The notes: a model not told the origin generated them from the letters alone. DNA of 64,000 nt from Candidatus Eiseniibacteriota bacterium (GCA_963762255.1 CAVXKA010000001.1:448001-512000); one strand, 5' to 3'. Shown: positions 1-64,000, counted from the stretch's first letter. Numbers and translations: made by a program.

Positions 1-252
1 GTCGATCTCGGCCACACGTTGGTGCGATTGAACCGGCTCGACGAGGCGGAGACGCTCTTCCGAAGCGCCCTGGCGATGAACCCCAACGAGGTCAACGCGC
101 ACTTCGGGTTGGGTCTGGCGGCGGCGACGCGCGGCGATCTCGCAACGGCGGCGGCGGAATTCCGTCGCACCCTGGACCTCGATCCCGGGCACGTTTCGGC
201 GGCCCAGAACCTGCAAGCGGTGGAGCGAGCCCTGGGCGCCTCGCCGCGTTGA
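1..252 (+). CDS. TPR-repeat protein, C-terminal part (5' end outside window)
   Basis: Frame open from base 1; TPR patterns (AETLFRSALAMNPN, AHFGLG, FRRTLDLDPGH). Confidence 0.85.
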   Translation, partial: VDLGHTLVRLNRLDEAETLFRSALAMNPNEVNAHFGLGLAAATRGDLATAAAEFRRTLDLDPGHVSAAQNLQAVERALGASPR

Positions 253-286
253 CCACCGAGCCGACCGCCGCCAGCTGAGGATCGGA

Positions 287-958
287 TCAGTTCACGTTCC
301 GGTGCCGCACGTCCCGCCCTTCGATGGCGAAGATCACTTCCTCGGCCACGTTGGTGGCGTGGTCGGCCAGTCGCTCCAGATACTTGGAGATGAAGATCAA
401 TCGCGTGGCGCGGCTGATCGTCTTGGCGTCCTCCAGCATGTAGGTCAACAGCTCGCGGAAGACCTGCACGTTCAGCGCGTCCACTTCGTTGTCCGCGACC
501 AGCACGCGCCTGGCCTGCTCGACATCCCCGGTCACGAACGAATCCAGGGCATCCCGGATCATCGTTCGCACCTTCTCCACCATGACGGGCAGGTCGATGT
601 AAGGCTTGAGCTGGGGCTCGGTGTTCAACTCCACCACGCGCTCGGCGATGTTGACCGAGAGATCTCCCATGCGTTCGAGATCGGTGGTCACCTTCAGGGC
701 GGCAACGATGAGGCGCAGATCCCCCGCCGCCGGCTGGCGGAGCGCGATGATCCTGACCGAGAGATCGTCGGACTCCATCTCCATCAGGTCTACATCGTGG
801 TCCCGCCTCTGCACGTCTTCGGCAAGCTGCGAGTCGCGGGTGGTGAGCGCGGTCAGGCTGTCCGCGATCATGGCCTCCACGAACCCGCCCATCGTGAGAA
901 TCTTCTTCTTGAGTTCCAGAAGTTCGGCATCGAACTCCTGGCGCACGACTCGCGTCAC
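287..958 (-). CDS. phoU: Phosphate signalling complex protein PhoU
   Basis: C-terminal part of ORF 287..1570; GTG at 958 overlaps the pstB TAG; motifs RQPAAGDLR, DLERMGD, KYLERLADHATNVAE. Confidence 0.95.
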   Translation of the reverse strand: MTRVVRQEFDAELLELKKKILTMGGFVEAMIADSLTALTTRDSQLAEDVQRRDHDVDLMEMESDDLSVRIIALRQPAAGDLRLIVAALKVTTDLERMGDLSVNIAERVVELNTEPQLKPYIDLPVMVEKVRTMIRDALDSFVTGDVEQARRVLVADNEVDALNVQVFRELLTYMLEDAKTISRATRLIFISKYLERLADHATNVAEEVIFAIEGRDVRHRNVN

Positions 959-1713
959 TAGCCGAACCTCCCTGTGATGTAGTCCTCGGTGCTCTTCTGC
1001 TGCGGGTTGGTGAAGAGCTGCTTGGTGGGGGCAAACTCGATGAGTTCCCCCATGTAGAAGTAGCCGGTCATGTCGGAGACCCGCGCCGCCTGCTGCATGT
1101 TGTGGGTCACGATGACCACGGTGTAGTGCTGCTTCAGGCGTTGGATGGTCTCTTCGACCTCCGCGGTGGAGATGGGGTCGAGCGCCGAGGCCGGTTCGTC
1201 CATGAGAAGGACGTCCGGGTTCACGGCCAGCGCGCGCGCGATGCACACCCGCTGTTGCTGGCCGCCCGACAACGAGAGCGCGGACTCGTTCAATCGGTCC
1301 TTCACCTCGTCCCACATGGCCGCCCGCCGCGCGGACTCTTCGACGATCTCGGCCAGCTTGGCCCTGTTCCTGGTTCCGTTCACCCGCGGCCCGTAGGCGA
1401 TGTTCTCGAAGATCGACTTGGGGAAGGGGTTCGACTTCTGAAACACCATCCCCACCCGCCGCCGCAGGTTCACCACGTCGACCCCGCGGGCGTAGATATC
1501 TTCGCCGTCGATGCGGACCTCGCCCTCGATCCGCACGCCGTCGATGAGATCGTTCATGCGGTTGAAGCAACGGAGAAAGGTGGACTTGCCGCAGCCGGAA
1601 GGGCCGATCAGAGCGGTCACGCGGTTGCGGGGCACCTCCATGGAGACGCGCTTCAAGGCCTGCTTCGTCCCGTACCAGAGATCGAGGTTGCGCGTAGTGA
1701 TCTGGATATCCAT
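958..1713 (-). CDS. pstB: Phosphate ABC transporter ATPase PstB
   Basis: Starts MDIQITT at ATG 1713; Walker [36 protein letters not shown], ends DYITGRFG. Confidence 0.97.
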
Positions 1714-1715
1714 TG

Positions 1716-2573
1716 CTAGTGCGCCGTCATCTTGCGGAAACGGTTGCGCAGAAATACCGCGGCGAGGTTGAGCACCGTCACGAGCATGAGCAGCACGACC
1801 GCGGTGCCATAGGCCATGGGTCGCGACTTCTCGATCTGCGTCCCCGAGGTCGCGATGACGTAGAGATGATAGGGAAGCGCCATCACCTGGTCGAGGAGCG
1901 AATGGGGCAGACGCGGCAGGAAATAGGCGGCGGCGGTGAAGAGGATGGGCGCGGTCTCGCCCGCTACGCGGCCCACCGAGAGAATGGATCCGGTGAGGAT
2001 TCCCGAGGCCGCGGCCGGAAGCACCACGCGCCGCACCGTCTGCCACTGCGTCGCGCCCAGCGCCAGCGACGCCTCGCGGTAGGACTTCGGCACCGTCTTC
2101 AGCGCCTCTTCGGTGGTGCGGATGATGACGGGCAGCGCCACCAGGGCCAGCGTGAGCCCGCCGGCGAGGATCGACGTTCCGAACCCGAGCCCCTTCACGA
2201 AGAGAGCCATGCCGAAAAGCCCGAACACCACCGAGGGCACGCCGGCCAGGTTGTTGGTTGCGAGCCGGATGGCGCGCTTCAGCAATCCTTCCTTGGCGTA
2301 CTCGTTGAGGTAGATCGCGGAGAGCACGCCGAGCGGGAGCGAAACCGCTACCGCCACCGCGGTGAGAAGAAGCGTGCCTACGATCGCGGGGAGGATACCC
2401 CCTTCCGTCATCCCCTCGCGCGGCATCTGGGAGAGGAACGGCCAGGAGAATGCGGTTGCCGCGCCGCGACTCAGCAGGAACCAGAGAATGATCGCGAGAA
2501 GCCCGACAATGACCAGGCTGTTGAGCCGGAGCAGGTTGAAGAAGACTTGCTCCTGGCGGAGCCGGCTGTCCAT
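1716..2573 (-). CDS. pstA: Phosphate ABC transporter permease PstA
   Basis: [45 protein letters not shown]; pst operon position. Confidence 0.95.
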
Positions 2574-2574
2574 G

Positions 2575-3753
2575 TCACTCCGCCTGCCGGTAGCGCGCGC
2601 TTACCAGATCCGCCACGAGGTTGATGAGAAACGTGATGACGAAGAGCACGATCCCGATGGCGAAGAGCGTCATGTAATGATCGCCCCCCTGCGGAGCCTC
2701 GCCGAGTTCGGCGGCGATCGTGGCGGTGAGCGTGCGCACCGGCACCAGGAGGCTCTTGGGAATCTGCGCCGCGTTTCCGGTGACCATGAGTACGGTCATC
2801 GTCTCCCCGACCGCGCGCCCCACGCCGAGCATCGCCGCCGCGGTGACGCCGGAGAGCGCGGCCGGCACGACCACGCGGACGATCGTCTGCCAGCGGGTCG
2901 CACCCAGGGCGAGCGAGGCCTCGCGATAGGAGCGAGGCACGGCGCCGAGCGCGTCCTCGGAGACGGTGACGATGGTGGGCAGCGACATGATCGCGAGCAT
3001 GATGATGCCGGCGAGCGCGGTCTCTCCGACGTTGAGATCGAAGAGTCGCTGAATGAACGGCACGACCACCACAAGGCCGAAGAAGCCGAACACCACGGAG
3101 GGGATGCCGGCGAGCACTTCGATGGTGGGTTTGAGGATCGCGCGCACGGTGGGGTGCGCGACCTCGGAGAGATAGACCGCTCCCGCCAGCCCCACCGGAA
3201 GCGCCACCACGATCGCGCCCAGGGTCACGAGCAGGCTTCCCAGGATCAGGGCGAGGATGCCGAACTGCGGGGCGGGCTCGGCGGTCGGATACCACGCCGA
3301 CCCGGTGAGGAAGCTCCACAGCGTGATGGGGGGAACCCGAACGCGTTCGACCGCGGCGGCAGCGGCCGGAGCCTCTTCGAGCTCGTCCTCGAACACCGAC
3401 GCCACGCTTCCCTCGGTGCGCGCCACCAGCTCGACGAGCGTCTTCACGTCCTCCTGCGCGTCGAGGTCGTCGTAGTTGAGATAGGCGATGGGAAGCGGAG
3501 CGCCCCCCAACTCCGACCAGTCCGTGATCTTCCGCTCGGAGACGCTGCGCAATTGCGGGCCTGTGATCGTACTCACACCGACGCCCGAATGCGCGACCAG
3601 CACGTGCCCGTACTCGAGCGGCGTCCGGCCGATAATCCCCGCGCCTTCCTTGAACAGGAAGCCGATGATGAGGAGGATCGTTGCCGAGGAGACGAGGGCG
3701 GCTCCGAAGAGCACTCCCCGCATCCCCCGATCGGCGAGCTTACGAAAGGTCAC
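2575..3753 (-). CDS. pstC: Phosphate ABC transporter permease PstC with a PstS-like periplasmic insert
   Basis: [42 protein letters not shown]; ~100 aa soluble insert after TM1. Confidence 0.93.
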   Translation of the reverse strand: MTFRKLADRGMRGVLFGAALVSSATILLIIGFLFKEGAGIIGRTPLEYGHVLVAHSGVGVSTITGPQLRSVSERKITDWSELGGAPLPIAYLNYDDLDAQEDVKTLVELVARTEGSVASVFEDELEEAPAAAAAVERVRVPPITLWSFLTGSAWYPTAEPAPQFGILALILGSLLVTLGAIVVALPVGLAGAVYLSEVAHPTVRAILKPTIEVLAGIPSVVFGFFGLVVVVPFIQRLFDLNVGETALAGIIMLAIMSLPTIVTVSEDALGAVPRSYREASLALGATRWQTIVRVVVPAALSGVTAAAMLGVGRAVGETMTVLMVTGNAAQIPKSLLVPVRTLTATIAAELGEAPQGGDHYMTLFAIGIVLFVITFLINLVADLVSARYRQAE

Positions 3754-3760
3754 TGCACTC

Positions 3761-4843
3761 TCAGAGCTTGACCGTCCACTGGGTCACGAGCTCGTCGTCG
3801 GCCTCTTTCCCCTCGGCCTCGTACTCGGTGTGCACGAGGTTGACCTGCCAGCGGAAATTGGGGCTGAACACCTTGGCGATCTGTCCGGTGACGAGGAGCC
3901 GTCCGTCGTCGTCGAGATCGGTGTTCGGATCGAACTGCTCCACGCGAGCCCCGGGCTGCCACCCGCTCGCGGTGAGGTAGACCGCTTCGCCGAAGACACC
4001 CAGGAAGGTGGGCGCCTCGAAGTTGACGTGGTGCTTCGCCACGGTCGGCGTTGCCACGGCCTCGTAGTTGTCGCCCCCGAGGACCTCGCCGACGAACTGC
4101 AGCTTGCCGCGCTGGAACAGGACATCCCCGCCCCAGACCGCGAAACTCTTGCCGCTCTCGGTGGTGTCCCCCGCCGAGGCCTCGAGCACATCCAACCGAT
4201 TCATGGCCACGTTGGCGCCCAGCGTGAGTCCGGTCACCGGAGTGACCTCACCGCGGCCGACGATCTGCTTCCCCTGGTTCGTGTCCGCCTTGTACCCTGC
4301 ACCGGTCCCGTTGACCACGGCGAGGTTGAGGAGGACCGGAACGTCGAACTCCCAGAGGTCGGCGGTGGCCATGACCCCCAGATCGTAGGAGGAGGCGAAG
4401 AGCTTCTTCTCCAGTACCCCGTTCACGTAGGCCCGCTCGATCAAGTTGAGATCGGACGAGGGCATCACGAACTCCGAGGTGCTGAACGGCTTCTTGAAGC
4501 TCCCCATCATGACCGAGAAGGCCGGGTAATCGGCCTTCCACGGCGTCCACTCGAGATAGGCGTCCAGGAGTTCGACTTTGTCCGGCACCGCGTTCACCTG
4601 GAGGCGACCCTTGACGTTCGGCGCGATCGCGGATGTGAGGTAGAACCTCGCCCGCCGGACGCTGAAGCCGTTCTCGTCGGCGCGGTCACCCGACAGCACG
4701 TAGTCATAGCGCGGCTGAAGATAAAACTTGATCTCGAACGATTCCGGGCTGTAGCCATACTTCTGCTCGGTAGGCGCCGCGCCCGCCACTTGCGCCGCGA
4801 TGACGCCGACGGCCAAGACGGCCAGCAGCACTCTGCTTCTCAC
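3761..4843 (-). CDS. Phosphate-selective porin (OprO/OprP-like beta-barrel)
   Basis: Signal peptide; FSVRRAR, LLDAYLEW, GSFKKPFS..E motifs; lies inside the pst operon. Confidence 0.8.
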   Translation of the reverse strand: MRSRVLLAVLAVGVIAAQVAGAAPTEQKYGYSPESFEIKFYLQPRYDYVLSGDRADENGFSVRRARFYLTSAIAPNVKGRLQVNAVPDKVELLDAYLEWTPWKADYPAFSVMMGSFKKPFSTSEFVMPSSDLNLIERAYVNGVLEKKLFASSYDLGVMATADLWEFDVPVLLNLAVVNGTGAGYKADTNQGKQIVGRGEVTPVTGLTLGANVAMNRLDVLEASAGDTTESGKSFAVWGGDVLFQRGKLQFVGEVLGGDNYEAVATPTVAKHHVNFEAPTFLGVFGEAVYLTASGWQPGARVEQFDPNTDLDDDGRLLVTGQIAKVFSPNFRWQVNLVHTEYEAEGKEADDELVTQWTVKL

Positions 4844-4904
4844 GAATGGTTCCTCCCCTGAAGGTGGTCACTCGATGCAACGGAAACAAGCCGCTAGCCT
4901 ACCA

Positions 4905-5732
4905 CTAGGACACGGGCTTGATCGGTACATAGCCCACGTCTTGCACGAGCTTCTGACCTTCAGGGGACAGAATGAAATCGATGAACGCCTTGGTCTCGCC
5001 CTTGGGCGCGCCGTTGGTGTAGTAGTACAGATCGCGGGCGATCGGGTAACTGCCGTCGAGGGCCGCCTGCGTCGAGGCCTGCACGTAGGGGGCCTTGGCA
5101 TCCTTGGCCACCGCCAGGGGGCGCACGCCGTCGGTCAGGTAGGCCATCCCGATGTACCCTATTGCGCCCTTCGTCTGACTGATCGACTGCACGATAGCGC
5201 CGGTGGCGGGGGCGAGAAGGGCGGCGGCGGTGTACTCGTTGTTGCCCATCACGTGCTCCCGGAAGAACGCGTAGGTTCCGCTCGATGACTCTCGCGAGTA
5301 CACCACGATGGGCATGTTCGAGCCGCCCACGTCCTTCCAGTTGCTGATAACTCCGGTGAAGATGTCGCTGAGTTGCTGCATGGTCAGCTTCTGGACCGGG
5401 TTCTCCGGGTGCACCACGACGGTGAGCGCGTCCCTCGCGATGACGACATCGGTGACCGCCACGCCCTTCTGCTTGGCCTGACGCTCCTCTTTCGTCTTGA
5501 TCTCCCGCGACGACTGCGCGATATCGCAGGTGCCGTCGATGAGGCCGGCGATCCCGACGCCCGACCCCCCGCCGATTACGGAGATCGAGGCCTTCGCGTT
5601 CTTCTGCAGGAACACTTCCGCTTCCTTCTGGGAGAGCGGCAAAAGGGTATCCGAGCCCTTCACCACCACACCGGCCCACACCGGCGCGGCGGCAAGAACC
5701 GCGGCAAGAATGAATCCAGCAAGTATGCGCAT
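4905..5732 (-). CDS. pstS: Phosphate ABC transporter substrate-binding protein PstS
   Basis: Signal peptide; KGSDT, GGGSGVG, SRESSSGT, YPIARDLYYY. Confidence 0.95.
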   Translation of the reverse strand: MRILAGFILAAVLAAAPVWAGVVVKGSDTLLPLSQKEAEVFLQKNAKASISVIGGGSGVGIAGLIDGTCDIAQSSREIKTKEERQAKQKGVAVTDVVIARDALTVVVHPENPVQKLTMQQLSDIFTGVISNWKDVGGSNMPIVVYSRESSSGTYAFFREHVMGNNEYTAAALLAPATGAIVQSISQTKGAIGYIGMAYLTDGVRPLAVAKDAKAPYVQASTQAALDGSYPIARDLYYYTNGAPKGETKAFIDFILSPEGQKLVQDVGYVPIKPVS

Positions 5733-5792
5733 CGTGTCGAGCCTCCTCTAGCGTTGGAGAACTGTGATTGCGCAAGACCGTACGCCCCGTTT

Positions 5793-5821
5793 GTGACAAC
5801 TCGGCGACGGGGATATGAGGA
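5793..5821 (-). promoter_or_regulatory. Candidate Pho box upstream of pstS
   Basis: Minus strand TCCTCAT-atcc-CCGTCGC-cgag-TTGTCAC, three half-sites at 11-bp period, followed after 10 bp by a -10-like TACGGT. Confidence 0.6.
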
Positions 5822-5868
5822 TTCAGGGACGATCCGTGCGCAAAGTTAATTTGTTGCGTAGTAATTGG

Positions 5869-7647
5869 TTACGCGCCAGGAACCGCCGCCGGCAGGGTGA
5901 AATAGAACAGCGCGCCTCCCTCGGGAGCGTCCTCCACCCCCACGTCTCCGCCGTGGAGCAGGACCGTGTGCTTGACGATGGCCAGCCCCAGCCCCGAGCC
6001 GCCCTCTTCGGAGGAGCGCCCGGTGTCGATCCGGTAGAACCTCTCGAAGACGCGCTCGCGCAGATCGCGCGGCACGCCGGGACCGTGATCGAGCACCTCG
6101 AACCGCACGAACCCGTTTCGCCGGACGGCGCGCACGCGCACGATGGAGCCCGGCGGGCTCACCCGGACCGCGTTATCGAGAAGGTTGAGCAGAACCGTCT
6201 CCAGTCCGTGGCGATCCGCCATCACCGCCGGCAGCGAGTCCGCTTGCTCCTTCTCCAGGCGAATGCCGCGCTCTTCGGCGCGAGGTCCGAGGGTTTCGAC
6301 CACCTGATTCAGCATCGCGTCCACGACCAGCGGCTCCAGAACGAGCTTCGCCTGCGCGGACTCGAGTTCGGCGAGCCGGGACAGATCCCGCACCAGCCGC
6401 TCGAGACGCCGCCCGTTGCGGGCGATCACGGCGAGGAACCGGGCGCGCTCCTCGGCGGATAGATCCTCCGCATGCTCCAACGTCTCCAGGTAGCCGAGGA
6501 TCGCCGATAGCGGCGTGCGCAGCTCGTGCCCGATGTTGGCCACCATCTCGCGTCGCGCGGACTCCAGCCGCCGCAGGCGAGAAACGTCATGCAGCACGAT
6601 CACGATCCCGCTTTCGAGCGGCACCAGCGTCACGTTGAGCGTGTGTCGCTCCGGCTCCAGGACCCGAAGCTCGACGGTCTCCGCGCGGTCCTGCGCCAGC
6701 ACGCGATCCACCGCCTGCTGCAGCTCGGCGCTGCGCACCGCCTCGACCGGCGTCCTCCCCACCAGATCGTCCCCGCTGCCGAGCAGGTTTCGCGCGGCGG
6801 CGTTGGCCAGCGTGATCCGTCCGGCGGCATCCAGGGCGAGGATGCCGTCGGGCATCCCCTGCAAGAGGCGCTCGAGCCGCAGCCGCTCGATCTCGACGGC
6901 AAGAATCTCGTGCCGCAACGAGTCGGCCAGGTGGTTCACCGCCGACGCGAGTTCCTGCACCTCCGCGGCGCCGCGCGGCTCTACGCGTCGATCCAGCGCC
7001 CCGTCGGCGATCAGGCGCGTCTCCGCGCTGAGCTGGGCCACCGGACGCGTGATGCGCCGCGCCGCCACGGTGCCGAGCAGTGCGGAGAATCCGAGCGCTC
7101 CCAGCACCACCGCGATCAATCGCCCAAGACCGCGGTTTTGCTCGGCGATCACCCGCGTCATGGGAAGCGCCGCGCGGGCCGCGCCGAGGGGCCGCACCGC
7201 CGGCCCCCAACGCACCGCGACATAAGCCATCGGCGTCTTGAGCGTCGGGCTCTGGCGGGACGAGCGCCCCACACCGCGCTCCAGCGCCGCCATGACTTCC
7301 GGGCGCTCCCGATGGTTCTCCATCGCCTGCACGTCCGCGGCGGCCACTCCGGATTCCGCAAGCACGGCTCCGCCCGCGTCGATCACGGTGAGACGCATGC
7401 CGGTCTCGCGGTGGAGAAGTCGCACGAGCCTGTCGCACTCCCCGCGTAGCCGCGCGGGATCGGCGAGCACGCTGTCACCCGCGGCGGGCAGGAGCGCGGC
7501 CAGCACGCGCGCCTGATCGAGCAGGCGGTCGTCCAGCTCCTGGCGACGCTCGCGATGCAACTCGACGTTCCACAAGAGCGTGACCGCCCCCAGCGCCACG
7601 AGGCTCACCGCAAACGAGAGCAGGGCCAGGCGCGCGTGGATTCGCAT
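5869..7647 (-). CDS. phoR: Phosphate regulon sensor histidine kinase PhoR (HAMP-PAS-HisKA-HATPase)
   Basis: Two TMs; H-box GHELRTPL; NLLDNA, DHGPG, FERFYRID, GGSGLGLAIVKH; adjacent to phoB and pst. Confidence 0.9.
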   Translation of the reverse strand: MRIHARLALLSFAVSLVALGAVTLLWNVELHRERRQELDDRLLDQARVLAALLPAAGDSVLADPARLRGECDRLVRLLHRETGMRLTVIDAGGAVLAESGVAAADVQAMENHRERPEVMAALERGVGRSSRQSPTLKTPMAYVAVRWGPAVRPLGAARAALPMTRVIAEQNRGLGRLIAVVLGALGFSALLGTVAARRITRPVAQLSAETRLIADGALDRRVEPRGAAEVQELASAVNHLADSLRHEILAVEIERLRLERLLQGMPDGILALDAAGRITLANAAARNLLGSGDDLVGRTPVEAVRSAELQQAVDRVLAQDRAETVELRVLEPERHTLNVTLVPLESGIVIVLHDVSRLRRLESARREMVANIGHELRTPLSAILGYLETLEHAEDLSAEERARFLAVIARNGRRLERLVRDLSRLAELESAQAKLVLEPLVVDAMLNQVVETLGPRAEERGIRLEKEQADSLPAVMADRHGLETVLLNLLDNAVRVSPPGSIVRVRAVRRNGFVRFEVLDHGPGVPRDLRERVFERFYRIDTGRSSEEGGSGLGLAIVKHTVLLHGGDVGVEDAPEGGALFYFTLPAAVPGA

Positions 7648-8330
7648 CAGGCGCGGAACCGATAGCCCACGCCGCGCACGGTTTCGATGGCGTCCGCGCC
7701 GGCGCCGAGTTTGGATCGCAGCCGTTTCACGTGGGTGTCGACGGTGCGGTCGGTCACGAACACGTCGGCCCCCCAGACGTTGTCGAGCAGTGCCTCGCGG
7801 TTCAAGACCCGGCCGGGGCGATCCATGAAGAACGCCAGTAGATTGAACTCCGTCGGCGTGAGGACCAGCGCTTCGCCGCCCACCGTGACCTCGTGCCGGC
7901 CCCGATCCAATTGGATGCCGCCTCGCTGGACGACCTTCTCTTCGCTGTGCCCGTCCGGTGTCGCACGCCGAAGCAGCGCTTTCACCCGAAGCGTGAGTTC
8001 GCGCGGGCTGAAGGGCTTCACCACGTAGTCCTCGGCGCCCAACTCGAAACCGACGACGCGATCCACTTCCTCGCCGCGAGCGGTCAGGAAGATCACCGGG
8101 ATCGAAGCGGTGGCCGCGTCCTGGCGGAGCTTGCGCAGGATGTCGGTGCCCTGGACGTCGGGGAGCATGATGTCGAGGAGGATGAGATCGGGGCGCTTCT
8201 CCGCGGCCAGTCGCGCCCCCTCGGAGCCGCGCGCCGCGGTCAACACGTCGAAGCCCGCCGCCTTCAGGTGGTGGGCGATCAGATCGAGCAGGTCGCGTTC
8301 ATCGTCGATCACGAGCACGGTCTGCGGCAT
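7647..8330 (-). CDS. phoB: OmpR-family response regulator PhoB
   Basis: REC (LLDIMLPD, KPFSPREL) plus winged helix (RTVDTHVKRLR, ETVRGVGYR); TAGAAT 9 bp upstream of the ATG. Confidence 0.9.
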   Translation of the reverse strand: MPQTVLVIDDERDLLDLIAHHLKAAGFDVLTAARGSEGARLAAEKRPDLILLDIMLPDVQGTDILRKLRQDAATASIPVIFLTARGEEVDRVVGFELGAEDYVVKPFSPRELTLRVKALLRRATPDGHSEEKVVQRGGIQLDRGRHEVTVGGEALVLTPTEFNLLAFFMDRPGRVLNREALLDNVWGADVFVTDRTVDTHVKRLRSKLGAGADAIETVRGVGYRFRA

Positions 8331-8381
8331 GACGTCCGCATTCTAGGGCAAGCCCGCGCGAGGCGACAGCGCGGGGAGCGA

Positions 8382-8399
8382 TCGTCACCAAGATGTCAC
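8382..8399 (+). promoter_or_regulatory. Candidate Pho box in the phoB / helicase divergent region
   Basis: TCGTCAC-caag-ATGTCAC, 11-bp direct repeat resembling CTGTCAY. Confidence 0.55.
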
Positions 8400-8529
8400 C
8401 GGCGGCCCGGCTTGGCCGGAGCCGAGCGCACGGTCCGTCACCCGGCTTGGCCGGCGCGGCCACTGCGGGTATACTAAACATCCGTTTCCTATCGCGCCGC
8501 CGAACCGAACGCCCCGGAGGGTTTGACGC

Positions 8530-10869
8530 ATGACCAGCACCGACCTCGGCCACGACTTCCCGCGCTGGCTCGCCGAGGTCCAGGCGGACCGCCACTACGC
8601 CGGACAAATCGCCCACGTGGAGCGCCTCCCGGAGCGCGAGGCGCGCTACGCCGAGCTCGATCCGCCGCTCTCCGCGCTCCTGCGCGAGGCGCTCGCCGCG
8701 CTCTCCATCGAGCGGCTCTACACGCACCAGGCCGAAGCCGTCTCCGCCGCGCGCCGCGGCGAAAACGTGGTCACGGTGACCGGGACCGCGAGCGGTAAGA
8801 CCCTCGCGTTCCTGCTGCCCATCCTCGAAGCGCTCGAGAGCGATCCGTCCACCACCGCGATCCTCCTCTATCCCACCAAGGCGCTCGCCCAGGACCAGCT
8901 CAAGGGGATTCTCCGGCTTGTCGAGACGCACCCCGGGCTGCGCGAACTCGTGCGCGCCGGCGTCTACGACGGCGACACCTCGCAGAGCGCACGCCGCAAG
9001 ATCCGCGATGAGGCGAACCTCGTGCTCACCAACCCCGACATGCTCCATCGCGGAATCCTCCCCTATCACACCAAGTGGCACCGGGTGCTGCGCCGGCTTG
9101 AATTCGTGGTGACGGACGAGGTCCACACCTACCGCGGCATCTTCGGCTCCAACGTCGGCAACGTGCTGCGCCGCTTGCGCCGCGTGGCCGCCCACTACGG
9201 CGCCTCGCCGGGTTTCCTCTGCTCCTCCGCCACCATCCGCAACCCCCGCGAACTGTGCGAGACCCTCGTCGGGCTCCCCTTCAGGCTGGTGGACGACGAC
9301 GGCTCGCCGCGCGGCCCCAAGACCTTCGTGCTCTGGAACCCGCCCTATCTCGACAACGCACAGATGGAGCGGCGCAGCGGCAATGTCGAAGCGAAGGAAC
9401 TTCTGGTGCGCCTGGTCGAGCGCGGCGTCCACACCATCGTCTTCACCAAGGCGCGCGTGGTGACCGAGCTCATCTACAAGTACGCGCGCGAGGAGTTGCT
9501 TCATCGCCGCGGCGGCCTCGCCGAGAAGCTCAAGCCCTATCGCGGCGGCTACCTCCCCGCCGAACGGCGCGAGATCGAGCGGCAGCTCTTCGGCGGCGAA
9601 CTTCTCGGAGTGGTCGCCACCAACGCGCTCGAACTCGGCATCGACATCGGCGGGCTGGATGCGGCGATCCTCGTCGGGTTCCCCGGCACGGTGGCGAGCA
9701 TCTGGCAGCAGGCGGGGCGCGCCGGGCGTTCGCGCGACGAGGCGCTCACGCTCTTCGTCGGCTACAACGATCCTATCGATCAGTACCTGCTCAAGCACCC
9801 GCGCTACTTCTTCGCGCAGAACCCCGAGGCCGCGGTGTGCGATCCCGCCAACCCCTACATCCTGGCCGGACATCTCGGCTGCGCCGCCTTCGAGCTGCCG
9901 CTCACCGCCGCCGACCGCGATCTCTTCGGCGCCGAGTCCACCCCGGTGCGCGAGATCCTGCGCGAGGAAGGCGAGCTGCATTCGGTGGAAGATGAAGACT
10001 ACTGGTCCACCGCGGAGTTCCCGGCCAAGCGCGTCAACCTGCGCACGATCTCCGACGACACCTACACGATCGTGGACACCGACAACGAAGACGCGGTGAT
10101 CGGCACGGTGGACGCGATCTCCGCTCCCGAGCTGGTTTACCCGGAGGCCATCTACCTGCACGAGGGAGAGACCTTTTTCGTGCACGAACTCGACCTGGAG
10201 AAGAAGATCGCGCGGGTGAAGCGCGTGTCGGCGGACTACTACACGCAGCCCGTGCTCGACACCTCGATCCGCGTGAACGGTTCCCGCGAAGAGCGCGCCG
10301 AGAACGCGGAGATGCTCACCCTGGTCGACGCCACCGTGACCTGGGCGACGACGATGTTCAAGAAGATCCAGTTCGGGAGCATGGATTCGATCGGATACAA
10401 GAACCTCGACCTGCCCGCGCAGCACCTGGAGACGGTCGCGCTCGGCTGGTCGCCCTCGCCCGGCGTCGCCGCTGCGCTCTCCCGCGAAGGACTGAACCCG
10501 GTGGAGGGTTTGATGGGCGTGCGCAACCTGGCCATCACCGTCTTTCCGGTGCTCGCGATGTGCGACCGCGCCGACGTGGGCGGCGTGATCGACTCGTCCA
10601 ACACCGGACGCCCCACGCTCTATCTCTACGACCGCTTTCCCGGCGGACTCGGCTTCGCCGAGCGCGCGTTCACCGACTTTTCGCATCTGGTGCGCGAGGC
10701 GTTCACGCTTCTGGCCGACTGTTCGTGCGCGGACGGTTGTCCCTCGTGCGTGGGCCTTCCCATTCTCCGACCGGCCATCCATCAGGATCCCGATGCCGGC
10801 CCCGGTTACCCCATCCCCGACAAGCGCGCGGCGCGACTTCTCTTGGAAGCCGTGCTGGGCGGGCGATGA
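8530..10869 (+). CDS. DEAH-box helicase with C-terminal DUF1998 (MrfA/YprA family)
   Basis: TGTASGKT, PTKALAQDQ, DEVH, SAT, QQAGRAGR, LYDRFPGGLGF, CSCADGCPSC. Confidence 0.92.
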   Translation: MTSTDLGHDFPRWLAEVQADRHYAGQIAHVERLPEREARYAELDPPLSALLREALAALSIERLYTHQAEAVSAARRGENVVTVTGTASGKTLAFLLPILEALESDPSTTAILLYPTKALAQDQLKGILRLVETHPGLRELVRAGVYDGDTSQSARRKIRDEANLVLTNPDMLHRGILPYHTKWHRVLRRLEFVVTDEVHTYRGIFGSNVGNVLRRLRRVAAHYGASPGFLCSSATIRNPRELCETLVGLPFRLVDDDGSPRGPKTFVLWNPPYLDNAQMERRSGNVEAKELLVRLVERGVHTIVFTKARVVTELIYKYAREELLHRRGGLAEKLKPYRGGYLPAERREIERQLFGGELLGVVATNALELGIDIGGLDAAILVGFPGTVASIWQQAGRAGRSRDEALTLFVGYNDPIDQYLLKHPRYFFAQNPEAAVCDPANPYILAGHLGCAAFELPLTAADRDLFGAESTPVREILREEGELHSVEDEDYWSTAEFPAKRVNLRTISDDTYTIVDTDNEDAVIGTVDAISAPELVYPEAIYLHEGETFFVHELDLEKKIARVKRVSADYYTQPVLDTSIRVNGSREERAENAEMLTLVDATVTWATTMFKKIQFGSMDSIGYKNLDLPAQHLETVALGWSPSPGVAAALSREGLNPVEGLMGVRNLAITVFPVLAMCDRADVGGVIDSSNTGRPTLYLYDRFPGGLGFAERAFTDFSHLVREAFTLLADCSCADGCPSCVGLPILRPAIHQDPDAGPGYPIPDKRAARLLLEAVLGGR

Positions 10870-10881
10870 GGCGATGACGCG

Positions 10882-11709
10882 ATGATGCGCGAGGAGCTGC
10901 GTCGCAAACTCTCGGACGTCTCTCGCGGGCGCCGCCCCGCCGAGGCCCCGGCGCCATCGAAGAAGTCGCGGCGATCCCTGGCCGCGCTCCCCATCGAAAC
11001 GCTCGTCCCCGGCATCGAGGTAGCCACGTCGCGCGGACGCCACTGGCGGCACGAGCGGCCTTTGGCCGAAGCACCCGGCCTCGCCGAGGCCGCGCGCGCA
11101 CTCGCCCCCGGCGCCCTCCCCGATCCGGAACAGACCGAGGTGTCCTGCCTGGGCGACAAGGGGCTCGAAGGCGCGCTATTCCTCGACCTCGAAACCTGCG
11201 GGTTTTCCGGAAACCCGCTCTTCCTCACCGGAGCCCTGCGCATCGAGAACGGGCGGCCCATCTTCATCCAACTCCTCGCGCGGCACTACGCGGAAGAGGC
11301 GTCGGTGGTGGAGGCAAGCCTGGAGCTCCTGCGGCGACACCCGCTTCTCGTCACCTTCAACGGCAAGTCCTACGACGTTCCGTTCCTGCGCGAGCGGGCC
11401 ATTCGCCACGGCCTCGACTGGACGCCCCCGGCCGGACATCTGGATCTGCTGCACTCGGCGCGGCGGCGCTGGAAAGACGTGCTCCCCGATTGCCGCCTTC
11501 CCACGCTGGAAGAGCGGCTGACCGGCCGGCGGCGGGCGGGGGACGTGCCCGGCAGCGAGGCTCCCGAGCGCTATCACGCGTTTGTGCGCGGCGGACCGGC
11601 GAGCGAGCTGGTGCCGGTGCTGCGGCACAATTTGCTCGACCTCGTGACGCTGGTGGCGCTCCTGGGGGCGCTACCCAGATCGGGGGTGGCCATCGCGCAT
11701 AAATCCTGA
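10882..11709 (+). CDS. RNase H-like exonuclease (MrfB/YprB family)
   Basis: LFLDLETCG, LVTFNGKSYDVP, HLDL, HNLLD; coupled to the MrfA-like helicase. Confidence 0.88.
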   Translation: MMREELRRKLSDVSRGRRPAEAPAPSKKSRRSLAALPIETLVPGIEVATSRGRHWRHERPLAEAPGLAEAARALAPGALPDPEQTEVSCLGDKGLEGALFLDLETCGFSGNPLFLTGALRIENGRPIFIQLLARHYAEEASVVEASLELLRRHPLLVTFNGKSYDVPFLRERAIRHGLDWTPPAGHLDLLHSARRRWKDVLPDCRLPTLEERLTGRRRAGDVPGSEAPERYHAFVRGGPASELVPVLRHNLLDLVTLVALLGALPRSGVAIAHKS

Positions 11710-11729
11710 CGCGGCATAGACATTGAGAC

Positions 11730-11759
11730 TTGACAGCCTCCCGCGATCATGGCTAGCTT
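11730..11759 (+). promoter_or_regulatory. Sigma70-like promoter
   Basis: TTGACA-18 bp-TAGCTT upstream of ORF 11855, which has an AGGAGG RBS. Confidence 0.55.
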
Positions 11760-11854
11760 GATTGCGTCGATCCGTGGACATCCCGGCTTGCCGGTCCGGC
11801 TCGCGACTATTTTTGTTTCGGATTGCGTCCGGCTAAAGAGGAGGAGGCTCTGTC

Positions 11855-12619
11855 ATGAAACGAGTTCTACTGATTGTCACCGCCGTGGCCGTGGTCATGG
11901 CGATGAACGTTCCGGCCTGGGCCGGGACCAACCCCAACTGCGTGTTCACCCTGCACGCCAAGGGTCACACGACGAAGGCCACGACGATCTGCACCACGTG
12001 GAGCCCTAACAGCGGCACCCCGCTTCCGTGCTCGAATTACAACACGAGCTGGCCGACCAAGCTGGTTACCGACGTGTACCTCGTGATCGCGCGCGGCGAC
12101 ACGGCCCTGGTGCCAGGGTGGGGGCTTGCCGGCGTCTCCTGCGGCGTCTACTACGACAACGCCGTGGGCTCCGGTGTGGACGTGTTCGGTTGGACCCTCT
12201 GCGCCGACCTGGAGTTCACCAACGGGAACTTGACCTGCCCGCCCGACATACCTCCCTGCGAGTGGCCGATCTCCGGCGGTGGCAACCGGATCACCTGGGT
12301 GATGACCACCAACTGCCAGCAGACGATCGCCGGCAGCGACGGCGTACACGCCGTGGCCGGCGCGTTCTACCTCTACGCGTATAACCCGGACATCTTCTAT
12401 CTCACGCACAACAGGAACCTGATGATCCCCGAACTGGCCGTGGCCAACTGCAAGGCCAACACCGACCTGCTGCCTTTCAATCGGGCCGGCCAGGTGGCGT
12501 TCTCGACGGACGGCTCGGCGCTCGGCTGCAACCCGTGCACTGAGCCCGATTGGGAGTGCGACCCGCCCACGCCGGTTGAAGAAACGACCTGGGGCAAGCT
12601 CAAGACCAACTATCGGTAG
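11855..12619 (+). CDS. Secreted Cys-rich protein with C-terminal TPVEETTWGKLKTNYR motif
   Basis: Strong RBS, signal peptide (AWA), host-like codon usage, WGxxK tail. Confidence 0.85.
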   Translation: MKRVLLIVTAVAVVMAMNVPAWAGTNPNCVFTLHAKGHTTKATTICTTWSPNSGTPLPCSNYNTSWPTKLVTDVYLVIARGDTALVPGWGLAGVSCGVYYDNAVGSGVDVFGWTLCADLEFTNGNLTCPPDIPPCEWPISGGGNRITWVMTTNCQQTIAGSDGVHAVAGAFYLYAYNPDIFYLTHNRNLMIPELAVANCKANTDLLPFNRAGQVAFSTDGSALGCNPCTEPDWECDPPTPVEETTWGKLKTNYR

Positions 12620-12647
12620 GACCAGGCGAGCGAGCCGGGGGACAGGG

Positions 12648-13826
12648 ATGCCCCGGAGTCCGAAGCCCGGATCCTCGACGCGATCCGTTCATGCGGGGCG
12701 AGGCCACCCGATCGAAGGGGGCCTCGCCCTTCCTCTTTTTCCCGCCGCGGTCTACGCGCTCCCGTCGCTCGATGACGCGGTGGCCGCGTTCACCGGCGAG
12801 CGCCCCGCGCTCGTGTATGCCCGCTACGGTCACCCCACGGGGCAGTTGGTGGAGGCTCGTCTGGCCGCGCTGGAGGGCGCCGAAGAAGCGGTTCTCTTCT
12901 CGAGCGGGATGGCCGCCATCGCACTCACCGCGATGTCGCTCTGCCGCAGCGGCGATCATTTGCTGGCCTCCGCGGAGATGTACGGCGGCACACTCGAACT
13001 CTTGCGCACCGTGCTCCCGGCGTGCGGGATCGACGTCGAGCTCGTGCCGCTGGAGGAGCTGGGCGCCCTGCGCCCGCGCTTGCGCGAGACGACGCGGCTC
13101 GTGCTCGTCGAATCGCCCACCAATCCGCTTCTGCGCGTGGTGGACTTCGCGGCGCTCTTCGCGGGGCTCGGCACGCCGCGACCGGTGGTCGCGCTGGACG
13201 CCACCTTCATGACCCCGCTCGGGCAGGACGCCTGGAGCGCGGGTTTCGACCTCGTGCTGCACTCCGCGACCAAGTACCTCGGCGGCCACGACGATCTCAC
13301 CGCCGGTGTGGTGACGGGTCGCCGCGAGCTCCTCGCGCCGATCCGCGACAAGCGCCGCGTGGTGGGTGCGATGTGCGATCCGCAGACGGCGTGGCTCCTG
13401 GAACGCGGGATGAAGACGCTGGCCGTTCGCTGGGAGCGGCAGTGCGCGAACGCCCTGGCTCTGGCGCAGCGGCTGGAGGCGCATCCGCGAATCGAGCGCG
13501 TGCACTACCCCGGTCTGTCGACGCATCCGCACCACGAGCGCGCCACGCGCCAGATGAACTCGTTCGGCGCGGTGCTGGCGTTCGACGTGGCGGGAGGATT
13601 CGATGCGGCGCGCCACGTGTTCGACCGGCTGCAATTGATCGCGCGCGCTCCGAGCCTGGGCGGGGTGGAGAGCATGGCCCTCCACCCCGCGACATCCTCC
13701 CATCGCGGGCTCTCCGTCGAGGAGCGCCGCGTGGCTGGGATCGGCGACGGCCTTCTGCGCTTGAGCGTGGGCGTCGAGGACGAAGCCGACCTCTGGGAAG
13801 ATCTGCGCCAGGCGCTGGAGAGCTAG
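12648..13826 (+). CDS. PLP-dependent Cys/Met metabolism enzyme (cystathionine gamma-synthase/lyase or methionine gamma-lyase family)
   Basis: YARYGHPT, FSSGMAAI, ESPTNP, HSATKYLGGH (PLP Lys), LLRLSVGVED; start placed at ATG 12648. Confidence 0.9.
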   Translation: MPRSPKPGSSTRSVHAGRGHPIEGGLALPLFPAAVYALPSLDDAVAAFTGERPALVYARYGHPTGQLVEARLAALEGAEEAVLFSSGMAAIALTAMSLCRSGDHLLASAEMYGGTLELLRTVLPACGIDVELVPLEELGALRPRLRETTRLVLVESPTNPLLRVVDFAALFAGLGTPRPVVALDATFMTPLGQDAWSAGFDLVLHSATKYLGGHDDLTAGVVTGRRELLAPIRDKRRVVGAMCDPQTAWLLERGMKTLAVRWERQCANALALAQRLEAHPRIERVHYPGLSTHPHHERATRQMNSFGAVLAFDVAGGFDAARHVFDRLQLIARAPSLGGVESMALHPATSSHRGLSVEERRVAGIGDGLLRLSVGVEDEADLWEDLRQALES

Positions 13827-14392
13827 TTCGTCGAGGCCGGCGGCAGATCCCGCCACTCCACGATCAACCAGCGACTCTCGCCCCGCTCGACGACCTCGCG
13901 CAGGTAGAACTCCTGGCGGTCGCCGCTGACCTGGAGCGTCGGCTTCCCCACTCGCTCGATTCGTAGGAACGTGTGGGCCACCACGACCCTCATCGTATGC
14001 TCCAGTCCGCGCGCGGTCGCAGGCGCGACCGAGAGCTTGGCGAGCCGGATCACCACACGCTTCACCTCGGAGGACTCGAAGAGGCGCTGCGCCGAGCGGA
14101 GCTCGTCCTCGAGACCCCACGATGCGCGCCCTAACTCCCGCGCGTCCTGCGGCTGGAACCGGAACACGAACTCGGGCGCGAAGAGCTCCCGGTATGCGTC
14201 GATGTCGCGGTTGGCATAGGCCGCCTCGAGGTTGGCGATCACGTTCATCGGTTGGACCGGGGAGAGGTACCCACGGGGAGTGAGTTCCTCGTCGGCGATC
14301 GGGGTGGGTGCCACCGGATGTTGCCTGCGGGAACATCCACCGGCGGCGAGGACGACGGCCAGAACGAACAATAGGATTCGCCTGGTTCTCAT
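13823..14392 (-). CDS. Lipoprotein, probably NTF2/SnoaL-like
   Basis: RBS AGGAG; lipobox-like LAAGGC; 'NLEAAYANRDIDAYRELFAPEFVF...WLIVEW' pattern. Confidence 0.7.
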   Translation of the reverse strand: MRTRRILLFVLAVVLAAGGCSRRQHPVAPTPIADEELTPRGYLSPVQPMNVIANLEAAYANRDIDAYRELFAPEFVFRFQPQDARELGRASWGLEDELRSAQRLFESSEVKRVVIRLAKLSVAPATARGLEHTMRVVVAHTFLRIERVGKPTLQVSGDRQEFYLREVVERGESRWLIVEWRDLPPASTN

Positions 14393-14881
14393 GGCTGGTC
14401 TCCTGACCCAAGCCCGGGTTGGCGATGTCCTCGCCCCGCTGTTTCTGCAGGAGACGTGCCACGACGTGTGCGCTCTGCTGCGATCCCCGATCGCGCTCAT
14501 CGCGCACTTGAGACGGAGCGGACCCGATCTCGGGCGCTCGTGGTCCACGTGCGCGTCCTCCCGGGCTGGTTCCGCGCTTCGCAGTGGGAAGGGGCTATCC
14601 GGTTCGGCGGTGACGAACTTGCGTCGCGGATCGCCGAGGTCGCGTCGGTTCCATGTGCGCCGATCGCGGAGCGTTTCGGCCCCCGCCGAGTCTCCGCCGG
14701 CGCAAGTGCTACGCAGAGGCGATGTTTCGGGTGAATTACTCGCGGCGGAGATCCCCGACGTTCACGCGAGACGATCGGCACGACCCCTGCATATAGGAAT
14801 GTCGTTCGCGCGACCAGGGACGGGCCGCGCGGGCAAAGCGAACCAACGCTGTCGAAGTTACCCTCTCGTTGGAGCGCATTC

Positions 14882-14956
14882 GGGGGACGAATCTCCGTGG
14901 TCGAGAAGGCCCTTATCGGACGGGGGGGGCTTTCTCGAGTGGGCACAAACGTTGCC
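14882..14956 (+). repeat. Left terminal inverted repeat (boxes A and B)
   Basis: Box A GGGGGACGAATCTCCGTGG 14882-14900; box B TCGAGTGGGCACAAACGTTGCC 14935-14956; extra partial copies at 15041-15097. Confidence 0.8.
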
Positions 14957-15178
14957 GGTGGGAGGTACGAGGCTGCACCCCAGTCCGGGTGCCCGTATAT
15001 GTGTTTGAAATCAATGGGTTTCGGGGATCGGCGTTTTGGCGAGAATCGTCCCCACGCAGCGATGGTGCCCACTCGAAGGGTGGTTTTCGAGTGGGCAGGA
15101 AACACGCGTTGCCCCCCCCCGGGGGAACACACCGCTACTGAGCCTCTCGGTCACGCCGCCGAGATGGACAGCAGTGCA

Positions 15179-16147
15179 CTAGAATGGCAAGTCGTCATCA
15201 TCCACCTCCGCCGGCAACTCCGTCAAAGAGACAAATTCATCCTTCCAGTCAGTCGCCTTCATGATCTTAAGGCTGCCATTCTCCCCGAACAGATCCGCGC
15301 GGACCTTTACCAGGTACTTTTCCTTCGGCCAGTCAGCCAAGTAGACACGATAATCAGGTTCCTTCCAATCGTCACGATCCACCACCTTGACCCGCCGTGC
15401 GTCAAGGAGGGCATCCATCTCGCCCACCGTCTCGAAGTAGACTCTATAGGGCACTTTCACAGTGCTCCTAATGGCTTCAAACACCGGATGGTTGCTCAGC
15501 AGAATGTCCCGGATGGTCGCATCACCTTCCTTTCTCTCTTTCGTCAGAAAGTCCACCAACTGATTCAACGTCCCAGCGGTTGCCTCGATCTTCTCAAGAA
15601 TCCGAACCTCCTTCTGACGTGCATGCTCCTGCAATAGCATCTGCAGCAACCCCGCCCATTGTTCTCGAAGGAAGAAGATGATGTCGCTCGTGACCTCAAA
15701 CGGCTGAATCGGGTTTCTGCCGGAGAGGGCAAAGAGCTCTTCTAGAAAGCCGTACACCCGAAGATCGTTCACCGCGCTGGGGGTGAACCCCTTGACGGTC
15801 TTATTGGCCAAATAGGTGCCATGCTCAGCATAGACCGCTCGCTCAACGAAAATGTAGATTTGCTTTCCCAGTTTCGCCGCCGTCCTGAGTTCATTCTGGG
15901 AGATAGAGTAGCGCGCGTCTCTGGAGTCGGTGCCGAACTTGCCCCCGACTATGTTGATCAAGATGTCGCAACTCGCAATCTCGCGGTAGCAGTCTTCCTC
16001 CAAACTTTCGGTGACTCCGTATGGAACCTGACCGCGTTCGAATAATACGGGGTCATAACCCTGCTCCCGGATGAAGCGCTCGAGATCCGCCCGTACGTTT
16101 CTTAGGTCATAGTATGTGGAGCTTATGAAGATCCGAGGACGAGCCAC
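15179..16147 (-). CDS. DUF4062 (TIR/NDT-like Rossmann) domain protein, putative defence effector
   Basis: GTG with GGGAGG RBS; RIFISSTYYDL, CYREIASCDIL, GGKFG, SISQNE. Confidence 0.85.
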   Translation of the reverse strand: MARPRIFISSTYYDLRNVRADLERFIREQGYDPVLFERGQVPYGVTESLEEDCYREIASCDILINIVGGKFGTDSRDARYSISQNELRTAAKLGKQIYIFVERAVYAEHGTYLANKTVKGFTPSAVNDLRVYGFLEELFALSGRNPIQPFEVTSDIIFFLREQWAGLLQMLLQEHARQKEVRILEKIEATAGTLNQLVDFLTKERKEGDATIRDILLSNHPVFEAIRSTVKVPYRVYFETVGEMDALLDARRVKVVDRDDWKEPDYRVYLADWPKEKYLVKVRADLFGENGSLKIMKATDWKDEFVSLTELPAEVDDDDLPF

Positions 16148-16488
16148 GGTTAACCTCCCTTTGCATCGGCCAGAGCACATTCCTCTGATGATTGGGGGCT
16201 GCCAGTGCATGGTCCCAGGGCGGGAACGCGATTCACCTTTCTTACAGTCGCTTGCCCGACTCTGGCATGACGGCTGCCCGCCCCCCGGCGCACTGTTGAC
16301 AGAGACAATCGCGCTCTAGACAGGAACGACACGCGCCTTGACCATGCGCTCGCCCAGATGTGCGTACAGATGGAACTCACTGCCACCTTGAATAGGAACC
16401 TCCACCCCGGCTTTGCTCGACGGCTGTTAGCAATGAGGATGTTGTCTGTGATGCATTGGAGGCGATCACCTCTTCATCTGGCGACTGT

Positions 16489-17778
16489 CTACTTGAGCAT
16501 CTTCACGAGGCCTTCCAAAGTCAATTCCCACCGATCAAGTACGCGGCGCCATGCAGCACCCCAGTCACTTACCGGGTAGGAGATCCCAAAGGCACGGCAT
16601 GCGTTGACGACCTTGGCGTTTTCGACATGGGCTGGATGGAGATTATTCCGCAAGTCCCGAATCATCCTCAATCCGGCAATCACCCTGCCTACGTCTTCGT
16701 TCTCTACATCCCTATCCGGTTTCAAGAGTATCTCCAGGGCATCAATGGACCTCGGCTGAGGCCCGGCGCCACCGTGACTCTTCTTGCCCGGTATGGCAAT
16801 CGCTTCAACGTAGGTCGCTAACGTCTGTATGCTGTGGGCAAACTCCATCTTGTTCGTCGGAACCCTGGCAAAGACCAGTGCCGCTTCGTGCGGGACACGG
16901 CCGAAGAGAGGGCTGCCGAACTTCTTCTCGAAGAGTCTATCCACTGAATCGAGAAGCTCCACAGAGCGAGTGCCGCTGGGGTTCCCATCCGGTAGCCTGC
17001 CCTCTAAGCTGGGCTCGTGCGAGACTCTTCGGGCAGGTGTTTCGGAGAACACGCCGGGAAACCTCAGGACAACTCTGTACCTATGGCCGCGAGTGGGCTC
17101 TGCCCTCTCCCATCGAACCCGGCGATCGGCCTCGATACTATCGACGGGGTCGCTCAGCTGCCGCCGCTGGGAAGAATACGGGTGAACCGTTTCTTCAAAG
17201 ACCATCACATCCGGGAAGGGTAAAGCGTCACCGATCACGATGTCGAATGACAGTCGCTCTGTGGCGACGTGCACGTCGTGATAGATATTGAGCTCCCAAC
17301 TGGCCTTCTCGCCAGTTGTGACGTATGCTGGGGACAATGACATATAGTCAGTGATTGTGGTTCGACGAAACAGCTCATTGCTGGTCAATTCGTGACTTGT
17401 CTGGCCGACCCTTAGGTGGTCAGCGAAGCGCGAAACGTGGAAATCGATCGACTCTTCCCTGCCTAGTCCAGCGAATGCACCTCGCGAGATTACCGTGTGC
17501 GCATCGTAGATCACGCGCTCATCCAGGATTTCGACTGCGACTGATGCGCTGCCTTGTGGCACGTCTGGCTGCACGGTCGTTGATCGACGTACTTCGGCCT
17601 TCGCGGTCCCGTGCAACTGGATCTCAAACCGATCACTGAGGAGAGTGCACCCAGGGCGAGTCTGCGAGCTTGTCCCTGATTCCGCTTGAGACCCAATGAA
17701 GATCTTCCGAATGAGCGTGGCGGCGGCTTGTCCCAGGGCCAGGAAGAAGCCCGCAGCGTCCCAGCTGATACCGCTCAC
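16489..17778 (-). CDS. Hypothetical protein: beta-sandwich domain plus C-terminal HEPN-like helical domain
   Basis: 429 aa ORF; GTGA overlap with the upstream ORF; LRMIRDLRNNLHPAH (R-x6-H). Confidence 0.65.
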   Translation of the reverse strand: MSGISWDAAGFFLALGQAAATLIRKIFIGSQAESGTSSQTRPGCTLLSDRFEIQLHGTAKAEVRRSTTVQPDVPQGSASVAVEILDERVIYDAHTVISRGAFAGLGREESIDFHVSRFADHLRVGQTSHELTSNELFRRTTITDYMSLSPAYVTTGEKASWELNIYHDVHVATERLSFDIVIGDALPFPDVMVFEETVHPYSSQRRQLSDPVDSIEADRRVRWERAEPTRGHRYRVVLRFPGVFSETPARRVSHEPSLEGRLPDGNPSGTRSVELLDSVDRLFEKKFGSPLFGRVPHEAALVFARVPTNKMEFAHSIQTLATYVEAIAIPGKKSHGGAGPQPRSIDALEILLKPDRDVENEDVGRVIAGLRMIRDLRNNLHPAHVENAKVVNACRAFGISYPVSDWGAAWRRVLDRWELTLEGLVKMLK

Positions 17779-18713
17779 GAGTGAGTGGCGGGAGACTGCT
17801 TCGTGATGCCCACCTCAGGTGCCCTCGCAATTACTTGGCGCTGCTCCGCTGCCCACGTCCAACGGAGAACGTAGAGGTTACCCACGACAGGCTTGTGAAT
17901 GCGCCATTCAATCTCCTCATAGAAGGGGCTGGTTGCGGCGCGAAGACCCGAAATGCTGCCATCCGCCGGCTGAAGCAGTACTGGTGGATCCCCGCTCCCG
18001 AATGTTGGCGGAGAAGGCAGGGGCTGAGGCTTGCCGTCTGGCTCCCGGATCTCGCCCCATGCACCGACGATTCGACATGCTGGTGAGACGACTCTAATGA
18101 TCTGCGTTTCGGTGGGTATGACTACGCGGACTCCGAGAAACTCCGAGATGTCGGGGAAGTAACCGGTGAAATCGGTGAGCACCCATACATCAACCACTTC
18201 CCCACGCTTCGGGGTATGCTTGAATACCGCGTCGATTATAACGCCGCCTTCCGGATGAGCGTGTTCGAAGACGTTTAGGTTTTCGCTCTTGTCGACGATT
18301 GTCGCGGAGGTGTCATGCAACACCTCCCCGTTGGGTGACTTTCGTGGGGTCGCCCCGCGGAAGCTGAACCCCTGCACATTGTCGGCGTTTATGCGACGGA
18401 CTTGGTGGCGTCGGTATGTGGCGCGGAAGCAACTGGAGTCTTCGAAGGAGAGGATGTTCTCTGCCTCCAAGATGGTGGTGGGCAGAATCGTTGAAAGCTC
18501 CCGAGCCCGCGCTCGCTCCCGAGCTAGGAAGCGGGTGACCAGGGGCAGGAAGATAATTAGGGCGGCTAGCTGCAGGGCTAAGCCAATCGCCCCCAGCAAG
18601 TCGAGTCGGAAGCGATGCGCCAGAAGCGAGTAGCTAAGTAGTAGAATCGCCGCCCATATGGCAAGGAGGATACGATCGGTACGGGTCGGCTGGGTACTTC
18701 TCTGCATCCCCAC
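17775..18713 (-). CDS. Hypothetical 2-TM protein with a beta-rich soluble domain
   Basis: RBS GGGAGG; two N-terminal hydrophobic helices; domain ends W..KP..G..YVLRWTW. Confidence 0.7.
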   Translation of the reverse strand: MGMQRSTQPTRTDRILLAIWAAILLLSYSLLAHRFRLDLLGAIGLALQLAALIIFLPLVTRFLARERARARELSTILPTTILEAENILSFEDSSCFRATYRRHQVRRINADNVQGFSFRGATPRKSPNGEVLHDTSATIVDKSENLNVFEHAHPEGGVIIDAVFKHTPKRGEVVDVWVLTDFTGYFPDISEFLGVRVVIPTETQIIRVVSPACRIVGAWGEIREPDGKPQPLPSPPTFGSGDPPVLLQPADGSISGLRAATSPFYEEIEWRIHKPVVGNLYVLRWTWAAEQRQVIARAPEVGITKQSPATHS

Positions 18714-19340
18714 CTCCCTGGCTCAGCGCCATGGCTCGCAGGTCGAGCTCACCCCTGTAGAGCAATTTCGTCCGACAGACCCGCGGGGAATTTCCCCCTC
18801 CGGCTACCAGCCGTTGTCAATCACGCCGTCGTTTCGGAATAGCATGGCTCCCCTTCTCAATCAGCAATGGTCTCTCGGTGCATAAGCAGGAAGGGCGCAG
18901 TACCCACCACCCATGCTGATAGTATTCTAACATAAACACGTGCGGCCTTTGTCGATCACCTTTCAGAGCGCTCAACTCCAGCCCGCAATTCACGCTTCAA
19001 GACGGCGGGTAGGATGCAACCCACTCGCGTGTTCGTCAAGCAAGAATGTAACGCAGAAGTCCTTCCTGACGCTTTAGGTATCGGAAGCGGACAGCCGGCT
19101 TGTTACCCCGTCGAAGCTGCGCACATTCCCAGCAATGGTCCAACAGCCGGTTCGTTGGAGCGGTCCAATGCGAACATCCTCCTGGCTATGAGCCACTGCG
19201 GCTAACTTCCAGTCGGGGCGGACAAGGCGCTACCGGTCCGCTGATCAATGACCATTTGTCGGCGGACCCAAGCCCGGATGGCAACTTCCCCTTGACCCCG
19301 TCGCGTCTCGGCTCCCCAATGGGGTCTGGAGGTTGACGTT

Positions 19341-19925
19341 ATGCCGTATTTGTCACCACCTACGCTCACTCGCTCCGAACAGGCCGCCCTGCTCCAAGCA
19401 AGCTCGGTTCACCCCCGCGATCACCTCGCCTTCTCCCTCGCCCTCGGCACCGGACTGAGGCTCGCGGAGATCGTCGGCCTCAACGTCGGCGATGTGTTCA
19501 GCGCCGACGGCAAGCCACGAAGCCGCATCCGTCTTCGCCGCGAGATCGCCAAGGGCGGCCGCGCCGGCGACGTGTTCCTGCCGGACGCGCTGGGGCCGAA
19601 GCTCGTGCGGTTCTGGGGGTACAAGGTGCGGTCGGGTGAATCCCTGTCGCCATCGTCACCCCTCCTCTGCAACCAGTCCGGTCTAAGGATTTCCAAACGC
19701 CGCGTCCAAATGACATTCAAGACCTGGCAGGTGCGCGCGGGGTTCGATCGGATCTATGGCTTCCATGCGATGAGACATTCGGCGATAACTTCTGTCTACC
19801 GCATGTCCCGCGATCTCTTCCTCGCGCAACGGTTCGCAAGGCACGCGAGCCCGATGACCACCACCGTCTACACCCACATCGGTGATGAAGAACTCATGCA
19901 GGGCATCCGAACTTTGAACTGCTAG
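19341..19925 (+). CDS. Short, catalytic-domain-only tyrosine recombinase
   Basis: GGAGG RBS; GTGLRLAEI (R), AKGG (K), FHAMRH (HxxR), ARHAS, TTVY (Y); 194 aa; no IntI patch. Confidence 0.9.
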   Translation: MPYLSPPTLTRSEQAALLQASSVHPRDHLAFSLALGTGLRLAEIVGLNVGDVFSADGKPRSRIRLRREIAKGGRAGDVFLPDALGPKLVRFWGYKVRSGESLSPSSPLLCNQSGLRISKRRVQMTFKTWQVRAGFDRIYGFHAMRHSAITSVYRMSRDLFLAQRFARHASPMTTTVYTHIGDEELMQGIRTLNC

Positions 19926-20383
19926 CCGCCCACGGCCAGTGGTAGAATTCATGGTCCTGAGTGGTGACGAGCTTCATTGCTGCCCACCGATTCCCCCAGG
20001 TTGGGGCATCACTCGGGAACGCCGGGCCTAGCTCACGCTGGGCCCGTTCGTTATGGCGGCCACCAGTTACATGTCCACTGGATGCCGAGGGATGCGTAGC
20101 GGCACTGCGCCAAGGTCCCTATGCTGGCGAGTGTGGTTGCGGGCAGCGATGCCTTCACAAACCGACTTGCCAGGCTCTCCGGAGGATTGACAGGTTCGCC
20201 TGCAGTCCAGATGCCCAGTCAGGGCCATGTCTGTACGTGGTACGCGTACGGCGGCAGCGGGAACCAACAACTCACTGCTATCGGATCAGACCAGTGGACG
20301 GCCACGTTCTGGGTTCTCGCCCCCCGTGCTGCCTGATAGGATGGCGTCCTTAGGTTCCGTGACTGGACTAGTTGGGGGTAACA

Positions 20384-23300
20384 ATGGCCGACGGTACTCA
20401 CGAGCAAACAATCAATGCGGCGCTAGGGGAAGTGCTCGCCGGCCTCATCCATGGATGGAGGGTCAGCGCAGAGAGAATCGGTGGGGTCGTTGAGCGCGGG
20501 GGCCGTCCTGACATTCTGGTCGAGGATCAGAGCGGTTGGCCCGTGGTGATAGAGGCAGAGGTAGGAAATCATCGTCAGGCCGAACGGGATGCGCTGGCAA
20601 GGCTTGGCGGTCGTCTGAGCCGCGCCCCCAGGACTATCGAGACTGCGGTGGCCTTGGTGTACCCGGAGGCCCTTCGTCACAAGGACGCCGGAGCACTTCG
20701 GAACGCCATCCTGTCAGCGCGCTTCGAGTATGCCGTGTTTACCTCGACCACCGACCACAGCGCACAACGATTCCCCCTCTCTGGTTGGCTAAGTGGCGGC
20801 GTTGGCGACCTCGCAATGCTCACCCACCGAGTCAGCGTGCCACCTTCGCGAGTCGAAGCCCTTGCAGTAGCGCTCGAGGGAGGTGTGAACCGGGCCGAGG
20901 GTTACTTGTCGGCACAACATCCGCACGGATCCCCGATCGGGAGCCGCGTCGCTGGAGCCCTTGGGCAAGTGGACGACGAAGCCGGTCAGAGCCGCAAGAT
21001 GGCGTTGACAGTAGTCACCAACGCCCTTGTCTTTCACGCGGCTCTTGCCGAAGCAAGCATGCTCGTTCCGGATGTCAGGACCAGGAGAGACCGTCCGGTA
21101 AAGTCGCCAATAGCATTCCGGGTGAATGCGGCATTCCGCCCGACCCCCTTGCTTGACGAGTGGGCCGCGATACTCATCGTGAACTACTGGCCCATATTCC
21201 ACACGGCCAGCACGGTCCTTCGCGAACTGCCCACGCGATCGGCTGCCGCGATTCTGGATACTCTCTGGCAGACTTCCGAAGATCTGATTGCCGGAGGAGT
21301 GACCAAGTCTCATGACTTGACCGGGGTCATTTTTCAGCGCTTGATTGCCGATCGCAAATTTCTGGCCACTTTCTATACAAGACCGGCCGCAGCCGCTCTA
21401 CTTGCCGGCTTAGCCTTGCCGGTCCATCGCCCACTGGCGGGCGCGACTTGGGAGAGTACGAAGGATCTTTCCGCAGTCCGGATTGGCGATTTTGCCTGCG
21501 GTACAGGCACTCTGCTGTCGACAGCATACCAGCGACTCAGTCTTCTGCATGAGATTCACGGCGGCGATCCGCAGGCCCTGCACAAGGAAATGATGATGCA
21601 CGGCCTTGTGGGGCTGGATGTACTGAATGTTGCAGTACACCTAACCGCAGCGATGCTGGCTGGCACGCATCCCGATACTCCGTTTGCTGGAGAGTGTCTG
21701 TTGACCATGCCGTATGGAACCCACGAGTGGGGGTGTTCCCTCGGCTCATTGGACTTGCTGGCCGCCCAGATTCCCATCGACTTCATGCAGGCAGCAGCCA
21801 AGACTGCAGGGGGGAAGGGCGAAGAGGATGTACGGGACCTGATGCGCCGGGTCGGACACGGACAGTTTCAGCTTGTAATCATGAATCCACCGTTCACGCG
21901 ACACGGTGCACACGAAGGGGAGAGGATCCGCGTCCATAATCCAGCGTTTGCCGCCTTTGAAGCGGATGAGACGGAGCAAGATGCGCTTGCGCGACATCTC
22001 AAGCGGCTCGCAAAGGGAAGTTGTGCGCACGGACATGCCGGGATGGCCTCCTACTTCGTGGAGCTTGCCCATCGGAAACTCGCTCCCTCCGGTGTCGTAG
22101 CCCTCGTGCTGCCGATGAGTGCCATGAGTGGCCAAGCCTGGGAAGGTGTCCGCGTGCTTCTACGGGATAAGTACGACAGCATCCTCGTCGTGTCTATCGC
22201 GGAGCGAAAGAGCTTCTCACGGTCATTCTCAGCAGACACTGGCATGGCAGAGTGCTTGGTACTGGCCGTACGTTCCAAGCCGAGGGGGCGCATCAAACGT
22301 GCGCATTTTGCCGTACTCGATGGGCAGCCGCAGACGACCCTTGAGGGCGATTTGATCGCAGCGGCGATCACTGCGGCGATTTCATCCGACGACGTGAGGA
22401 AGCTGGAGGATGGTCCCTTTGGCGGGACTCGTGTTTCGCTAGGAAGTACAGAGGTCGGCGAGGTCATCGACTGCCCCCTTCCACATGAGGGGGGGTGGCC
22501 AATGGTCGGGGTCAACGGGGTGAGCCTCGGACAGACAGCATACCAAGTGAGCCAGGGGCGGCTCTGGATTGAAGGCACAGCATTCGAGCAGGCGCCGGAT
22601 CTTCCGGTAGCAGCGATCGCGGACATCGGCGCCCGAATGGGTCCACACCACTTGGACATATCAGGCGCCATGCTCAAGGGGGACGGACTGCCCCAGGGCC
22701 CCTTCTCCGTGCACCCGGGCATGCCTCCCGGCGCCGGTTATCCCGCCCTCTGGAATCATGACGCGGACAGAGAGCGCACGCTCGTAGTTACTCCCGATTC
22801 TCATTGCCAAGTCCGTGACATTGGCGGGCAAATACCTCAACGACTTCAAGAACGTGCCGCGATGAGGTGGGCCACGGCCACGCGAGCACACTACAACCAG
22901 GATCTACAATTCAATTCACAGTCGTTGATAGTCGCGATGACCGAGCGTCCGTGCATTGGTGGGCGGGCATGGCCTTCAGTCATCTTTGACGCACCCGATC
23001 ACGAATTCGCATTTGCTCTCTGGTGCAATTCAACACTCGGGCTACTGTGCCACTGGTGGCAATCAAACAAGTCACAATCTGGCCGAGGAACGACGACGGT
23101 CACCAGCGTCCCGCTTTTCGCGACTCTGGATGTTCGAGCCCTGAGTAAGAAGCAGCATGCGGCCGCCAAGGCAGCCTACAATGCCATGTCACATCTTCGC
23201 TTCCTGCCCTTTGATCAGGTAGACGAAGACCCCGCACGAGCCGAACTCGATCGCCATCTCTTGGTGGATGTACTGGGCTTGAGCGGGCGGTTCTGTCACT

Positions 23301-23425
23301 CGCACGGACCTCTGGCATTGCTCCGCCAGAAGCTTGCGGCGGAGCCACAGATTCAGGGGGGAAAACGAACGCGAGTCGTCTTCACGAGGAATGGGGAGAC
23401 TAGTGAACCAAGGTCCGACCGTTGA
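20384..23425 (+). CDS. Type IIG-like restriction-modification fusion (PD-(D/E)xK REase + N6-MTase + TRD)
   Basis: RPDILV..VVIEAE nuclease motif; FYTRP; motif I DFACGTGTLL; motif IV MNPPF; ~1010 aa. Confidence 0.85.
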   Translation: MADGTHEQTINAALGEVLAGLIHGWRVSAERIGGVVERGGRPDILVEDQSGWPVVIEAEVGNHRQAERDALARLGGRLSRAPRTIETAVALVYPEALRHKDAGALRNAILSARFEYAVFTSTTDHSAQRFPLSGWLSGGVGDLAMLTHRVSVPPSRVEALAVALEGGVNRAEGYLSAQHPHGSPIGSRVAGALGQVDDEAGQSRKMALTVVTNALVFHAALAEASMLVPDVRTRRDRPVKSPIAFRVNAAFRPTPLLDEWAAILIVNYWPIFHTASTVLRELPTRSAAAILDTLWQTSEDLIAGGVTKSHDLTGVIFQRLIADRKFLATFYTRPAAAALLAGLALPVHRPLAGATWESTKDLSAVRIGDFACGTGTLLSTAYQRLSLLHEIHGGDPQALHKEMMMHGLVGLDVLNVAVHLTAAMLAGTHPDTPFAGECLLTMPYGTHEWGCSLGSLDLLAAQIPIDFMQAAAKTAGGKGEEDVRDLMRRVGHGQFQLVIMNPPFTRHGAHEGERIRVHNPAFAAFEADETEQDALARHLKRLAKGSCAHGHAGMASYFVELAHRKLAPSGVVALVLPMSAMSGQAWEGVRVLLRDKYDSILVVSIAERKSFSRSFSADTGMAECLVLAVRSKPRGRIKRAHFAVLDGQPQTTLEGDLIAAAITAAISSDDVRKLEDGPFGGTRVSLGSTEVGEVIDCPLPHEGGWPMVGVNGVSLGQTAYQVSQGRLWIEGTAFEQAPDLPVAAIADIGARMGPHHLDISGAMLKGDGLPQGPFSVHPGMPPGAGYPALWNHDADRERTLVVTPDSHCQVRDIGGQIPQRLQERAAMRWATATRAHYNQDLQFNSQSLIVAMTERPCIGGRAWPSVIFDAPDHEFAFALWCNSTLGLLCHWWQSNKSQSGRGTTTVTSVPLFATLDVRALSKKQHAAAKAAYNAMSHLRFLPFDQVDEDPARAELDRHLLVDVLGLSGRFCHSHGPLALLRQKLAAEPQIQGGKRTRVVFTRNGETSEPRSDR

Positions 23426-23544
23426 CCTCGCACGCCGCGCGTATCGTTGGGAGGGTCATCCGAGTGCAAGACGGGGCATCTTCCCGGAATCGCGACCCAT
23501 CGCTTGCTTACTGACCCAGGCCAAGGAGGAGCGCCGGCAGAGAT

Positions 23545-23712
23545 CTATCGCTTCTCTTTTCTCTTGGACTTCTCTTCGGACCGTCCACTGATCGTCCAGA
23601 CTTTCTTGTCGACCGCCCGCTTCGCCCAGTCAGGTGCCCGGTCAGCAACCCGGTCAATACCATCCCAAAAGTCCTTGCTGTCCTGCCGTTGCGACTTCGT
23701 GTTCTGCTTCAT
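23545..23712 (-). CDS. 55-aa micro-ORF translationally coupled to the dCTP deaminase
   Basis: ATG overlaps the deaminase TGA (ATGA); MKQNTKSQRQDSKDFWDGIDRVADRAPDWAKRAVDKKVWTISGRSEEKSKRKEKR; below ORF-track cutoff. Confidence 0.5.
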   Translation of the reverse strand: MKQNTKSQRQDSKDFWDGIDRVADRAPDWAKRAVDKKVWTISGRSEEKSKRKEKR

Positions 23713-25199
23713 CGTGATTCAGCTCTCAATTTCCTAAGAATACGCGCAGCAGCAGTTTCACGTTCAGAATAGGCTGTTGCCGCCTCATGCATCCTTACCT
23801 GCCACTTACTCTTGACGAGTTTACCATCTCTAGCTTTGCGCTTCAACGGCCCATCTGGCCCAGTCTTCATGGAGAAGAGGGTTGCGTACCTGCTCGGTGC
23901 CACCCCGATGAAAGGTTCCAAGACCACAAGGGGCCTCTGATGGGCGTCTGCCACAGTAGGTCGTCCCTCCAATGTGACTGCATCCGCATGGAGCTCGGCT
24001 GCGAGGCTCTTTGGGTACGGCTCGATGTAGACGACGTGCTCGATCCCAGCAGCAACGATGTGCTTTGCACAGTTGTGACAAGGAAACGTCGTGCAGTAGA
24101 GAGACGTTCCTTTGACGGGTATTCCTACTCGACTGGCCGCCAGTACAGCCGCCACCTCAGCATGAACAGCCCGCCCGAATTCGGTCAGGCTGACCAGCCT
24201 ACTGCCGGACAGCGCCACTTCAAGCTCCGCGATGTTACCTGTTGGGCGCCTCTTCCGGTTTGATTTGGCACTCTTGGGCCATTTCTGATGTAGCTCGGCG
24301 AGAAGCCCAAGAATCTGGACTCTGTTCGAATCATGGCCCAGCTCAACATCTCGCTTCCGGTACTCGTCAGTACACCAGTACTGTCCCCCTCCGGCCTTGG
24401 GAACTTCATTGCAGCCGACACTTATGACATCGCCGTCTCCATTGAGAATCGCGGCCCCCACCTGTCGCGACAGGTCTGCGGATCGTAACCCTGCGGCTTG
24501 GGCCAAGAACATGCCGTACTCGTCGATGTTGGGAGATAGGACAGCCGCCCCGCCAAGCAGGGACATGAAGCGGTCTAGCGAGCTTTTCACAGATTCCACA
24601 TTGGCGCTGCTAACGAAAACATCGGAAAGATGAAAGGTGTCTCGTACTTGCTGCCCCCACTTAATATCCTCTGCCTGATCGCGCTTGATGAGTGTGTCTA
24701 CCTCTCCTCCCGATATGCCGGAACTGCCCAAGGCAGCGCGGCGCTCCTTCTCGCTCGCGTGCACGCCAATGAGCCAAAAAGAGTCTCCGTATATGTCCCG
24801 CAACGTCTGTACTTCCGCGTGGTGCTTCAGTTGCCGGACAATGTACGCCCGTTTGCGGCGCTTAAATGGATCAGCCGTCCTCGCGCGCTCAGCGATAACT
24901 CCAGCCGCGAGAAGGGCCAATACATCTTCGCGGCCGGTGATCTTGCGGAGTTCATTGCCTTGATCCATCAATCCCATGATTCTCTGATACTCCCGCGTCC
25001 CTTTGTGCTTTCTCTGTCTGGAGGGCCAGCGCGAGTGAGCCAGGGATTCACTCAATCGAATGTACTCAACTGGGTACTTCACGGTGCCCAGAAACGCAGC
25101 CAGGGCCTGCACCGCCAAGTCGACACGCGCCCCAACTGCGGATGTTAGACCAATGATCAGTTCCGGTTCCTTGGCATCCAGTGACGCGATTGTTCGCAT
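23709..25199 (-). CDS. Anti-phage dCTP deaminase (AvcD-like; P-loop kinase-like + deaminase)
   Basis: ELIIGL...G, RQLKH..EV..LR.IYG, SADLSRQVGA, EFGRAVHAE, TTFPCHNC, YIEPYPKS. Confidence 0.92.
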   Translation of the reverse strand: MRTIASLDAKEPELIIGLTSAVGARVDLAVQALAAFLGTVKYPVEYIRLSESLAHSRWPSRQRKHKGTREYQRIMGLMDQGNELRKITGREDVLALLAAGVIAERARTADPFKRRKRAYIVRQLKHHAEVQTLRDIYGDSFWLIGVHASEKERRAALGSSGISGGEVDTLIKRDQAEDIKWGQQVRDTFHLSDVFVSSANVESVKSSLDRFMSLLGGAAVLSPNIDEYGMFLAQAAGLRSADLSRQVGAAILNGDGDVISVGCNEVPKAGGGQYWCTDEYRKRDVELGHDSNRVQILGLLAELHQKWPKSAKSNRKRRPTGNIAELEVALSGSRLVSLTEFGRAVHAEVAAVLAASRVGIPVKGTSLYCTTFPCHNCAKHIVAAGIEHVVYIEPYPKSLAAELHADAVTLEGRPTVADAHQRPLVVLEPFIGVAPSRYATLFSMKTGPDGPLKRKARDGKLVKSKWQVRMHEAATAYSERETAAARILRKLRAESR

Positions 25200-25556
25200 G
25201 GTGTCTCCTGTGGGCGCTCACTTTGCGTCGTGGACTTCAGGACTCGTCGAGACGCGCTACGCCAGGACGATGCGCGGAGTCAGGCGGCTCCTCGGCCGAC
25301 GCCGGGGCGTCTGGAGAATACCAATAGATCGCATACTCTCATCGGCCGTTGCGCTTCAAGAGGACGGTTCCTCAGGGGCGCTGCTTCCCCGCCCTTACAG
25401 ACCAGTACACCACTCACCTGTGTAGTCCACAGCGCCTCCAGTTTGCGGTAGCCGGTCAGCAGTCACGTCCGCCCCTCGGGACTCACTTTCATCGACTAGA
25501 CTGGTCCTGGCAATCGACAGTTCTTCTTTGTGTCAGAAGACGACATGTCGCAACGG

Positions 25557-25882
25557 GGGCATTTCGGGGTCAGTTCTGGGCCGTCCGGGACGCGGCAGGG
25601 GCCGCTAATGGGCATTTCAGGGGCAGTTTTTGGCCTGTTTTTTCGCCTCTGGCGAGGCCGCAGGTGAAGCCGAACACGCCTTAGTCTATATATTTCAAAT
25701 AGTTACGCGATCCAGTCCTCGGCCGCCTAATGGGCATTTCGGGGTCCGACCCCGAAAACGATGCCCATTACGGGGGGTCTACGCCAGGGTCCATGCCGCG
25801 AAATCGCCATCAGCGGAAAGGCCGATGCCGTTTTTCGGGCTCTTTCTCCTGGGGCCACGCCCATTACAGGCCCCTTTCGGGG
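25557..25882. repeat. Cluster of direct and inverted TAATGGGCATTTC(GGGG) repeats around an AT-rich IHF-like site
   Basis: Copies at 25557, 25606, 25728, inverted at ~25761 and ~25859; hairpin 25728-25770; TTTCAAATAGTTA at ~25693. Confidence 0.65.
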
Positions 25883-26237
25883 GTCCGGATGCCCCTGTTT
25901 GGATCTCCTTAGAGGGCCGACGGGAACGCGTCACCGAGCGACGAGATCGCGTCGACACTGTCACCCGAGGCATGACTGCACCGCCGCAGGACCGACAAAG
26001 CACCATTCTCCGTAGCCCAGCGTGGTGGGCACGTAAGCGATTGTGGAATAATCGTTTATAGGCGTGACGGAGCCAGCGCGAACCCCTTAGGCGCATGCGC
26101 TGACACTCGACACTCCCCCAGATAGGCAACCTTCCCACCGTCAGGTGCCTGTTCGACAAAACACGCGTTGTGACATTGTGGGTACTGGATGTGAAAATAG
26201 GGTTGTGCATGCGCCCAGTCTCTGGTACCGTCTCTGC

Positions 26238-27125
26238 GTGGTCATTTCTAAGAGCAGTTACCCCACGAGTGTTCTGACCCCGGAGGAGTGCGAGAGGCTC
26301 GTCCTCGCGTTCTCTGAGAAGTCGACCTCGGGTGCTCGCAACCGCGCCATCGTGTCGTTGGCTTGGCGTGGCGGACTCCGTCATAGCGAGTTGGTGGCTC
26401 TCAAACCGGGTGACTACAACGCCGTGATGAATGAACTCACCGTTTGGAGCACATCGCAAAACGCCGGGCGCAGGATCTCGCTCGACCCGGAGACGAACTT
26501 CTTCTTCGCGCTTTGGATGGGTGAACGCACGGCCCGGCGCAAGCGGTTGAACATCAAGCATGAGCACCCCGTGTTCTGCACGATTGAACGCGGACGCTTC
26601 GGTGAGCCGCTCAGCGAGAACTACATCCGCAACATGATCGATCGGGGTCGGAAGAAGGCGGGCATCTCGAAGAAGGTCTATGCCGAGTCCCTCCGTGACG
26701 CGCGGGCGGTTGAGCTGCGCTACGCAGGATTCAGCCCCATGGCAGCCCTGCACTTCCTTGGCGACCGCAGCTTTCTCGACAACCCGCGTTATGGCCCACT
26801 GCCGGCCGGTGACTTCAGCGGGACTCATCTGGAGAAGACTGCATGGCTGGTGGATCGCCCCAGATTGAAATTCTTGGTACAGGGGATGACCTTGACCCCG
26901 CGAGATCACGAAGACCAGGAACTCACATCGCACGTGCAGTGGACGCAGGTCGTCGCCGATCGAAGCGGCGCAGTCGAACAGTCGTTTAGTCACGAAGAGG
27001 TGCTTTCCAAGTCGCGGTCGGGCGGCACGGTTGAAGAGAAGGTTGATCGTCTAGAGCGTCGAATCGAAGAACTCACCCACGCCATCGAGACGCTCACGCG
27101 CCTCGCGAAGGGAGGCGACTCCTAG
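26238..27125 (+). CDS. Tyrosine recombinase-like protein with altered catalytic motifs and a C-terminal coiled-coil extension
   Basis: GARNRAIV, GGLRHSEL, ESLRD (for HxLRH), LGD (for LGH), PRY; start uncertain (ORF open from 26145). Confidence 0.75.
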   Translation: MVISKSSYPTSVLTPEECERLVLAFSEKSTSGARNRAIVSLAWRGGLRHSELVALKPGDYNAVMNELTVWSTSQNAGRRISLDPETNFFFALWMGERTARRKRLNIKHEHPVFCTIERGRFGEPLSENYIRNMIDRGRKKAGISKKVYAESLRDARAVELRYAGFSPMAALHFLGDRSFLDNPRYGPLPAGDFSGTHLEKTAWLVDRPRLKFLVQGMTLTPRDHEDQELTSHVQWTQVVADRSGAVEQSFSHEEVLSKSRSGGTVEEKVDRLERRIEELTHAIETLTRLAKGGDS

Positions 27126-27304
27126 ATTCATAGGATTGCGAGTAGTGCCCGTTCGTACCCCCGGGCCAGGATCGGATCCACAGCAATCGTACAGAGTGGT
27201 CGCCTCATCGGACTTTCTCTCAGGCCCCACTACGCCCGGCCTTGGGCGTCCCGTTCCACATTCCGCCGACTGCTTCTCCTCGGCGTCGGCGTGGAGGATT
27301 CCTG

Positions 27305-28855
27305 ATGCTTGAATCCGCCCGTGTCACTCCCATGTACCGTGACAAGTACGAACGCGCCCAGGCAGAGGCTAAGCGGTTCGAGGATTGGTGTAAGACGGCG
27401 TGGCGAGAAGACCCATTGCCGTTCTCGTCACGGCCCCGTCCCGGCTTTCCGGTGGGCCTCCTGCCCGATGTTGTACGCGACTTCGTCACCGCGGTGGCAC
27501 AGGCAATAGCTACACCCGTCGACTTACCCGCGGTGGTCGCCTTGGCCGTGTTGTCAACGGCCGCAGCCAAGCGAGTCCGTGTGCGAGTGAGGGCGGGCTG
27601 GACTGAACCCGTCAACCTATACGAAGTACTCGCCATGGAGTCGGGCTCTGGAAAGAGCACGGCCTTCTCTCCCCTCACCGACCCCATCTTTCGCTTTCAG
27701 AAAGAGGCGCGGCGGGAGCAGGCAGCTGAGCTTCCCCGCGTCCGCGCACGACGGCAAGCCGTCGAGGATCAGATTCAGGGGGTGAGGCGCCAGATTGGCA
27801 GGATGGGGTCGAAACCGGCCGAGCTGACCGAGCTCAACGCACGACTTGAGGAGCTCAACGTCAGCTTGGATGCCCTCCCCATGCCGGTCTCGCCTTTGTT
27901 CATAACGGAGGACGCGACACCCGAAGCCCTCGCAACAGCCATCTATGAGCACGGTGAACGCATGGCGGTATTGAGCGCAGAGGGCGGCGAGGTCGTGGAG
28001 ATCATGGATGGCCGGTATGCCAAGAACCCCAACATCGGGATCTACCTCAAGGCCTACACGGGGGACCGGACGACCATCCTGCGACGAGGACGGGAAGAGT
28101 GCCTCGAGCAGCCGATTCTGACCCTCTTGCTGACCGTCCAGCCCGCAGTCATTCCCCAGATGATCAAGAACGAACACTTCAAAGAGCGTGGACTCCTGGG
28201 ACGGGTCCTGTACTCCATACCACAGAGCACGCTGGGCCACCGGGAATTCAGCCGACCGCCCGTTCCCCCAGAGGCCCGAGAACGCTACAGCACCGTCGTC
28301 ACGCAACTCATGAGCATGAGCGAGACGATCGAACTCGACGTATCCAATGCGGCCCTCGCCGAGTTGTGCGCCTTTCATGACTCTGTTGAACCGCGCCTCG
28401 ATCGGCACACGGGCGACTTGGCCTACATGCAGGAATGGGCGGCCCGCATGCCGGGTTTCGCGGTTCGCATCGCGGGTCTTCTCCACGTCGCCGACTGCGG
28501 CGGCACGGAGATCCAGGGCACGACGATGCACCGCGCCGTGCGGCTTGTGCAGGAGTACTTCCTTCCCCACGCGCAGCTTGCCCACGAAGTTGTGTTTCTG
28601 GATGAGCGACTGGCCGGAGCGAAGGACCTGCTGGAAGTGATCCGGTCCAAGGGCTGGTCCTTGTTCACGGGACGGATGCTGCATCAGGCGGTGAGGGGCC
28701 AGACCCGGTTTCACAAGCGGGAACCGGTAACCCAAGCGCTCGAAGTCATGGAGCAGCGCAACTACGTGAAGGTGATCCCCGGGAAGAAGGACGAATGGAT
28801 GGTGCATCCCCGATGGTTGGCCGGGGAGTGCGCAGAAGAAAGTGAGGATCTCTGA
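27305..28855 (+). CDS. DUF3987/YfjI-family P-loop replication (helicase-like) protein
   Basis: GGAGG RBS before ATG 27305; W.EPVNLY, SGSGKST, DATPEAL, SAEGG, RGLLGR. Confidence 0.85.
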   Translation: MLESARVTPMYRDKYERAQAEAKRFEDWCKTAWREDPLPFSSRPRPGFPVGLLPDVVRDFVTAVAQAIATPVDLPAVVALAVLSTAAAKRVRVRVRAGWTEPVNLYEVLAMESGSGKSTAFSPLTDPIFRFQKEARREQAAELPRVRARRQAVEDQIQGVRRQIGRMGSKPAELTELNARLEELNVSLDALPMPVSPLFITEDATPEALATAIYEHGERMAVLSAEGGEVVEIMDGRYAKNPNIGIYLKAYTGDRTTILRRGREECLEQPILTLLLTVQPAVIPQMIKNEHFKERGLLGRVLYSIPQSTLGHREFSRPPVPPEARERYSTVVTQLMSMSETIELDVSNAALAELCAFHDSVEPRLDRHTGDLAYMQEWAARMPGFAVRIAGLLHVADCGGTEIQGTTMHRAVRLVQEYFLPHAQLAHEVVFLDERLAGAKDLLEVIRSKGWSLFTGRMLHQAVRGQTRFHKREPVTQALEVMEQRNYVKVIPGKKDEWMVHPRWLAGECAEESEDL

Positions 28856-29050
28856 GCATGACTGAGACGGTTGGACATTCTCACGGAAGTCATGGGTCCG
28901 TAGGCAGTTGGCTCTCGTTGAGCATGTTGAGCATGCTGAGCCGCTTCGGGGAACAGGAGAGTGAAGTACTTACTCTTACTCTCTCTGAATCTACCGGTCC
29001 CCGCGCGGGGGATGGCATTCTCAACATCCTCAATTCCGGCAATCTCAATC
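28853..29050. repeat. Short iteron-like repeats (GTTGAGCAT) just after the DUF3987 gene
   Basis: Tandem GTTGAGCAT-GTTGAGCAT-GCTGAGC 28917-28941, TGAGCATG at 28853, inverted CTCAACATC/CTCAAT at 29020-29050. Confidence 0.5.
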
Positions 29051-29106
29051 GCGGATTGACGTTGGGTGAGTACCGCCACCCACTCAGGACATCTCACCCC
29101 ATTCTC

Positions 29107-29952
29107 ATGCCGGGTGCGCATCCTGTCGCAAGGACACGCAGTCCCCGTGCGGGCCCTCCTCCTGCTCCCCACCGGACGCCGGGCCTGAAGCACATCCTCC
29201 TGGCCCTTGTCGTTCTCCTCCTCGCGGCCATCCTCATCCCCAGGGCGGCGGGAGCCATCGTCATCCCGGCCCCGGTCAGGACGCGGGTGACTTGGTCCAC
29301 GAGCCGCGCGGACACAACCAAGGTCAAGGCGACGTTCCTCGCCGAAGCCGAGCCGACCACCGGCAAGAACGGCGACCCCAACGGCATCTACATCGCGGAC
29401 CCCGCATCGAGCGCCTACCAGTGTGTGGGGCTTGTCTCGTGGGCCGAGTCCATCCCGGACTCCGTGCCGGCCACGTTCACGCGGGCCACGTTGACGCTGT
29501 ACAGGCTCAACGCCACCGATGCTCCCGCCGTCTACGACACCCTCGAGATCGCGCCGGTGACCATCACCTGGAACGAGGCCAAGGCGACCTGGCTCAGCCG
29601 CGCGGCGGGGAAGACTTGGTCGGCGTCGGGCGGAGACGTGGACACCTCCCTTGCAGTGGTCATCCGGGCCGAGGACATCCCCAACCTCTGCAGCGGTGCG
29701 GCGGACTCCGCCGTGACCTTCGACATCACTCCGACAGTCGTGGCGTGGCGGGACCACGCGGTGGGCTCGTTCGGGGTCCGGTTGGCGTGGAAGAACGGGG
29801 TCGCACCGGCGATCCGGTTCCACGACAACGCCGCCCCTGAAGCCCTGCGACCGGTGCTCACGATCGAGACCGTCACGATCCGAAGGCCGAGAGTCATCGG
29901 TCTGATCCGGCGGGCGTTCGGGCCCACGGGAGGGTGGGTGCGCCGTGGATAG
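29107..29952 (+). CDS. Secreted DNRLRE/CBM96-like domain protein
   Basis: Signal-like stretch LLALVVLLLAAIL; ATLTLY, WNEAKATW, WSASGGD, FDIT..V..W, RPVLTI; start uncertain (ORF open from 28858). Confidence 0.7.
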   Translation: MPGAHPVARTRSPRAGPPPAPHRTPGLKHILLALVVLLLAAILIPRAAGAIVIPAPVRTRVTWSTSRADTTKVKATFLAEAEPTTGKNGDPNGIYIADPASSAYQCVGLVSWAESIPDSVPATFTRATLTLYRLNATDAPAVYDTLEIAPVTITWNEAKATWLSRAAGKTWSASGGDVDTSLAVVIRAEDIPNLCSGAADSAVTFDITPTVVAWRDHAVGSFGVRLAWKNGVAPAIRFHDNAAPEALRPVLTIETVTIRRPRVIGLIRRAFGPTGGWVRRG

Positions 29953-30018
29953 CGCACGCCAACAACGCCGAACGACCCGCGACCGCAGTCACGAGTCGTC
30001 GGCGGGGACCGGTGGCGG

Positions 30019-30471
30019 CTACTTCACCCGCGCGTCAATGAGGCGCTGGACCGCGTCCACGTCCCCGCGAGCGGCGGCGATGGCGACCTGCCGGACGAAC
30101 TTGGACGCCTTGCCCGGACCGGCGGCGGCGTGGATCGCATCGCGTTCGGCGGTCGTCAACCTCATCGCGAAGACCACCAGGTCTTCCTTCGCCTCCGTGG
30201 GCGCGACAGGCGCGGCGTCGGGCACGACCGCCAGGCCACGCGTCTTCATGTCCGGGGTCCCGGATTCGGTCGCGGCGTCGGCGTCCGTGTGCGCGGTCTC
30301 TTCCGCAGCCATCGCTGCGGCGATCGCCGCCTTCTCGTCACCCTGCGCTGCCATCCACTCGGCGACGGTGGGCTTCTGGTCAGTCGCCTCGGCGTCCGCC
30401 TTCTCGCGAGCCTTCTTCTCCCGGGCCTGCCGGGCCTTGGTCACCGTCTCGTCGATCTTCTTCTTGCTCAT
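30019..30471 (-). CDS. Small hypothetical protein with a C-terminal ribbon-helix-helix-like segment
   Basis: AGGAGG RBS before MSKKKID; LVVFAMRLTTAERDAIHAAA; divergent from the MTase. Confidence 0.6.
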   Translation of the reverse strand: MSKKKIDETVTKARQAREKKAREKADAEATDQKPTVAEWMAAQGDEKAAIAAAMAAEETAHTDADAATESGTPDMKTRGLAVVPDAAPVAPTEAKEDLVVFAMRLTTAERDAIHAAAGPGKASKFVRQVAIAAARGDVDAVQRLIDARVK

Positions 30472-30555
30472 GGTTTCTGCCTCCTGGTGTCGGCCGGGCT
30501 TCATGTCCGGCACAGCACAAGGAGTGCGCTCAAACGAGAAGGACTCCACTCAATA

Positions 30556-31759
30556 ATGCGATCCACCAGAACAACGCCCCACCACCGCAAGCTCCACCTG
30601 TGGTCCGCGCTTCCGCCGTATCTCGGCGGAAAGCGACGCCTTTGTCCGACGATCTTCCGGGAAGTGGATCGCATCCTGCCAAGGCGGCACTGGTCTGGGC
30701 TGACGTTCCTGGACGGGTTCCTCGGCGGCGGCTCGGTGTCCCTCTATGCCAAGGCGCAGGGCTTTCGCGTGGTGTCGACCGACATCGCGGCAAGGTCGCT
30801 TGCCATCGGGCAGGCACTCATCGAGAACAGCAGGGTCCGGCTCACGCGTGAGGACGTGTTGCGGCTCGCCAAGGATGACGGTGCAGCACCGGGCCGGGTC
30901 GAGACCGACTACTCACCCTCCACGTTCACGCACGTTCAAGCCCGGTTCATCGACCGAGCGTTGCGCATCGCGGATGCCACCGAGGACACGGCGAAGGCGG
31001 CGCTCATCCGACTCCTAGCTATCCGCATCGCGTTGCTCGCGCACCCGATGAGTCAGATTCGCAAGGGCACCATTCATCGGATGGAGACGGGCGAGTACGA
31101 GGCCATCACCGAGAGTTGCATCTACAGCTATGTGGATGGGCTGCGGCTGACCCGGCCCGACAAGCTCTGGCAACTGGCGCAGGCGATCAACGCAGGCGTC
31201 TTCCAGGGCGAGGGGCGCGTGATCCAAGAGAGCGTGTTCGACAGCACTCCCCACGATCAACGCTGCCGTCGCTTACTACGACCCGCCGTATCCCGGCGTA
31301 ATGAGCTATGAGAAGCAGTATCAGGTTCTCGACGAGATCCTTGAGGGCAGTGGCCGCCCGACCAGCCCGTTCACCGCGAAGGACGGGGCCGGGATGCTGG
31401 ACTCGCTCTTCGAGGCGTCCGCCCACATCCCGATCTGGGTGCTCTCCCTCGGGAACGCCGTCGTTGGCATCGAGGAGTTGGAGCAGAAGATGACCCGCCT
31501 CGGCCGGCAGACCCGCGCCATCGAGATCGCCTACCAGCATCTTCCCGCCGTCGCGACCGCGGAGAAGAAGGCGACGAACAAGGAGTTCCTGGTCGTCGGC
31601 TGGGACGAGAGCGCTGTGGAGCGCATTGCCGCTTCCAGCGCAACTGTTCTCGTGACCTCCCCAGTCCGCAAACAAGCGGCGAAGCGGCAGAAAGCGCTGC
31701 CCAAGCGCTCCCGCAGCGCTGTTACCCCCCACTCCGAAGAGGTGATGACCCGTGGCTAG
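30556..31759 (+). CDS. Dam/D12-class DNA adenine methyltransferase (1-base frameshift at ~31243, probably an assembly error)
   Basis: PYLGGKRRL and FLDGFLGGGSV in the first frame; YYDPPY in the shifted frame continuing into ORF 31301..31759. Confidence 0.8.
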
Positions 31760-32426
31760 CCCTGTCTCCGACAAGCGCCTCGGCGCGCGCATGATCCCGA
31801 TCGACGACCTCGTCGCCCACCCCCTGAACTCGAATGTGATGCCCGAGGATCTCAAGGAGAAGTTGAAGGTCCAAATCGGGCGGACGAAGCGTTACCCCTA
31901 CCTCGTGGTGCGTCCCCATCCGGACGATGCCGGCAAGTTCCAAGTGCTCGACGGCCATCACCGGGTCGCCATCCTGCGCGAACTCGGCCACACCGAGGCC
32001 CGCTGCGACGTGTGGGATGTCGACGACCGGGAGGCCAAGCTCCTGTTGGCCACCCTGAACCGTCTCCAGGGTCAGGACCAGCCGATGCGCCGGGCACAGT
32101 TGATCCACGAGTTGCTCGGTGAGATGAGCCTCGACGATCTTGCCGGACTCCTCCCCGAGACGGACAAGCAGCTCGAAGAGTTGCACGCGCTGTTGGAGTT
32201 CCCGGCCGAGGAGATCGCCGCTCTCCTCGACGCCGAAGCCGAGGAGGCCGAGAAGGTGCTCCCCCGCGTCATCTCATTCGTCGTCACCCCGGAGCAGGAG
32301 ACCGTCATCGAAGAGGCGGTCGAACTCGCCTCGGACGGCACCCCTGGCCGGGACCGCAAGGCCAAGGGTCTCGCCAACCTCGCCACCCACTTCATGGAGA
32401 ACCGCCGTGAAGAAGCCGCTTCGTAA
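31752..32426 (+). CDS. ParB/Srx N-terminal domain protein
   Basis: HPLNSNVM, LVVRPHP, FQVLDGHHR; overlaps the MTase stop. Confidence 0.85.
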   Translation: MASPVSDKRLGARMIPIDDLVAHPLNSNVMPEDLKEKLKVQIGRTKRYPYLVVRPHPDDAGKFQVLDGHHRVAILRELGHTEARCDVWDVDDREAKLLLATLNRLQGQDQPMRRAQLIHELLGEMSLDDLAGLLPETDKQLEELHALLEFPAEEIAALLDAEAEEAEKVLPRVISFVVTPEQETVIEEAVELASDGTPGRDRKAKGLANLATHFMENRREEAAS

Positions 32427-32970
32427 GGTCCGGGAGGAGGCACGCCGCCTCTACCTTGCCGGCGAAGCCTCTTCCAACGTGGAGATCGCCACCCGACTCA
32501 AGGTCAAGCCGCACACCGTGGCGCGCTGGCGGAAGGAAGAGGACTGGGATGGACTGCGGCTCAAGATCGACCGCCGGGCCGCGGAGATGTTCGTCGAGAA
32601 GATCGCCACCGACCGCGTCACCCTCAATGTCCGTCACTACCGCCTGTGGGATCTGTTGGTCACGAAGCTCATGGAGGACTTGAAAGGCCAACCGGGAACC
32701 GACATCCGGGAGTTGGACCGCATCGCCGGCATCCTGGAACGGGCACAGAAGGGACAACGCCTCGCGAAGGGTCTTACCACGACCGGCGAGTCCGAAGAGG
32801 AGATCCTGGCCAAGGCCGAGGCCCAGCAGCGTCACTTGATCGACGTGTTCATCGACAGTCCGGGACAACGTCTCGGACGAGGAGATCCGGGACCGCATCC
32901 AGCCGCTCCCTGGGCCATACCTGACGAGGCGGACGCTGGAGCTGGCGACCCCGGCGACCCGTGCCCTGAC
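32407..32970 (+). CDS. Putative terminase small subunit / HTH protein (3' end disturbed by indels near 32857-32910)
   Basis: GTG 32407; EARRLYLAG..SNVEIATRLKVKPHTVARW...DW HTH directly upstream of TerL; end coordinate approximate. Confidence 0.6.
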
Positions 32971-33016
32971 GGAGCCTCTGGCGACGTGGGCGGCGAAGAA
33001 GATCCGACTGGACGGG

Positions 33017-34489
33017 GTGCCGTTCCGGTTCGAGGGCCATGCATACCTCAAGGCGATCTACGACGACACCTCGCCGCACGTGGTGCTCTCCAAGGCGGCG
33101 CAGATCGGCGGCACGACCTGGGCCATCCTGCGTAGCTTTCATGCATGCATCCAGGGGTTGAACGTGGGGTACTACTTCCCCACCCAGACCGATGTCTACG
33201 ACTTCTCCCGGTCGCGGGTCGGACCGCTCTTGAAGGACAACCCGTTCCTCGCCGCCCGGCTCCAGGACACCGACACCGTGGGCTTGAAGCGGATCGGAGA
33301 GGCCAACCTCTACTTCCGAGGCATGAAGTCCACGGTCGGGATGAAGTCCGTCCCCTTGGACATGCTGGTCTTCGACGAGTTGGACGAGGCCACCCCGGAT
33401 GCGCGCGCGCTCGCGTGGGAGCGGATCGCGCACAGCGACTACAAGCGGGTCATTGAACTCTCGAACCCGTCGCTTCCGAATTACGGCATCGACGAGCAGT
33501 TCGAGAAGTCGGACCAGCGGCATTGGACCTTGAAGTGCCCGGCCTGCGGGGAGTGGACCTGTCTGGAGCGGGCGTTCCCGGCGAAGCTCGGTCAGGAGGT
33601 CACGGTGATCCGTCAGCGCGACGACGGCACCTACTATCGCGCCTGCCCCAAGTGCACCGCGGAGTTGGATCTCGATTTGGGTGAGTGGGTGGCGGACTAC
33701 CCGACTCGCTCCATCCACGGCTACCGCGTCTCGCAGCTGTTCTCCGTGAAGATGGACCCGGGCGAGATCTTGGACGAGTACCGGACCACCAAGTTCCCGG
33801 AACGGTTCTACAACTTGAAGATTGGCATCCCCTGGGCCGACCTCGAACGCCGCCTCGACGTGCAGACCGTGCTCGACCTCTGTCGCACCGGCGATGCCCC
33901 GTTCGGGTTCAACGTCATGGGCGTCGACACCGGCAAGGCTCTTCACGTGGTCATCCTGCGCACCAACGGGTACAGCGTGCGCCCGGCTCATCTCGTCCAC
34001 GTCCAGACCTGCCACGAGTTTGCCGAGTTGGACGCCCTCATGAAGCAGTACCGGGTGCGCGAATGCGTGATCGACGGGCTCCCCGAGACCCACGCCACCC
34101 GCGACTTCGCGCTGCGTCATCGAGGCTGGGTCTTCCTCAACTTCTTCAACGAGAGCCAGCGGGGCAGCGTCCGGTGGGATCGCCGGGAGTTGACCGTCAA
34201 CATCAACCGCACCGAAGCCCTGGACGCCTCGCGGGCCATCGTGCGGGACAAGAAGCTCACCCTCCCACCGAGGAGTCCCGAGATCGAGGAGTTCGCCCGC
34301 CACATGAGCTGCGACGCCAAGGTGTTGGACGAGGACCCCGAGACCGGAGCCAAGAAGTACCGCTACGTGCGGACCGGAGCCGACCACTACTCGCTCGCGT
34401 TCACCTATGGGCTGATGGCCCTCGACGGGATACACATGCCGGTGAGCCCGGAGCAGGCGCGAAGACTCGCGGGATTGTTCTACGGGTGA
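33017..34489 (+). CDS. Phage terminase large subunit (GpA-like)
   Basis: Walker A SKAAQIGGT, Walker B LVFDELDE, SNP, zinc ribbon CPAC/CPKC, nuclease MGVDTG..VIDGLPE..DHY; frame continues upstream (EPLATWAAKKIRLDG). Confidence 0.88.
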   Translation: MPFRFEGHAYLKAIYDDTSPHVVLSKAAQIGGTTWAILRSFHACIQGLNVGYYFPTQTDVYDFSRSRVGPLLKDNPFLAARLQDTDTVGLKRIGEANLYFRGMKSTVGMKSVPLDMLVFDELDEATPDARALAWERIAHSDYKRVIELSNPSLPNYGIDEQFEKSDQRHWTLKCPACGEWTCLERAFPAKLGQEVTVIRQRDDGTYYRACPKCTAELDLDLGEWVADYPTRSIHGYRVSQLFSVKMDPGEILDEYRTTKFPERFYNLKIGIPWADLERRLDVQTVLDLCRTGDAPFGFNVMGVDTGKALHVVILRTNGYSVRPAHLVHVQTCHEFAELDALMKQYRVRECVIDGLPETHATRDFALRHRGWVFLNFFNESQRGSVRWDRRELTVNINRTEALDASRAIVRDKKLTLPPRSPEIEEFARHMSCDAKVLDEDPETGAKKYRYVRTGADHYSLAFTYGLMALDGIHMPVSPEQARRLAGLFYG

Positions 34490-34626
34490 TGAAGAACGAT
34501 GCAGAACCTTGGAACGACGCAAGCAATCCCCCGTCCAGCCACACGGATGACGGCATCGGTGGGGGGGATTCCCTTGATGTCATGGCGACACCGAGGTAGA
34601 GATGTGGACAGGAGAGATCGGATAAC

Positions 34627-36198
34627 GTGCGATCCATCAATCAGATAGAGGCGGTGCAAGCGGGGCACACCGACGCGTTGCCGCAGGCGGTCCCGATCCG
34701 CGCTGGCGTCTACATGCGCGTCAGCACCCGCGAGCAGGCTGAGAAATGGAGCCTGTCAGCTCAACGCTCCATCCTCACCGCGCACGCCGAGCGCATGGGT
34801 TGGGCGGTGCGCGTCTATGACGAGGGTGCCGCGTCCGGTGAGACCATCCAAGACCGGCCCGAGATGCACCGCCTCCTTGACGATGTGGAAGCCGGTCGCG
34901 TTGACATCGTGCTCGTCATCGAATGGGAGCGCCTCTCGCGGGCGTCCGACCTCACCGACCAGGCCCGGATCACGAGCACCTGCCGCCGCGCCGGGGTACG
35001 GATCGCCACCCCCGAGCGGACCTACGACCTGCGGCTGGCGGAGGACGACTTCGAGAGCGACCTGCACGGCATCCTGTCGAAGAGAGAGAAGCGTAAGCTC
35101 CTGGAGCGCACGAAGCGCGGCCTCCACGAGGCCATGGATGCCGGGAAGTTCGCCGGGGGACACCCGCCCCTCGGGTACCGGTTCGACCGCCAGACCGAGA
35201 AGGTGGTGCCCAACCCCGACGAGATACCCCTGGTGCAGCGCGTGTTCGAGTCCCCACTCTCGGCATGGCGACTCTCCCGGGAACTCAGGCTCGAAGGAAT
35301 CAACCTCCACTACGAGCGGATCCGGCGCACCCGGAGCTTACCGTTCTACCTGGGTCTTCGTCCGAACTCACGGGGCGAGCTGGTCCAAGCCGATTGGCCG
35401 GCAATGATCGACCAGGAGACTTGGGATCGACAGCAAGACCGTTCCAGAAGAGTCGCCCGGCGCAGCGCACCGGGAGCGAAGCCCAAGTACCTCCTGTCCG
35501 GGATCATCCGGTGCGCCAACTGCGGCAAGGCCGTTATCGGGGCACCCATCCGGCCCTCCAAGACAACGGGGATGGCGCTCCACGTTTACAAGTGTTTGGA
35601 ACCACGGAGGTGCCCGGCCAGAGGGGGGCAGCTCACCGGGTGGCTCGTGGACCTGCTCGTCCTGGACGCGCTCAAGGCGCACGCCGGAGACCCGGAGATA
35701 TTGAAGGACCGCTACGCCCGGGCCATGGAAACGGCGGGAAGTCAGGACGCAGCCGCCGAGCGCGATGCTCTGAAGGCTCAGGTGCGCGATCTCGAAGCCC
35801 GGCAGGCCCGGCTCGTCGACGCCGTCGAACAGGCACTTCTCCCGGACCACATCATCCGCAGGCGCCAGAAGACACTCGACGCCGAGATGAAGCTGGCGCG
35901 CAGCCGCCTGGACCACTCGGTGGACGCCGCGATTATCCCTTCGTTGCCGGACCTGCGAGCGATCCTGGCTCTAGCTGAGGGCTTGGAGAAGGCGGACCGT
36001 GACGGCCAGCGCGAACTCCTGGAACGTCTCGCCACCGCCGTCGCGATCGATCCGCGCACGCGGACGTTGACCGTGGTGTGGCGGCTCGGCGGCGAGACCC
36101 GATACCGAGTTCCACTGTTCCGAGGAGGCCCCAGCCGACGCGTCGAGACCTTCATGGAGCGGGTGGCGGAGTCGCCCGGAGACTTCGTTGTCCCATGA
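34627..36198 (+). CDS. Large serine recombinase (integrase)
   Basis: YMRVSTREQ, ASG..DRP, ERLSR, PLGY, YLLSGIIRCANCG zinc ribbon, coiled coil. Confidence 0.93.
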   Translation: MRSINQIEAVQAGHTDALPQAVPIRAGVYMRVSTREQAEKWSLSAQRSILTAHAERMGWAVRVYDEGAASGETIQDRPEMHRLLDDVEAGRVDIVLVIEWERLSRASDLTDQARITSTCRRAGVRIATPERTYDLRLAEDDFESDLHGILSKREKRKLLERTKRGLHEAMDAGKFAGGHPPLGYRFDRQTEKVVPNPDEIPLVQRVFESPLSAWRLSRELRLEGINLHYERIRRTRSLPFYLGLRPNSRGELVQADWPAMIDQETWDRQQDRSRRVARRSAPGAKPKYLLSGIIRCANCGKAVIGAPIRPSKTTGMALHVYKCLEPRRCPARGGQLTGWLVDLLVLDALKAHAGDPEILKDRYARAMETAGSQDAAAERDALKAQVRDLEARQARLVDAVEQALLPDHIIRRRQKTLDAEMKLARSRLDHSVDAAIIPSLPDLRAILALAEGLEKADRDGQRELLERLATAVAIDPRTRTLTVVWRLGGETRYRVPLFRGGPSRRVETFMERVAESPGDFVVP

Positions 36199-36413
36199 CG
36201 AGAAAGCCCTTCGAGATGCCCAACCGCGCCGCACGGCTGATACCCCGACAGATGGTTTTCGTCGTCAAGTGGCGTCTTGGTGGCGAGGCCGAGATCCTCG
36301 TCCCGCAGCACCGATGCGGGCCGGAGAGAAGCATCGCGTCTGCGACCCCTCGCGAAGTCTCGGGGAGTTGGGGCTGCCGCGAACGGCGCAACCCATCGCC
36401 ACATAGAACATAA
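36195..36413 (+). CDS. Small ORF coupled to the serine recombinase, echoing its C-terminal motif
   Basis: ATGA overlap; VKWRLGGEAEILVPQHRCGP resembles the integrase's VVWRLGGETRYRVPLFRGGP. Confidence 0.4.
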   Translation: MTRKPFEMPNRAARLIPRQMVFVVKWRLGGEAEILVPQHRCGPERSIASATPREVSGSWGCRERRNPSPHRT

Positions 36414-36603
36414 AACACTATATGACAACCACTTACACACAAACACCGAGAGACGCGGAATGACTACTCACGTGTTTGGTATACGGTTCAGGTCAAGCCT
36501 TGTCGATCACCATAGAATACGGACTTGGTTCGGTGTAGATTGGCGTTAACGAGGCGCAGCTAGCCGTCTCCCAAATTGCTCGCTGGCCACAGGGGTTCAC
36601 CGT

Positions 36604-37032
36604 ATGGTTTCTGCTCATGATGTTGCCGCCTATATCCTAGAGCGACGCGGCCCCATGACCGCGATGAAGCTGCAGAAGCTGGTCTTCTATTGCCAAGCGT
36701 GGTCACTCGTTTGGGACGACGAACCGCTATTCGGCGAGAAGATAGAGGCTTGGGCAAATGGGCCAGTGGCCCGCGATCTCTACGAGGTCCACAGGGGACA
36801 ATTCAAGGTGTCGGAATGGCCATCCGGAGATCCGAATGCGCTCGACCTAACTCAGCGTGAAACAGTGGATGCTGTGCTTGGGTACTACGGCCACAAGACA
36901 TCGCAATGGTTGAGCGATCTCACGCACCGCGAACATCCGTGGCTGGATGCGCGTGCCGGCCTCCGGCAGGGAGAGCGGGGATCGAAAGAGATTACACCTG
37001 CCGCTATGGCCGAATACTACGGAAGTCTCTAG
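36604..37032 (+). CDS. Panacea (DUF4065/GepA/SocA-like) antitoxin
   Basis: MKLQKLVFY.QAW, PLF.EKIEAWANGPV..DLY, LSDLTHREHPW. Confidence 0.9.
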   Translation: MVSAHDVAAYILERRGPMTAMKLQKLVFYCQAWSLVWDDEPLFGEKIEAWANGPVARDLYEVHRGQFKVSEWPSGDPNALDLTQRETVDAVLGYYGHKTSQWLSDLTHREHPWLDARAGLRQGERGSKEITPAAMAEYYGSL

Positions 37033-37038
37033 AGGCGA

Positions 37039-37488
37039 ATGGCCAAGAACAGATCCAATCGTAAGGCCCCGAAGGCAGCGATTTTGCCCACTCCAGAGAA
37101 GTCACCCCATGCCACTGAGGGTATCGACTTCCTTGACTTGTGCCCGACATGGAAGGTCGGGACCCTCGAATTGCATGGCCAATTTGGTTGGACAGCCCTT
37201 GCCGCCCCTGCGGTGGCCGCAGTTCAATCGCGCTTGTCTGCCTTCGAAACAATGAATTGGAAGGATATTCTCTTCAAGGGAAAGAAGCAGAACCACCATG
37301 TTGGCGTCCATCGCATCTGCAATGATGCCCGGCGGCGTCTTGAGGAGCTCGGACTCTCCGACGTGGACAAGCTAGTTTCCCTGCGCGTGGGAGCGACGGA
37401 GCGCATTTGGGGGATTCTCGATCAGGGATGTCTAAAGATCTTGTGGTGGGATCCGACGCACGCCATATGCCCATCCTTGCCGAGGTAG
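37039..37488 (+). CDS. Putative cognate toxin (RelE-like mRNase) of the Panacea TA pair
   Basis: 6 bp after the antitoxin; LVSLRVGATERIWG...ILWWDPTH.ICPS. Confidence 0.65.
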   Translation: MAKNRSNRKAPKAAILPTPEKSPHATEGIDFLDLCPTWKVGTLELHGQFGWTALAAPAVAAVQSRLSAFETMNWKDILFKGKKQNHHVGVHRICNDARRRLEELGLSDVDKLVSLRVGATERIWGILDQGCLKILWWDPTHAICPSLPR

Positions 37489-37526
37489 CACCGGTTCCGC
37501 CATCCATACGCCCCCAGGATCAGGTG

Positions 37527-37575
37527 CACTAACGTCCACCGAGCACCCCCATGCACAGGCACGGCGCCGTAATCA
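37527..37575 (-). repeat. Degenerate terminal attC (R' GTTAGTG only)
   Basis: CACTAAC on + strand at 37527-37533 after the last cassette; other arm not recognisable. Confidence 0.35.
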
Positions 37576-37589
37576 CGCGTGCGAGCGCC

Positions 37590-38009
37590 TCACGATCGCA
37601 ATCCCCAGTTGTTCGCATAGGCGCTGAGCGGTGGCCTGTTCAACCTTGCCCACGACAGATCCCGGAAGTGCGCGTCCTTGCGCGCTGGCCCTGGTATGTT
37701 CGCATGTGCCTTGGCTGCGGCGTACGGCATGATCCACGACCTAATTGGCCCATCCTTGGGCTTGAAGAGGAAGACGATCCAGTCACATTCTCGCCGGTCA
37801 TCGAAGTTGAACCACTTGCTGGCCTTCCAGCCCTCGCTTTCGCTTCGCGTCTTGACACTTACCCTAATCAACCCATTACCAGTCTCGACGGCAAGATCGT
37901 AACCCTCCCAGTTGTCCGGCATTTTCGTGGCAGGTTTCCCTGCGAACGAGAACTGGCTCAACGCGTAATGCTCTCCAGCATCACCGAGCATCTTTGATGA
38001 GACCTTCAC
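37590..38009 (-). CDS. PD-(D/E)xK-like nuclease cassette
   Basis: GDAGEHY, GYDL, RVSVKT. Confidence 0.7.
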   Translation of the reverse strand: MKVSSKMLGDAGEHYALSQFSFAGKPATKMPDNWEGYDLAVETGNGLIRVSVKTRSESEGWKASKWFNFDDRRECDWIVFLFKPKDGPIRSWIMPYAAAKAHANIPGPARKDAHFRDLSWARLNRPPLSAYANNWGLRS

Positions 38010-38047
38010 TCAGAGTCACTCCCGGACAATTTCCCGTTCCCGGTCCG

Positions 38048-38141
38048 ATCCAATTGTCCACCTCACCGACGACGACCGGCTATCTTTCAAAGACGCATCC
38101 TACTCCCCGGAGCGGGCGGGGACCGCAGCGGTTCGTTAGCG
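38048..38141 (-). repeat. attC site (long family)
   Basis: Minus strand CGCTAAC gaaccgctgc...gccggtcgtcg...ATTGGAT (degenerate R'). Confidence 0.65.
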
Positions 38142-38173
38142 GGCGGCAGACAGAGATAGCGTGGCCTATGACA

Positions 38174-38749
38174 CTAGCCACTTGCCAGTGCTCGGGCCGC
38201 CAGCTGCCGGTCTATCCTTCTGGCTAGCTTGCTCATCTCCTCCCTATACGCGGCCTCAGCGGCCTCGAAATTGACTCTGTCCAAGGACAGGGATTGGACG
38301 AAGGTGGGCCGAAGGCCTTCCTCGATCTTGCGCCTATAGCGCTCAAGTCGATCAAGCACATCGTATTCGTAGCGCGATTCGGGCCGCCCCCCGAGGTCAG
38401 TGGGGTTACCGGGGATTGCGACATCGCGTACAAGTTCATCCACCCGGTGAGCGATTAGGTTTCGAAAGTCCAGCAGCCCTTGGACCTCGCTGCTCTCCTC
38501 CCGGGTGAGGACACCTTCGTCCACCAGGACGGCAAAGGCCTTCTTGATCAGTTGCGTTGCCCTTTCAGGGAGACGCTCAGATGCGTCCTCACGGGGAAAT
38601 GTCCGATCGGTCGCGCGAATCGACTCAACGACATAGCGCTTGAGGCTCTCTGCCTGGAAGAGCACCACTACCATCTCAAGGGCGCGGAACTTCAGGATGT
38701 TCTTCTCGAGTGCAGGCACCTTCACGTCAATGTTCCATTCCGTGTCCAA
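38174..38749 (-). CDS. HEPN-like domain cassette protein
   Basis: Helical; LLDFRNLIAH (R-x4-H). Confidence 0.7.
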   Translation of the reverse strand: MDTEWNIDVKVPALEKNILKFRALEMVVVLFQAESLKRYVVESIRATDRTFPREDASERLPERATQLIKKAFAVLVDEGVLTREESSEVQGLLDFRNLIAHRVDELVRDVAIPGNPTDLGGRPESRYEYDVLDRLERYRRKIEEGLRPTFVQSLSLDRVNFEAAEAAYREEMSKLARRIDRQLAARALASG

Positions 38750-38774
38750 TCCGTGGGTGATCCGATTTCGGCCA

Positions 38775-38871
38775 TGCTAACGCTCAGGCTCAGCAGCAGG
38801 CCGAGTGTCATGGTGGGTGCTCCGCGCCCGCCGTGACACGACAGGCCCTCAGCTGCAGCCGGTTGTTAGGT
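38775..38871 (-). repeat. attC site
   Basis: Minus strand ACCTAAC aaccggctgcagctgag...gctgagcctgagc GTTAGCA; the upstream ORF's TAA lies inside R''. Confidence 0.85.
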
Positions 38872-39528
38872 CTTCCTCTTCCACTCACCCGCCAACTGCT
38901 GGAGAAAGTACGCCGCTTCTGCTGAAAGGTCCCACTGATCCTCGATGCCGACCAGGGCACCCGACAGCAGATCTAGCAAACCATCCATATGTCGTGCAAA
39001 CCCGACCACGTTGATTACGAAGTGCTTGGGCAAGGACGGGTTCATCCTGGTATCGACTGGATATCGAAACGTAAACGACAATGGATCCACTTCGTCAAGA
39101 GATCTAACGAGAGCTTCGAACTCTGCCCAGCTTGCGACACCCGAGACCTCACAGTCCCATTTCCAGTCCATTGCGCCAAACACAGTAGCCAGCACTGGAA
39201 GAAAGGGAACCAGCCTGTGCTTTCCAAACACCCTACTCAGGTCAGTCTGTTCGTCCGAGATCAAGCCAAGAAGCTGCTCGCCGCGGAACGCGATCGCTTT
39301 GAAGTAGAGCTCCATGGAGTGCCTGTACAAGAACAGAATCGGATAACCTTCGTAGTCTGCGTGACCGTGTGACTCGGCAAGCCGAGTGGCAAGGATCTTC
39401 CCCGCATCATGGTAGCCATGCGCAAATGCACCGAGCTGAACAGATGTAGTCCCCGAGAAATTGAAGACAACGTTTCCATGTTGATGGTCCGGGCCAAAGA
39501 CTGGGTGAATCTCTGAAGCGTGCGTCAC
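38866..39528 (-). CDS. HEPN-superfamily-like hypothetical cassette protein
   Basis: YPILFLYRHSMELYFK, KHRL, DPLSFTFRYP. Confidence 0.65.
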   Translation of the reverse strand: MTHASEIHPVFGPDHQHGNVVFNFSGTTSVQLGAFAHGYHDAGKILATRLAESHGHADYEGYPILFLYRHSMELYFKAIAFRGEQLLGLISDEQTDLSRVFGKHRLVPFLPVLATVFGAMDWKWDCEVSGVASWAEFEALVRSLDEVDPLSFTFRYPVDTRMNPSLPKHFVINVVGFARHMDGLLDLLSGALVGIEDQWDLSAEAAYFLQQLAGEWKRKT

Positions 39529-39541
39529 ATTGTGCTCCGAA

Positions 39542-39640
39542 ACTTAACCCCTCACCGCTCAACTGCACCCCGCGCGGCTACCTGCCTTTGCGTCTTTGCC
39601 TTCCCCCCGCGCGGGCGGCGGCTGCAGCGGGAGGTGAGAT
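39542..39640 (-). repeat. attC site with mutated R'' (ATCTCAC)
   Basis: Minus strand ATCTCAC ctcccgctgcagccg...gcagttgagcggtgaggg GTTAAGT. Confidence 0.75.
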
Positions 39641-40192
39641 TCCAAACCGCACCGGTGGTGTGTTCTCAGTTATCCACTGGTGCACCATGTCACACTTCGC
39701 GCGTATCCGTTGGAAGTTCCGCGGTTCTCTAATGTCTTCCAAGACTTGCCGGATATCCGGAAATCCTGCCGGCAGTGACCGCTCCGCCGGCGCAGCTTGG
39801 AGGTTTGGAAAACCCTTGTGGACGATGATATGCCGCGCGGTCAGAACAAACCGCAGTGCATCAAGGACATCCGTCGGCATGACTGAAGCAGCCCTCTCTT
39901 CCAACTTTGCGTACGGGAGGTCGAAGACCATCTGATCACTGAACGAGTCGTTTGCGAAGTACGAGAAGCGCAACCTCTGGGCGATGTATTCAGAGGACAT
40001 CAAGAGCCATGCCACGAACACACCAGCATCCGAAAGATGCCGATGGTTCTCCTTGGCCACCTGCTCTTCAAGCTGCTTGATCCAACAACCCCAGTGGTCG
40101 TCATTGCCCAGGGCTTTTGCCCCGTCCCACCGCGCAGCCTCCGGAGCTTGAATCTCCTCGATGTCTTCCTTTCGAGCCGACTCGCGATTCAT
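39578..40192 (-). CDS. HEPN-like cassette protein (reads through into attC)
   Basis: GGAGAGG RBS; LTARHIIVHKG (R-x4-H). Confidence 0.65.
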   Translation of the reverse strand: MNRESARKEDIEEIQAPEAARWDGAKALGNDDHWGCWIKQLEEQVAKENHRHLSDAGVFVAWLLMSSEYIAQRLRFSYFANDSFSDQMVFDLPYAKLEERAASVMPTDVLDALRFVLTARHIIVHKGFPNLQAAPAERSLPAGFPDIRQVLEDIREPRNFQRIRAKCDMVHQWITENTPPVRFGISPPAAAAARAGGRQRRKGR

Positions 40193-40210
40193 CGACCTCT
40201 CCACTTAGGA

Positions 40211-40275
40211 ATCTAACGTGCTGCCAGTCAGCCGTGCCCGCGACGACCGGCCTCCCGAGCATTCTACACCACTGA
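40211..40275 (-). repeat. Partial attC (long family, R' half)
   Basis: + strand ATCTAAC-GTGCTGCCAGTCAGCCGTGCCCGCGACGAC, near-identical to the copy at 42510. Confidence 0.6.
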
Positions 40276-40452
40276 CCATTGCCACCCGGTTTGGTGGCTC
40301 CAAGCAGACCATGTTCGCCAAGATGCACGAGTTCGACTTGGCGTTCATCGAGGTGCTGGTGGACCGGAGAACGGGCAGGACGTTGTGGAAGGCGACCCCA
40401 TAGCGGCACCGGCGGCCGAAGGCCAGCACTACGCCGGCGGTGACAGAGTCAG

Positions 40453-40869
40453 TCAGCTCGCCGACTCGGTCTCCAGGTCCCGTTTCAGAACGATCTGGAT
40501 AGTGATATCGAAATAGGTCAGGCAGTCGCGGTAGCGCCGCTGGCCCTTCGGGGAGCCTTCATAGCCCTCACAGTGTTCCAGGAACTTCTGCTCACGCTGA
40601 CCGTTCGTGATCATTCGGTGAACGAGCATGCCGATCTCAACACCCCCCCCATAGCATTGGGGATTCCTGCAATCAATCGCACCCCGGAAGTTCTTCTCCG
40701 TGAAATGTAGTTGGCGCCCGGTCGGTCGCCCAAGCACTGATTCAGAAACCTCAACGGACAGGTGGGCAATCGTGGGATAGGCCTCCGCGAATGTATTGGC
40801 GCGCGGGGCAAACGGACGATCCACATTGCGAAGCAGGTCCGTGAGCTTGTCTCTCCTCGAGGAACTCAT
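40453..40869 (-). CDS. Cys-containing (zinc-binding?) hypothetical cassette protein
   Basis: GAGG RBS; DCRNPQC, CEGYEG, RDC. Confidence 0.65.
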   Translation of the reverse strand: MSSSRRDKLTDLLRNVDRPFAPRANTFAEAYPTIAHLSVEVSESVLGRPTGRQLHFTEKNFRGAIDCRNPQCYGGGVEIGMLVHRMITNGQREQKFLEHCEGYEGSPKGQRRYRDCLTYFDITIQIVLKRDLETESAS

Positions 40870-41004
40870 TCATGTCCTCACTTCCACAGGTCCTGCACGT
40901 CTCTCCTCCCGCGCCAAAGACATTGGCACCGGATTGAAGCAGCATTCCGTGAGTGTGGCAAGTCTGTGGCCGCATCGGCGTCGCTCAGCAGGAGAAGCGG
41001 GGCC

Positions 41005-41100
41005 ACGCAGCCTCCCACCGGTCAGCCGCGCCCGCGACGACCGGCCACTGACCTGCATTCCGCTCCCCATGAGCGGGCGGGACTGAAGCGGTCGTTAGGC
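41005..41100 (-). repeat. attC site (long family)
   Basis: Minus strand GCCTAAC gaccgcttcag...gtcgtcgcgggcgcggctgaccgg...; R' degenerate. Confidence 0.7.
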
Positions 41101-41105
41101 AGATG

Positions 41106-41759
41106 CTAGCCAATGCGGCGGTACTCCCCTTCGAAAGACACGTTCATTCCGAAGTAGCCCACGATGTACTTCTCGGTAGCGATGAGTCGATCGCCATCGA
41201 ATTGGAGTTCCAGGCGGTACTCGTCACCACCCAGGCTCGCGTCCGAGAACACTGCACGGTCGTCACGCACTTCCGCCTCAAAATCCAATTCACCAAGGTT
41301 CGGCCCGTACTCGCGAGTCTTGCCCCACACTGCCATGCCAGTCACCCGCACATCCCCATTCAGGAGGGTGCTGACCTGAAGTTCTGCGCTCGAGAAATCG
41401 CCTTCACGAACGTAGTGCCCCGACGCATCACCCTTGCCGCGGATAGTAGCCTTGCCGATCGCGACCGGTTGATTCCATGCCCGTTCGATCACCTCGTGCA
41501 GGTCCCTGCGAAAACGCCTCGCCTCTTGTGGCGTCAGACCTTTGCTTTGACTTGTCCGACTGTCGTACTGATCGTGATGCTCGAAACACATGAACGCCAG
41601 GTTGTCCATGTCGTTGTTGTCGTTGCGGCCATCGAGGTGCGCGATCTGACCCGACTTGATGTCGAGATCGCGGTTGAGCCCGTAACATATGCAGCATCGT
41701 CGACGGCAGAGGACCAGAACGTTCTCCTCTGTGTCCGAAGGGATTCTCTTTCTAGCCAT
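41106..41759 (-). CDS. HNH endonuclease fused to a C-terminal beta-rich domain
   Basis: RRCCIC, QIAHLD, NN..DNL..MC..HHD. Confidence 0.8.
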   Translation of the reverse strand: MARKRIPSDTEENVLVLCRRRCCICYGLNRDLDIKSGQIAHLDGRNDNNDMDNLAFMCFEHHDQYDSRTSQSKGLTPQEARRFRRDLHEVIERAWNQPVAIGKATIRGKGDASGHYVREGDFSSAELQVSTLLNGDVRVTGMAVWGKTREYGPNLGELDFEAEVRDDRAVFSDASLGGDEYRLELQFDGDRLIATEKYIVGYFGMNVSFEGEYRRIG

Positions 41760-41775
41760 CTTAGGGACCCCGTCT

Positions 41776-41871
41776 GCCTTACATGTCGCCGCTCAACCGC
41801 AACGACCGATCGACCCTCAATGCTGGATTCTACTCCCCAGGAGTGGGGGCGGCTGAAGCGGACCGTCAGGC
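41776..41871 (-). repeat. attC site (long family, cores GCCTGAC/GTAAGGC)
   Basis: Imperfect palindrome with ccgcttcagccgc / gcggttgagcgg L boxes. Confidence 0.7.
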
Positions 41872-41881
41872 TATTGGATAC

Positions 41882-42136
41882 TCATGCAATCAGGTTCCGG
41901 ATGGCTTGGCGAGTTGGCTCGTCTCCAACGACTGTTGCCAACCGCCGCTCCAAAGCCTGGGCATACTCCGGTGCCGCGCGGCCTGAAGATACAATCAAGA
42001 GAGCCAACCGCAATTCGTCGATCAGCCTCCACTCCTCTGCCGTGATACCGGATGGGTCCTTGCGTCCGGCGACGGCAAAGCCATCGATGTCCCCGCCGAA
42101 CTTCCTGTAGGTGGCGACCTTTTCGGGTGTCAACAT
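41882..42136 (-). CDS. Small hypothetical cassette protein (84 aa)
   Basis: ATG 11 bp after the GTTAGGC core; MLTPEKVATYRKFGGDIDG. Confidence 0.6.
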   Translation of the reverse strand: MLTPEKVATYRKFGGDIDGFAVAGRKDPSGITAEEWRLIDELRLALLIVSSGRAAPEYAQALERRLATVVGDEPTRQAIRNLIA

Positions 42137-42147
42137 AGCGTGAAACA

Positions 42148-42209
42148 GCCTAACGCCTTGCCGATCAGCGGCCGGCCGCAGGCCGGGCCGCTGCATCGGC
42201 TTGTTGGGC
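42148..42209 (-). repeat. Canonical short attC site (62 bp)
   Basis: Minus strand GCCCAAC AAGCCGATGCAGCGGCCCGGCCTGCGGCCGGCCGCTGATCGGCAAGGC GTTAGGC. Confidence 0.92.
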
Positions 42210-42257
42210 GGCCTACGCGCAGTTTCTCAGAAGAAGGGGCCGCCCGCACTCTCTGGC

Positions 42258-42425
42258 TCAGTTATGGTCCGCCTTCGAATGCCCACAGAGCTTTTTCGTG
42301 GGCGGACGGATGTTGATGCACTTCTCGGGACTGCCGGAATCCGACCTCCAGCTCGGGCAGCTGCATTCCTTGCATCCGCCTGCAGCCTTGTCTTTCCCAG
42401 CGCCCTCTTTCTTGGTCTCGGACAT
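42258..42425 (-). CDS. 55-aa Cys/His-rich microprotein cassette
   Basis: RBS AGAAAGGAG; MSETKKEGAGKDKAAGGCKECSCPSWRSDSGSPEKCINIRPPTKKLCGHSKADHN; not in the ORF track. Confidence 0.7.
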   Translation of the reverse strand: MSETKKEGAGKDKAAGGCKECSCPSWRSDSGSPEKCINIRPPTKKLCGHSKADHN

Positions 42426-42509
42426 CGTGATCTCCTTTCTTACTGAATCGGGCGACTTGTGATCCGATCAGTGACAGCACGAGGCAAGTCTCCTCAAGGT
42501 CAGTAGCCC

Positions 42510-42610
42510 GCCCAACGTGCTGCCGGTCAGCCGCGCCCGCGACGACGGGCCCCCTTCAAAGCCCTATTCTACCCCCACGAGCAGGCGACGATCCTGGTGG
42601 CATCCTAGCC
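42510..42610 (-). repeat. attC site (long family)
   Basis: R' GTTGGGC is the exact complement of the next cassette's R'' GCCCAAC at 42209; its own R'' is degenerate. Confidence 0.65.
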
Positions 42611-43237
42611 TGTCTTCTGCGCGTAGAAGAACGCTACGTCCCGTGCAATCCGTTCAGACCGAGCGCATTTGGCCGAGCCGATTTCCAGCCCAAGTGCTTG
42701 CTCGAATTGCTTCTTCTTCGGCGCAATCCACGGCCGGCCATTCCGATTCGTCTGATGCTGATAGAGCACGAGAAGGTCGCGCGGAATCAGTGCCGCCCAG
42801 ATGGCCCAGACCTCCGATTCAAGAATGTGCTTCAGACTCGGAGACTCAGGAGCCAGGCCAGTATCGGGGTCAAGAAGGACAACCGTCGTACTCCCACTCT
42901 CACGGGCTTGGATGGCTTCTAGGACAGCCCGTTGGTAGGTTCCGCGATCCTCGAATGTCATATCAAGGACTCCGATTGAAAGTTGGGCGCGAATGAAGCT
43001 CGTGAGCCCTGAAGCGCGCCGGATGTCTCGGAAGTGCTGCAGAACAGCGTCGGGCATCTTCACGGATACATCACCGATACTGAGGGAGGGCCATTGTCCA
43101 GGGCCGAGGCCCTTCCATTCGGTTGGCCTATGGTAGGCAACGTGAAGGATGCGGGAGGCTTGGTGAAGCTGTGCAAGGTGAATGAGCACGCCCCATTTCA
43201 CGAGGTCCTTGTTGTCGCCATACCACTGATCTTGCAT
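42605..43237 (-). CDS. Hypothetical protein, possible SAM-dependent methyltransferase-like fold
   Basis: GGGAG RBS; QWYGDNKDLVKW, VLLDPDTGL, LVLYQH. Confidence 0.6.
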   Translation of the reverse strand: MQDQWYGDNKDLVKWGVLIHLAQLHQASRILHVAYHRPTEWKGLGPGQWPSLSIGDVSVKMPDAVLQHFRDIRRASGLTSFIRAQLSIGVLDMTFEDRGTYQRAVLEAIQARESGSTTVVLLDPDTGLAPESPSLKHILESEVWAIWAALIPRDLLVLYQHQTNRNGRPWIAPKKKQFEQALGLEIGSAKCARSERIARDVAFFYAQKTG

Positions 43238-43447
43238 GCTCCCACCGATGTCACCCCGGCTGAATTGGCCAGCGAGATCGCTCGCCCAGATGCCGTGCCC
43301 GCAGTATAGGCCTTCAGTACGGCTTCTGGCTTCCGGTCTTGCTACCTGCAGCCGGTGGACTCTGTCACAGTCCTGGGGCGCGGCGTTCAAGGCCCCGTCA
43401 GCTTGTGGACATTAGGCGACCGGTGCGATCTGCTTTCCTTGGGGAGG

Positions 43448-43524
43448 GGCAGCGTTTGTGCCCACTCGACTCGACTGGACATGAACCGTGTGTCTCCCGT
43501 GGGAGCCACGGAGATTCGTCTCCC
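43448..43524 (-). repeat. Right terminal inverted repeat (boxes B and A)
   Basis: 43448-43469 is the reverse complement of left box B (21/22); 43506-43524 of left box A (18/19); spacers 36 vs 34 bp. Confidence 0.8.
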
Positions 43525-43552
43525 ACTTTCTTTCAGCGTCGGGACTCGGAAG

Positions 43553-44485
43553 CTAGTCGTACATCGACTTGATCGCGCCCCAAGTCGTCAACCGCACCGG
43601 CACGGAGAGGGCCTGACAATCCGCATCCGAGCAGACCCAGCCGCAGCGTACTACGCTCCATACGCCGCCCACGTACTCACACGCACGCTCCGAGATTTGC
43701 GACAGGCCTCCTGCACACCCGACGCCGGGATAGCAGCAAGCCATCATGCCCGAGCTCCACCCCGCCTTGCACGGGTCGTCAAACACCCAAGGACATGTGC
43801 AGGCACCATGGACGTTCCAATCATTAAAGTCAGGGCCAAAGCCGATTTCTCCCAGCGAGACGAGGTCGATGCCAATCGTGTAATCGGTCCATTTTAGTTC
43901 CGTGGCCTCGCCCGCGCAGTTGATCACTTGCGCCGCGCGTTTACTCGTGTCGAGGCTGCCGATCGCGAACTTCCCGGATCCGCCGATGAGGCAGACTCCG
44001 AGCAGGACCGTGCCGTCACCCTCCGGATCCGCCGGATCGGGGTTGGTACCCACGCAGGTGGGAAACTCGATGTCGATGGTAGTACCGCTGTCGAGCCAAT
44101 CAGGAACCAAGGTCGCGTTCGCACACCACTGCGGTGGATCCAACCACGGTGCCTGTACCAACACGCCCGGGTCGCACTCGATCTTGAAGGAGACCCGCTT
44201 GAGCCCCACGGCTGTATTGATGTCGGTCGCCAGAATGTAGAGGGTATACCACGTGTCTGCCGCACCGACGACCTGGAACCCCGCGTCGTAGACCGGCGTG
44301 TCGGCGCAGCGGGAGGGAATCACTTGACTGCAGCTCCCCTCCTGGGGAATTCCCGGCACCAGATGCAGGGCGATCTTCGTCAGCTTCAGATCCCCCGGCG
44401 TCGCCAGAGCGCCCTGCGCCGCAACGAGAAAAGGCAAAGCCATAAGAGCGGCTCTGCCCAAAGTCTTCATTCTGGTGATCGGCAC
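43553..44485 (-). CDS. Secreted Cys-rich protein with C-terminal VPVRLTTWGAIKSMYD motif
   Basis: GGAGG RBS, signal peptide, apparent paralog of 11855..12619. Confidence 0.8.
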   Translation of the reverse strand: MPITRMKTLGRAALMALPFLVAAQGALATPGDLKLTKIALHLVPGIPQEGSCSQVIPSRCADTPVYDAGFQVVGAADTWYTLYILATDINTAVGLKRVSFKIECDPGVLVQAPWLDPPQWCANATLVPDWLDSGTTIDIEFPTCVGTNPDPADPEGDGTVLLGVCLIGGSGKFAIGSLDTSKRAAQVINCAGEATELKWTDYTIGIDLVSLGEIGFGPDFNDWNVHGACTCPWVFDDPCKAGWSSGMMACCYPGVGCAGGLSQISERACEYVGGVWSVVRCGWVCSDADCQALSVPVRLTTWGAIKSMYD

Positions 44486-44689
44486 TTCACGCCTCCCTCT
44501 GAGCCGAATCCCACTCCTCAGGAGGGGACGGCCACACTTGTATCAAATGGTCAATCGGTCTCCGATCCTTCCTTCTTCAGGGGGTCAAACCACGTACCGC
44601 GCCACATAGTATAGCTCCGCTTCAGATATCGGGGACAACGCTATTCCATAGGAGACGGGTCTTTTCTCCGCGAGAGTGACGGCAATCGC

Positions 44690-45550
44690 TCAGAAATTGA
44701 CCGCCACCCCGATCACCGGACCGTTGAGGTCAACATTCTCGGTGGACGTCCATCGATAACCGGCCTTCACGCTCACCACCGACCGCCGTGCCACCGCGAG
44801 CAGTGAGCAGTCGGTGATCGTGTTCCCGCCCATCGAGGCCCACGACGGGCGAAGCTCGAAACCCAGAGCGGATGTCGGGTAGACGCGAAGCGGCGTGGTC
44901 AAAGATGGGCCGGTGGTGTTCCGGTTTCCGGAGAGCGTCGCGTAGCCGTAACCGAGGTCGATCTCGACCGAACGCGAGAACGACATGCGGTAGAGGAAGT
45001 GCGCCCGCGTGATCGTCATCACGTCCTCGGGGCGGCGCTCGCGATACCCGATCCTGCGAACCTCGATGGCGATCGGACCGTAACCCGCTTCGGCGCGCAC
45101 CTCGGTGGCGGACACATCACCGCCGCTGTCCTGCATCTGACCATCCACGGATACGAACGGGATCAGCGGTTCGCCGACGGCGCGCATCGGGAACTCGCTC
45201 GCCCACTCATCGGACGAGGAGCCCTGCACGCGTACCCAACTCCCCACACCCCCATAAACGCTGCTCCAGAGGGAAGCCCGCCCGAGTTCCAAGAAGAACG
45301 CGATCCCGAAGTCATCGCCTTCGTCGCAGTCACAGTCGCCGCGATGGTGGCCCCGACCGCACCCACTGCGTTCGTCCCCGTGATCGCGATCCCGGTCTCT
45401 CCCGGAGCGGGTGGCTTCTTCCTCGAAGCGAGCGAGCGTACCCTTCTCGCGTTTCTTTGTGGCGTGCTTCCCCAAATCCTCGGCCAACAAGACCCCGGGC
45501 GCGCCGGCAAGTAGCGAGAACACCAGGGCCAGGAACGCTATCCATCGCAT
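44690..45550 (-). CDS. Putative outer-membrane beta-barrel protein
   Basis: Signal peptide, amphipathic strands, C-terminal Phe. Confidence 0.65.
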   Translation of the reverse strand: MRWIAFLALVFSLLAGAPGVLLAEDLGKHATKKREKGTLARFEEEATRSGRDRDRDHGDERSGCGRGHHRGDCDCDEGDDFGIAFFLELGRASLWSSVYGGVGSWVRVQGSSSDEWASEFPMRAVGEPLIPFVSVDGQMQDSGGDVSATEVRAEAGYGPIAIEVRRIGYRERRPEDVMTITRAHFLYRMSFSRSVEIDLGYGYATLSGNRNTTGPSLTTPLRVYPTSALGFELRPSWASMGGNTITDCSLLAVARRSVVSVKAGYRWTSTENVDLNGPVIGVAVNF

Positions 45551-45699
45551 GACGACCTCCCGGTGAGAGCACCCGGGAGAGAATCACGATTCATGCCACG
45601 GGACGGGGCCCTGCGGCAGCCGCGGGCCGCCCGCGTGTCGCACCAGTCCCACAAGGTGTGGCCCTCGTGCGACACGCGAAGTGCCGCGAAGCGCGCCGT

Positions 45700-47052
45700 C
45701 TAGTGCGCGATCACCGATCCAAACACCGGCGAGCGCTGCAACGCCTCGATCGCCGCATCCGAGAGCGTGCCCCAGCCGACAACCGCCGGCTTGGCGCCGT
45801 TGCCCGCCGAAACACCCGCCATCTGTCGCAGATCCACCAGCGGGATTGCGGCACCGTAGGCCTCGTTGATCGTCCGGATCGTCTCGTTGGCGAGAAGCGC
45901 GCTACCGAGATCGGTCGGGTGAATCCCGTCCAGACCGATCACCCCACCGCTCACGAACTCCGTGGTGTAGTCGAGTCCGCCTACCTTGATCCCCTCGACG
46001 GTCGCCTGATGCAGCAGCTCACCCATCCCCACGACGGGGATCCCGTGCTCGGCGGCTACCGTCGTGACGACATGGTTGAACTCGATCACCCGCTGGTTGA
46101 TCAGGCCTAGCTCGGTGCTGTTCAAGACCACCACGTCGGGGAGCGGCGTCCCCGCGCCGCCCAGGGCCACCGGGATCCCGATCCCCTGGCGCATGAGCGA
46201 GATCGCCCCGATCGTGACCAGGTCGGTGAGCGCGAGCGGTCCGTCCGGCCCGATCAACGGCACGAGCTGTCCGCCCACGATCACCGGCAGGCTGGTCGCG
46301 GGATTCACCACGACCGGCGGCACCGTGGTCGCGAAGGGAATGCTGGTCACCCCCGGCACGTCGTAGACCACGAGCTTCGGGGCCGAAGGCAACGCAAGCA
46401 GCGTCGTGATGAGCTGCCGGTAGTTGGCCTCGAAGGTGGCCACCGCCGGCGGCGTGGTGTCGGAGGTGACCGCTCCCAGCACCTCGTTGGCGCCCAACTC
46501 CACAACGACGAAGGTGGGTGCGAGCGACGACGCCAGATACAACATCGTCCCCTGTCCCCGCATCACCAGATTGAAGTAGGGATTCGCCCCGGAAGTGACC
46601 GTGTTCAGGGCGTCGGCCACGGTCGCTCCCGGCACCGCGAGATCGTTGTAGGCTGCCAAGTACGTCGTGTTCACCGGTGCGCCCGGCGTCAGGATCGGCT
46701 CGATCACGGCCGGGACCAGGCTCGTGAGCTGGAGCGTGCCGGCGCTTCCCGGATCTCCGTAGCCCGGAATCACGAACTCGCCGGTCTGAGCCGTGGTCGC
46801 TCCGTGCGAGACCACCTGCTTACCCAGCGCCTTGGCCAGGAGCGCGACGTGCGAGTTCACCTGCCGCGACTCGGTCAGCCCCCCGTTCTGGTAGCCGGCG
46901 GAGATGCTGGTGCCCAGCACGGCCAGCGTGGTGAAGTCCGCGCTCCCGGTGTCGACCGGAGGCGCGCTGATCGGATCGATCTTGGCGCAACCGACGGCGA
47001 GGACGGTCGCCGCCAGCGCGCACGCCATGAAAACGAAAAGTCTTCTGCGCAT
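45700..47052 (-). CDS. SGNH/GDSL hydrolase lipoprotein
   Basis: Lipobox LAVGC; LGTSISAG, LAVPGA, LGANE, DGIHP. Confidence 0.85.
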   Translation of the reverse strand: MRRRLFVFMACALAATVLAVGCAKIDPISAPPVDTGSADFTTLAVLGTSISAGYQNGGLTESRQVNSHVALLAKALGKQVVSHGATTAQTGEFVIPGYGDPGSAGTLQLTSLVPAVIEPILTPGAPVNTTYLAAYNDLAVPGATVADALNTVTSGANPYFNLVMRGQGTMLYLASSLAPTFVVVELGANEVLGAVTSDTTPPAVATFEANYRQLITTLLALPSAPKLVVYDVPGVTSIPFATTVPPVVVNPATSLPVIVGGQLVPLIGPDGPLALTDLVTIGAISLMRQGIGIPVALGGAGTPLPDVVVLNSTELGLINQRVIEFNHVVTTVAAEHGIPVVGMGELLHQATVEGIKVGGLDYTTEFVSGGVIGLDGIHPTDLGSALLANETIRTINEAYGAAIPLVDLRQMAGVSAGNGAKPAVVGWGTLSDAAIEALQRSPVFGSVIAH

Positions 47053-47064
47053 GGTGGTCCTCCT

Positions 47065-48357
47065 CTAGTACCGGTAGCCCAGGGTCAGGCCGGCGATTTC
47101 GACGTTGTTGGCGTAGGTCCCCTCGTACCCGTCCCGATTGATCCCCTCGGTCTCACGGTCCGGCATCACGAGATAGAGCCCGAACAGATCCGCGTGGAAC
47201 TGCCCCCAACTCTTGCCGATCCCCAGGCTGATCCCGTGTCGGTTGTTGTCAGGGAGAAGCGGGCTGACCGCTTCCGTGGGCTGCGGTGTCTGGTCGTAGT
47301 AGTAGCCGAAGCGCAGTTGCACGTCGGGCCGCACTTGCAGCTCGGCGCCCGCGCGGAAGAAGAACGCGTCGTCCCATTCCTCCGTGAGATCCTTGCTGAG
47401 CGATTCATCTTCGAACCGCAGCGGCAGCGTCTTGAACGAAGACCACTGCGTCCATCCCAGATCCCCTTCCAGCGCAAGTTTGGGAGAGACCTGCACCGCC
47501 AGCGCGGTGACGAAGATGGCCGGAAAGTCGAGGTCGGTCGAGACGCTCTGGTCTGCGGGGAACAAGAGCTGGAGCTGCGGATCGAGCCCCGACCCCGCAC
47601 CGGTGTAGTTGAAGTCCGCGTCGCCCTCGTAGGTGATCTCGACCTTGCTCCTGTAGTTGGCACCCAGGGTGACCGTGGGCATCACATCGACCTGCATGCC
47701 GAACGTGAAGCCGTAGTCGAGGTCGTTCTTCCCGTTGAGCTGCACGGTGCCCATATCGAGCACTTCCGGCTCCAGAGCGTTCGCATACGCGGGGTTGGGC
47801 TGCGCGACGTGGCGTCGCAGCTCCAGGCTCGAGTGTACGGCCATGAGCCCGGCGCCCACACGGAAGCGGGGTCCTAAAGAGACCGCGGCCGTGGGGTTGA
47901 AGTAGAAGGGCGTGATCGAGGCCTTCGTGGACAGGAACCGCCCAGAGAACTCGTCGGGATCCTCCCACTCGGTGGTGAGACCGAAGGGGTTGTACACGCC
48001 GAACCCGACCACCATCGCGCTGCTCACGCGCTGCGCCCAGTAGAGGTGCGATGGAAAGAAAGCCGCCTTGGGCGACTTCTCATGCACGCCGTAGCCCGGC
48101 CAGGGTTCCACGCCCGCGAACTCGCGGGTCACGTAGATGAGGCTGGTCCCGAGCTCCAGCTCCCCGCTCTCCACCTTGGCCAGCCCGGCCGGGTTGTAGT
48201 AGATGGCCGACGCATCGCCCACCCGCGCGGCGTAGGCTCCGGCCGAGCCCATGGCGCGGGCTCCCTGCTCGTAGAGACTGAACCCGGCCCCCCACGCGAC
48301 CGTGGGCAGAACCAGGAAGGCTGCCAGCAACAGCGGCAGCCGGTGTGTCCTTGTCAT
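47065..48357 (-). CDS. fadL: FadL/OmpP1 long-chain fatty-acid outer-membrane transporter
   Basis: AGFSLYEQGARAMG.AGA, DASAIYYNPAGL; next to the acyl-CoA ligase; start MTRTHR with GAGAGG RBS. Confidence 0.85.
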   Translation of the reverse strand: MTRTHRLPLLLAAFLVLPTVAWGAGFSLYEQGARAMGSAGAYAARVGDASAIYYNPAGLAKVESGELELGTSLIYVTREFAGVEPWPGYGVHEKSPKAAFFPSHLYWAQRVSSAMVVGFGVYNPFGLTTEWEDPDEFSGRFLSTKASITPFYFNPTAAVSLGPRFRVGAGLMAVHSSLELRRHVAQPNPAYANALEPEVLDMGTVQLNGKNDLDYGFTFGMQVDVMPTVTLGANYRSKVEITYEGDADFNYTGAGSGLDPQLQLLFPADQSVSTDLDFPAIFVTALAVQVSPKLALEGDLGWTQWSSFKTLPLRFEDESLSKDLTEEWDDAFFFRAGAELQVRPDVQLRFGYYYDQTPQPTEAVSPLLPDNNRHGISLGIGKSWGQFHADLFGLYLVMPDRETEGINRDGYEGTYANNVEIAGLTLGYRY

Positions 48358-48445
48358 CGTCCTCTCCTTTCCAACCCCCTCTGCGAGGGCGCGCAAACTC
48401 GACCAGCGTGCCTGCGGTTCGCAGGCGGCGGCTTCGGATCCGGCC

Positions 48446-50254
48446 CTACGATCGGCCCGGCTCCGACCCCGCCTCTTCGGCGTAAAGCGCCTCGATCCGT
48501 GCGGCGTACTTCTGCACCACCTGCTTCCGCTTCACCTTGAGGGTTGGAGTCAGCTCTCCAGCCTCCAGCGTCAGCTCGTTATCGAGGATGTGAAACCTTC
48601 GGATCTTCTCGTAGGGCGCCGCGTCCGTCTGATGACGCTCGATACGCCGGCGCATCAGATCCAGAACCCGTGGGTGGCGCACCAGCTCGGCTAGCGACAT
48701 CTTGCCCAGGTTCTTGACCACCCGGTAGCTCTCGATGTTGGCGAAGTTGGGAACGATGAGCGCCACGAGATACGGGCGTCGATCCCCGATCACCACCGCC
48801 TCGGCGATGAACTTGTCGGTCTTGAGCGCGTTCTCGATCGGCTGCGGCGCCACGTTCTTTCCACCCGCAGTGACGATGAGATCCTTCTTGCGGTCGGTGA
48901 TGACGAGGAACCCGTCGGCGTCCAGATGCCCGATGTCCCCCGTGTGCAGCCAGCCGTCCTGGAGCGTCTCGGCGGTCGCCTCCGGCATGTTGTAGTAGCC
49001 CTTCATGATGTTGGGGCCGCGGGCAAGGATCTCCCCGTCCTCGGCGATGCGAATCTCTACGCCGGGGACCGGCTTGCCCACCGTGCCGAGCCGGATGTCC
49101 TTGAAGGTATTGATCGCCAGCACGGGCGAACTCTCGGTGAGGCCGTATCCTTCCAGCACAATCAGCCCCGCCGCGTAGAAGAACTCGGCGATGTCGGGGG
49201 CCAGGGGCGCACCGCCGGACACGAAGAACCGCAGGCGGCCTCCCGTCCGCGCGCGCAGCTTGGCGAAGACGAGATGGTCGGCGATGCGGAACCGCAACGC
49301 GAGCCAACCGCCGACCGGCTTTCCGGCGAGCAGGCACCGGGCCCGCGCGAGCCCCACCGAGCGCGCCCAGAAGAAGATGCCCTTCTTGATCGGTCCGCCC
49401 TTGGTGGCGGCGTCGAAGATGCGCGCGTAGATTTTCTCGTAGAGCCTTGGCACGCTCACCATCACCGTGGGATGCACGTCGCGAAGATCGTCCGACACCG
49501 TGTCCACCGAACCGGCGTAGGCGATGGTGGCCCCCACGAACCACATGCAGTAGAGACCGGCCATGCGCTCCAGGATGTGACTCAACGGCAGGAACGACAG
49601 GGCGGTGTCCCGTTCGCCGAGGTCGAAGATCTGGAGCGCGGCGAGCACGTTGGACACGATGTTGGCGTGGGTGAGCATCACGCCTTTGGGTGGGCCGGTA
49701 GTGCCGCTCGTGTAGATGAGCGTAGCCAGATCGTCCGGTTTCACGTCCGCCGCTCGACGACGATAGAGATCGGGCTCCGCCTCGCCGAGCGCTCTGCCTC
49801 GGGCCCGAAGTTCCTCCAACCCCATCCCGCCCGTCACGCTGGTGGCGTCGTCGAACACGAATACCGGAAAACTATGCCTCTGCTGGCGGAAGCGTCCGAG
49901 CTTGGCCGCCTGCTCCGTGCCCGAGACGAAGATCGCCCGCGCACCGGAATCCTTGAGGACGTACTCGACGACCGACTCGGTCAGGGTGGGATAGATGGGA
50001 ACGGATGCGAGGCCGGCGCTGAGAATGGCCAGGTCGGCCTCGGCCCATTCCAGACGTGTCTCGGCGAGGATGGCGACGCGATCGCCCGGCGCCATCCCGA
50101 GCGAGACGAGGCCCAGGGCCATCTCCCGCCCCGCGTCGGCGAACGTGGACGTGGAGACGTCTTCATAGACGCCGGCCACCCGGCGGCGAAACGCCCCTCG
50201 GGTGTGTTTCTCCATGCCTTGGAAGTAGAGGTCGTTGAGGGTCTTGGGCGACAT
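48446..50254 (-). CDS. fadD: Long-chain-fatty-acid--CoA ligase
   Basis: IYTSGTTGPPKG, EGYGLTE, GWLHTGDIG, ITDRKKD, LTPTLKVKR. Confidence 0.9.
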   Translation of the reverse strand: MSPKTLNDLYFQGMEKHTRGAFRRRVAGVYEDVSTSTFADAGREMALGLVSLGMAPGDRVAILAETRLEWAEADLAILSAGLASVPIYPTLTESVVEYVLKDSGARAIFVSGTEQAAKLGRFRQQRHSFPVFVFDDATSVTGGMGLEELRARGRALGEAEPDLYRRRAADVKPDDLATLIYTSGTTGPPKGVMLTHANIVSNVLAALQIFDLGERDTALSFLPLSHILERMAGLYCMWFVGATIAYAGSVDTVSDDLRDVHPTVMVSVPRLYEKIYARIFDAATKGGPIKKGIFFWARSVGLARARCLLAGKPVGGWLALRFRIADHLVFAKLRARTGGRLRFFVSGGAPLAPDIAEFFYAAGLIVLEGYGLTESSPVLAINTFKDIRLGTVGKPVPGVEIRIAEDGEILARGPNIMKGYYNMPEATAETLQDGWLHTGDIGHLDADGFLVITDRKKDLIVTAGGKNVAPQPIENALKTDKFIAEAVVIGDRRPYLVALIVPNFANIESYRVVKNLGKMSLAELVRHPRVLDLMRRRIERHQTDAAPYEKIRRFHILDNELTLEAGELTPTLKVKRKQVVQKYAARIEALYAEEAGSEPGRS

Positions 50255-50355
50255 GCTGCGTCCTCCACGGAGACGACCTCGGAAGCGGGCGAAAGTAGGT
50301 GAGACATAGCACCGGGGGGAGGGGGGGTCAAGCCATGACCGCGGGGGAAAGCAAG

Positions 50356-50383
50356 GAGCCGCGCCGGTAACCCGGCGCGGCTC
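50356..50383 (-). terminator. Probable intrinsic terminator
   Basis: 12-bp stem GAGCCGCGCCGG/CCGGCGCGGCTC after ORF 50421 with a T-containing tail on the minus strand. Confidence 0.55.
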
Positions 50384-50420
50384 TCAGGGGCCACAGGCCC
50401 AAACTAGAAGATAGTTCTTG

Positions 50421-50825
50421 TCAGCTAGCCAGTTTCGGCAGACTCGCGGTGTCGGTCTGGCCGAGCATCGCGTTGATGCGGTCGACCAGCTTGCGCGGGC
50501 TGAAGGGCTTGGTGATGTAGTCGTCCGCCCCCACGTCGTAGCCCGTTTGCATGTCGACATTGCGCCCCTTGGCCGAGAGCAGGATCACCGGGATGTGCCG
50601 GGTGCCCTCCCCCGCCTTCAGGGTTCTGCACGTCTCGTAACCGTCCATCTTGGGCATCATGATGTCCAGCACGATGAGGTCCGGCTTGCACTCCTGCACC
50701 TTGCGCAGGGCCTCCTCGCCGTCGAGGGCCGTGACGACCTCATAGCCTTCCATGCCCAGACTAAAGTCCAGGATGTGCACGATGTAGATCTCGTCGTCCA
50801 CAACCAGGATGCGTCCACGAGACAT
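50421..50825 (-). CDS. Single-domain response regulator
   Basis: VVDDE, LDIMMP, LSAK, KPFSP. Confidence 0.9.
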   Translation of the reverse strand: MSRGRILVVDDEIYIVHILDFSLGMEGYEVVTALDGEEALRKVQECKPDLIVLDIMMPKMDGYETCRTLKAGEGTRHIPVILLSAKGRNVDMQTGYDVGADDYITKPFSPRKLVDRINAMLGQTDTASLPKLAS

Positions 50826-51029
50826 CGGTACTCACCTCCTAAGCGCCCGCAACCGGGGACCGCTCGCGGCCCCCGCCCCCTCGGGCGAGCCCCGCCAGCC
50901 TGTTTGGCGGCGGGAAATCGGCGCTAGCCCCCGACCCATGTTCGGGGTGTCTGACTCTGGTATCGGTGCGCCCGGGCCAGACTTTACGTTTTTCCCGAAG
51001 GAGGGGAATCCCCCCCAGCGGGCCCCGTC

Positions 51030-51995
51030 TCAGCCGTCCGAGCCGGTCCGGTAGATCTGCGTCGAACTCTGCCGGCGCTCCCGGACCACCACGCTCCCGG
51101 GCCTCTGCTTCCCCACGTGCTTCAACTCGGCCACCACGTCGTTCAGCATCGCCACATGCTCGATCTGGTAGCGGTCCGACTCCACGAGCGCGATGGTCAC
51201 GCTGACGATCGGAAACTGCTCCAGCTTGTTCTGCCGGTTCGCGATCTCCACGTACCCCTGGGCGCGCTCGGCCGGCCGGTAGTACTCCGGGATCTGCGCG
51301 TCGAACCGCTCGATGATCGCCCCGGCGACCTCGTCCGCGCGGTCGGGGGTCGTGATCAACACAAAATCGTCGCCGCCCACATGCCCCACAAAGTCGCGCG
51401 GGTTGCCCTTCTGCTCCACGGTCTCGGACAACACGCGGGCCATGAGCTTGATCACCTCATCGCCGGCACGGTAGCTGTAGTAGTCGTTGTAGGCCTTGAA
51501 GTGGTCGATGTCCACGTAGAGGAACGCGAACACCCGTCCTTCCTTCAAGAGAGCCTCGACCTCGGCCTCGATCGCCGGGTTCCCGGGAAGTCCGGTGAGC
51601 GGGTTGCTGTGCCGCTGGGCCTGGCTCCACCCGATCAGGTTCTTGACCCTGAGCAGCATTTCTTTTCGCTCGTAGGGCTTGGTCAGATAGTCGTTCGCGC
51701 CGTCATCCAGACCCTCCAGCTTCGAGTCGATGGTGGCGTTGGCGGTCAGGAAGATGACCGGGAGATGCTGGAGCCTTCGGTCGGCGCGAATGGCTCGGCA
51801 GACTGCGCGCCCGTCCAGGTTCGGCATCATCATGTCGAGAAGCACGAGATCGGGTACGTCGCGCTCGAGAAGTTCGAGCGCAGCCACGCCGTCAACGGCC
51901 TCGAGGGTCTTGTACCCCGCGGCTTCCAGTTGAAACGTGAGGATGCGGCGGATGCTGGGGTCGTCCTCGACCACCAACACGCGATCCTGGCTCAT
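51030..51995 (-). CDS. Response regulator with GGDEF diguanylate cyclase domain
   Basis: REC plus NPLTGLPGN, DIDHFKAYND, GHVGGDDF. Confidence 0.9.
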   Translation of the reverse strand: MSQDRVLVVEDDPSIRRILTFQLEAAGYKTLEAVDGVAALELLERDVPDLVLLDMMMPNLDGRAVCRAIRADRRLQHLPVIFLTANATIDSKLEGLDDGANDYLTKPYERKEMLLRVKNLIGWSQAQRHSNPLTGLPGNPAIEAEVEALLKEGRVFAFLYVDIDHFKAYNDYYSYRAGDEVIKLMARVLSETVEQKGNPRDFVGHVGGDDFVLITTPDRADEVAGAIIERFDAQIPEYYRPAERAQGYVEIANRQNKLEQFPIVSVTIALVESDRYQIEHVAMLNDVVAELKHVGKQRPGSVVVRERRQSSTQIYRTGSDG

Positions 51996-52134
51996 GGCCC
52001 TGTTATCGGTTGTTCAGCCGGGGACTGTAGGGGATTCTGGCGGGGGCCCTGACGCTATCCGATTGTAGGGAATTGCGTTACAGCTAAGACTTTGGAGATC
52101 CTTGGGATGCGGGTTTGGAAACCCGACCGGCCGC

Positions 52135-53181
<1,047 letters not shown>

Positions 53182-53266
53182 GCGAGGAGTCTACCAGCCC
53201 TCCCCTTGTCGGTCCCGTGAGGAACCGGTAACGTACACGGTCCGGTGTCGACGATCAGGGGGGATC

Positions 53267-53908
53267 ATGCACGAGACGGTCAACCGAATCCGCAAACGCA
53301 TCCGTGACGACGCGCCTCAAGAGGACTTCGCCAGCCTCTTCTCGCAGCGGTTGCAGGAGAACGGGGTGAGCCGAGCGCTCGCCGAGCCCCTCTCCGCCCA
53401 GATGGCCCTCCTCTACCAGGAGGCCTTTCGCTGGCTGCGCGCGGTCGACAAGTACGCTCGACCCGCCGAGGATTCGGACCCGGCTCCGCTCTTGCGCCAG
53501 ATCCAGTTCACGAGCCGCCGCCTCGCGACGGTCCTCGACGGCGCCGTTCCATTCCTGGAGCGCGCCGAGGACAACCTGAGCGAGAACAAGGAGATCACGC
53601 ACCGCGAGAGCGGGTACGAGCGTGAGGTGGCCCCGTTCTCCCGCGTGGACAGCACCGAGGACATCCGCGCGCGTTTCGCGGCGACCCCGGGGTTCGCCCT
53701 CGCCTCCGCCGCCGAGGGCGCGCAGATCACCGCCGATCTCCTCAAGGTGATCTACATCGAAAAGCGGGTGCGCGACGGGATCCCCAAGCCGGCCGATCTC
53801 TATGCGCTGGTGGTCGAGGTGATCCTGGACGGACGCCGCCACGTGGCGCCGGGCCTCGCCGAGGGCTCCGAATTCATGAAGGCGCTCAAGACAGCTGTGG
53901 AGAGCTGA
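53267..53908 (+). CDS. Hypothetical helical protein
   Basis: GGGGG RBS before MHETVNR; host-like codon usage; fills the tsaD-atpC gap. Confidence 0.65.
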   Translation: MHETVNRIRKRIRDDAPQEDFASLFSQRLQENGVSRALAEPLSAQMALLYQEAFRWLRAVDKYARPAEDSDPAPLLRQIQFTSRRLATVLDGAVPFLERAEDNLSENKEITHRESGYEREVAPFSRVDSTEDIRARFAATPGFALASAAEGAQITADLLKVIYIEKRVRDGIPKPADLYALVVEVILDGRRHVAPGLAEGSEFMKALKTAVES

Positions 53909-53969
53909 GACGGCTGTCGAGAGCTGAGGGTCGCCGCGCCCGCCGGAAATCTAGCGCGCGCCCATGGGC

Positions 53970-54393
53970 CTAGCGCGCCGACAGGTCGTCGCGGCGCGCC
54001 TTGAGGCGATTCAGCGCCCGGCGCAGGGCGGCCTCGGCGCGATCCACGTCGATGTCCGTGCTGCGCTTCTCCAGCCACTCCCGCGCCCTTCGCGCCGCGG
54101 CCTCCGCGCGGTTCGACGTCGATGTCCTCGGGGCGCTCCAACGCATCGGCCAGGATCGTCACCGTGTTGTGGTTCACCTCGAGAAACCCGCCCGAGACGA
54201 CGTAGACCGTCGCGTTGCCGCCGAGATCCTTCACCGTGAGCTTGCCCGGCATGAGTTGGGTCACGAGCGGCGCGTGATCGCGCAGCACGCCAAGGTACCC
54301 CTCGGATCCCGGGGCGACGATGGAGAGCACCTGCTGGTCCAGCACCGCCTTCTCTTGCGTGAACACGGTGAGGCGGAAGCCCTTGTCGGCCAT
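53970..54393 (-). CDS. atpC: ATP synthase epsilon subunit (1 extra base at ~54110)
   Basis: PGSEGYLGVLRDHAPL, VSGGF; removing one base restores DVERAEAA...ALRRALNRL. Confidence 0.9.
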
Positions 54394-54395
54394 GA

Positions 54396-55871
<1,476 letters not shown>

Positions 55872-55928
55872 TCACGTTGCCGGCGGCATGGGCGCCGCCG
55901 GATCCACGCCGGCCGCTTGCGCGGGGCG

Positions 55929-56780
55929 CTATTTCAGCGCTTCCGCGCCTCCGACGATCTCCGCGATTTCCTTGGTGATGGCGGCCTGACGCGCGCGGTT
56001 CCGCACCAGGGTGAGCTTGTCGATCATCTCTACCGCATTGGTCGACGCAGAGCCCATGGCCACCATCCGGGAGCCGTGCTCGGAGGCGGAGGCCTCGAGC
56101 AAGGCCATCAACATGCGGTTGGCCACGTAGCGGGGCAAGAGCGCCGCGAAGATGTGCTCCGCGTCGGGCTCGAAGATGGGATTCTGAAGTTCGGCCTTCC
56201 CCGCCGGCGGCTCGATAGGCAGGAACGTCTCCTGGGTCAGCGAGCGCGACACCGCGGAGATGAACCGCGTGCCGAGGAGGTGAATCTCGTCCACCTCGCC
56301 GTTCAGGAAGAACCCGACGATCTCCCGGCTCATGGCCTGCGCCTTGGGCATGTCCACCGGGTCTCCGATCTCCTGATAGTGCTTCAGGATCGGATAGCTC
56401 CGCCGCCGGAAGTAGTCGCCCCCCTTGCGGCCGATCGTGATGAGAACCGTACGCGCGCCCTCCTCCGATTTCATGTGCGCCTCGGCGCGGCGGATCACAT
56501 TGGCGTTGTACGACCCGGCGAGCCCCTTGTCGCTGGTGACGACCACCAGAGCACGCCGCGCCACCGCGCGCTTCTCGAAGAGCGGGTGATCCAGTTCGGC
56601 GGCCGCCGCGGCCAGGTTCTCCAGCATCTCCCTCATCTTGCGGCCGTACGGGCGCGCGGCATCAAGACGGCCCTGCGCGCGGCGCAGCTTGGCCGCCGAG
56701 ACCATTTCCATGGCCTTGGTGATCTGCTGGGTATTCTGGACGCTGCGGATACGGCGCCGGATGTCTGCGAGAGTGGCCAT
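55929..56780 (-). CDS. atpG: ATP synthase gamma subunit
   Basis: QITKAMEMVSAAK, RQAAITKEIAEIVGG. Confidence 0.97.
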   Translation of the reverse strand: MATLADIRRRIRSVQNTQQITKAMEMVSAAKLRRAQGRLDAARPYGRKMREMLENLAAAAAELDHPLFEKRAVARRALVVVTSDKGLAGSYNANVIRRAEAHMKSEEGARTVLITIGRKGGDYFRRRSYPILKHYQEIGDPVDMPKAQAMSREIVGFFLNGEVDEIHLLGTRFISAVSRSLTQETFLPIEPPAGKAELQNPIFEPDAEHIFAALLPRYVANRMLMALLEASASEHGSRMVAMGSASTNAVEMIDKLTLVRNRARQAAITKEIAEIVGGAEALK

Positions 56781-56783
56781 GCG

Positions 56784-58307
56784 TTATGCCTTGAAGCTCG
56801 TCTTGAATTCCTTGAGCGCTGCGTGGAGCTTGTCCTGGACGTCCTTGGCCAAGTCGCCGGTAGCGGCGATCGCATGCGGGATGTCCGGGTACTGCGTGTG
56901 CACGAACTCGCGGAACTCCGTTTCGAACCGTTTCGCCGCGGAAGTGGGGATGTCGTCGAGATATCCCTTCCCGGCGGCGAAGATGATGATGATCTGATCT
57001 TCGAGGGGCTGCGGCACGTACTGATCCTGCTTCAGGACCTCGACCATGCGCTCGCCGCGGCGAAGCTGGGCCTGAGTGGACTTGTCGAGGTCGGAGCCGA
57101 ACTGGGCGAACGCGGCCAATTCGCGGTACTGCGCGAGGTCGAGCCGTAGCGACTTCGCCACCACGCGCATGGCCTTCGTCTGCGCGTTGCCGCCGACGCG
57201 ACTCACCGAGATGCCCACGTTCACCGCCGGCCGCACGCCGGAGTAGAAGAGGTCGCTCTCCAGGTAGATCTGCCCGTCGGTGATGGAGATCACGTTGGTC
57301 GGAATGTAGGCCGACACGTCGCCGGCCTGCGTTTCGATGATGGGAAGCGCGGTCAGCGAACCTCCCCCGTTCGCGTCCGAAAGCTTGGCCGCGCGCTCGA
57401 GGAGCCGCGAGTGCAGGTAGAACACGTCCCCGGGGTACGCCTCGCGTCCCGGAGGGCGGCGCAGGAGGAGCGAGAGCTGCCGGTAGGCTGCGGCGTGCTT
57501 GGAAAGGTCGTCGTAGACGACCAGCACATCCTTGCCGCTGGCCATCAACTCTTCGCCGATGGAGACCCCGGCGTAGGGCGCGATGTACTGAAGGGGGGCG
57601 GGGTCGGATGCGCCCGCCACCACCACCGTCGTGTACTCCATCGCGCCATGCTGTTCGAGGACGGCCACCACCTTGGCCACCGTGGATTCCTTCTGGCCGA
57701 TGGCGACGTAGATGCAATAGAGAGGATCGCCGGCCTTGTTGGTTTCGCGCTGGTTGATGATCGTATCGATGGCGAGCGCGGTCTTGCCGGTCTGCCGGTC
57801 GCCGATGATCAACTCGCGTTGGCCGCGGCCGATGGGGATCATCGAGTCGATGGCCTTGATCCCGGTCTGCACCGGCTCCTTCACCGGCTGCCGGTCGATG
57901 ACGCCGGGGGCCCGTCCTTCCAGCACGCGGAACTTGCTGGTGACGATGGGCCCCTTCCCGTCGAGCGGCTTGCCGAGGGGATCGACCACGCGGCCGATCA
58001 GCGCATCGCCCACCGGAACCTGGGCCACCTTGCCGGTGCAGCGCACGATGTCGCCTTCCTTGATCCCGGTGTCGGGGCCGAAGAGCACCGCGCCCACGTT
58101 GTCCTCTTCGAGGTTCAGCACCATGCCGATCACGCCCCCGGTGAACTCCAGCAGTTCCCCGGCCATGGCGTCTTCCAGGCCCCACACGAGGGCGATTCCG
58201 TCGCCCACCTGGAGCACCGCGCCCCGGCTCTCCATCTCGAGCTGGGTCGTGTACTTCCTCAGCTCCTTCTGGATGATGGCGCTGACTTCTTCAGGTCGAA
58301 ATGACAT
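56784..58307 (-). CDS. atpA: ATP synthase alpha subunit
   Basis: [31 protein letters not shown]. Confidence 0.98.
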
Positions 58308-58352
58308 CGTGACTCCTCGAACCGGCGGCGACCCGCCGCGATTCCTCTCGGC

Positions 58353-58902
58353 CTAACCTACGTCGACACGGAGCAACCGGTCGCCGAGCTCTTTGAGCCC
58401 GCGGCGCAAGCTGCGATCTATGACTTTCTTGCCCATGTGAACGATGACCCCGCCGAGCACCGACGGATCCACGCGCTTCTCCAGCCGCACGTCCTTCCCG
58501 GTGAGGCGGTCCAGCTCCTGCTTGAGCCGCGCCTCCTGGGTGGCGTCCAACGCCACCGCGGAGAGGACGTTCGGCCCGCACGAGGCCCTGGTGCTCCTCG
58601 TAGAGTTGCTGCACGTCGCGACAGATCTCGGTCAGGTGCGCGATCCGTTTCTTGTCCATGAGCAAGAGCAGGAAGTTCACGGTGAGCGGATCCGCCCAGG
58701 GCCCGATAACGGTGCGGATGAACTCCTCCTTGCCGTCGGTGAGCACCTCCGGCGTGAGCAGGAAGTTCAGGAACGCGGGGTCCTGCCGGTTGAGGGCGAG
58801 CACGTTGGCCAGATCCCCGGCCACGCGCGGGAGCTTGTTCTCTTCGAGGGCGGCCCCGAAGATCGCGCGCGCGTAGCGGTGGGAGATGGTCGTGGTGAGC
58901 AT
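58353..58902 (-). CDS. atpH: ATP synthase delta subunit (1 extra base at ~58570)
   Basis: RYARA, NFLLLLMDKKR in one frame; VDPSVLGG..VIDRS in the shifted frame; span 550 = 3n+1. Confidence 0.9.
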
Positions 58903-58905
58903 GGC

Positions 58906-59406
58906 CTAGGCCTTCTCCTTCGCCTGCAGCTCGTCCAGGAAACGTTCCACGAGCTTGTGGTGCTCGGGTGCGTCCATGCGCTCCTGGAGCAGCCGCTCGG
59001 CTGCGCTCAACGACATGGTCACCATCTCTTCGCGCAGCTCGGCGCGGGCCTTCTTGTACTCCATCTCCAGGTCGGCCGTGGCCTTCTCGGTGATGACGCG
59101 CGCCTCCCGGTGCGCGTTGGCCCGAATCTCCTCGGCCACCTTCTGCCCTTCGGCGACGGCGGCCTGGATCCGCTGGCGGGCCTGCGCCTCGATGCCCTTG
59201 AGCTGCTCTTCGTACTCCGCCCTGATCCGTTCGGCTTCATGGCGGAGTTTCTCCGCCGAGGCCACATCGTTGGCGATGCGGGCGCGGCGTTCCTCCAGAA
59301 GACCGAGCACCGGCTTCCATGCGTAACGCTTCAGCACCCAGAGGACGATCAGGAAACCGATGATCTGGGTGACGAGGACTTTGGGATCTATGAGCTCCAT
59401 GACCAT
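58906..59406 (-). CDS. atpF: ATP synthase subunit b
   Basis: N-terminal TM, WKP..LEERR, long helix. Confidence 0.93.
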   Translation of the reverse strand: MVMELIDPKVLVTQIIGFLIVLWVLKRYAWKPVLGLLEERRARIANDVASAEKLRHEAERIRAEYEEQLKGIEAQARQRIQAAVAEGQKVAEEIRANAHREARVITEKATADLEMEYKKARAELREEMVTMSLSAAERLLQERMDAPEHHKLVERFLDELQAKEKA

Positions 59407-59470
59407 CCTCAGGCGCCGGACCGGGCCGGCGCCGCGCGATGACGCGCCTTCGAGCCGGGGACGCCGCGGA

Positions 59471-59701
59471 CTACATCTTGTTCTGGAAGAAGAACAGCGA
59501 GACGAACACGTAGATCGTCAGGGCCTCGATGAACGCGGCGCCGATGATCATGGCGATCTGGATCTTGGCGATCGCCTCGGGCTGGCGGCCCATCGCCTCC
59601 ATGGCGCCGGACACGGCCTTACCGAGGCCGAACGCGGAGCCGAGAGCGGCGAGCCCCAGCGCAAGCGGGAGCGAGAGAGCGAGCAGGTTCACGTTTTCCA
59701 T
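59471..59701 (-). CDS. atpE: ATP synthase subunit c (probably H+-type)
   Basis: RQPE loop, FIEALTIY; lacks the Q/E and ES(T) Na+ signature. Confidence 0.95.
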   Translation of the reverse strand: MENVNLLALSLPLALGLAALGSAFGLGKAVSGAMEAMGRQPEAIAKIQIAMIIGAAFIEALTIYVFVSLFFFQNKM

Positions 59702-59733
59702 CGTCTTGTCCTCCGACTCGAGATCACGGTTGC

Positions 59734-60855
59734 TTAGTGGTTCGGAACGGGATGACCCACGTCTCCCTCGTGCTTGTCCTCATGCTCGTGGTGAGGAAGA
59801 ACGAGGGCCATGTAGATCGTGCTGAGCAGCATGAAGACCAGCGCCTGGATGAGCGTGGTCAGCATGGCAAGGAAGATGAACGGGATGTGCAGGGGGAACC
59901 CGATGGGCAGATGGGTGAACGCGAGGATGGACACCCCGAGGCCGAGGAAGACCGCGATCAGCGTCTCCTCACCCATCATATTCCCGAAGAGTCGCAACGA
60001 GAGGCTGACCGGCTTGGCCAGCTCGCCCACGATGTGAAGCGGGAGCATGAGCGGCGTCATCGCCCAGCCCACCGGATCGCGCGGGTCCCCCGCCATGTGG
60101 CGCAGGTAGCCCACGATGCCACTGCGGCGGATCCCCTCGAACTGCACGTAGACGAACACCACCAGGGCCAGCGCGGCGGTGGTGCTCAAGATTGAAGTCG
60201 GCGTGAACATGAGCGGCACCAGTCCGAACACGTTCTGCGCGTAGATGTAGAGGAAAAGCGTGCCGAAGAACGGGACATAGCGGCCCTCCTCCGGTCCGAG
60301 AACGCCCTTGATGAAGTTGTCGAGGCCCTCGATCACCATCTCCACCAGGTTCTGGAGCTTACCCGGCATGAGCTGCATGGCGCGGGCCCCGCTGATGCAG
60401 ACCGTGCAGAGGAGGATGATGACGAAGAGGCTGAAGATGGGGGCCTGGAAGGTGACCAGGGTGCGGGCCGTCGGGCTCAAGTAGGCTTCGGTTGCGTGGG
60501 GGGTGCCGAGCGCGTCGCGTTCGGCCGGGCTCAGGTGCTTGTTGCGGTGGGCGTTCTCGATGATGTTGGCGGCCAGGGTCACCAGCGTGGGCGGATGAAC
60601 GGTGCCGCCTTCGTGCTCGGCGGGCGCATGCGCCGGCCCGTGCGCGGCGGGCGTCTCGTGAGATTCCGCCGTCTCCTGAACGACCGCGGGTTGATCCTCC
60701 TCGGCAAGAAGCAGAGGAGCTCCGAACATCAGAGCCACTCCGAGCACGAGCGCAGAGATCAGGAACGCGGGAGACGCGCTCACCGCTTTCCAGCGGCGGC
60801 GTGCGGCATCCATCCGCGAGGCCTCGTTGCGTGCTTCCATGATCTTCGCGTTCAC
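59734..60855 (-). CDS. atpB: ATP synthase subunit a with a long N-terminal extension
   Basis: PGKLQNLVE, KPVSLSLRLFGNM, IQALVF; GTG 60855 overlaps the atpI stop (start uncertain). Confidence 0.92.
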   Translation of the reverse strand: MNAKIMEARNEASRMDAARRRWKAVSASPAFLISALVLGVALMFGAPLLLAEEDQPAVVQETAESHETPAAHGPAHAPAEHEGGTVHPPTLVTLAANIIENAHRNKHLSPAERDALGTPHATEAYLSPTARTLVTFQAPIFSLFVIILLCTVCISGARAMQLMPGKLQNLVEMVIEGLDNFIKGVLGPEEGRYVPFFGTLFLYIYAQNVFGLVPLMFTPTSILSTTAALALVVFVYVQFEGIRRSGIVGYLRHMAGDPRDPVGWAMTPLMLPLHIVGELAKPVSLSLRLFGNMMGEETLIAVFLGLGVSILAFTHLPIGFPLHIPFIFLAMLTTLIQALVFMLLSTIYMALVLPHHEHEDKHEGDVGHPVPNH

Positions 60856-61289
60856 TCCGCGGGCCCCGATCGCCTCGACGCCGAGTCGTCGCCGGCGCCG
60901 GCCTTCGGCCACCAGATGGCCCCCAGCGAGCGCAACAGCACAACCGCGAGAGGCCAGGTGAATCCCGCCATCACTGCGATAGGCGGGAACCATTGTTGAA
61001 AGAGAACCCAAGCGCCGAGTCCGTAGAGGCCCACGACCTTGAGCGCCGCCCACCCCGCCACTCGCCCTTTGTGAATCCCTTCGCGGCTGGTGATCTCCCG
61101 CAAGAGAGCGGCGAGAACCGCGAAGTTGGCCAAGCTCCACAGCATCGCTGCGGTGAAGCCGGCGCCGGAACGCCATCCCCACGTCCACGCAACCCACAGT
61201 CCGATCAGAACCCCGGTGACAAGAGCAACGAGGCCCGTGCGGACAAGAAAGTTGGGCCCGCTTGTGCGTTCTTTCACAATCGATGTCAA
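60852..61289 (-). CDS. atpI: ATP synthase subunit I-like membrane protein
   Basis: Four hydrophobic helices directly before atpB. Confidence 0.65.
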   Translation of the reverse strand: MTSIVKERTSGPNFLVRTGLVALVTGVLIGLWVAWTWGWRSGAGFTAAMLWSLANFAVLAALLREITSREGIHKGRVAGWAALKVVGLYGLGAWVLFQQWFPPIAVMAGFTWPLAVVLLRSLGAIWWPKAGAGDDSASRRSGPAE

Positions 61290-61303
61290 GAAAAGGCCGC
61301 CCG

Positions 61304-61552
61304 CTAGTCCCTGGACACCTTGCGCAGGATCAGGACCGTCTCACGCACTCCCGCCGCAAACCCGATCGCCAGCATGACGAACGAGAACCAGGGCTCGGTG
61401 TGGAGCCGGCCGTCGATCCAGCGGCCGAGGTAGTACCCGACCAATGGTGACGCGGCCAGGAGCATCGGGATCGTGGTTAGCAACCCGAGCTGTCTGGCAA
61501 GCTGGTGTTTTTCGGATGGTTGGCCGCTGGGCGGCCCGTTCCTGGGAGGCAT
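61304..61552 (-). CDS. AtpZ/AtpI-family small membrane protein
   Basis: VGYYLGRWIDGRLHTEPW; first gene of the atp operon. Confidence 0.85.
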   Translation of the reverse strand: MPPRNGPPSGQPSEKHQLARQLGLLTTIPMLLAASPLVGYYLGRWIDGRLHTEPWFSFVMLAIGFAAGVRETVLILRKVSRD

Positions 61553-61594
61553 GTTCTCCCGGGGCTGAAGAGCCCCGCGGTTGGCCGAGCGCGC

Positions 61595-61623
61595 AATCTA
61601 GCCGAGAGGGAAAAGCGAGTCAA
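61595..61623 (-). promoter_or_regulatory. Sigma70-like promoter of the atp operon
   Basis: Minus strand TTGACT-17 bp-TAGATT. Confidence 0.6.
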
Positions 61624-61735
61624 GCGGTTTCCTTTGCAGGCGGTTGTGAGGCCGTCCCGACCGTCTTGACGGCGCGCTTCGACTCTGGAAGGATGCCGCC
61701 CGCGTCGCGATTCCTCGGGAAGGAGCCGAACACCT

Positions 61736-62626
61736 ATGCGTCGGTTAACACTCTATTTTGTAATGAGTTGCATCCTGCTTGCCGGGCCGGCACTGGCGCA
61801 GTCAGCGGACACCACCGTGACCTACGGCTGGGATCATTCGCTCGAGGCGGGACTCGGTTTCACGCAGACCAAGTTCGAGAACTATGCAAAGGGTGGTGAA
61901 AGTTCACTCACCTGGACGTCGTCTCTGGCCTACAAGGCGATCGAGCTTGGGCAGAAGCACGAGTGGAAGAGCGAAGTCGAGGCTCAGTTCGGGCAGACCC
62001 AACTGGGGGGTGGCGACCTGCGCAAGGCCGTCGACCGGATCCGGCTCGCATCCCTCAACACGTGGAAACTCGGGGAGGCGGTGGATCCCTACATCGGCGT
62101 CGAGGCTCGCACGCAGTTCGCCAAGGGCTACGCCTACTCGGCGGATGGCGGCGAGGTCCTGGTCAGCAGGTTCTTGAACCCGCTCGAACTCACCGAGCGG
62201 TTCGGCGGCAGCCGCACGCTGGGACCGGGTTTCGTCACCCGCCTCGGCGTGGCCTTCAACGAGTACATCGTCACCGACACCTACTTCGCCGCCATCGACA
62301 GCCCCGGCGTGAACATGCGCTACACGGACGATCCGGAGACGGCCAAGCGCGAGAAGTTCCGCCTCGACACCGGCATGGAGTCCGTCACCGAATACGAACG
62401 CAGCTTCGAGAACGACCGCTACAAGGTCAAGTCGTCGCTCAAGCTCTTCTCGAAGTTCGAGGACCTGTCGAAGATGAAGGTGGAGTGGAACAGCAAGTTC
62501 ACCGCCAACCTGATCTCGTTCGTGAACGTCATGCTGGAGACGGAGGTGCTCTACGACGAGGACATCGTCAAGCGCACGCAGCTCAAGGAAACCTTCTCGA
62601 TCGGGCTCTCGAAGACGTTCTTCTAG
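61736..62626 (+). CDS. DUF3078-like outer-membrane beta-barrel protein
   Basis: Signal peptide, TQTKFENYAKGGE, TQFAKGY, C-terminal FF. Confidence 0.75.
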   Translation: MRRLTLYFVMSCILLAGPALAQSADTTVTYGWDHSLEAGLGFTQTKFENYAKGGESSLTWTSSLAYKAIELGQKHEWKSEVEAQFGQTQLGGGDLRKAVDRIRLASLNTWKLGEAVDPYIGVEARTQFAKGYAYSADGGEVLVSRFLNPLELTERFGGSRTLGPGFVTRLGVAFNEYIVTDTYFAAIDSPGVNMRYTDDPETAKREKFRLDTGMESVTEYERSFENDRYKVKSSLKLFSKFEDLSKMKVEWNSKFTANLISFVNVMLETEVLYDEDIVKRTQLKETFSIGLSKTFF

Positions 62627-62706
62627 CCGCGGCGACCACCTTCCAGCGGCGGCGACCACCTGATGGCGCCCGCGGCTGCGTTCCAGCGCCCGCGGGCACA
62701 AAATGA

Positions 62707-62734
62707 GGAGGGGGCCGTCACGCCGGCCCCCTCC
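62707..62734. terminator. Hairpin terminator between convergent genes
   Basis: GGAGGGGGCCG-tcacgc-CGGCCCCCTCC; T-rich tail on the minus strand. Confidence 0.6.
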
Positions 62735-62820
62735 GATTCACCCCACATCCCCTACCACCCCCACAATTGTCTGCGTCGCCCGCCCGACACCGGGCGACCC
62801 CTCGCACCTCCATTGTTTGA

Positions 62821-64000
62821 CTAAGCCGTAGCCTCCGCTCCGCGCAGCATCGCCTCCACGAGAAGCGGATCGTGTTTGACTCCCGCCTCGACGCGCAGCA
62901 CGCGCAGTGCTTCCGCCGTGGAGAGGGCCGGACGGTGCGGTCGCGCGCTGGTGAGCGCGTCGAACGTGTCGGCCACCGCGATGATGCGTGCCTCGAAGGG
63001 AATGGTGTCCTCCCGCAGTCCGTGGGGGTACCCCGATCCGTCCCAGCGCTCGTGGTGGTGCCGCACCGCGTTGACGACGAGATCGGGCCAATCGGACTCG
63101 CCGAGAAGCTTCACGCTCTCCTCGGGGTGGCGGCGCACGATCTCCCAATCCGCCGCACTGAGCGGCCCCGGTGTCGCCCAGAGCCGCGCTTCCACTTCGA
63201 ACCGGCCGATATCGTGAAGCAGTCCGGCCAGCGTGAGCTGGGCCAACTCGTCGCCCTCGAACCCCACCCTGGCGCCGATCTCCTCGACCAGCCGCGCCAC
63301 CCGCTGGCTATGCCCGTGCAGATACGGATCCTTCGCCTCGAGATGCAGCACCAGCGTGCCTAGGGTATGCGCGGTCACCTTGCGCTCGGCGGCCCGCTGC
63401 TCCTGAGCGATGAGGGCCGGGACGAGGGCCGAGAGCAGGAAATGCCCGACGCGCAGCGTCTCTTCATCCGGAGCGCCGCCTCCCGGCGCTTCACCGATCA
63501 GAACGAGGCCGACCAGCCGGCCGCTCGATATCAAGGGAACGACGGCGGTGAAGCCTCCGGCGGCAAGCACGCCCAGCTCCAGGCGCAGCCCGGGTACGCG
63601 GGCGAGCCGATCCAGCACGAGCGGGCTGCCGGTCCCTTCGATGAAGGAGGCCAGTTCGCCCGCCATGTGAATGCGGACGCGCTCGGCGAGTCGCCCCGGC
63701 ACGCCCCATGTGGCGCGCGCAGTGAACCAGGTGCCGCCCGCATGCGAGGGAGTCAGGAGGGCCAGCCGCGCGACGGAGAGTTCGGCGCTCAAGTGCTTGA
63801 GCATCGCCAGACGGGTGGCGTCCACGTCCGCCGCGGGTTCGAGCCGCAGGTGAAAATCCACCGCCCGCTGCAGCAAGCCCACGTTGCGCTTGAGTTGACC
63901 GCGCAGCGACAGGATGTCGCGCTGCAGGGAGTCGGCGCGCGTCTCCACCGCGAGTTCTTGTTCGAGAAGCCTGCGGCTCTGCGCCCGACGCTCGACCGCG
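62821..64000 (-). CDS. GAF + HD-GYP domain phosphodiesterase (5' end outside window)
   Basis: GHSQRVA, LLHDIG, HHERWDGSGYPHGL, VADTFDAL. Confidence 0.9.
   Translation of the reverse strand, partial: AVERRAQSRRLLEQELAVETRADSLQRDILSLRGQLKRNVGLLQRAVDFHLRLEPAADVDATRLAMLKHLSAELSVARLALLTPSHAGGTWFTARATWGVPGRLAERVRIHMAGELASFIEGTGSPLVLDRLARVPGLRLELGVLAAGGFTAVVPLISSGRLVGLVLIGEAPGGGAPDEETLRVGHFLLSALVPALIAQEQRAAERKVTAHTLGTLVLHLEAKDPYLHGHSQRVARLVEEIGARVGFEGDELAQLTLAGLLHDIGRFEVEARLWATPGPLSAADWEIVRRHPEESVKLLGESDWPDLVVNAVRHHHERWDGSGYPHGLREDTIPFEARIIAVADTFDALTSARPHRPALSTAEALRVLRVEAGVKHDPLLVEAMLRGAEATA

Follow-up and report, generated by a model that had tools for sequence, protein, structure and literature searches.

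The window, the whole stretch of DNA that was analysed, consists of 64,000 nucleotides from a Candidatus Eiseniibacteriota bacterium. It contains an insertion of 28,541 bp (14965-43505), flanked on both sides by the direct repeat GTGGGAG, and the features of the insertion and its target are collected in Table 1. The GC content of the insertion is lower than that of its flanks, in keeping with an earlier sequence-only reading of this locus as accessory DNA. That reading also proposed defence cargo, which is present: both PADLOC and NCBIfam identify such genes, the dCTP deaminase scoring 440 bits against the NF041025 cut-off of 400. The three leftmost genes, all on the minus strand, gave no PADLOC or NCBIfam match. 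Pfam identifies three recombinases, two of the tyrosine type and one of the serine type. The second tyrosine recombinase belongs to a phage- or satellite-like module, part of which (29233-34489) is 80-85% identical to C1:1394083-1399462 of the same genome. No DDE or similar transposase was found by Pfam, as the same reading had noted, in 25 island ORFs picked by hand from the listed ORFs of at least 110 aa.

Table 1. Features of the insertion and of the gene that it splits; indented rows are parts of the row above them.
Feature	Position	Strand	Basis or remark
Split structured-RNA-like gene, 5' 84 of 104 nt (left part of attB)	14881..14964	+	covariance model R1
 P1 5' strand (box A)	14882-14900	+	hairpin 5' portion
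 P2 hairpin	14901-14934	+	hairpin 5' portion
 P3 and conserved single strand	box B 14935-14956, GGTGGGAG to 14964	+	hairpin 5' portion
Direct repeat GTGGGAG, left (att core); proposed central dinucleotide GT at 14958-14959	14958..14964	+	read from sequence
Element left arm, part of dispersed unit	14965..15120	+	79-86% identical copies elsewhere
 P' half-site	to 14985	+	element arm
 AT-rich conserved centre with IHF-like site	15008-15021	+	element arm
 13-8-13 inverted pair	15065-15098	+	element arm
 P-type orphan half-site	15087-15114	+	element arm
 C-run	to 15120	+	element arm
Three cargo genes	15179..18713	-	Pfam
 DUF4062 protein	15179-16210	-	Pfam, E 5e-17
 Two genes without Pfam family match	16489-17778, 17775-18713	-
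Short tyrosine recombinase module	19286..20063	+	Pfam PF00589; repeated copies and fragments
 Gene, 194 aa, Xer-like catalytic domain only	19341-19925	+
1017-aa methyltransferase-like protein	20372-23425	+	PADLOC MTase_II
Anti-phage dCTP deaminase	23709-25199	-	PADLOC dCTPase; NCBIfam NF041025
Phage- or satellite-like module	26145..34489	+	Pfam
 Second tyrosine recombinase	26145-27125	+	Pfam
 DUF3987 protein	27242-28855	+	Pfam
 D12 methylase-like ORF and small-terminase-like ORF	within 26145..34489	+	Pfam
 GpA-type large terminase	33017-34489	+	Pfam
Large serine recombinase, 523 aa, favoured candidate integrase	34627..36198	+	Pfam Resolvase, 86 bits
SocA/Panacea antitoxin-like gene and adjoining small ORF	36604..37488	+	Pfam PF13274, E 1e-17
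Small ORFs with integron attC-like repeats between them, ~85 nt each	38056..42590	.	blastn
 attC-like repeats	38056-38145, 40209-40256, 41018-41098, 41773-41870, 42504-42590
Element right arm, with G-run	43441..43498	+	repeat copies in C1
 Orphan B-type half-site, including inverted box B (43448-43469)	within 43441..43498	+
 P-type half-site with 5-nt insert	43470-43498	+
Direct repeat GTGGGAG, right	43499..43505	+	read from sequence
P1 3' strand (inverted box A, 43506-43524), then T-rich tail; right part of attB	43506..43530	+	pairing

The target of the insertion consists of a 104-nt hairpin with a closing stem (P1), the two strands of which now lie on either side of the island. The segment 43506-43524 is complementary to 14882-14900, with 18 Watson-Crick pairs and one G-U pair. 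A covariance model of the hairpin (R1) gives 75.7 bits to 14881-14985, compared with 111-119 bits for intact copies. The hairpin is contiguous in eight of the nine genomes with an R1 match (Candidatus Eisenbacteria) and is present once in each; the source genome (G000) is the only one in which the match stops at position 84. Intact copies occur in 6/7 other genomes of the family and in both genomes of the sister family, and none was found in a search of 141 genomes of other families with R1. Compensatory changes are seen at 19 of the 39 pairs in six sequences. In an alignment of eight sequences 95.5% of the cells are paired and 28 of the 39 pairs change on both sides; none of 500 shuffles reached the observed level, and slid controls were 42-57% paired. 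Rfam gave no match at E<=1 in the window segment 14500-15500 and, across six intact loci, a single unrelated one (E 0.98) located elsewhere, while ARAGORN found no tRNA or tmRNA in the window. Judged from these comparisons, the hairpin is structurally well supported, specific to the order, and without an Rfam family. The conserved U-G pairs fit an RNA read from the plus strand, and the hairpin is presumably transcribed.

The sequence-only reading had rested on two boxes that recur in inverted orientation 28.6 kb apart, and these repeats are real. Box A (14882-14900, plus strand; 43506-43524, minus strand) is identical at 18/19 bases, and box B (14935-14956, plus strand; 43448-43469, minus strand) at 21/22. 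The spacers between A and B are 34 and 36 nt long and unrelated in sequence, and two such matches were obtained in none of 100 shuffles. The additional copies reported near the left end are likewise present, as an inverted box B core at 15065-15076 and a direct one at 15087-15098, with an IHF-like site, AAATCAATGGGTTT, at 15008-15021. The sole mismatch in box A is G-T, and would thus form a G-U pair in an RNA. Within the genome, box A is found at up to one mismatch at the two island ends only. The 12-nt core of box B has 31 matches at up to one mismatch, and 20 of these lie within recognisable repeat units. That reading had named a dispersed host repeat, or boundaries with direct att repeats, as evidence against itself. 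Both apply in part: box B is a dispersed repeat, and the boundaries do carry direct att repeats.

An empty site is found in relatives. Contigs from three of four metagenome runs match 14600-14964 with 18-23 differences and then run straight into CCACGGAGGTTCGTCC..., the P1 3' strand; these contigs from related strains part from the window exactly past 14964, which places the left boundary at 14964/14965. In addition to GTGGGAG, a second, degenerate direct repeat of ~35 nt can be aligned by eye at the junctions. As expected of an integrative island, the insertion is discrete and occupies a conserved locus that is empty in relatives, and an att core is repeated directly at either junction. The discrete element proposed earlier stands, with its limits moved from 14882-43524 to 14965-43505, and it ends in a direct repeat, as is usual for integrase-type islands. 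The boxes are not terminal inverted repeats of the element, since A and A' already form an inverted pair in the empty site, where they are the two strands of the hairpin stem. What look like outer 'inverted repeats' are halves of one conserved hairpin RNA gene, split by an integrating defence island of 28.5 kb. The island is therefore integrative and of a familiar kind, while its target and its attachment region are unusual.

Both arms of the element are repeated in the genome. Copies of the left arm lie at C1:604825, 631334 and 1412640 and at C2:1144606, 1145584 and 1427751; the right arm is 94% identical to C1:631265-631315 and 84% identical to C1:1412796-1412858. The right copy of box B is part of this attachment unit of ~200 bp, which recurs at four other island-like loci. 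Copies of the unit are present at 10 other places in the genome, and units matching the query occur in all seven genomes of the family and in none of 53 outside it. The order of landmarks is unchanged at the sister loci, and homologues of the island serine recombinase are found there in G000, G003 and G006. The island belongs to a family of elements for which the source genome holds at least four more loci, partly decayed, all with the order left arm, short tyrosine recombinase, large serine recombinase and right arm.

Right and left arms are joined at C1:1412640-1412858, at C1:631265-631471 and on one metagenome contig of 145 nt, which may represent junctions of tandem copies and not circles. 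When joined, the arms make up an imperfect palindrome of 56 bp about a central GT, GACTGGACAT-N16-GT-N16-CACCCCAGTC, with matches by eye at 6/10 positions of the distal motifs and 9/16 of the proximal parts. This corresponds to the attP of large serine recombinases, an imperfect palindrome of ~50 bp with a central dinucleotide. The distance from the distal motif to GT is 11 nt at 20/20 sites on the chromosomal side (14/14 attL-type sites and 6/6 intact hairpins of the family) and 16 nt at 7/7 element-side sites, where seven sites in G000 were computed, the remaining ones were read by eye, and two sites in G006 were assigned to the element side partly by the spacing itself. These counts include a diverged element of G003 with a different motif sequence (AAGTAGGTAC). 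The right chromosomal half-site, in the 3' strand of the hairpin, has no convincing distal motif at 11 nt by eye. The B-type half-sites outside the hairpin are too alike to be independent chromosomal targets; weak evidence (17.8 and 14.6 bits) hints that they could be decayed copies of hairpin paralogues.

It seems very likely that the island integrated into the hairpin gene. Conservative site-specific recombination would have placed the 28,541-bp island in this single-copy gene, with the crossover in GTGGGAG, between the conserved single-stranded GGUGGGAG and the 3' strand of the closing stem. A crossover at this point within the hairpin gene would part the two strands of that stem, which are A and A'. 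The left box B is native sequence of the RNA gene, and the right box B would be a recombinase half-site in the arm of the element. The full explanation, in which a composite defence island of 28,541 bp was integrated by a serine recombinase into a single-copy 104-nt structured-RNA gene, is considered probable.

The large serine recombinase is the favoured candidate for the acting enzyme. Its gene is intact and encodes the expected set of domains, although the Zn-ribbon domain scores just below the cut-off (23.1 against 25.3 bits); the Recombinase domain is above cut-off in a 58%-identical homologue in G006. The protein matches the integrases of SPbeta, TP901-1 and phiC31. In large serine recombinases the motif bound by the zinc-ribbon domain is shifted by 5 bp between attP and attB, as described in PMC3783163. 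In the left halves, the distal motif of the chromosomal half-site likewise sits 5 bp nearer the centre (N11) than that of the joined arms (N16), and it is from this attB/attP geometry that we infer 34627-36198 to be the integrase; that it catalysed the integration is, on balance, the better-supported view. Several features nevertheless point away from it. The right half of attB lacks a clear distal motif, the gene lies 7.2 kb from the right junction, and G004, which has both the unit and the short tyrosine recombinase, carries no homologue of the island serine recombinase at E<=1e-20. The conserved unit also extends ~155 nt past the 56-bp palindrome, with the IHF-like site and three further half-site-like modules that have no facing partner. 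Simple serine-integrase sites need no such extension, which resembles the attP of tyrosine integrases, and a crossover identity of 7 bp exceeds the need of a serine recombinase and is typical of the overlap region of a tyrosine recombinase.

The enzyme held responsible in the sequence-only reading was the short tyrosine recombinase, and its linkage to the repeat unit is borne out. All nine unit-bearing loci that hold a copy or fragment have it on the downstream side, co-oriented with the unit and 0.2-7.7 kb from it; G000 contributes five of these loci, G004 one and G006 three, the closest at 0.35 kb, and three genera are represented. The flanks of the gene are conserved for 55 nt upstream and 140 nt downstream, and R40, K71, H142, R145, H168 and Y177 are invariant in 34 sequences. 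Integration of the same island into the same hairpin gene by this 194-aa enzyme is unlikely but has to be taken seriously; the ~200-bp unit would then serve as its attP, bent by IHF and containing accessory binding sites, and the overlap region would be GTGGGAG. An identical core of 7 bp and a long AT-rich arm with an IHF-like site, as found here, are typical of tyrosine integrases, and both G004 and G009 carry the short recombinase without a homologue of the island serine recombinase. However, the protein aligns to the catalytic part only of XerC (106-284) and XerA (135-307), and therefore lacks the core-binding and arm-binding parts used by known integrases. With 2498 proteins at E<=1e-10 the family is very large, and it is also found without the unit, which was not found on 4/4 metagenome contigs with 0.1-2.3 kb of upstream sequence covered and was not recognised beside the copies in G013. 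Conversely, G001, G005 and G007 have units and no close intact copy of the recombinase. The 5-bp offset of the half-sites is not known to have a meaning for tyrosine recombinases. The short recombinase again adjoins a serine recombinase of the large type in other families of the phylum, a pairing that suggests an accessory role. As the mobilising enzyme it is thus possible, but less well supported than the serine recombinase; it may instead be a conserved companion, possibly acting on the 13-8-13 site in the arm.

A division of labour between the two enzymes, in an undescribed two-recombinase family, seems rather doubtful. The serine enzyme would integrate the platform through the multi-half-site attachment unit of ~200 bp, and the very widespread 194-aa recombinase, itself without a DNA-binding domain, would capture or exchange cargo circles at the lox-like 13-8-13 site in the manner of an integron, while the target hairpin would be a new housekeeping small RNA. 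Far less plausible is integration by the second tyrosine recombinase of the island, or at least of its 26-36 kb core with later accretion of the rest. This gene does adjoin DUF3987 primase-like and terminase genes, as in phage satellites, in a module that is richer in GC than the remainder of the island and recurs at the C1 copy described above; but the junctions are 11 kb and 16 kb away from it, the sister loci with the att unit hold no nucleotide-level counterpart of it, its Pfam match stops short of the end of the catalytic domain (profile position 155 of 172), and no att-like repeats were found around 26-36 kb. A new class of mobile or invertible element with bipartite terminal inverted repeats of its own, as first proposed, can hardly be maintained: despite the statistical reality of the inverted boxes, the inverted box B-like modules at both ends and the lack of a DDE transposase among the 25 ORFs scanned, it is already contradicted by the empty sites of eight genomes and three metagenome strains, in which A and A' are parts of one contiguous hairpin and so are target sequence, by the conservation of the left box B as target sequence in genomes without the island, by the direct repeat at the ends, and by the direct orientation of all unit copies within any one locus. 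Among the assembled sequences compared, the island was not seen in an inverted form. A transposon bounded by terminal inverted repeats was rejected on the same contiguity of box A, left box B and A'.

Among known systems, the island can be compared with the prophages and islands of large serine recombinases (Listeria A118/LI integrase, SPbeta, phiC31, TP901-1 and SCCmec Ccr). It shares with them a multi-domain serine recombinase inside the element and insertion within a gene. Shared as well are an attP that is an imperfect palindrome with a non-palindromic central dinucleotide and an attB half-site, here the left one, with the distal motif 5 bp nearer the centre, the latter as given in PMC3783163. 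Unlike them, it has a conserved unit of ~200 bp with orphan half-sites and an IHF-like site, a poor right half of attB, a short tyrosine recombinase as constant companion, an enzyme whose activity is predicted, and as target a gene for a small structured RNA instead of one for a protein. Islands in tRNA and tmRNA genes, which use tyrosine integrases, are similar in that they insert into a small, conserved gene for a structured RNA, in its 3' part, and in their direct flanking repeats, tandem or decayed arrays, defence-gene cargo and a GC content differing from that of the flanks. In contrast, the target here is neither tRNA nor tmRNA (ARAGORN, window) and has no Rfam match, the block of identity is located 5' of the crossover, and the 3' end of the gene is not restored by the element, so that the closing stem is lost. 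Inverted blocks near both ends and the presence of several recombinases recall transposons with terminal inverted repeats and RIT elements. However, these blocks belong to the target or are half-sites inside the element, the island is flanked by a direct att core, and no DDE transposase was found in the ORFs scanned. A RIT element was rejected because there is no trio of adjacent tyrosine recombinases: 6 kb separate the two that are present, and the remaining recombinase is of the serine type.

Targets with a split stem can thus mimic terminal inverted repeats, and an apparent new class of transposon is removed. What is gained is an integration site in the form of a structured RNA that is well supported, confined to the lineage and without an Rfam match; a putative natural attB/attP pair of a serine integrase, a candidate tool for genome engineering; and a family of minimal tyrosine recombinases that is large, highly conserved and found time and again in linkage with serine recombinases.

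In its right third the island resembles an integron, with small ORFs and attC-like repeats, and elsewhere direct copies of a short imperfect palindrome flank cargo; its own ends, however, are neither attC nor attI. The island as an integron was rejected for want of an IntI-type integrase with the extra domain beside attI and a cassette array: against the integron integrase model TIGR02249 the short recombinase scores 47 bits (cut-off 265), the other tyrosine recombinase gives no match, and the best match in the genome is a fragment outside the island. By blastn, the attC-like repeats match 17 copies in a large chromosomal array (C1:1,538,897-1,556,027), beside which an IntI-like fragment is located, and their alignment contains by eye RYYYAAC-like and GTTRRRY-like boxes.

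The island belongs with integrative genomic islands of the site-specific recombinase type, and its limits can be read from counterparts of the insertion site. Contigs of four unrelated metagenome runs were compared with window positions 14600–15400. In three of these runs (X1, X5 and X6) the contig matches 14600–14964 with 18–23 differences and then continues as CCACGGAGGTTCGTCC...CACTT, a sequence equivalent to the window from 43506 on. The empty site that the sequence-only reading proposed to look for is thus present in these runs, and in the fourth run the contig match likewise ends at 14964. Because the metagenome contigs pass from 14964 into the counterpart of 43506, the insert spans 14965–43505 (28,541 bp). 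A genome of the same genus (G001) aligns to 14775–14964 at 84% identity, beyond which it carries its own 3' strand. The direct repeat GTGGGAG flanks the insert, at 14958–14964 and 43499–43505.

The sequence-only reading had described two short boxes, A and B, recurring in inverted orientation at the island ends. Both occur where it placed them, and two matches per box were found in no shuffle of the window for either box. The spacers between the boxes (34 and 36 nt) are similar in length, as that reading had it, but unrelated in sequence. The boxes are not the terminal inverted repeats of the element; box A, its inverted copy A' and the left box B belong to the target. In the genome the 12-nt core of box B is dispersed (31 matches at ≤1 mismatch, 20 inside a recognisable copy of the attachment unit described below); the box A copies are the two strands of a hairpin stem. 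Homologues of the short tyrosine recombinase in three other genomes (G013, G058 and G106) have no conserved short inverted repeat flanking their loci, where such repeats had been thought worth seeking. The reported lack of a DDE transposase holds among the 25 island ORFs scanned, and three recombinases are encoded.

By the tests for an integrative island the element is one; by the corresponding tests it is not a transposon with terminal inverted repeats, nor an integron platform or a RIT element, and it conforms in part to a serine-integrase att system. GC content between the boxes is 58–61%, save for a core at 28–36 kb of ~65%, and the flanks are at 64–70%. No tRNA or tmRNA gene lies within the window. 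What appears new is the target and the architecture, in which a serine recombinase and a minimal tyrosine recombinase occur together with a long attachment unit of several modules.

The target is an RNA-like hairpin. When the left-end DNA was searched against 60 related genomes, the matches were short (88–100% identity) and confined to the first 35 nt of the query. In these relatives box A, a 34-nt spacer, box B and GGTGGGAG pass directly into box A in inverted orientation and a T-rich tail, and the whole makes up an uninterrupted hairpin of about 104 nt. The left box B is its most conserved part. The fold of six hairpin sequences has a closing stem of 20 bp (P1), a hairpin of 13 bp (P2) and a third, small stem; 19 of the 39 pairs retain pairing through two-sided changes. 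A covariance model made from these six sequences finds exactly one copy per genome in 6/7 other genomes of the family and in 2/2 of a sister family; the family member with no match (G005) is assembled in 440 contigs. No match was found in 141 genomes from other families of the class. Once the two distant copies join the alignment, paired cells make up 95.5% and 28/39 pairs have changed on both sides. This level of covariation is reached by none of 500 shuffles, and with slid partners pairing falls to 42–57%. Conserved U-G pairs, together with the lone box A 'mismatch' of the window (a G-T), are consistent with an RNA read from the plus strand. In the window's own genome (G000) the match to the model ends at GGTGGGAG and scores 75.7 bits, as against 111–119 bits for intact copies in the family.

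Rfam holds no family for either the hairpin or the unit. From these comparisons the hairpin is a well-supported predicted structured RNA that lacks an Rfam family match; it occurs once per genome in two Candidatus Eisenbacteria families, with strong covariation. The genes flanking it show no synteny between genera, and a promoter and terminator scan of its surroundings gave nothing useful. A genome scan for the conserved 28-mer returned only six relatives that were already known, and an exact-pattern scan of metagenome contigs returned none.

The island ends carry the arms of a dispersed unit, to which the right box B and the extra box copies of the left end belong. In blastn searches of the genome, 10 more copies or partial copies match the left end and two match the right end. 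When aligned, the copies stop sharply at a C-run on the right, and on the left they take two forms. The first consists of TCGAGTGGGCAC, 11 nt and GT, followed by the left arm of the island. The second consists of a G-run, an inverted 12-mer, CTCGACTGGACAT, 16 nt and GT, followed by the same left arm, and equals the island's right arm fused to its left arm. Form one has the layout of attL, and form two that of attP or of a tandem junction. The joined form is also found in one 145-nt metagenome contig, which shares 29 of 30 bases with the right arm of the island. Two further sites (G000:C1:1326755 and 1328307) have diverged 12-mer copies, each with a conserved stretch after it that is similar to but distinct from that of the unit (...aaacctattgat...), and may represent a second subfamily of the unit.

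A blastn search of the genome with the whole island shows four other loci whose landmarks stand in identical order: left arm, short tyrosine recombinase, serine recombinase, and right arm or a 68-nt remnant. At these loci the short tyrosine recombinase is intact, frameshifted or fragmentary; the serine recombinase is 74% identical at C1:623197 and reduced to fragments at C2:1155690. One of them (C1:602753–631315) is also about 28.5 kb long.

Several other readings of the unit were considered. The possibility that it is an RNA gene was dropped because there is almost no covariation on either strand (covariation terms of −0.12 and −0.04 kcal/mol). Repeated 12-mers and hairpins had prompted comparison with IS200/IS605 derivatives, IS110 bridge-RNA ends and Tn7-like multi-site ends, which were set aside because no such transposase is found in the island or between other pairs of units. 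The two palindromic modules were also considered as attC-like hairpins that fold from a single strand and bear a 5-nt bulge; the outer 11-mers, judged by eye, are non-complementary in most copies, and this reading was therefore abandoned.

The layout of the sites bears on which recombinase integrated the island. Read as a whole, the joined form is imperfectly palindromic (GACTGGACAT, 16 nt, GT, 16 nt, CACCCCAGTC); its distal motifs agree by eye at 6/10 positions and proximal parts at 9/16. On the chromosomal side the distal motif lies 11 nt from the GT in 14/14 attL-type sites (five in G000 and nine in six relatives), as it does in all six of the family's intact hairpins. Element-side sites have 16 nt instead (7/7), although two of them (in G006) were assigned to that side partly from the spacing itself; among the sites counted, seven in G000 come from one analysis and the others were read by eye. 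An element in G003 has a quite different motif (AAGTAGGTAC) and still shows the 11-versus-16 arrangement around a GT centre. A passage of Rutherford et al. (PMC3783163) describes a zinc-ribbon-domain motif placed 5 bp inward in attB as compared with attP, and proposes this as the means of telling large serine recombinase sites apart. The serine recombinase of the island is intact (523 aa) and matches the integrases of SPbeta, TP901-1 and phiC31. Because of the 5-bp attB/attP offset and this intact enzyme, we favour the serine recombinase as the probable integrase. However, several features count against it. The right half of the hairpin site has no clear motif, and the unit carries three orphan modules resembling half-sites in addition to an IHF-like site. 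The unit far exceeds a serine-integrase site in length, and a 7-bp crossover identity is commoner with tyrosine recombinases. In addition, G004 has the unit with no homologue of this serine recombinase. The C-run and G-run cargo boundaries were considered as serine-recombinase junctions and rejected, since the cargo-side half-sites have no motif by eye.

The short tyrosine recombinase consists of an Xer-like catalytic domain alone, with all catalytic residues invariant across 34 sequences. A copy or fragment lies 0.2–7.7 kb downstream of a unit, on the same strand, in 9/9 loci that hold one (five in G000, one in G004 and three in G006). G001, G005 and G007 have units and no close intact copy. 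The family comprises 2498 proteins at E≤1e-10; the best 120 are nearly all exactly 194 aa and 68–86% identical, and for one of these the source names a Verrucomicrobiae genome as its origin. Within the phylum it is present in 22 of 206 genomes, one of which has eight copies. In other families, five genomes likewise have it near a large serine recombinase: 1.9–5.7 kb away for 6/8 copies in G013, and at 11.5 kb in G106, 12.6 kb in G052 and 21.6 kb in G021, with one copy in G058 lying 11.6 kb from that genome's sole hit. In these genomes the pair is convergent and not co-oriented. We conclude that the short tyrosine recombinase is a conserved companion of serine-recombinase elements. Metagenome loci of the recombinase amount to four short contigs, all lacking units, and PLSDB plasmids hold no close homologue (best 31% identical).

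The unit also contains a 13-8-13 arrangement at 15065–15098 (GTGCCCACTCGAA, 8 nt, TTCGAGTGGGCAG), direct copies of which flank cargo segments at loci elsewhere and in a single metagenome contig. Such flanking would be the trace expected of a simple tyrosine recombinase capturing circles. This lead is incomplete, as the right-end counterpart of the module has no 8-nt spacer.

The module carrying the recombinase gene (19286–20063) begins abruptly at 19286 (TTCCCCTTGACC...), a 5' limit that its copies share. Its 3' breakpoints recur at 19596–19602 in four fragments, separate C-terminal fragments start at 19781–19830, and pieces of the gene stand in tandem arrays. In G013 and G062 too, C-terminal fragments lie downstream of intact genes. 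The 140 nt 3' of the gene (19925–20063) are non-coding and conserved, being 84–87% identical at two other loci, with hairpin potential by eye and a common end point before divergence.

Features of the island, its target and its recombinase module
Feature	Position	Remark
Box A	14882–14900; inverted 43506–43524	18/19 identical
Box B	14935–14956; inverted 43448–43469	21/22 identical
Hairpin halves in window	14881–14964 plus 43506–43530	
Intact hairpin copies	about 1501–1606 within each locus	extracted loci L047–L052, L054, L055
Recombinase module copies/pieces	G000 C1:607898, 611220, 612580, 1408204, 1410217, 1411371	
Recombinase module copies/pieces	G000 C2:1146778, 1148428, 1150005, 1151394, 1428117	
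Anti-phage dCTP deaminase		exceeds NCBIfam equivalog cut-off
Methyltransferase-like genes		two in island
DUF4062 gene cluster		island cargo
Panacea-type antitoxin		island cargo
Phage- or satellite-like block		DUF3987 gene and terminase genes

The expectation of defence cargo is borne out by the anti-phage dCTP deaminase. The phage- or satellite-like block at 29233–34489, containing a methylase, a ParB-like ORF and the small and large terminase, is duplicated at 80–85% identity in an island-like locus on the same contig (G000:C1:1394083–1399462). The right third of the island (38056–42590) consists of small ORFs with integron attC-like repeats (~85 nt) between them, of the same family as a 17-copy chromosomal array at G000:C1:1,538,897–1,556,027. 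Beside this array is an integron-integrase-like fragment (C1:1537940–1538116; 107 bits against a cut-off of 265). At another locus (L014, 3580–4914; G000:C1:605079–606413, minus strand) an ORF that by eye resembles a dGTP triphosphohydrolase adjoins a copy of the unit. This suggests that unit-bearing loci also gather nucleotide-depletion defence genes.

Eight loci in G013 (L080–L087) represent a multi-copy element of another family of the phylum. It encodes a protein of 227 aa that matches no family, the short tyrosine recombinase, a haemolysin-III-family member and, in convergent orientation, a serine recombinase of 561 aa. On the left it ends sharply, ~1 kb upstream of the short tyrosine recombinase.
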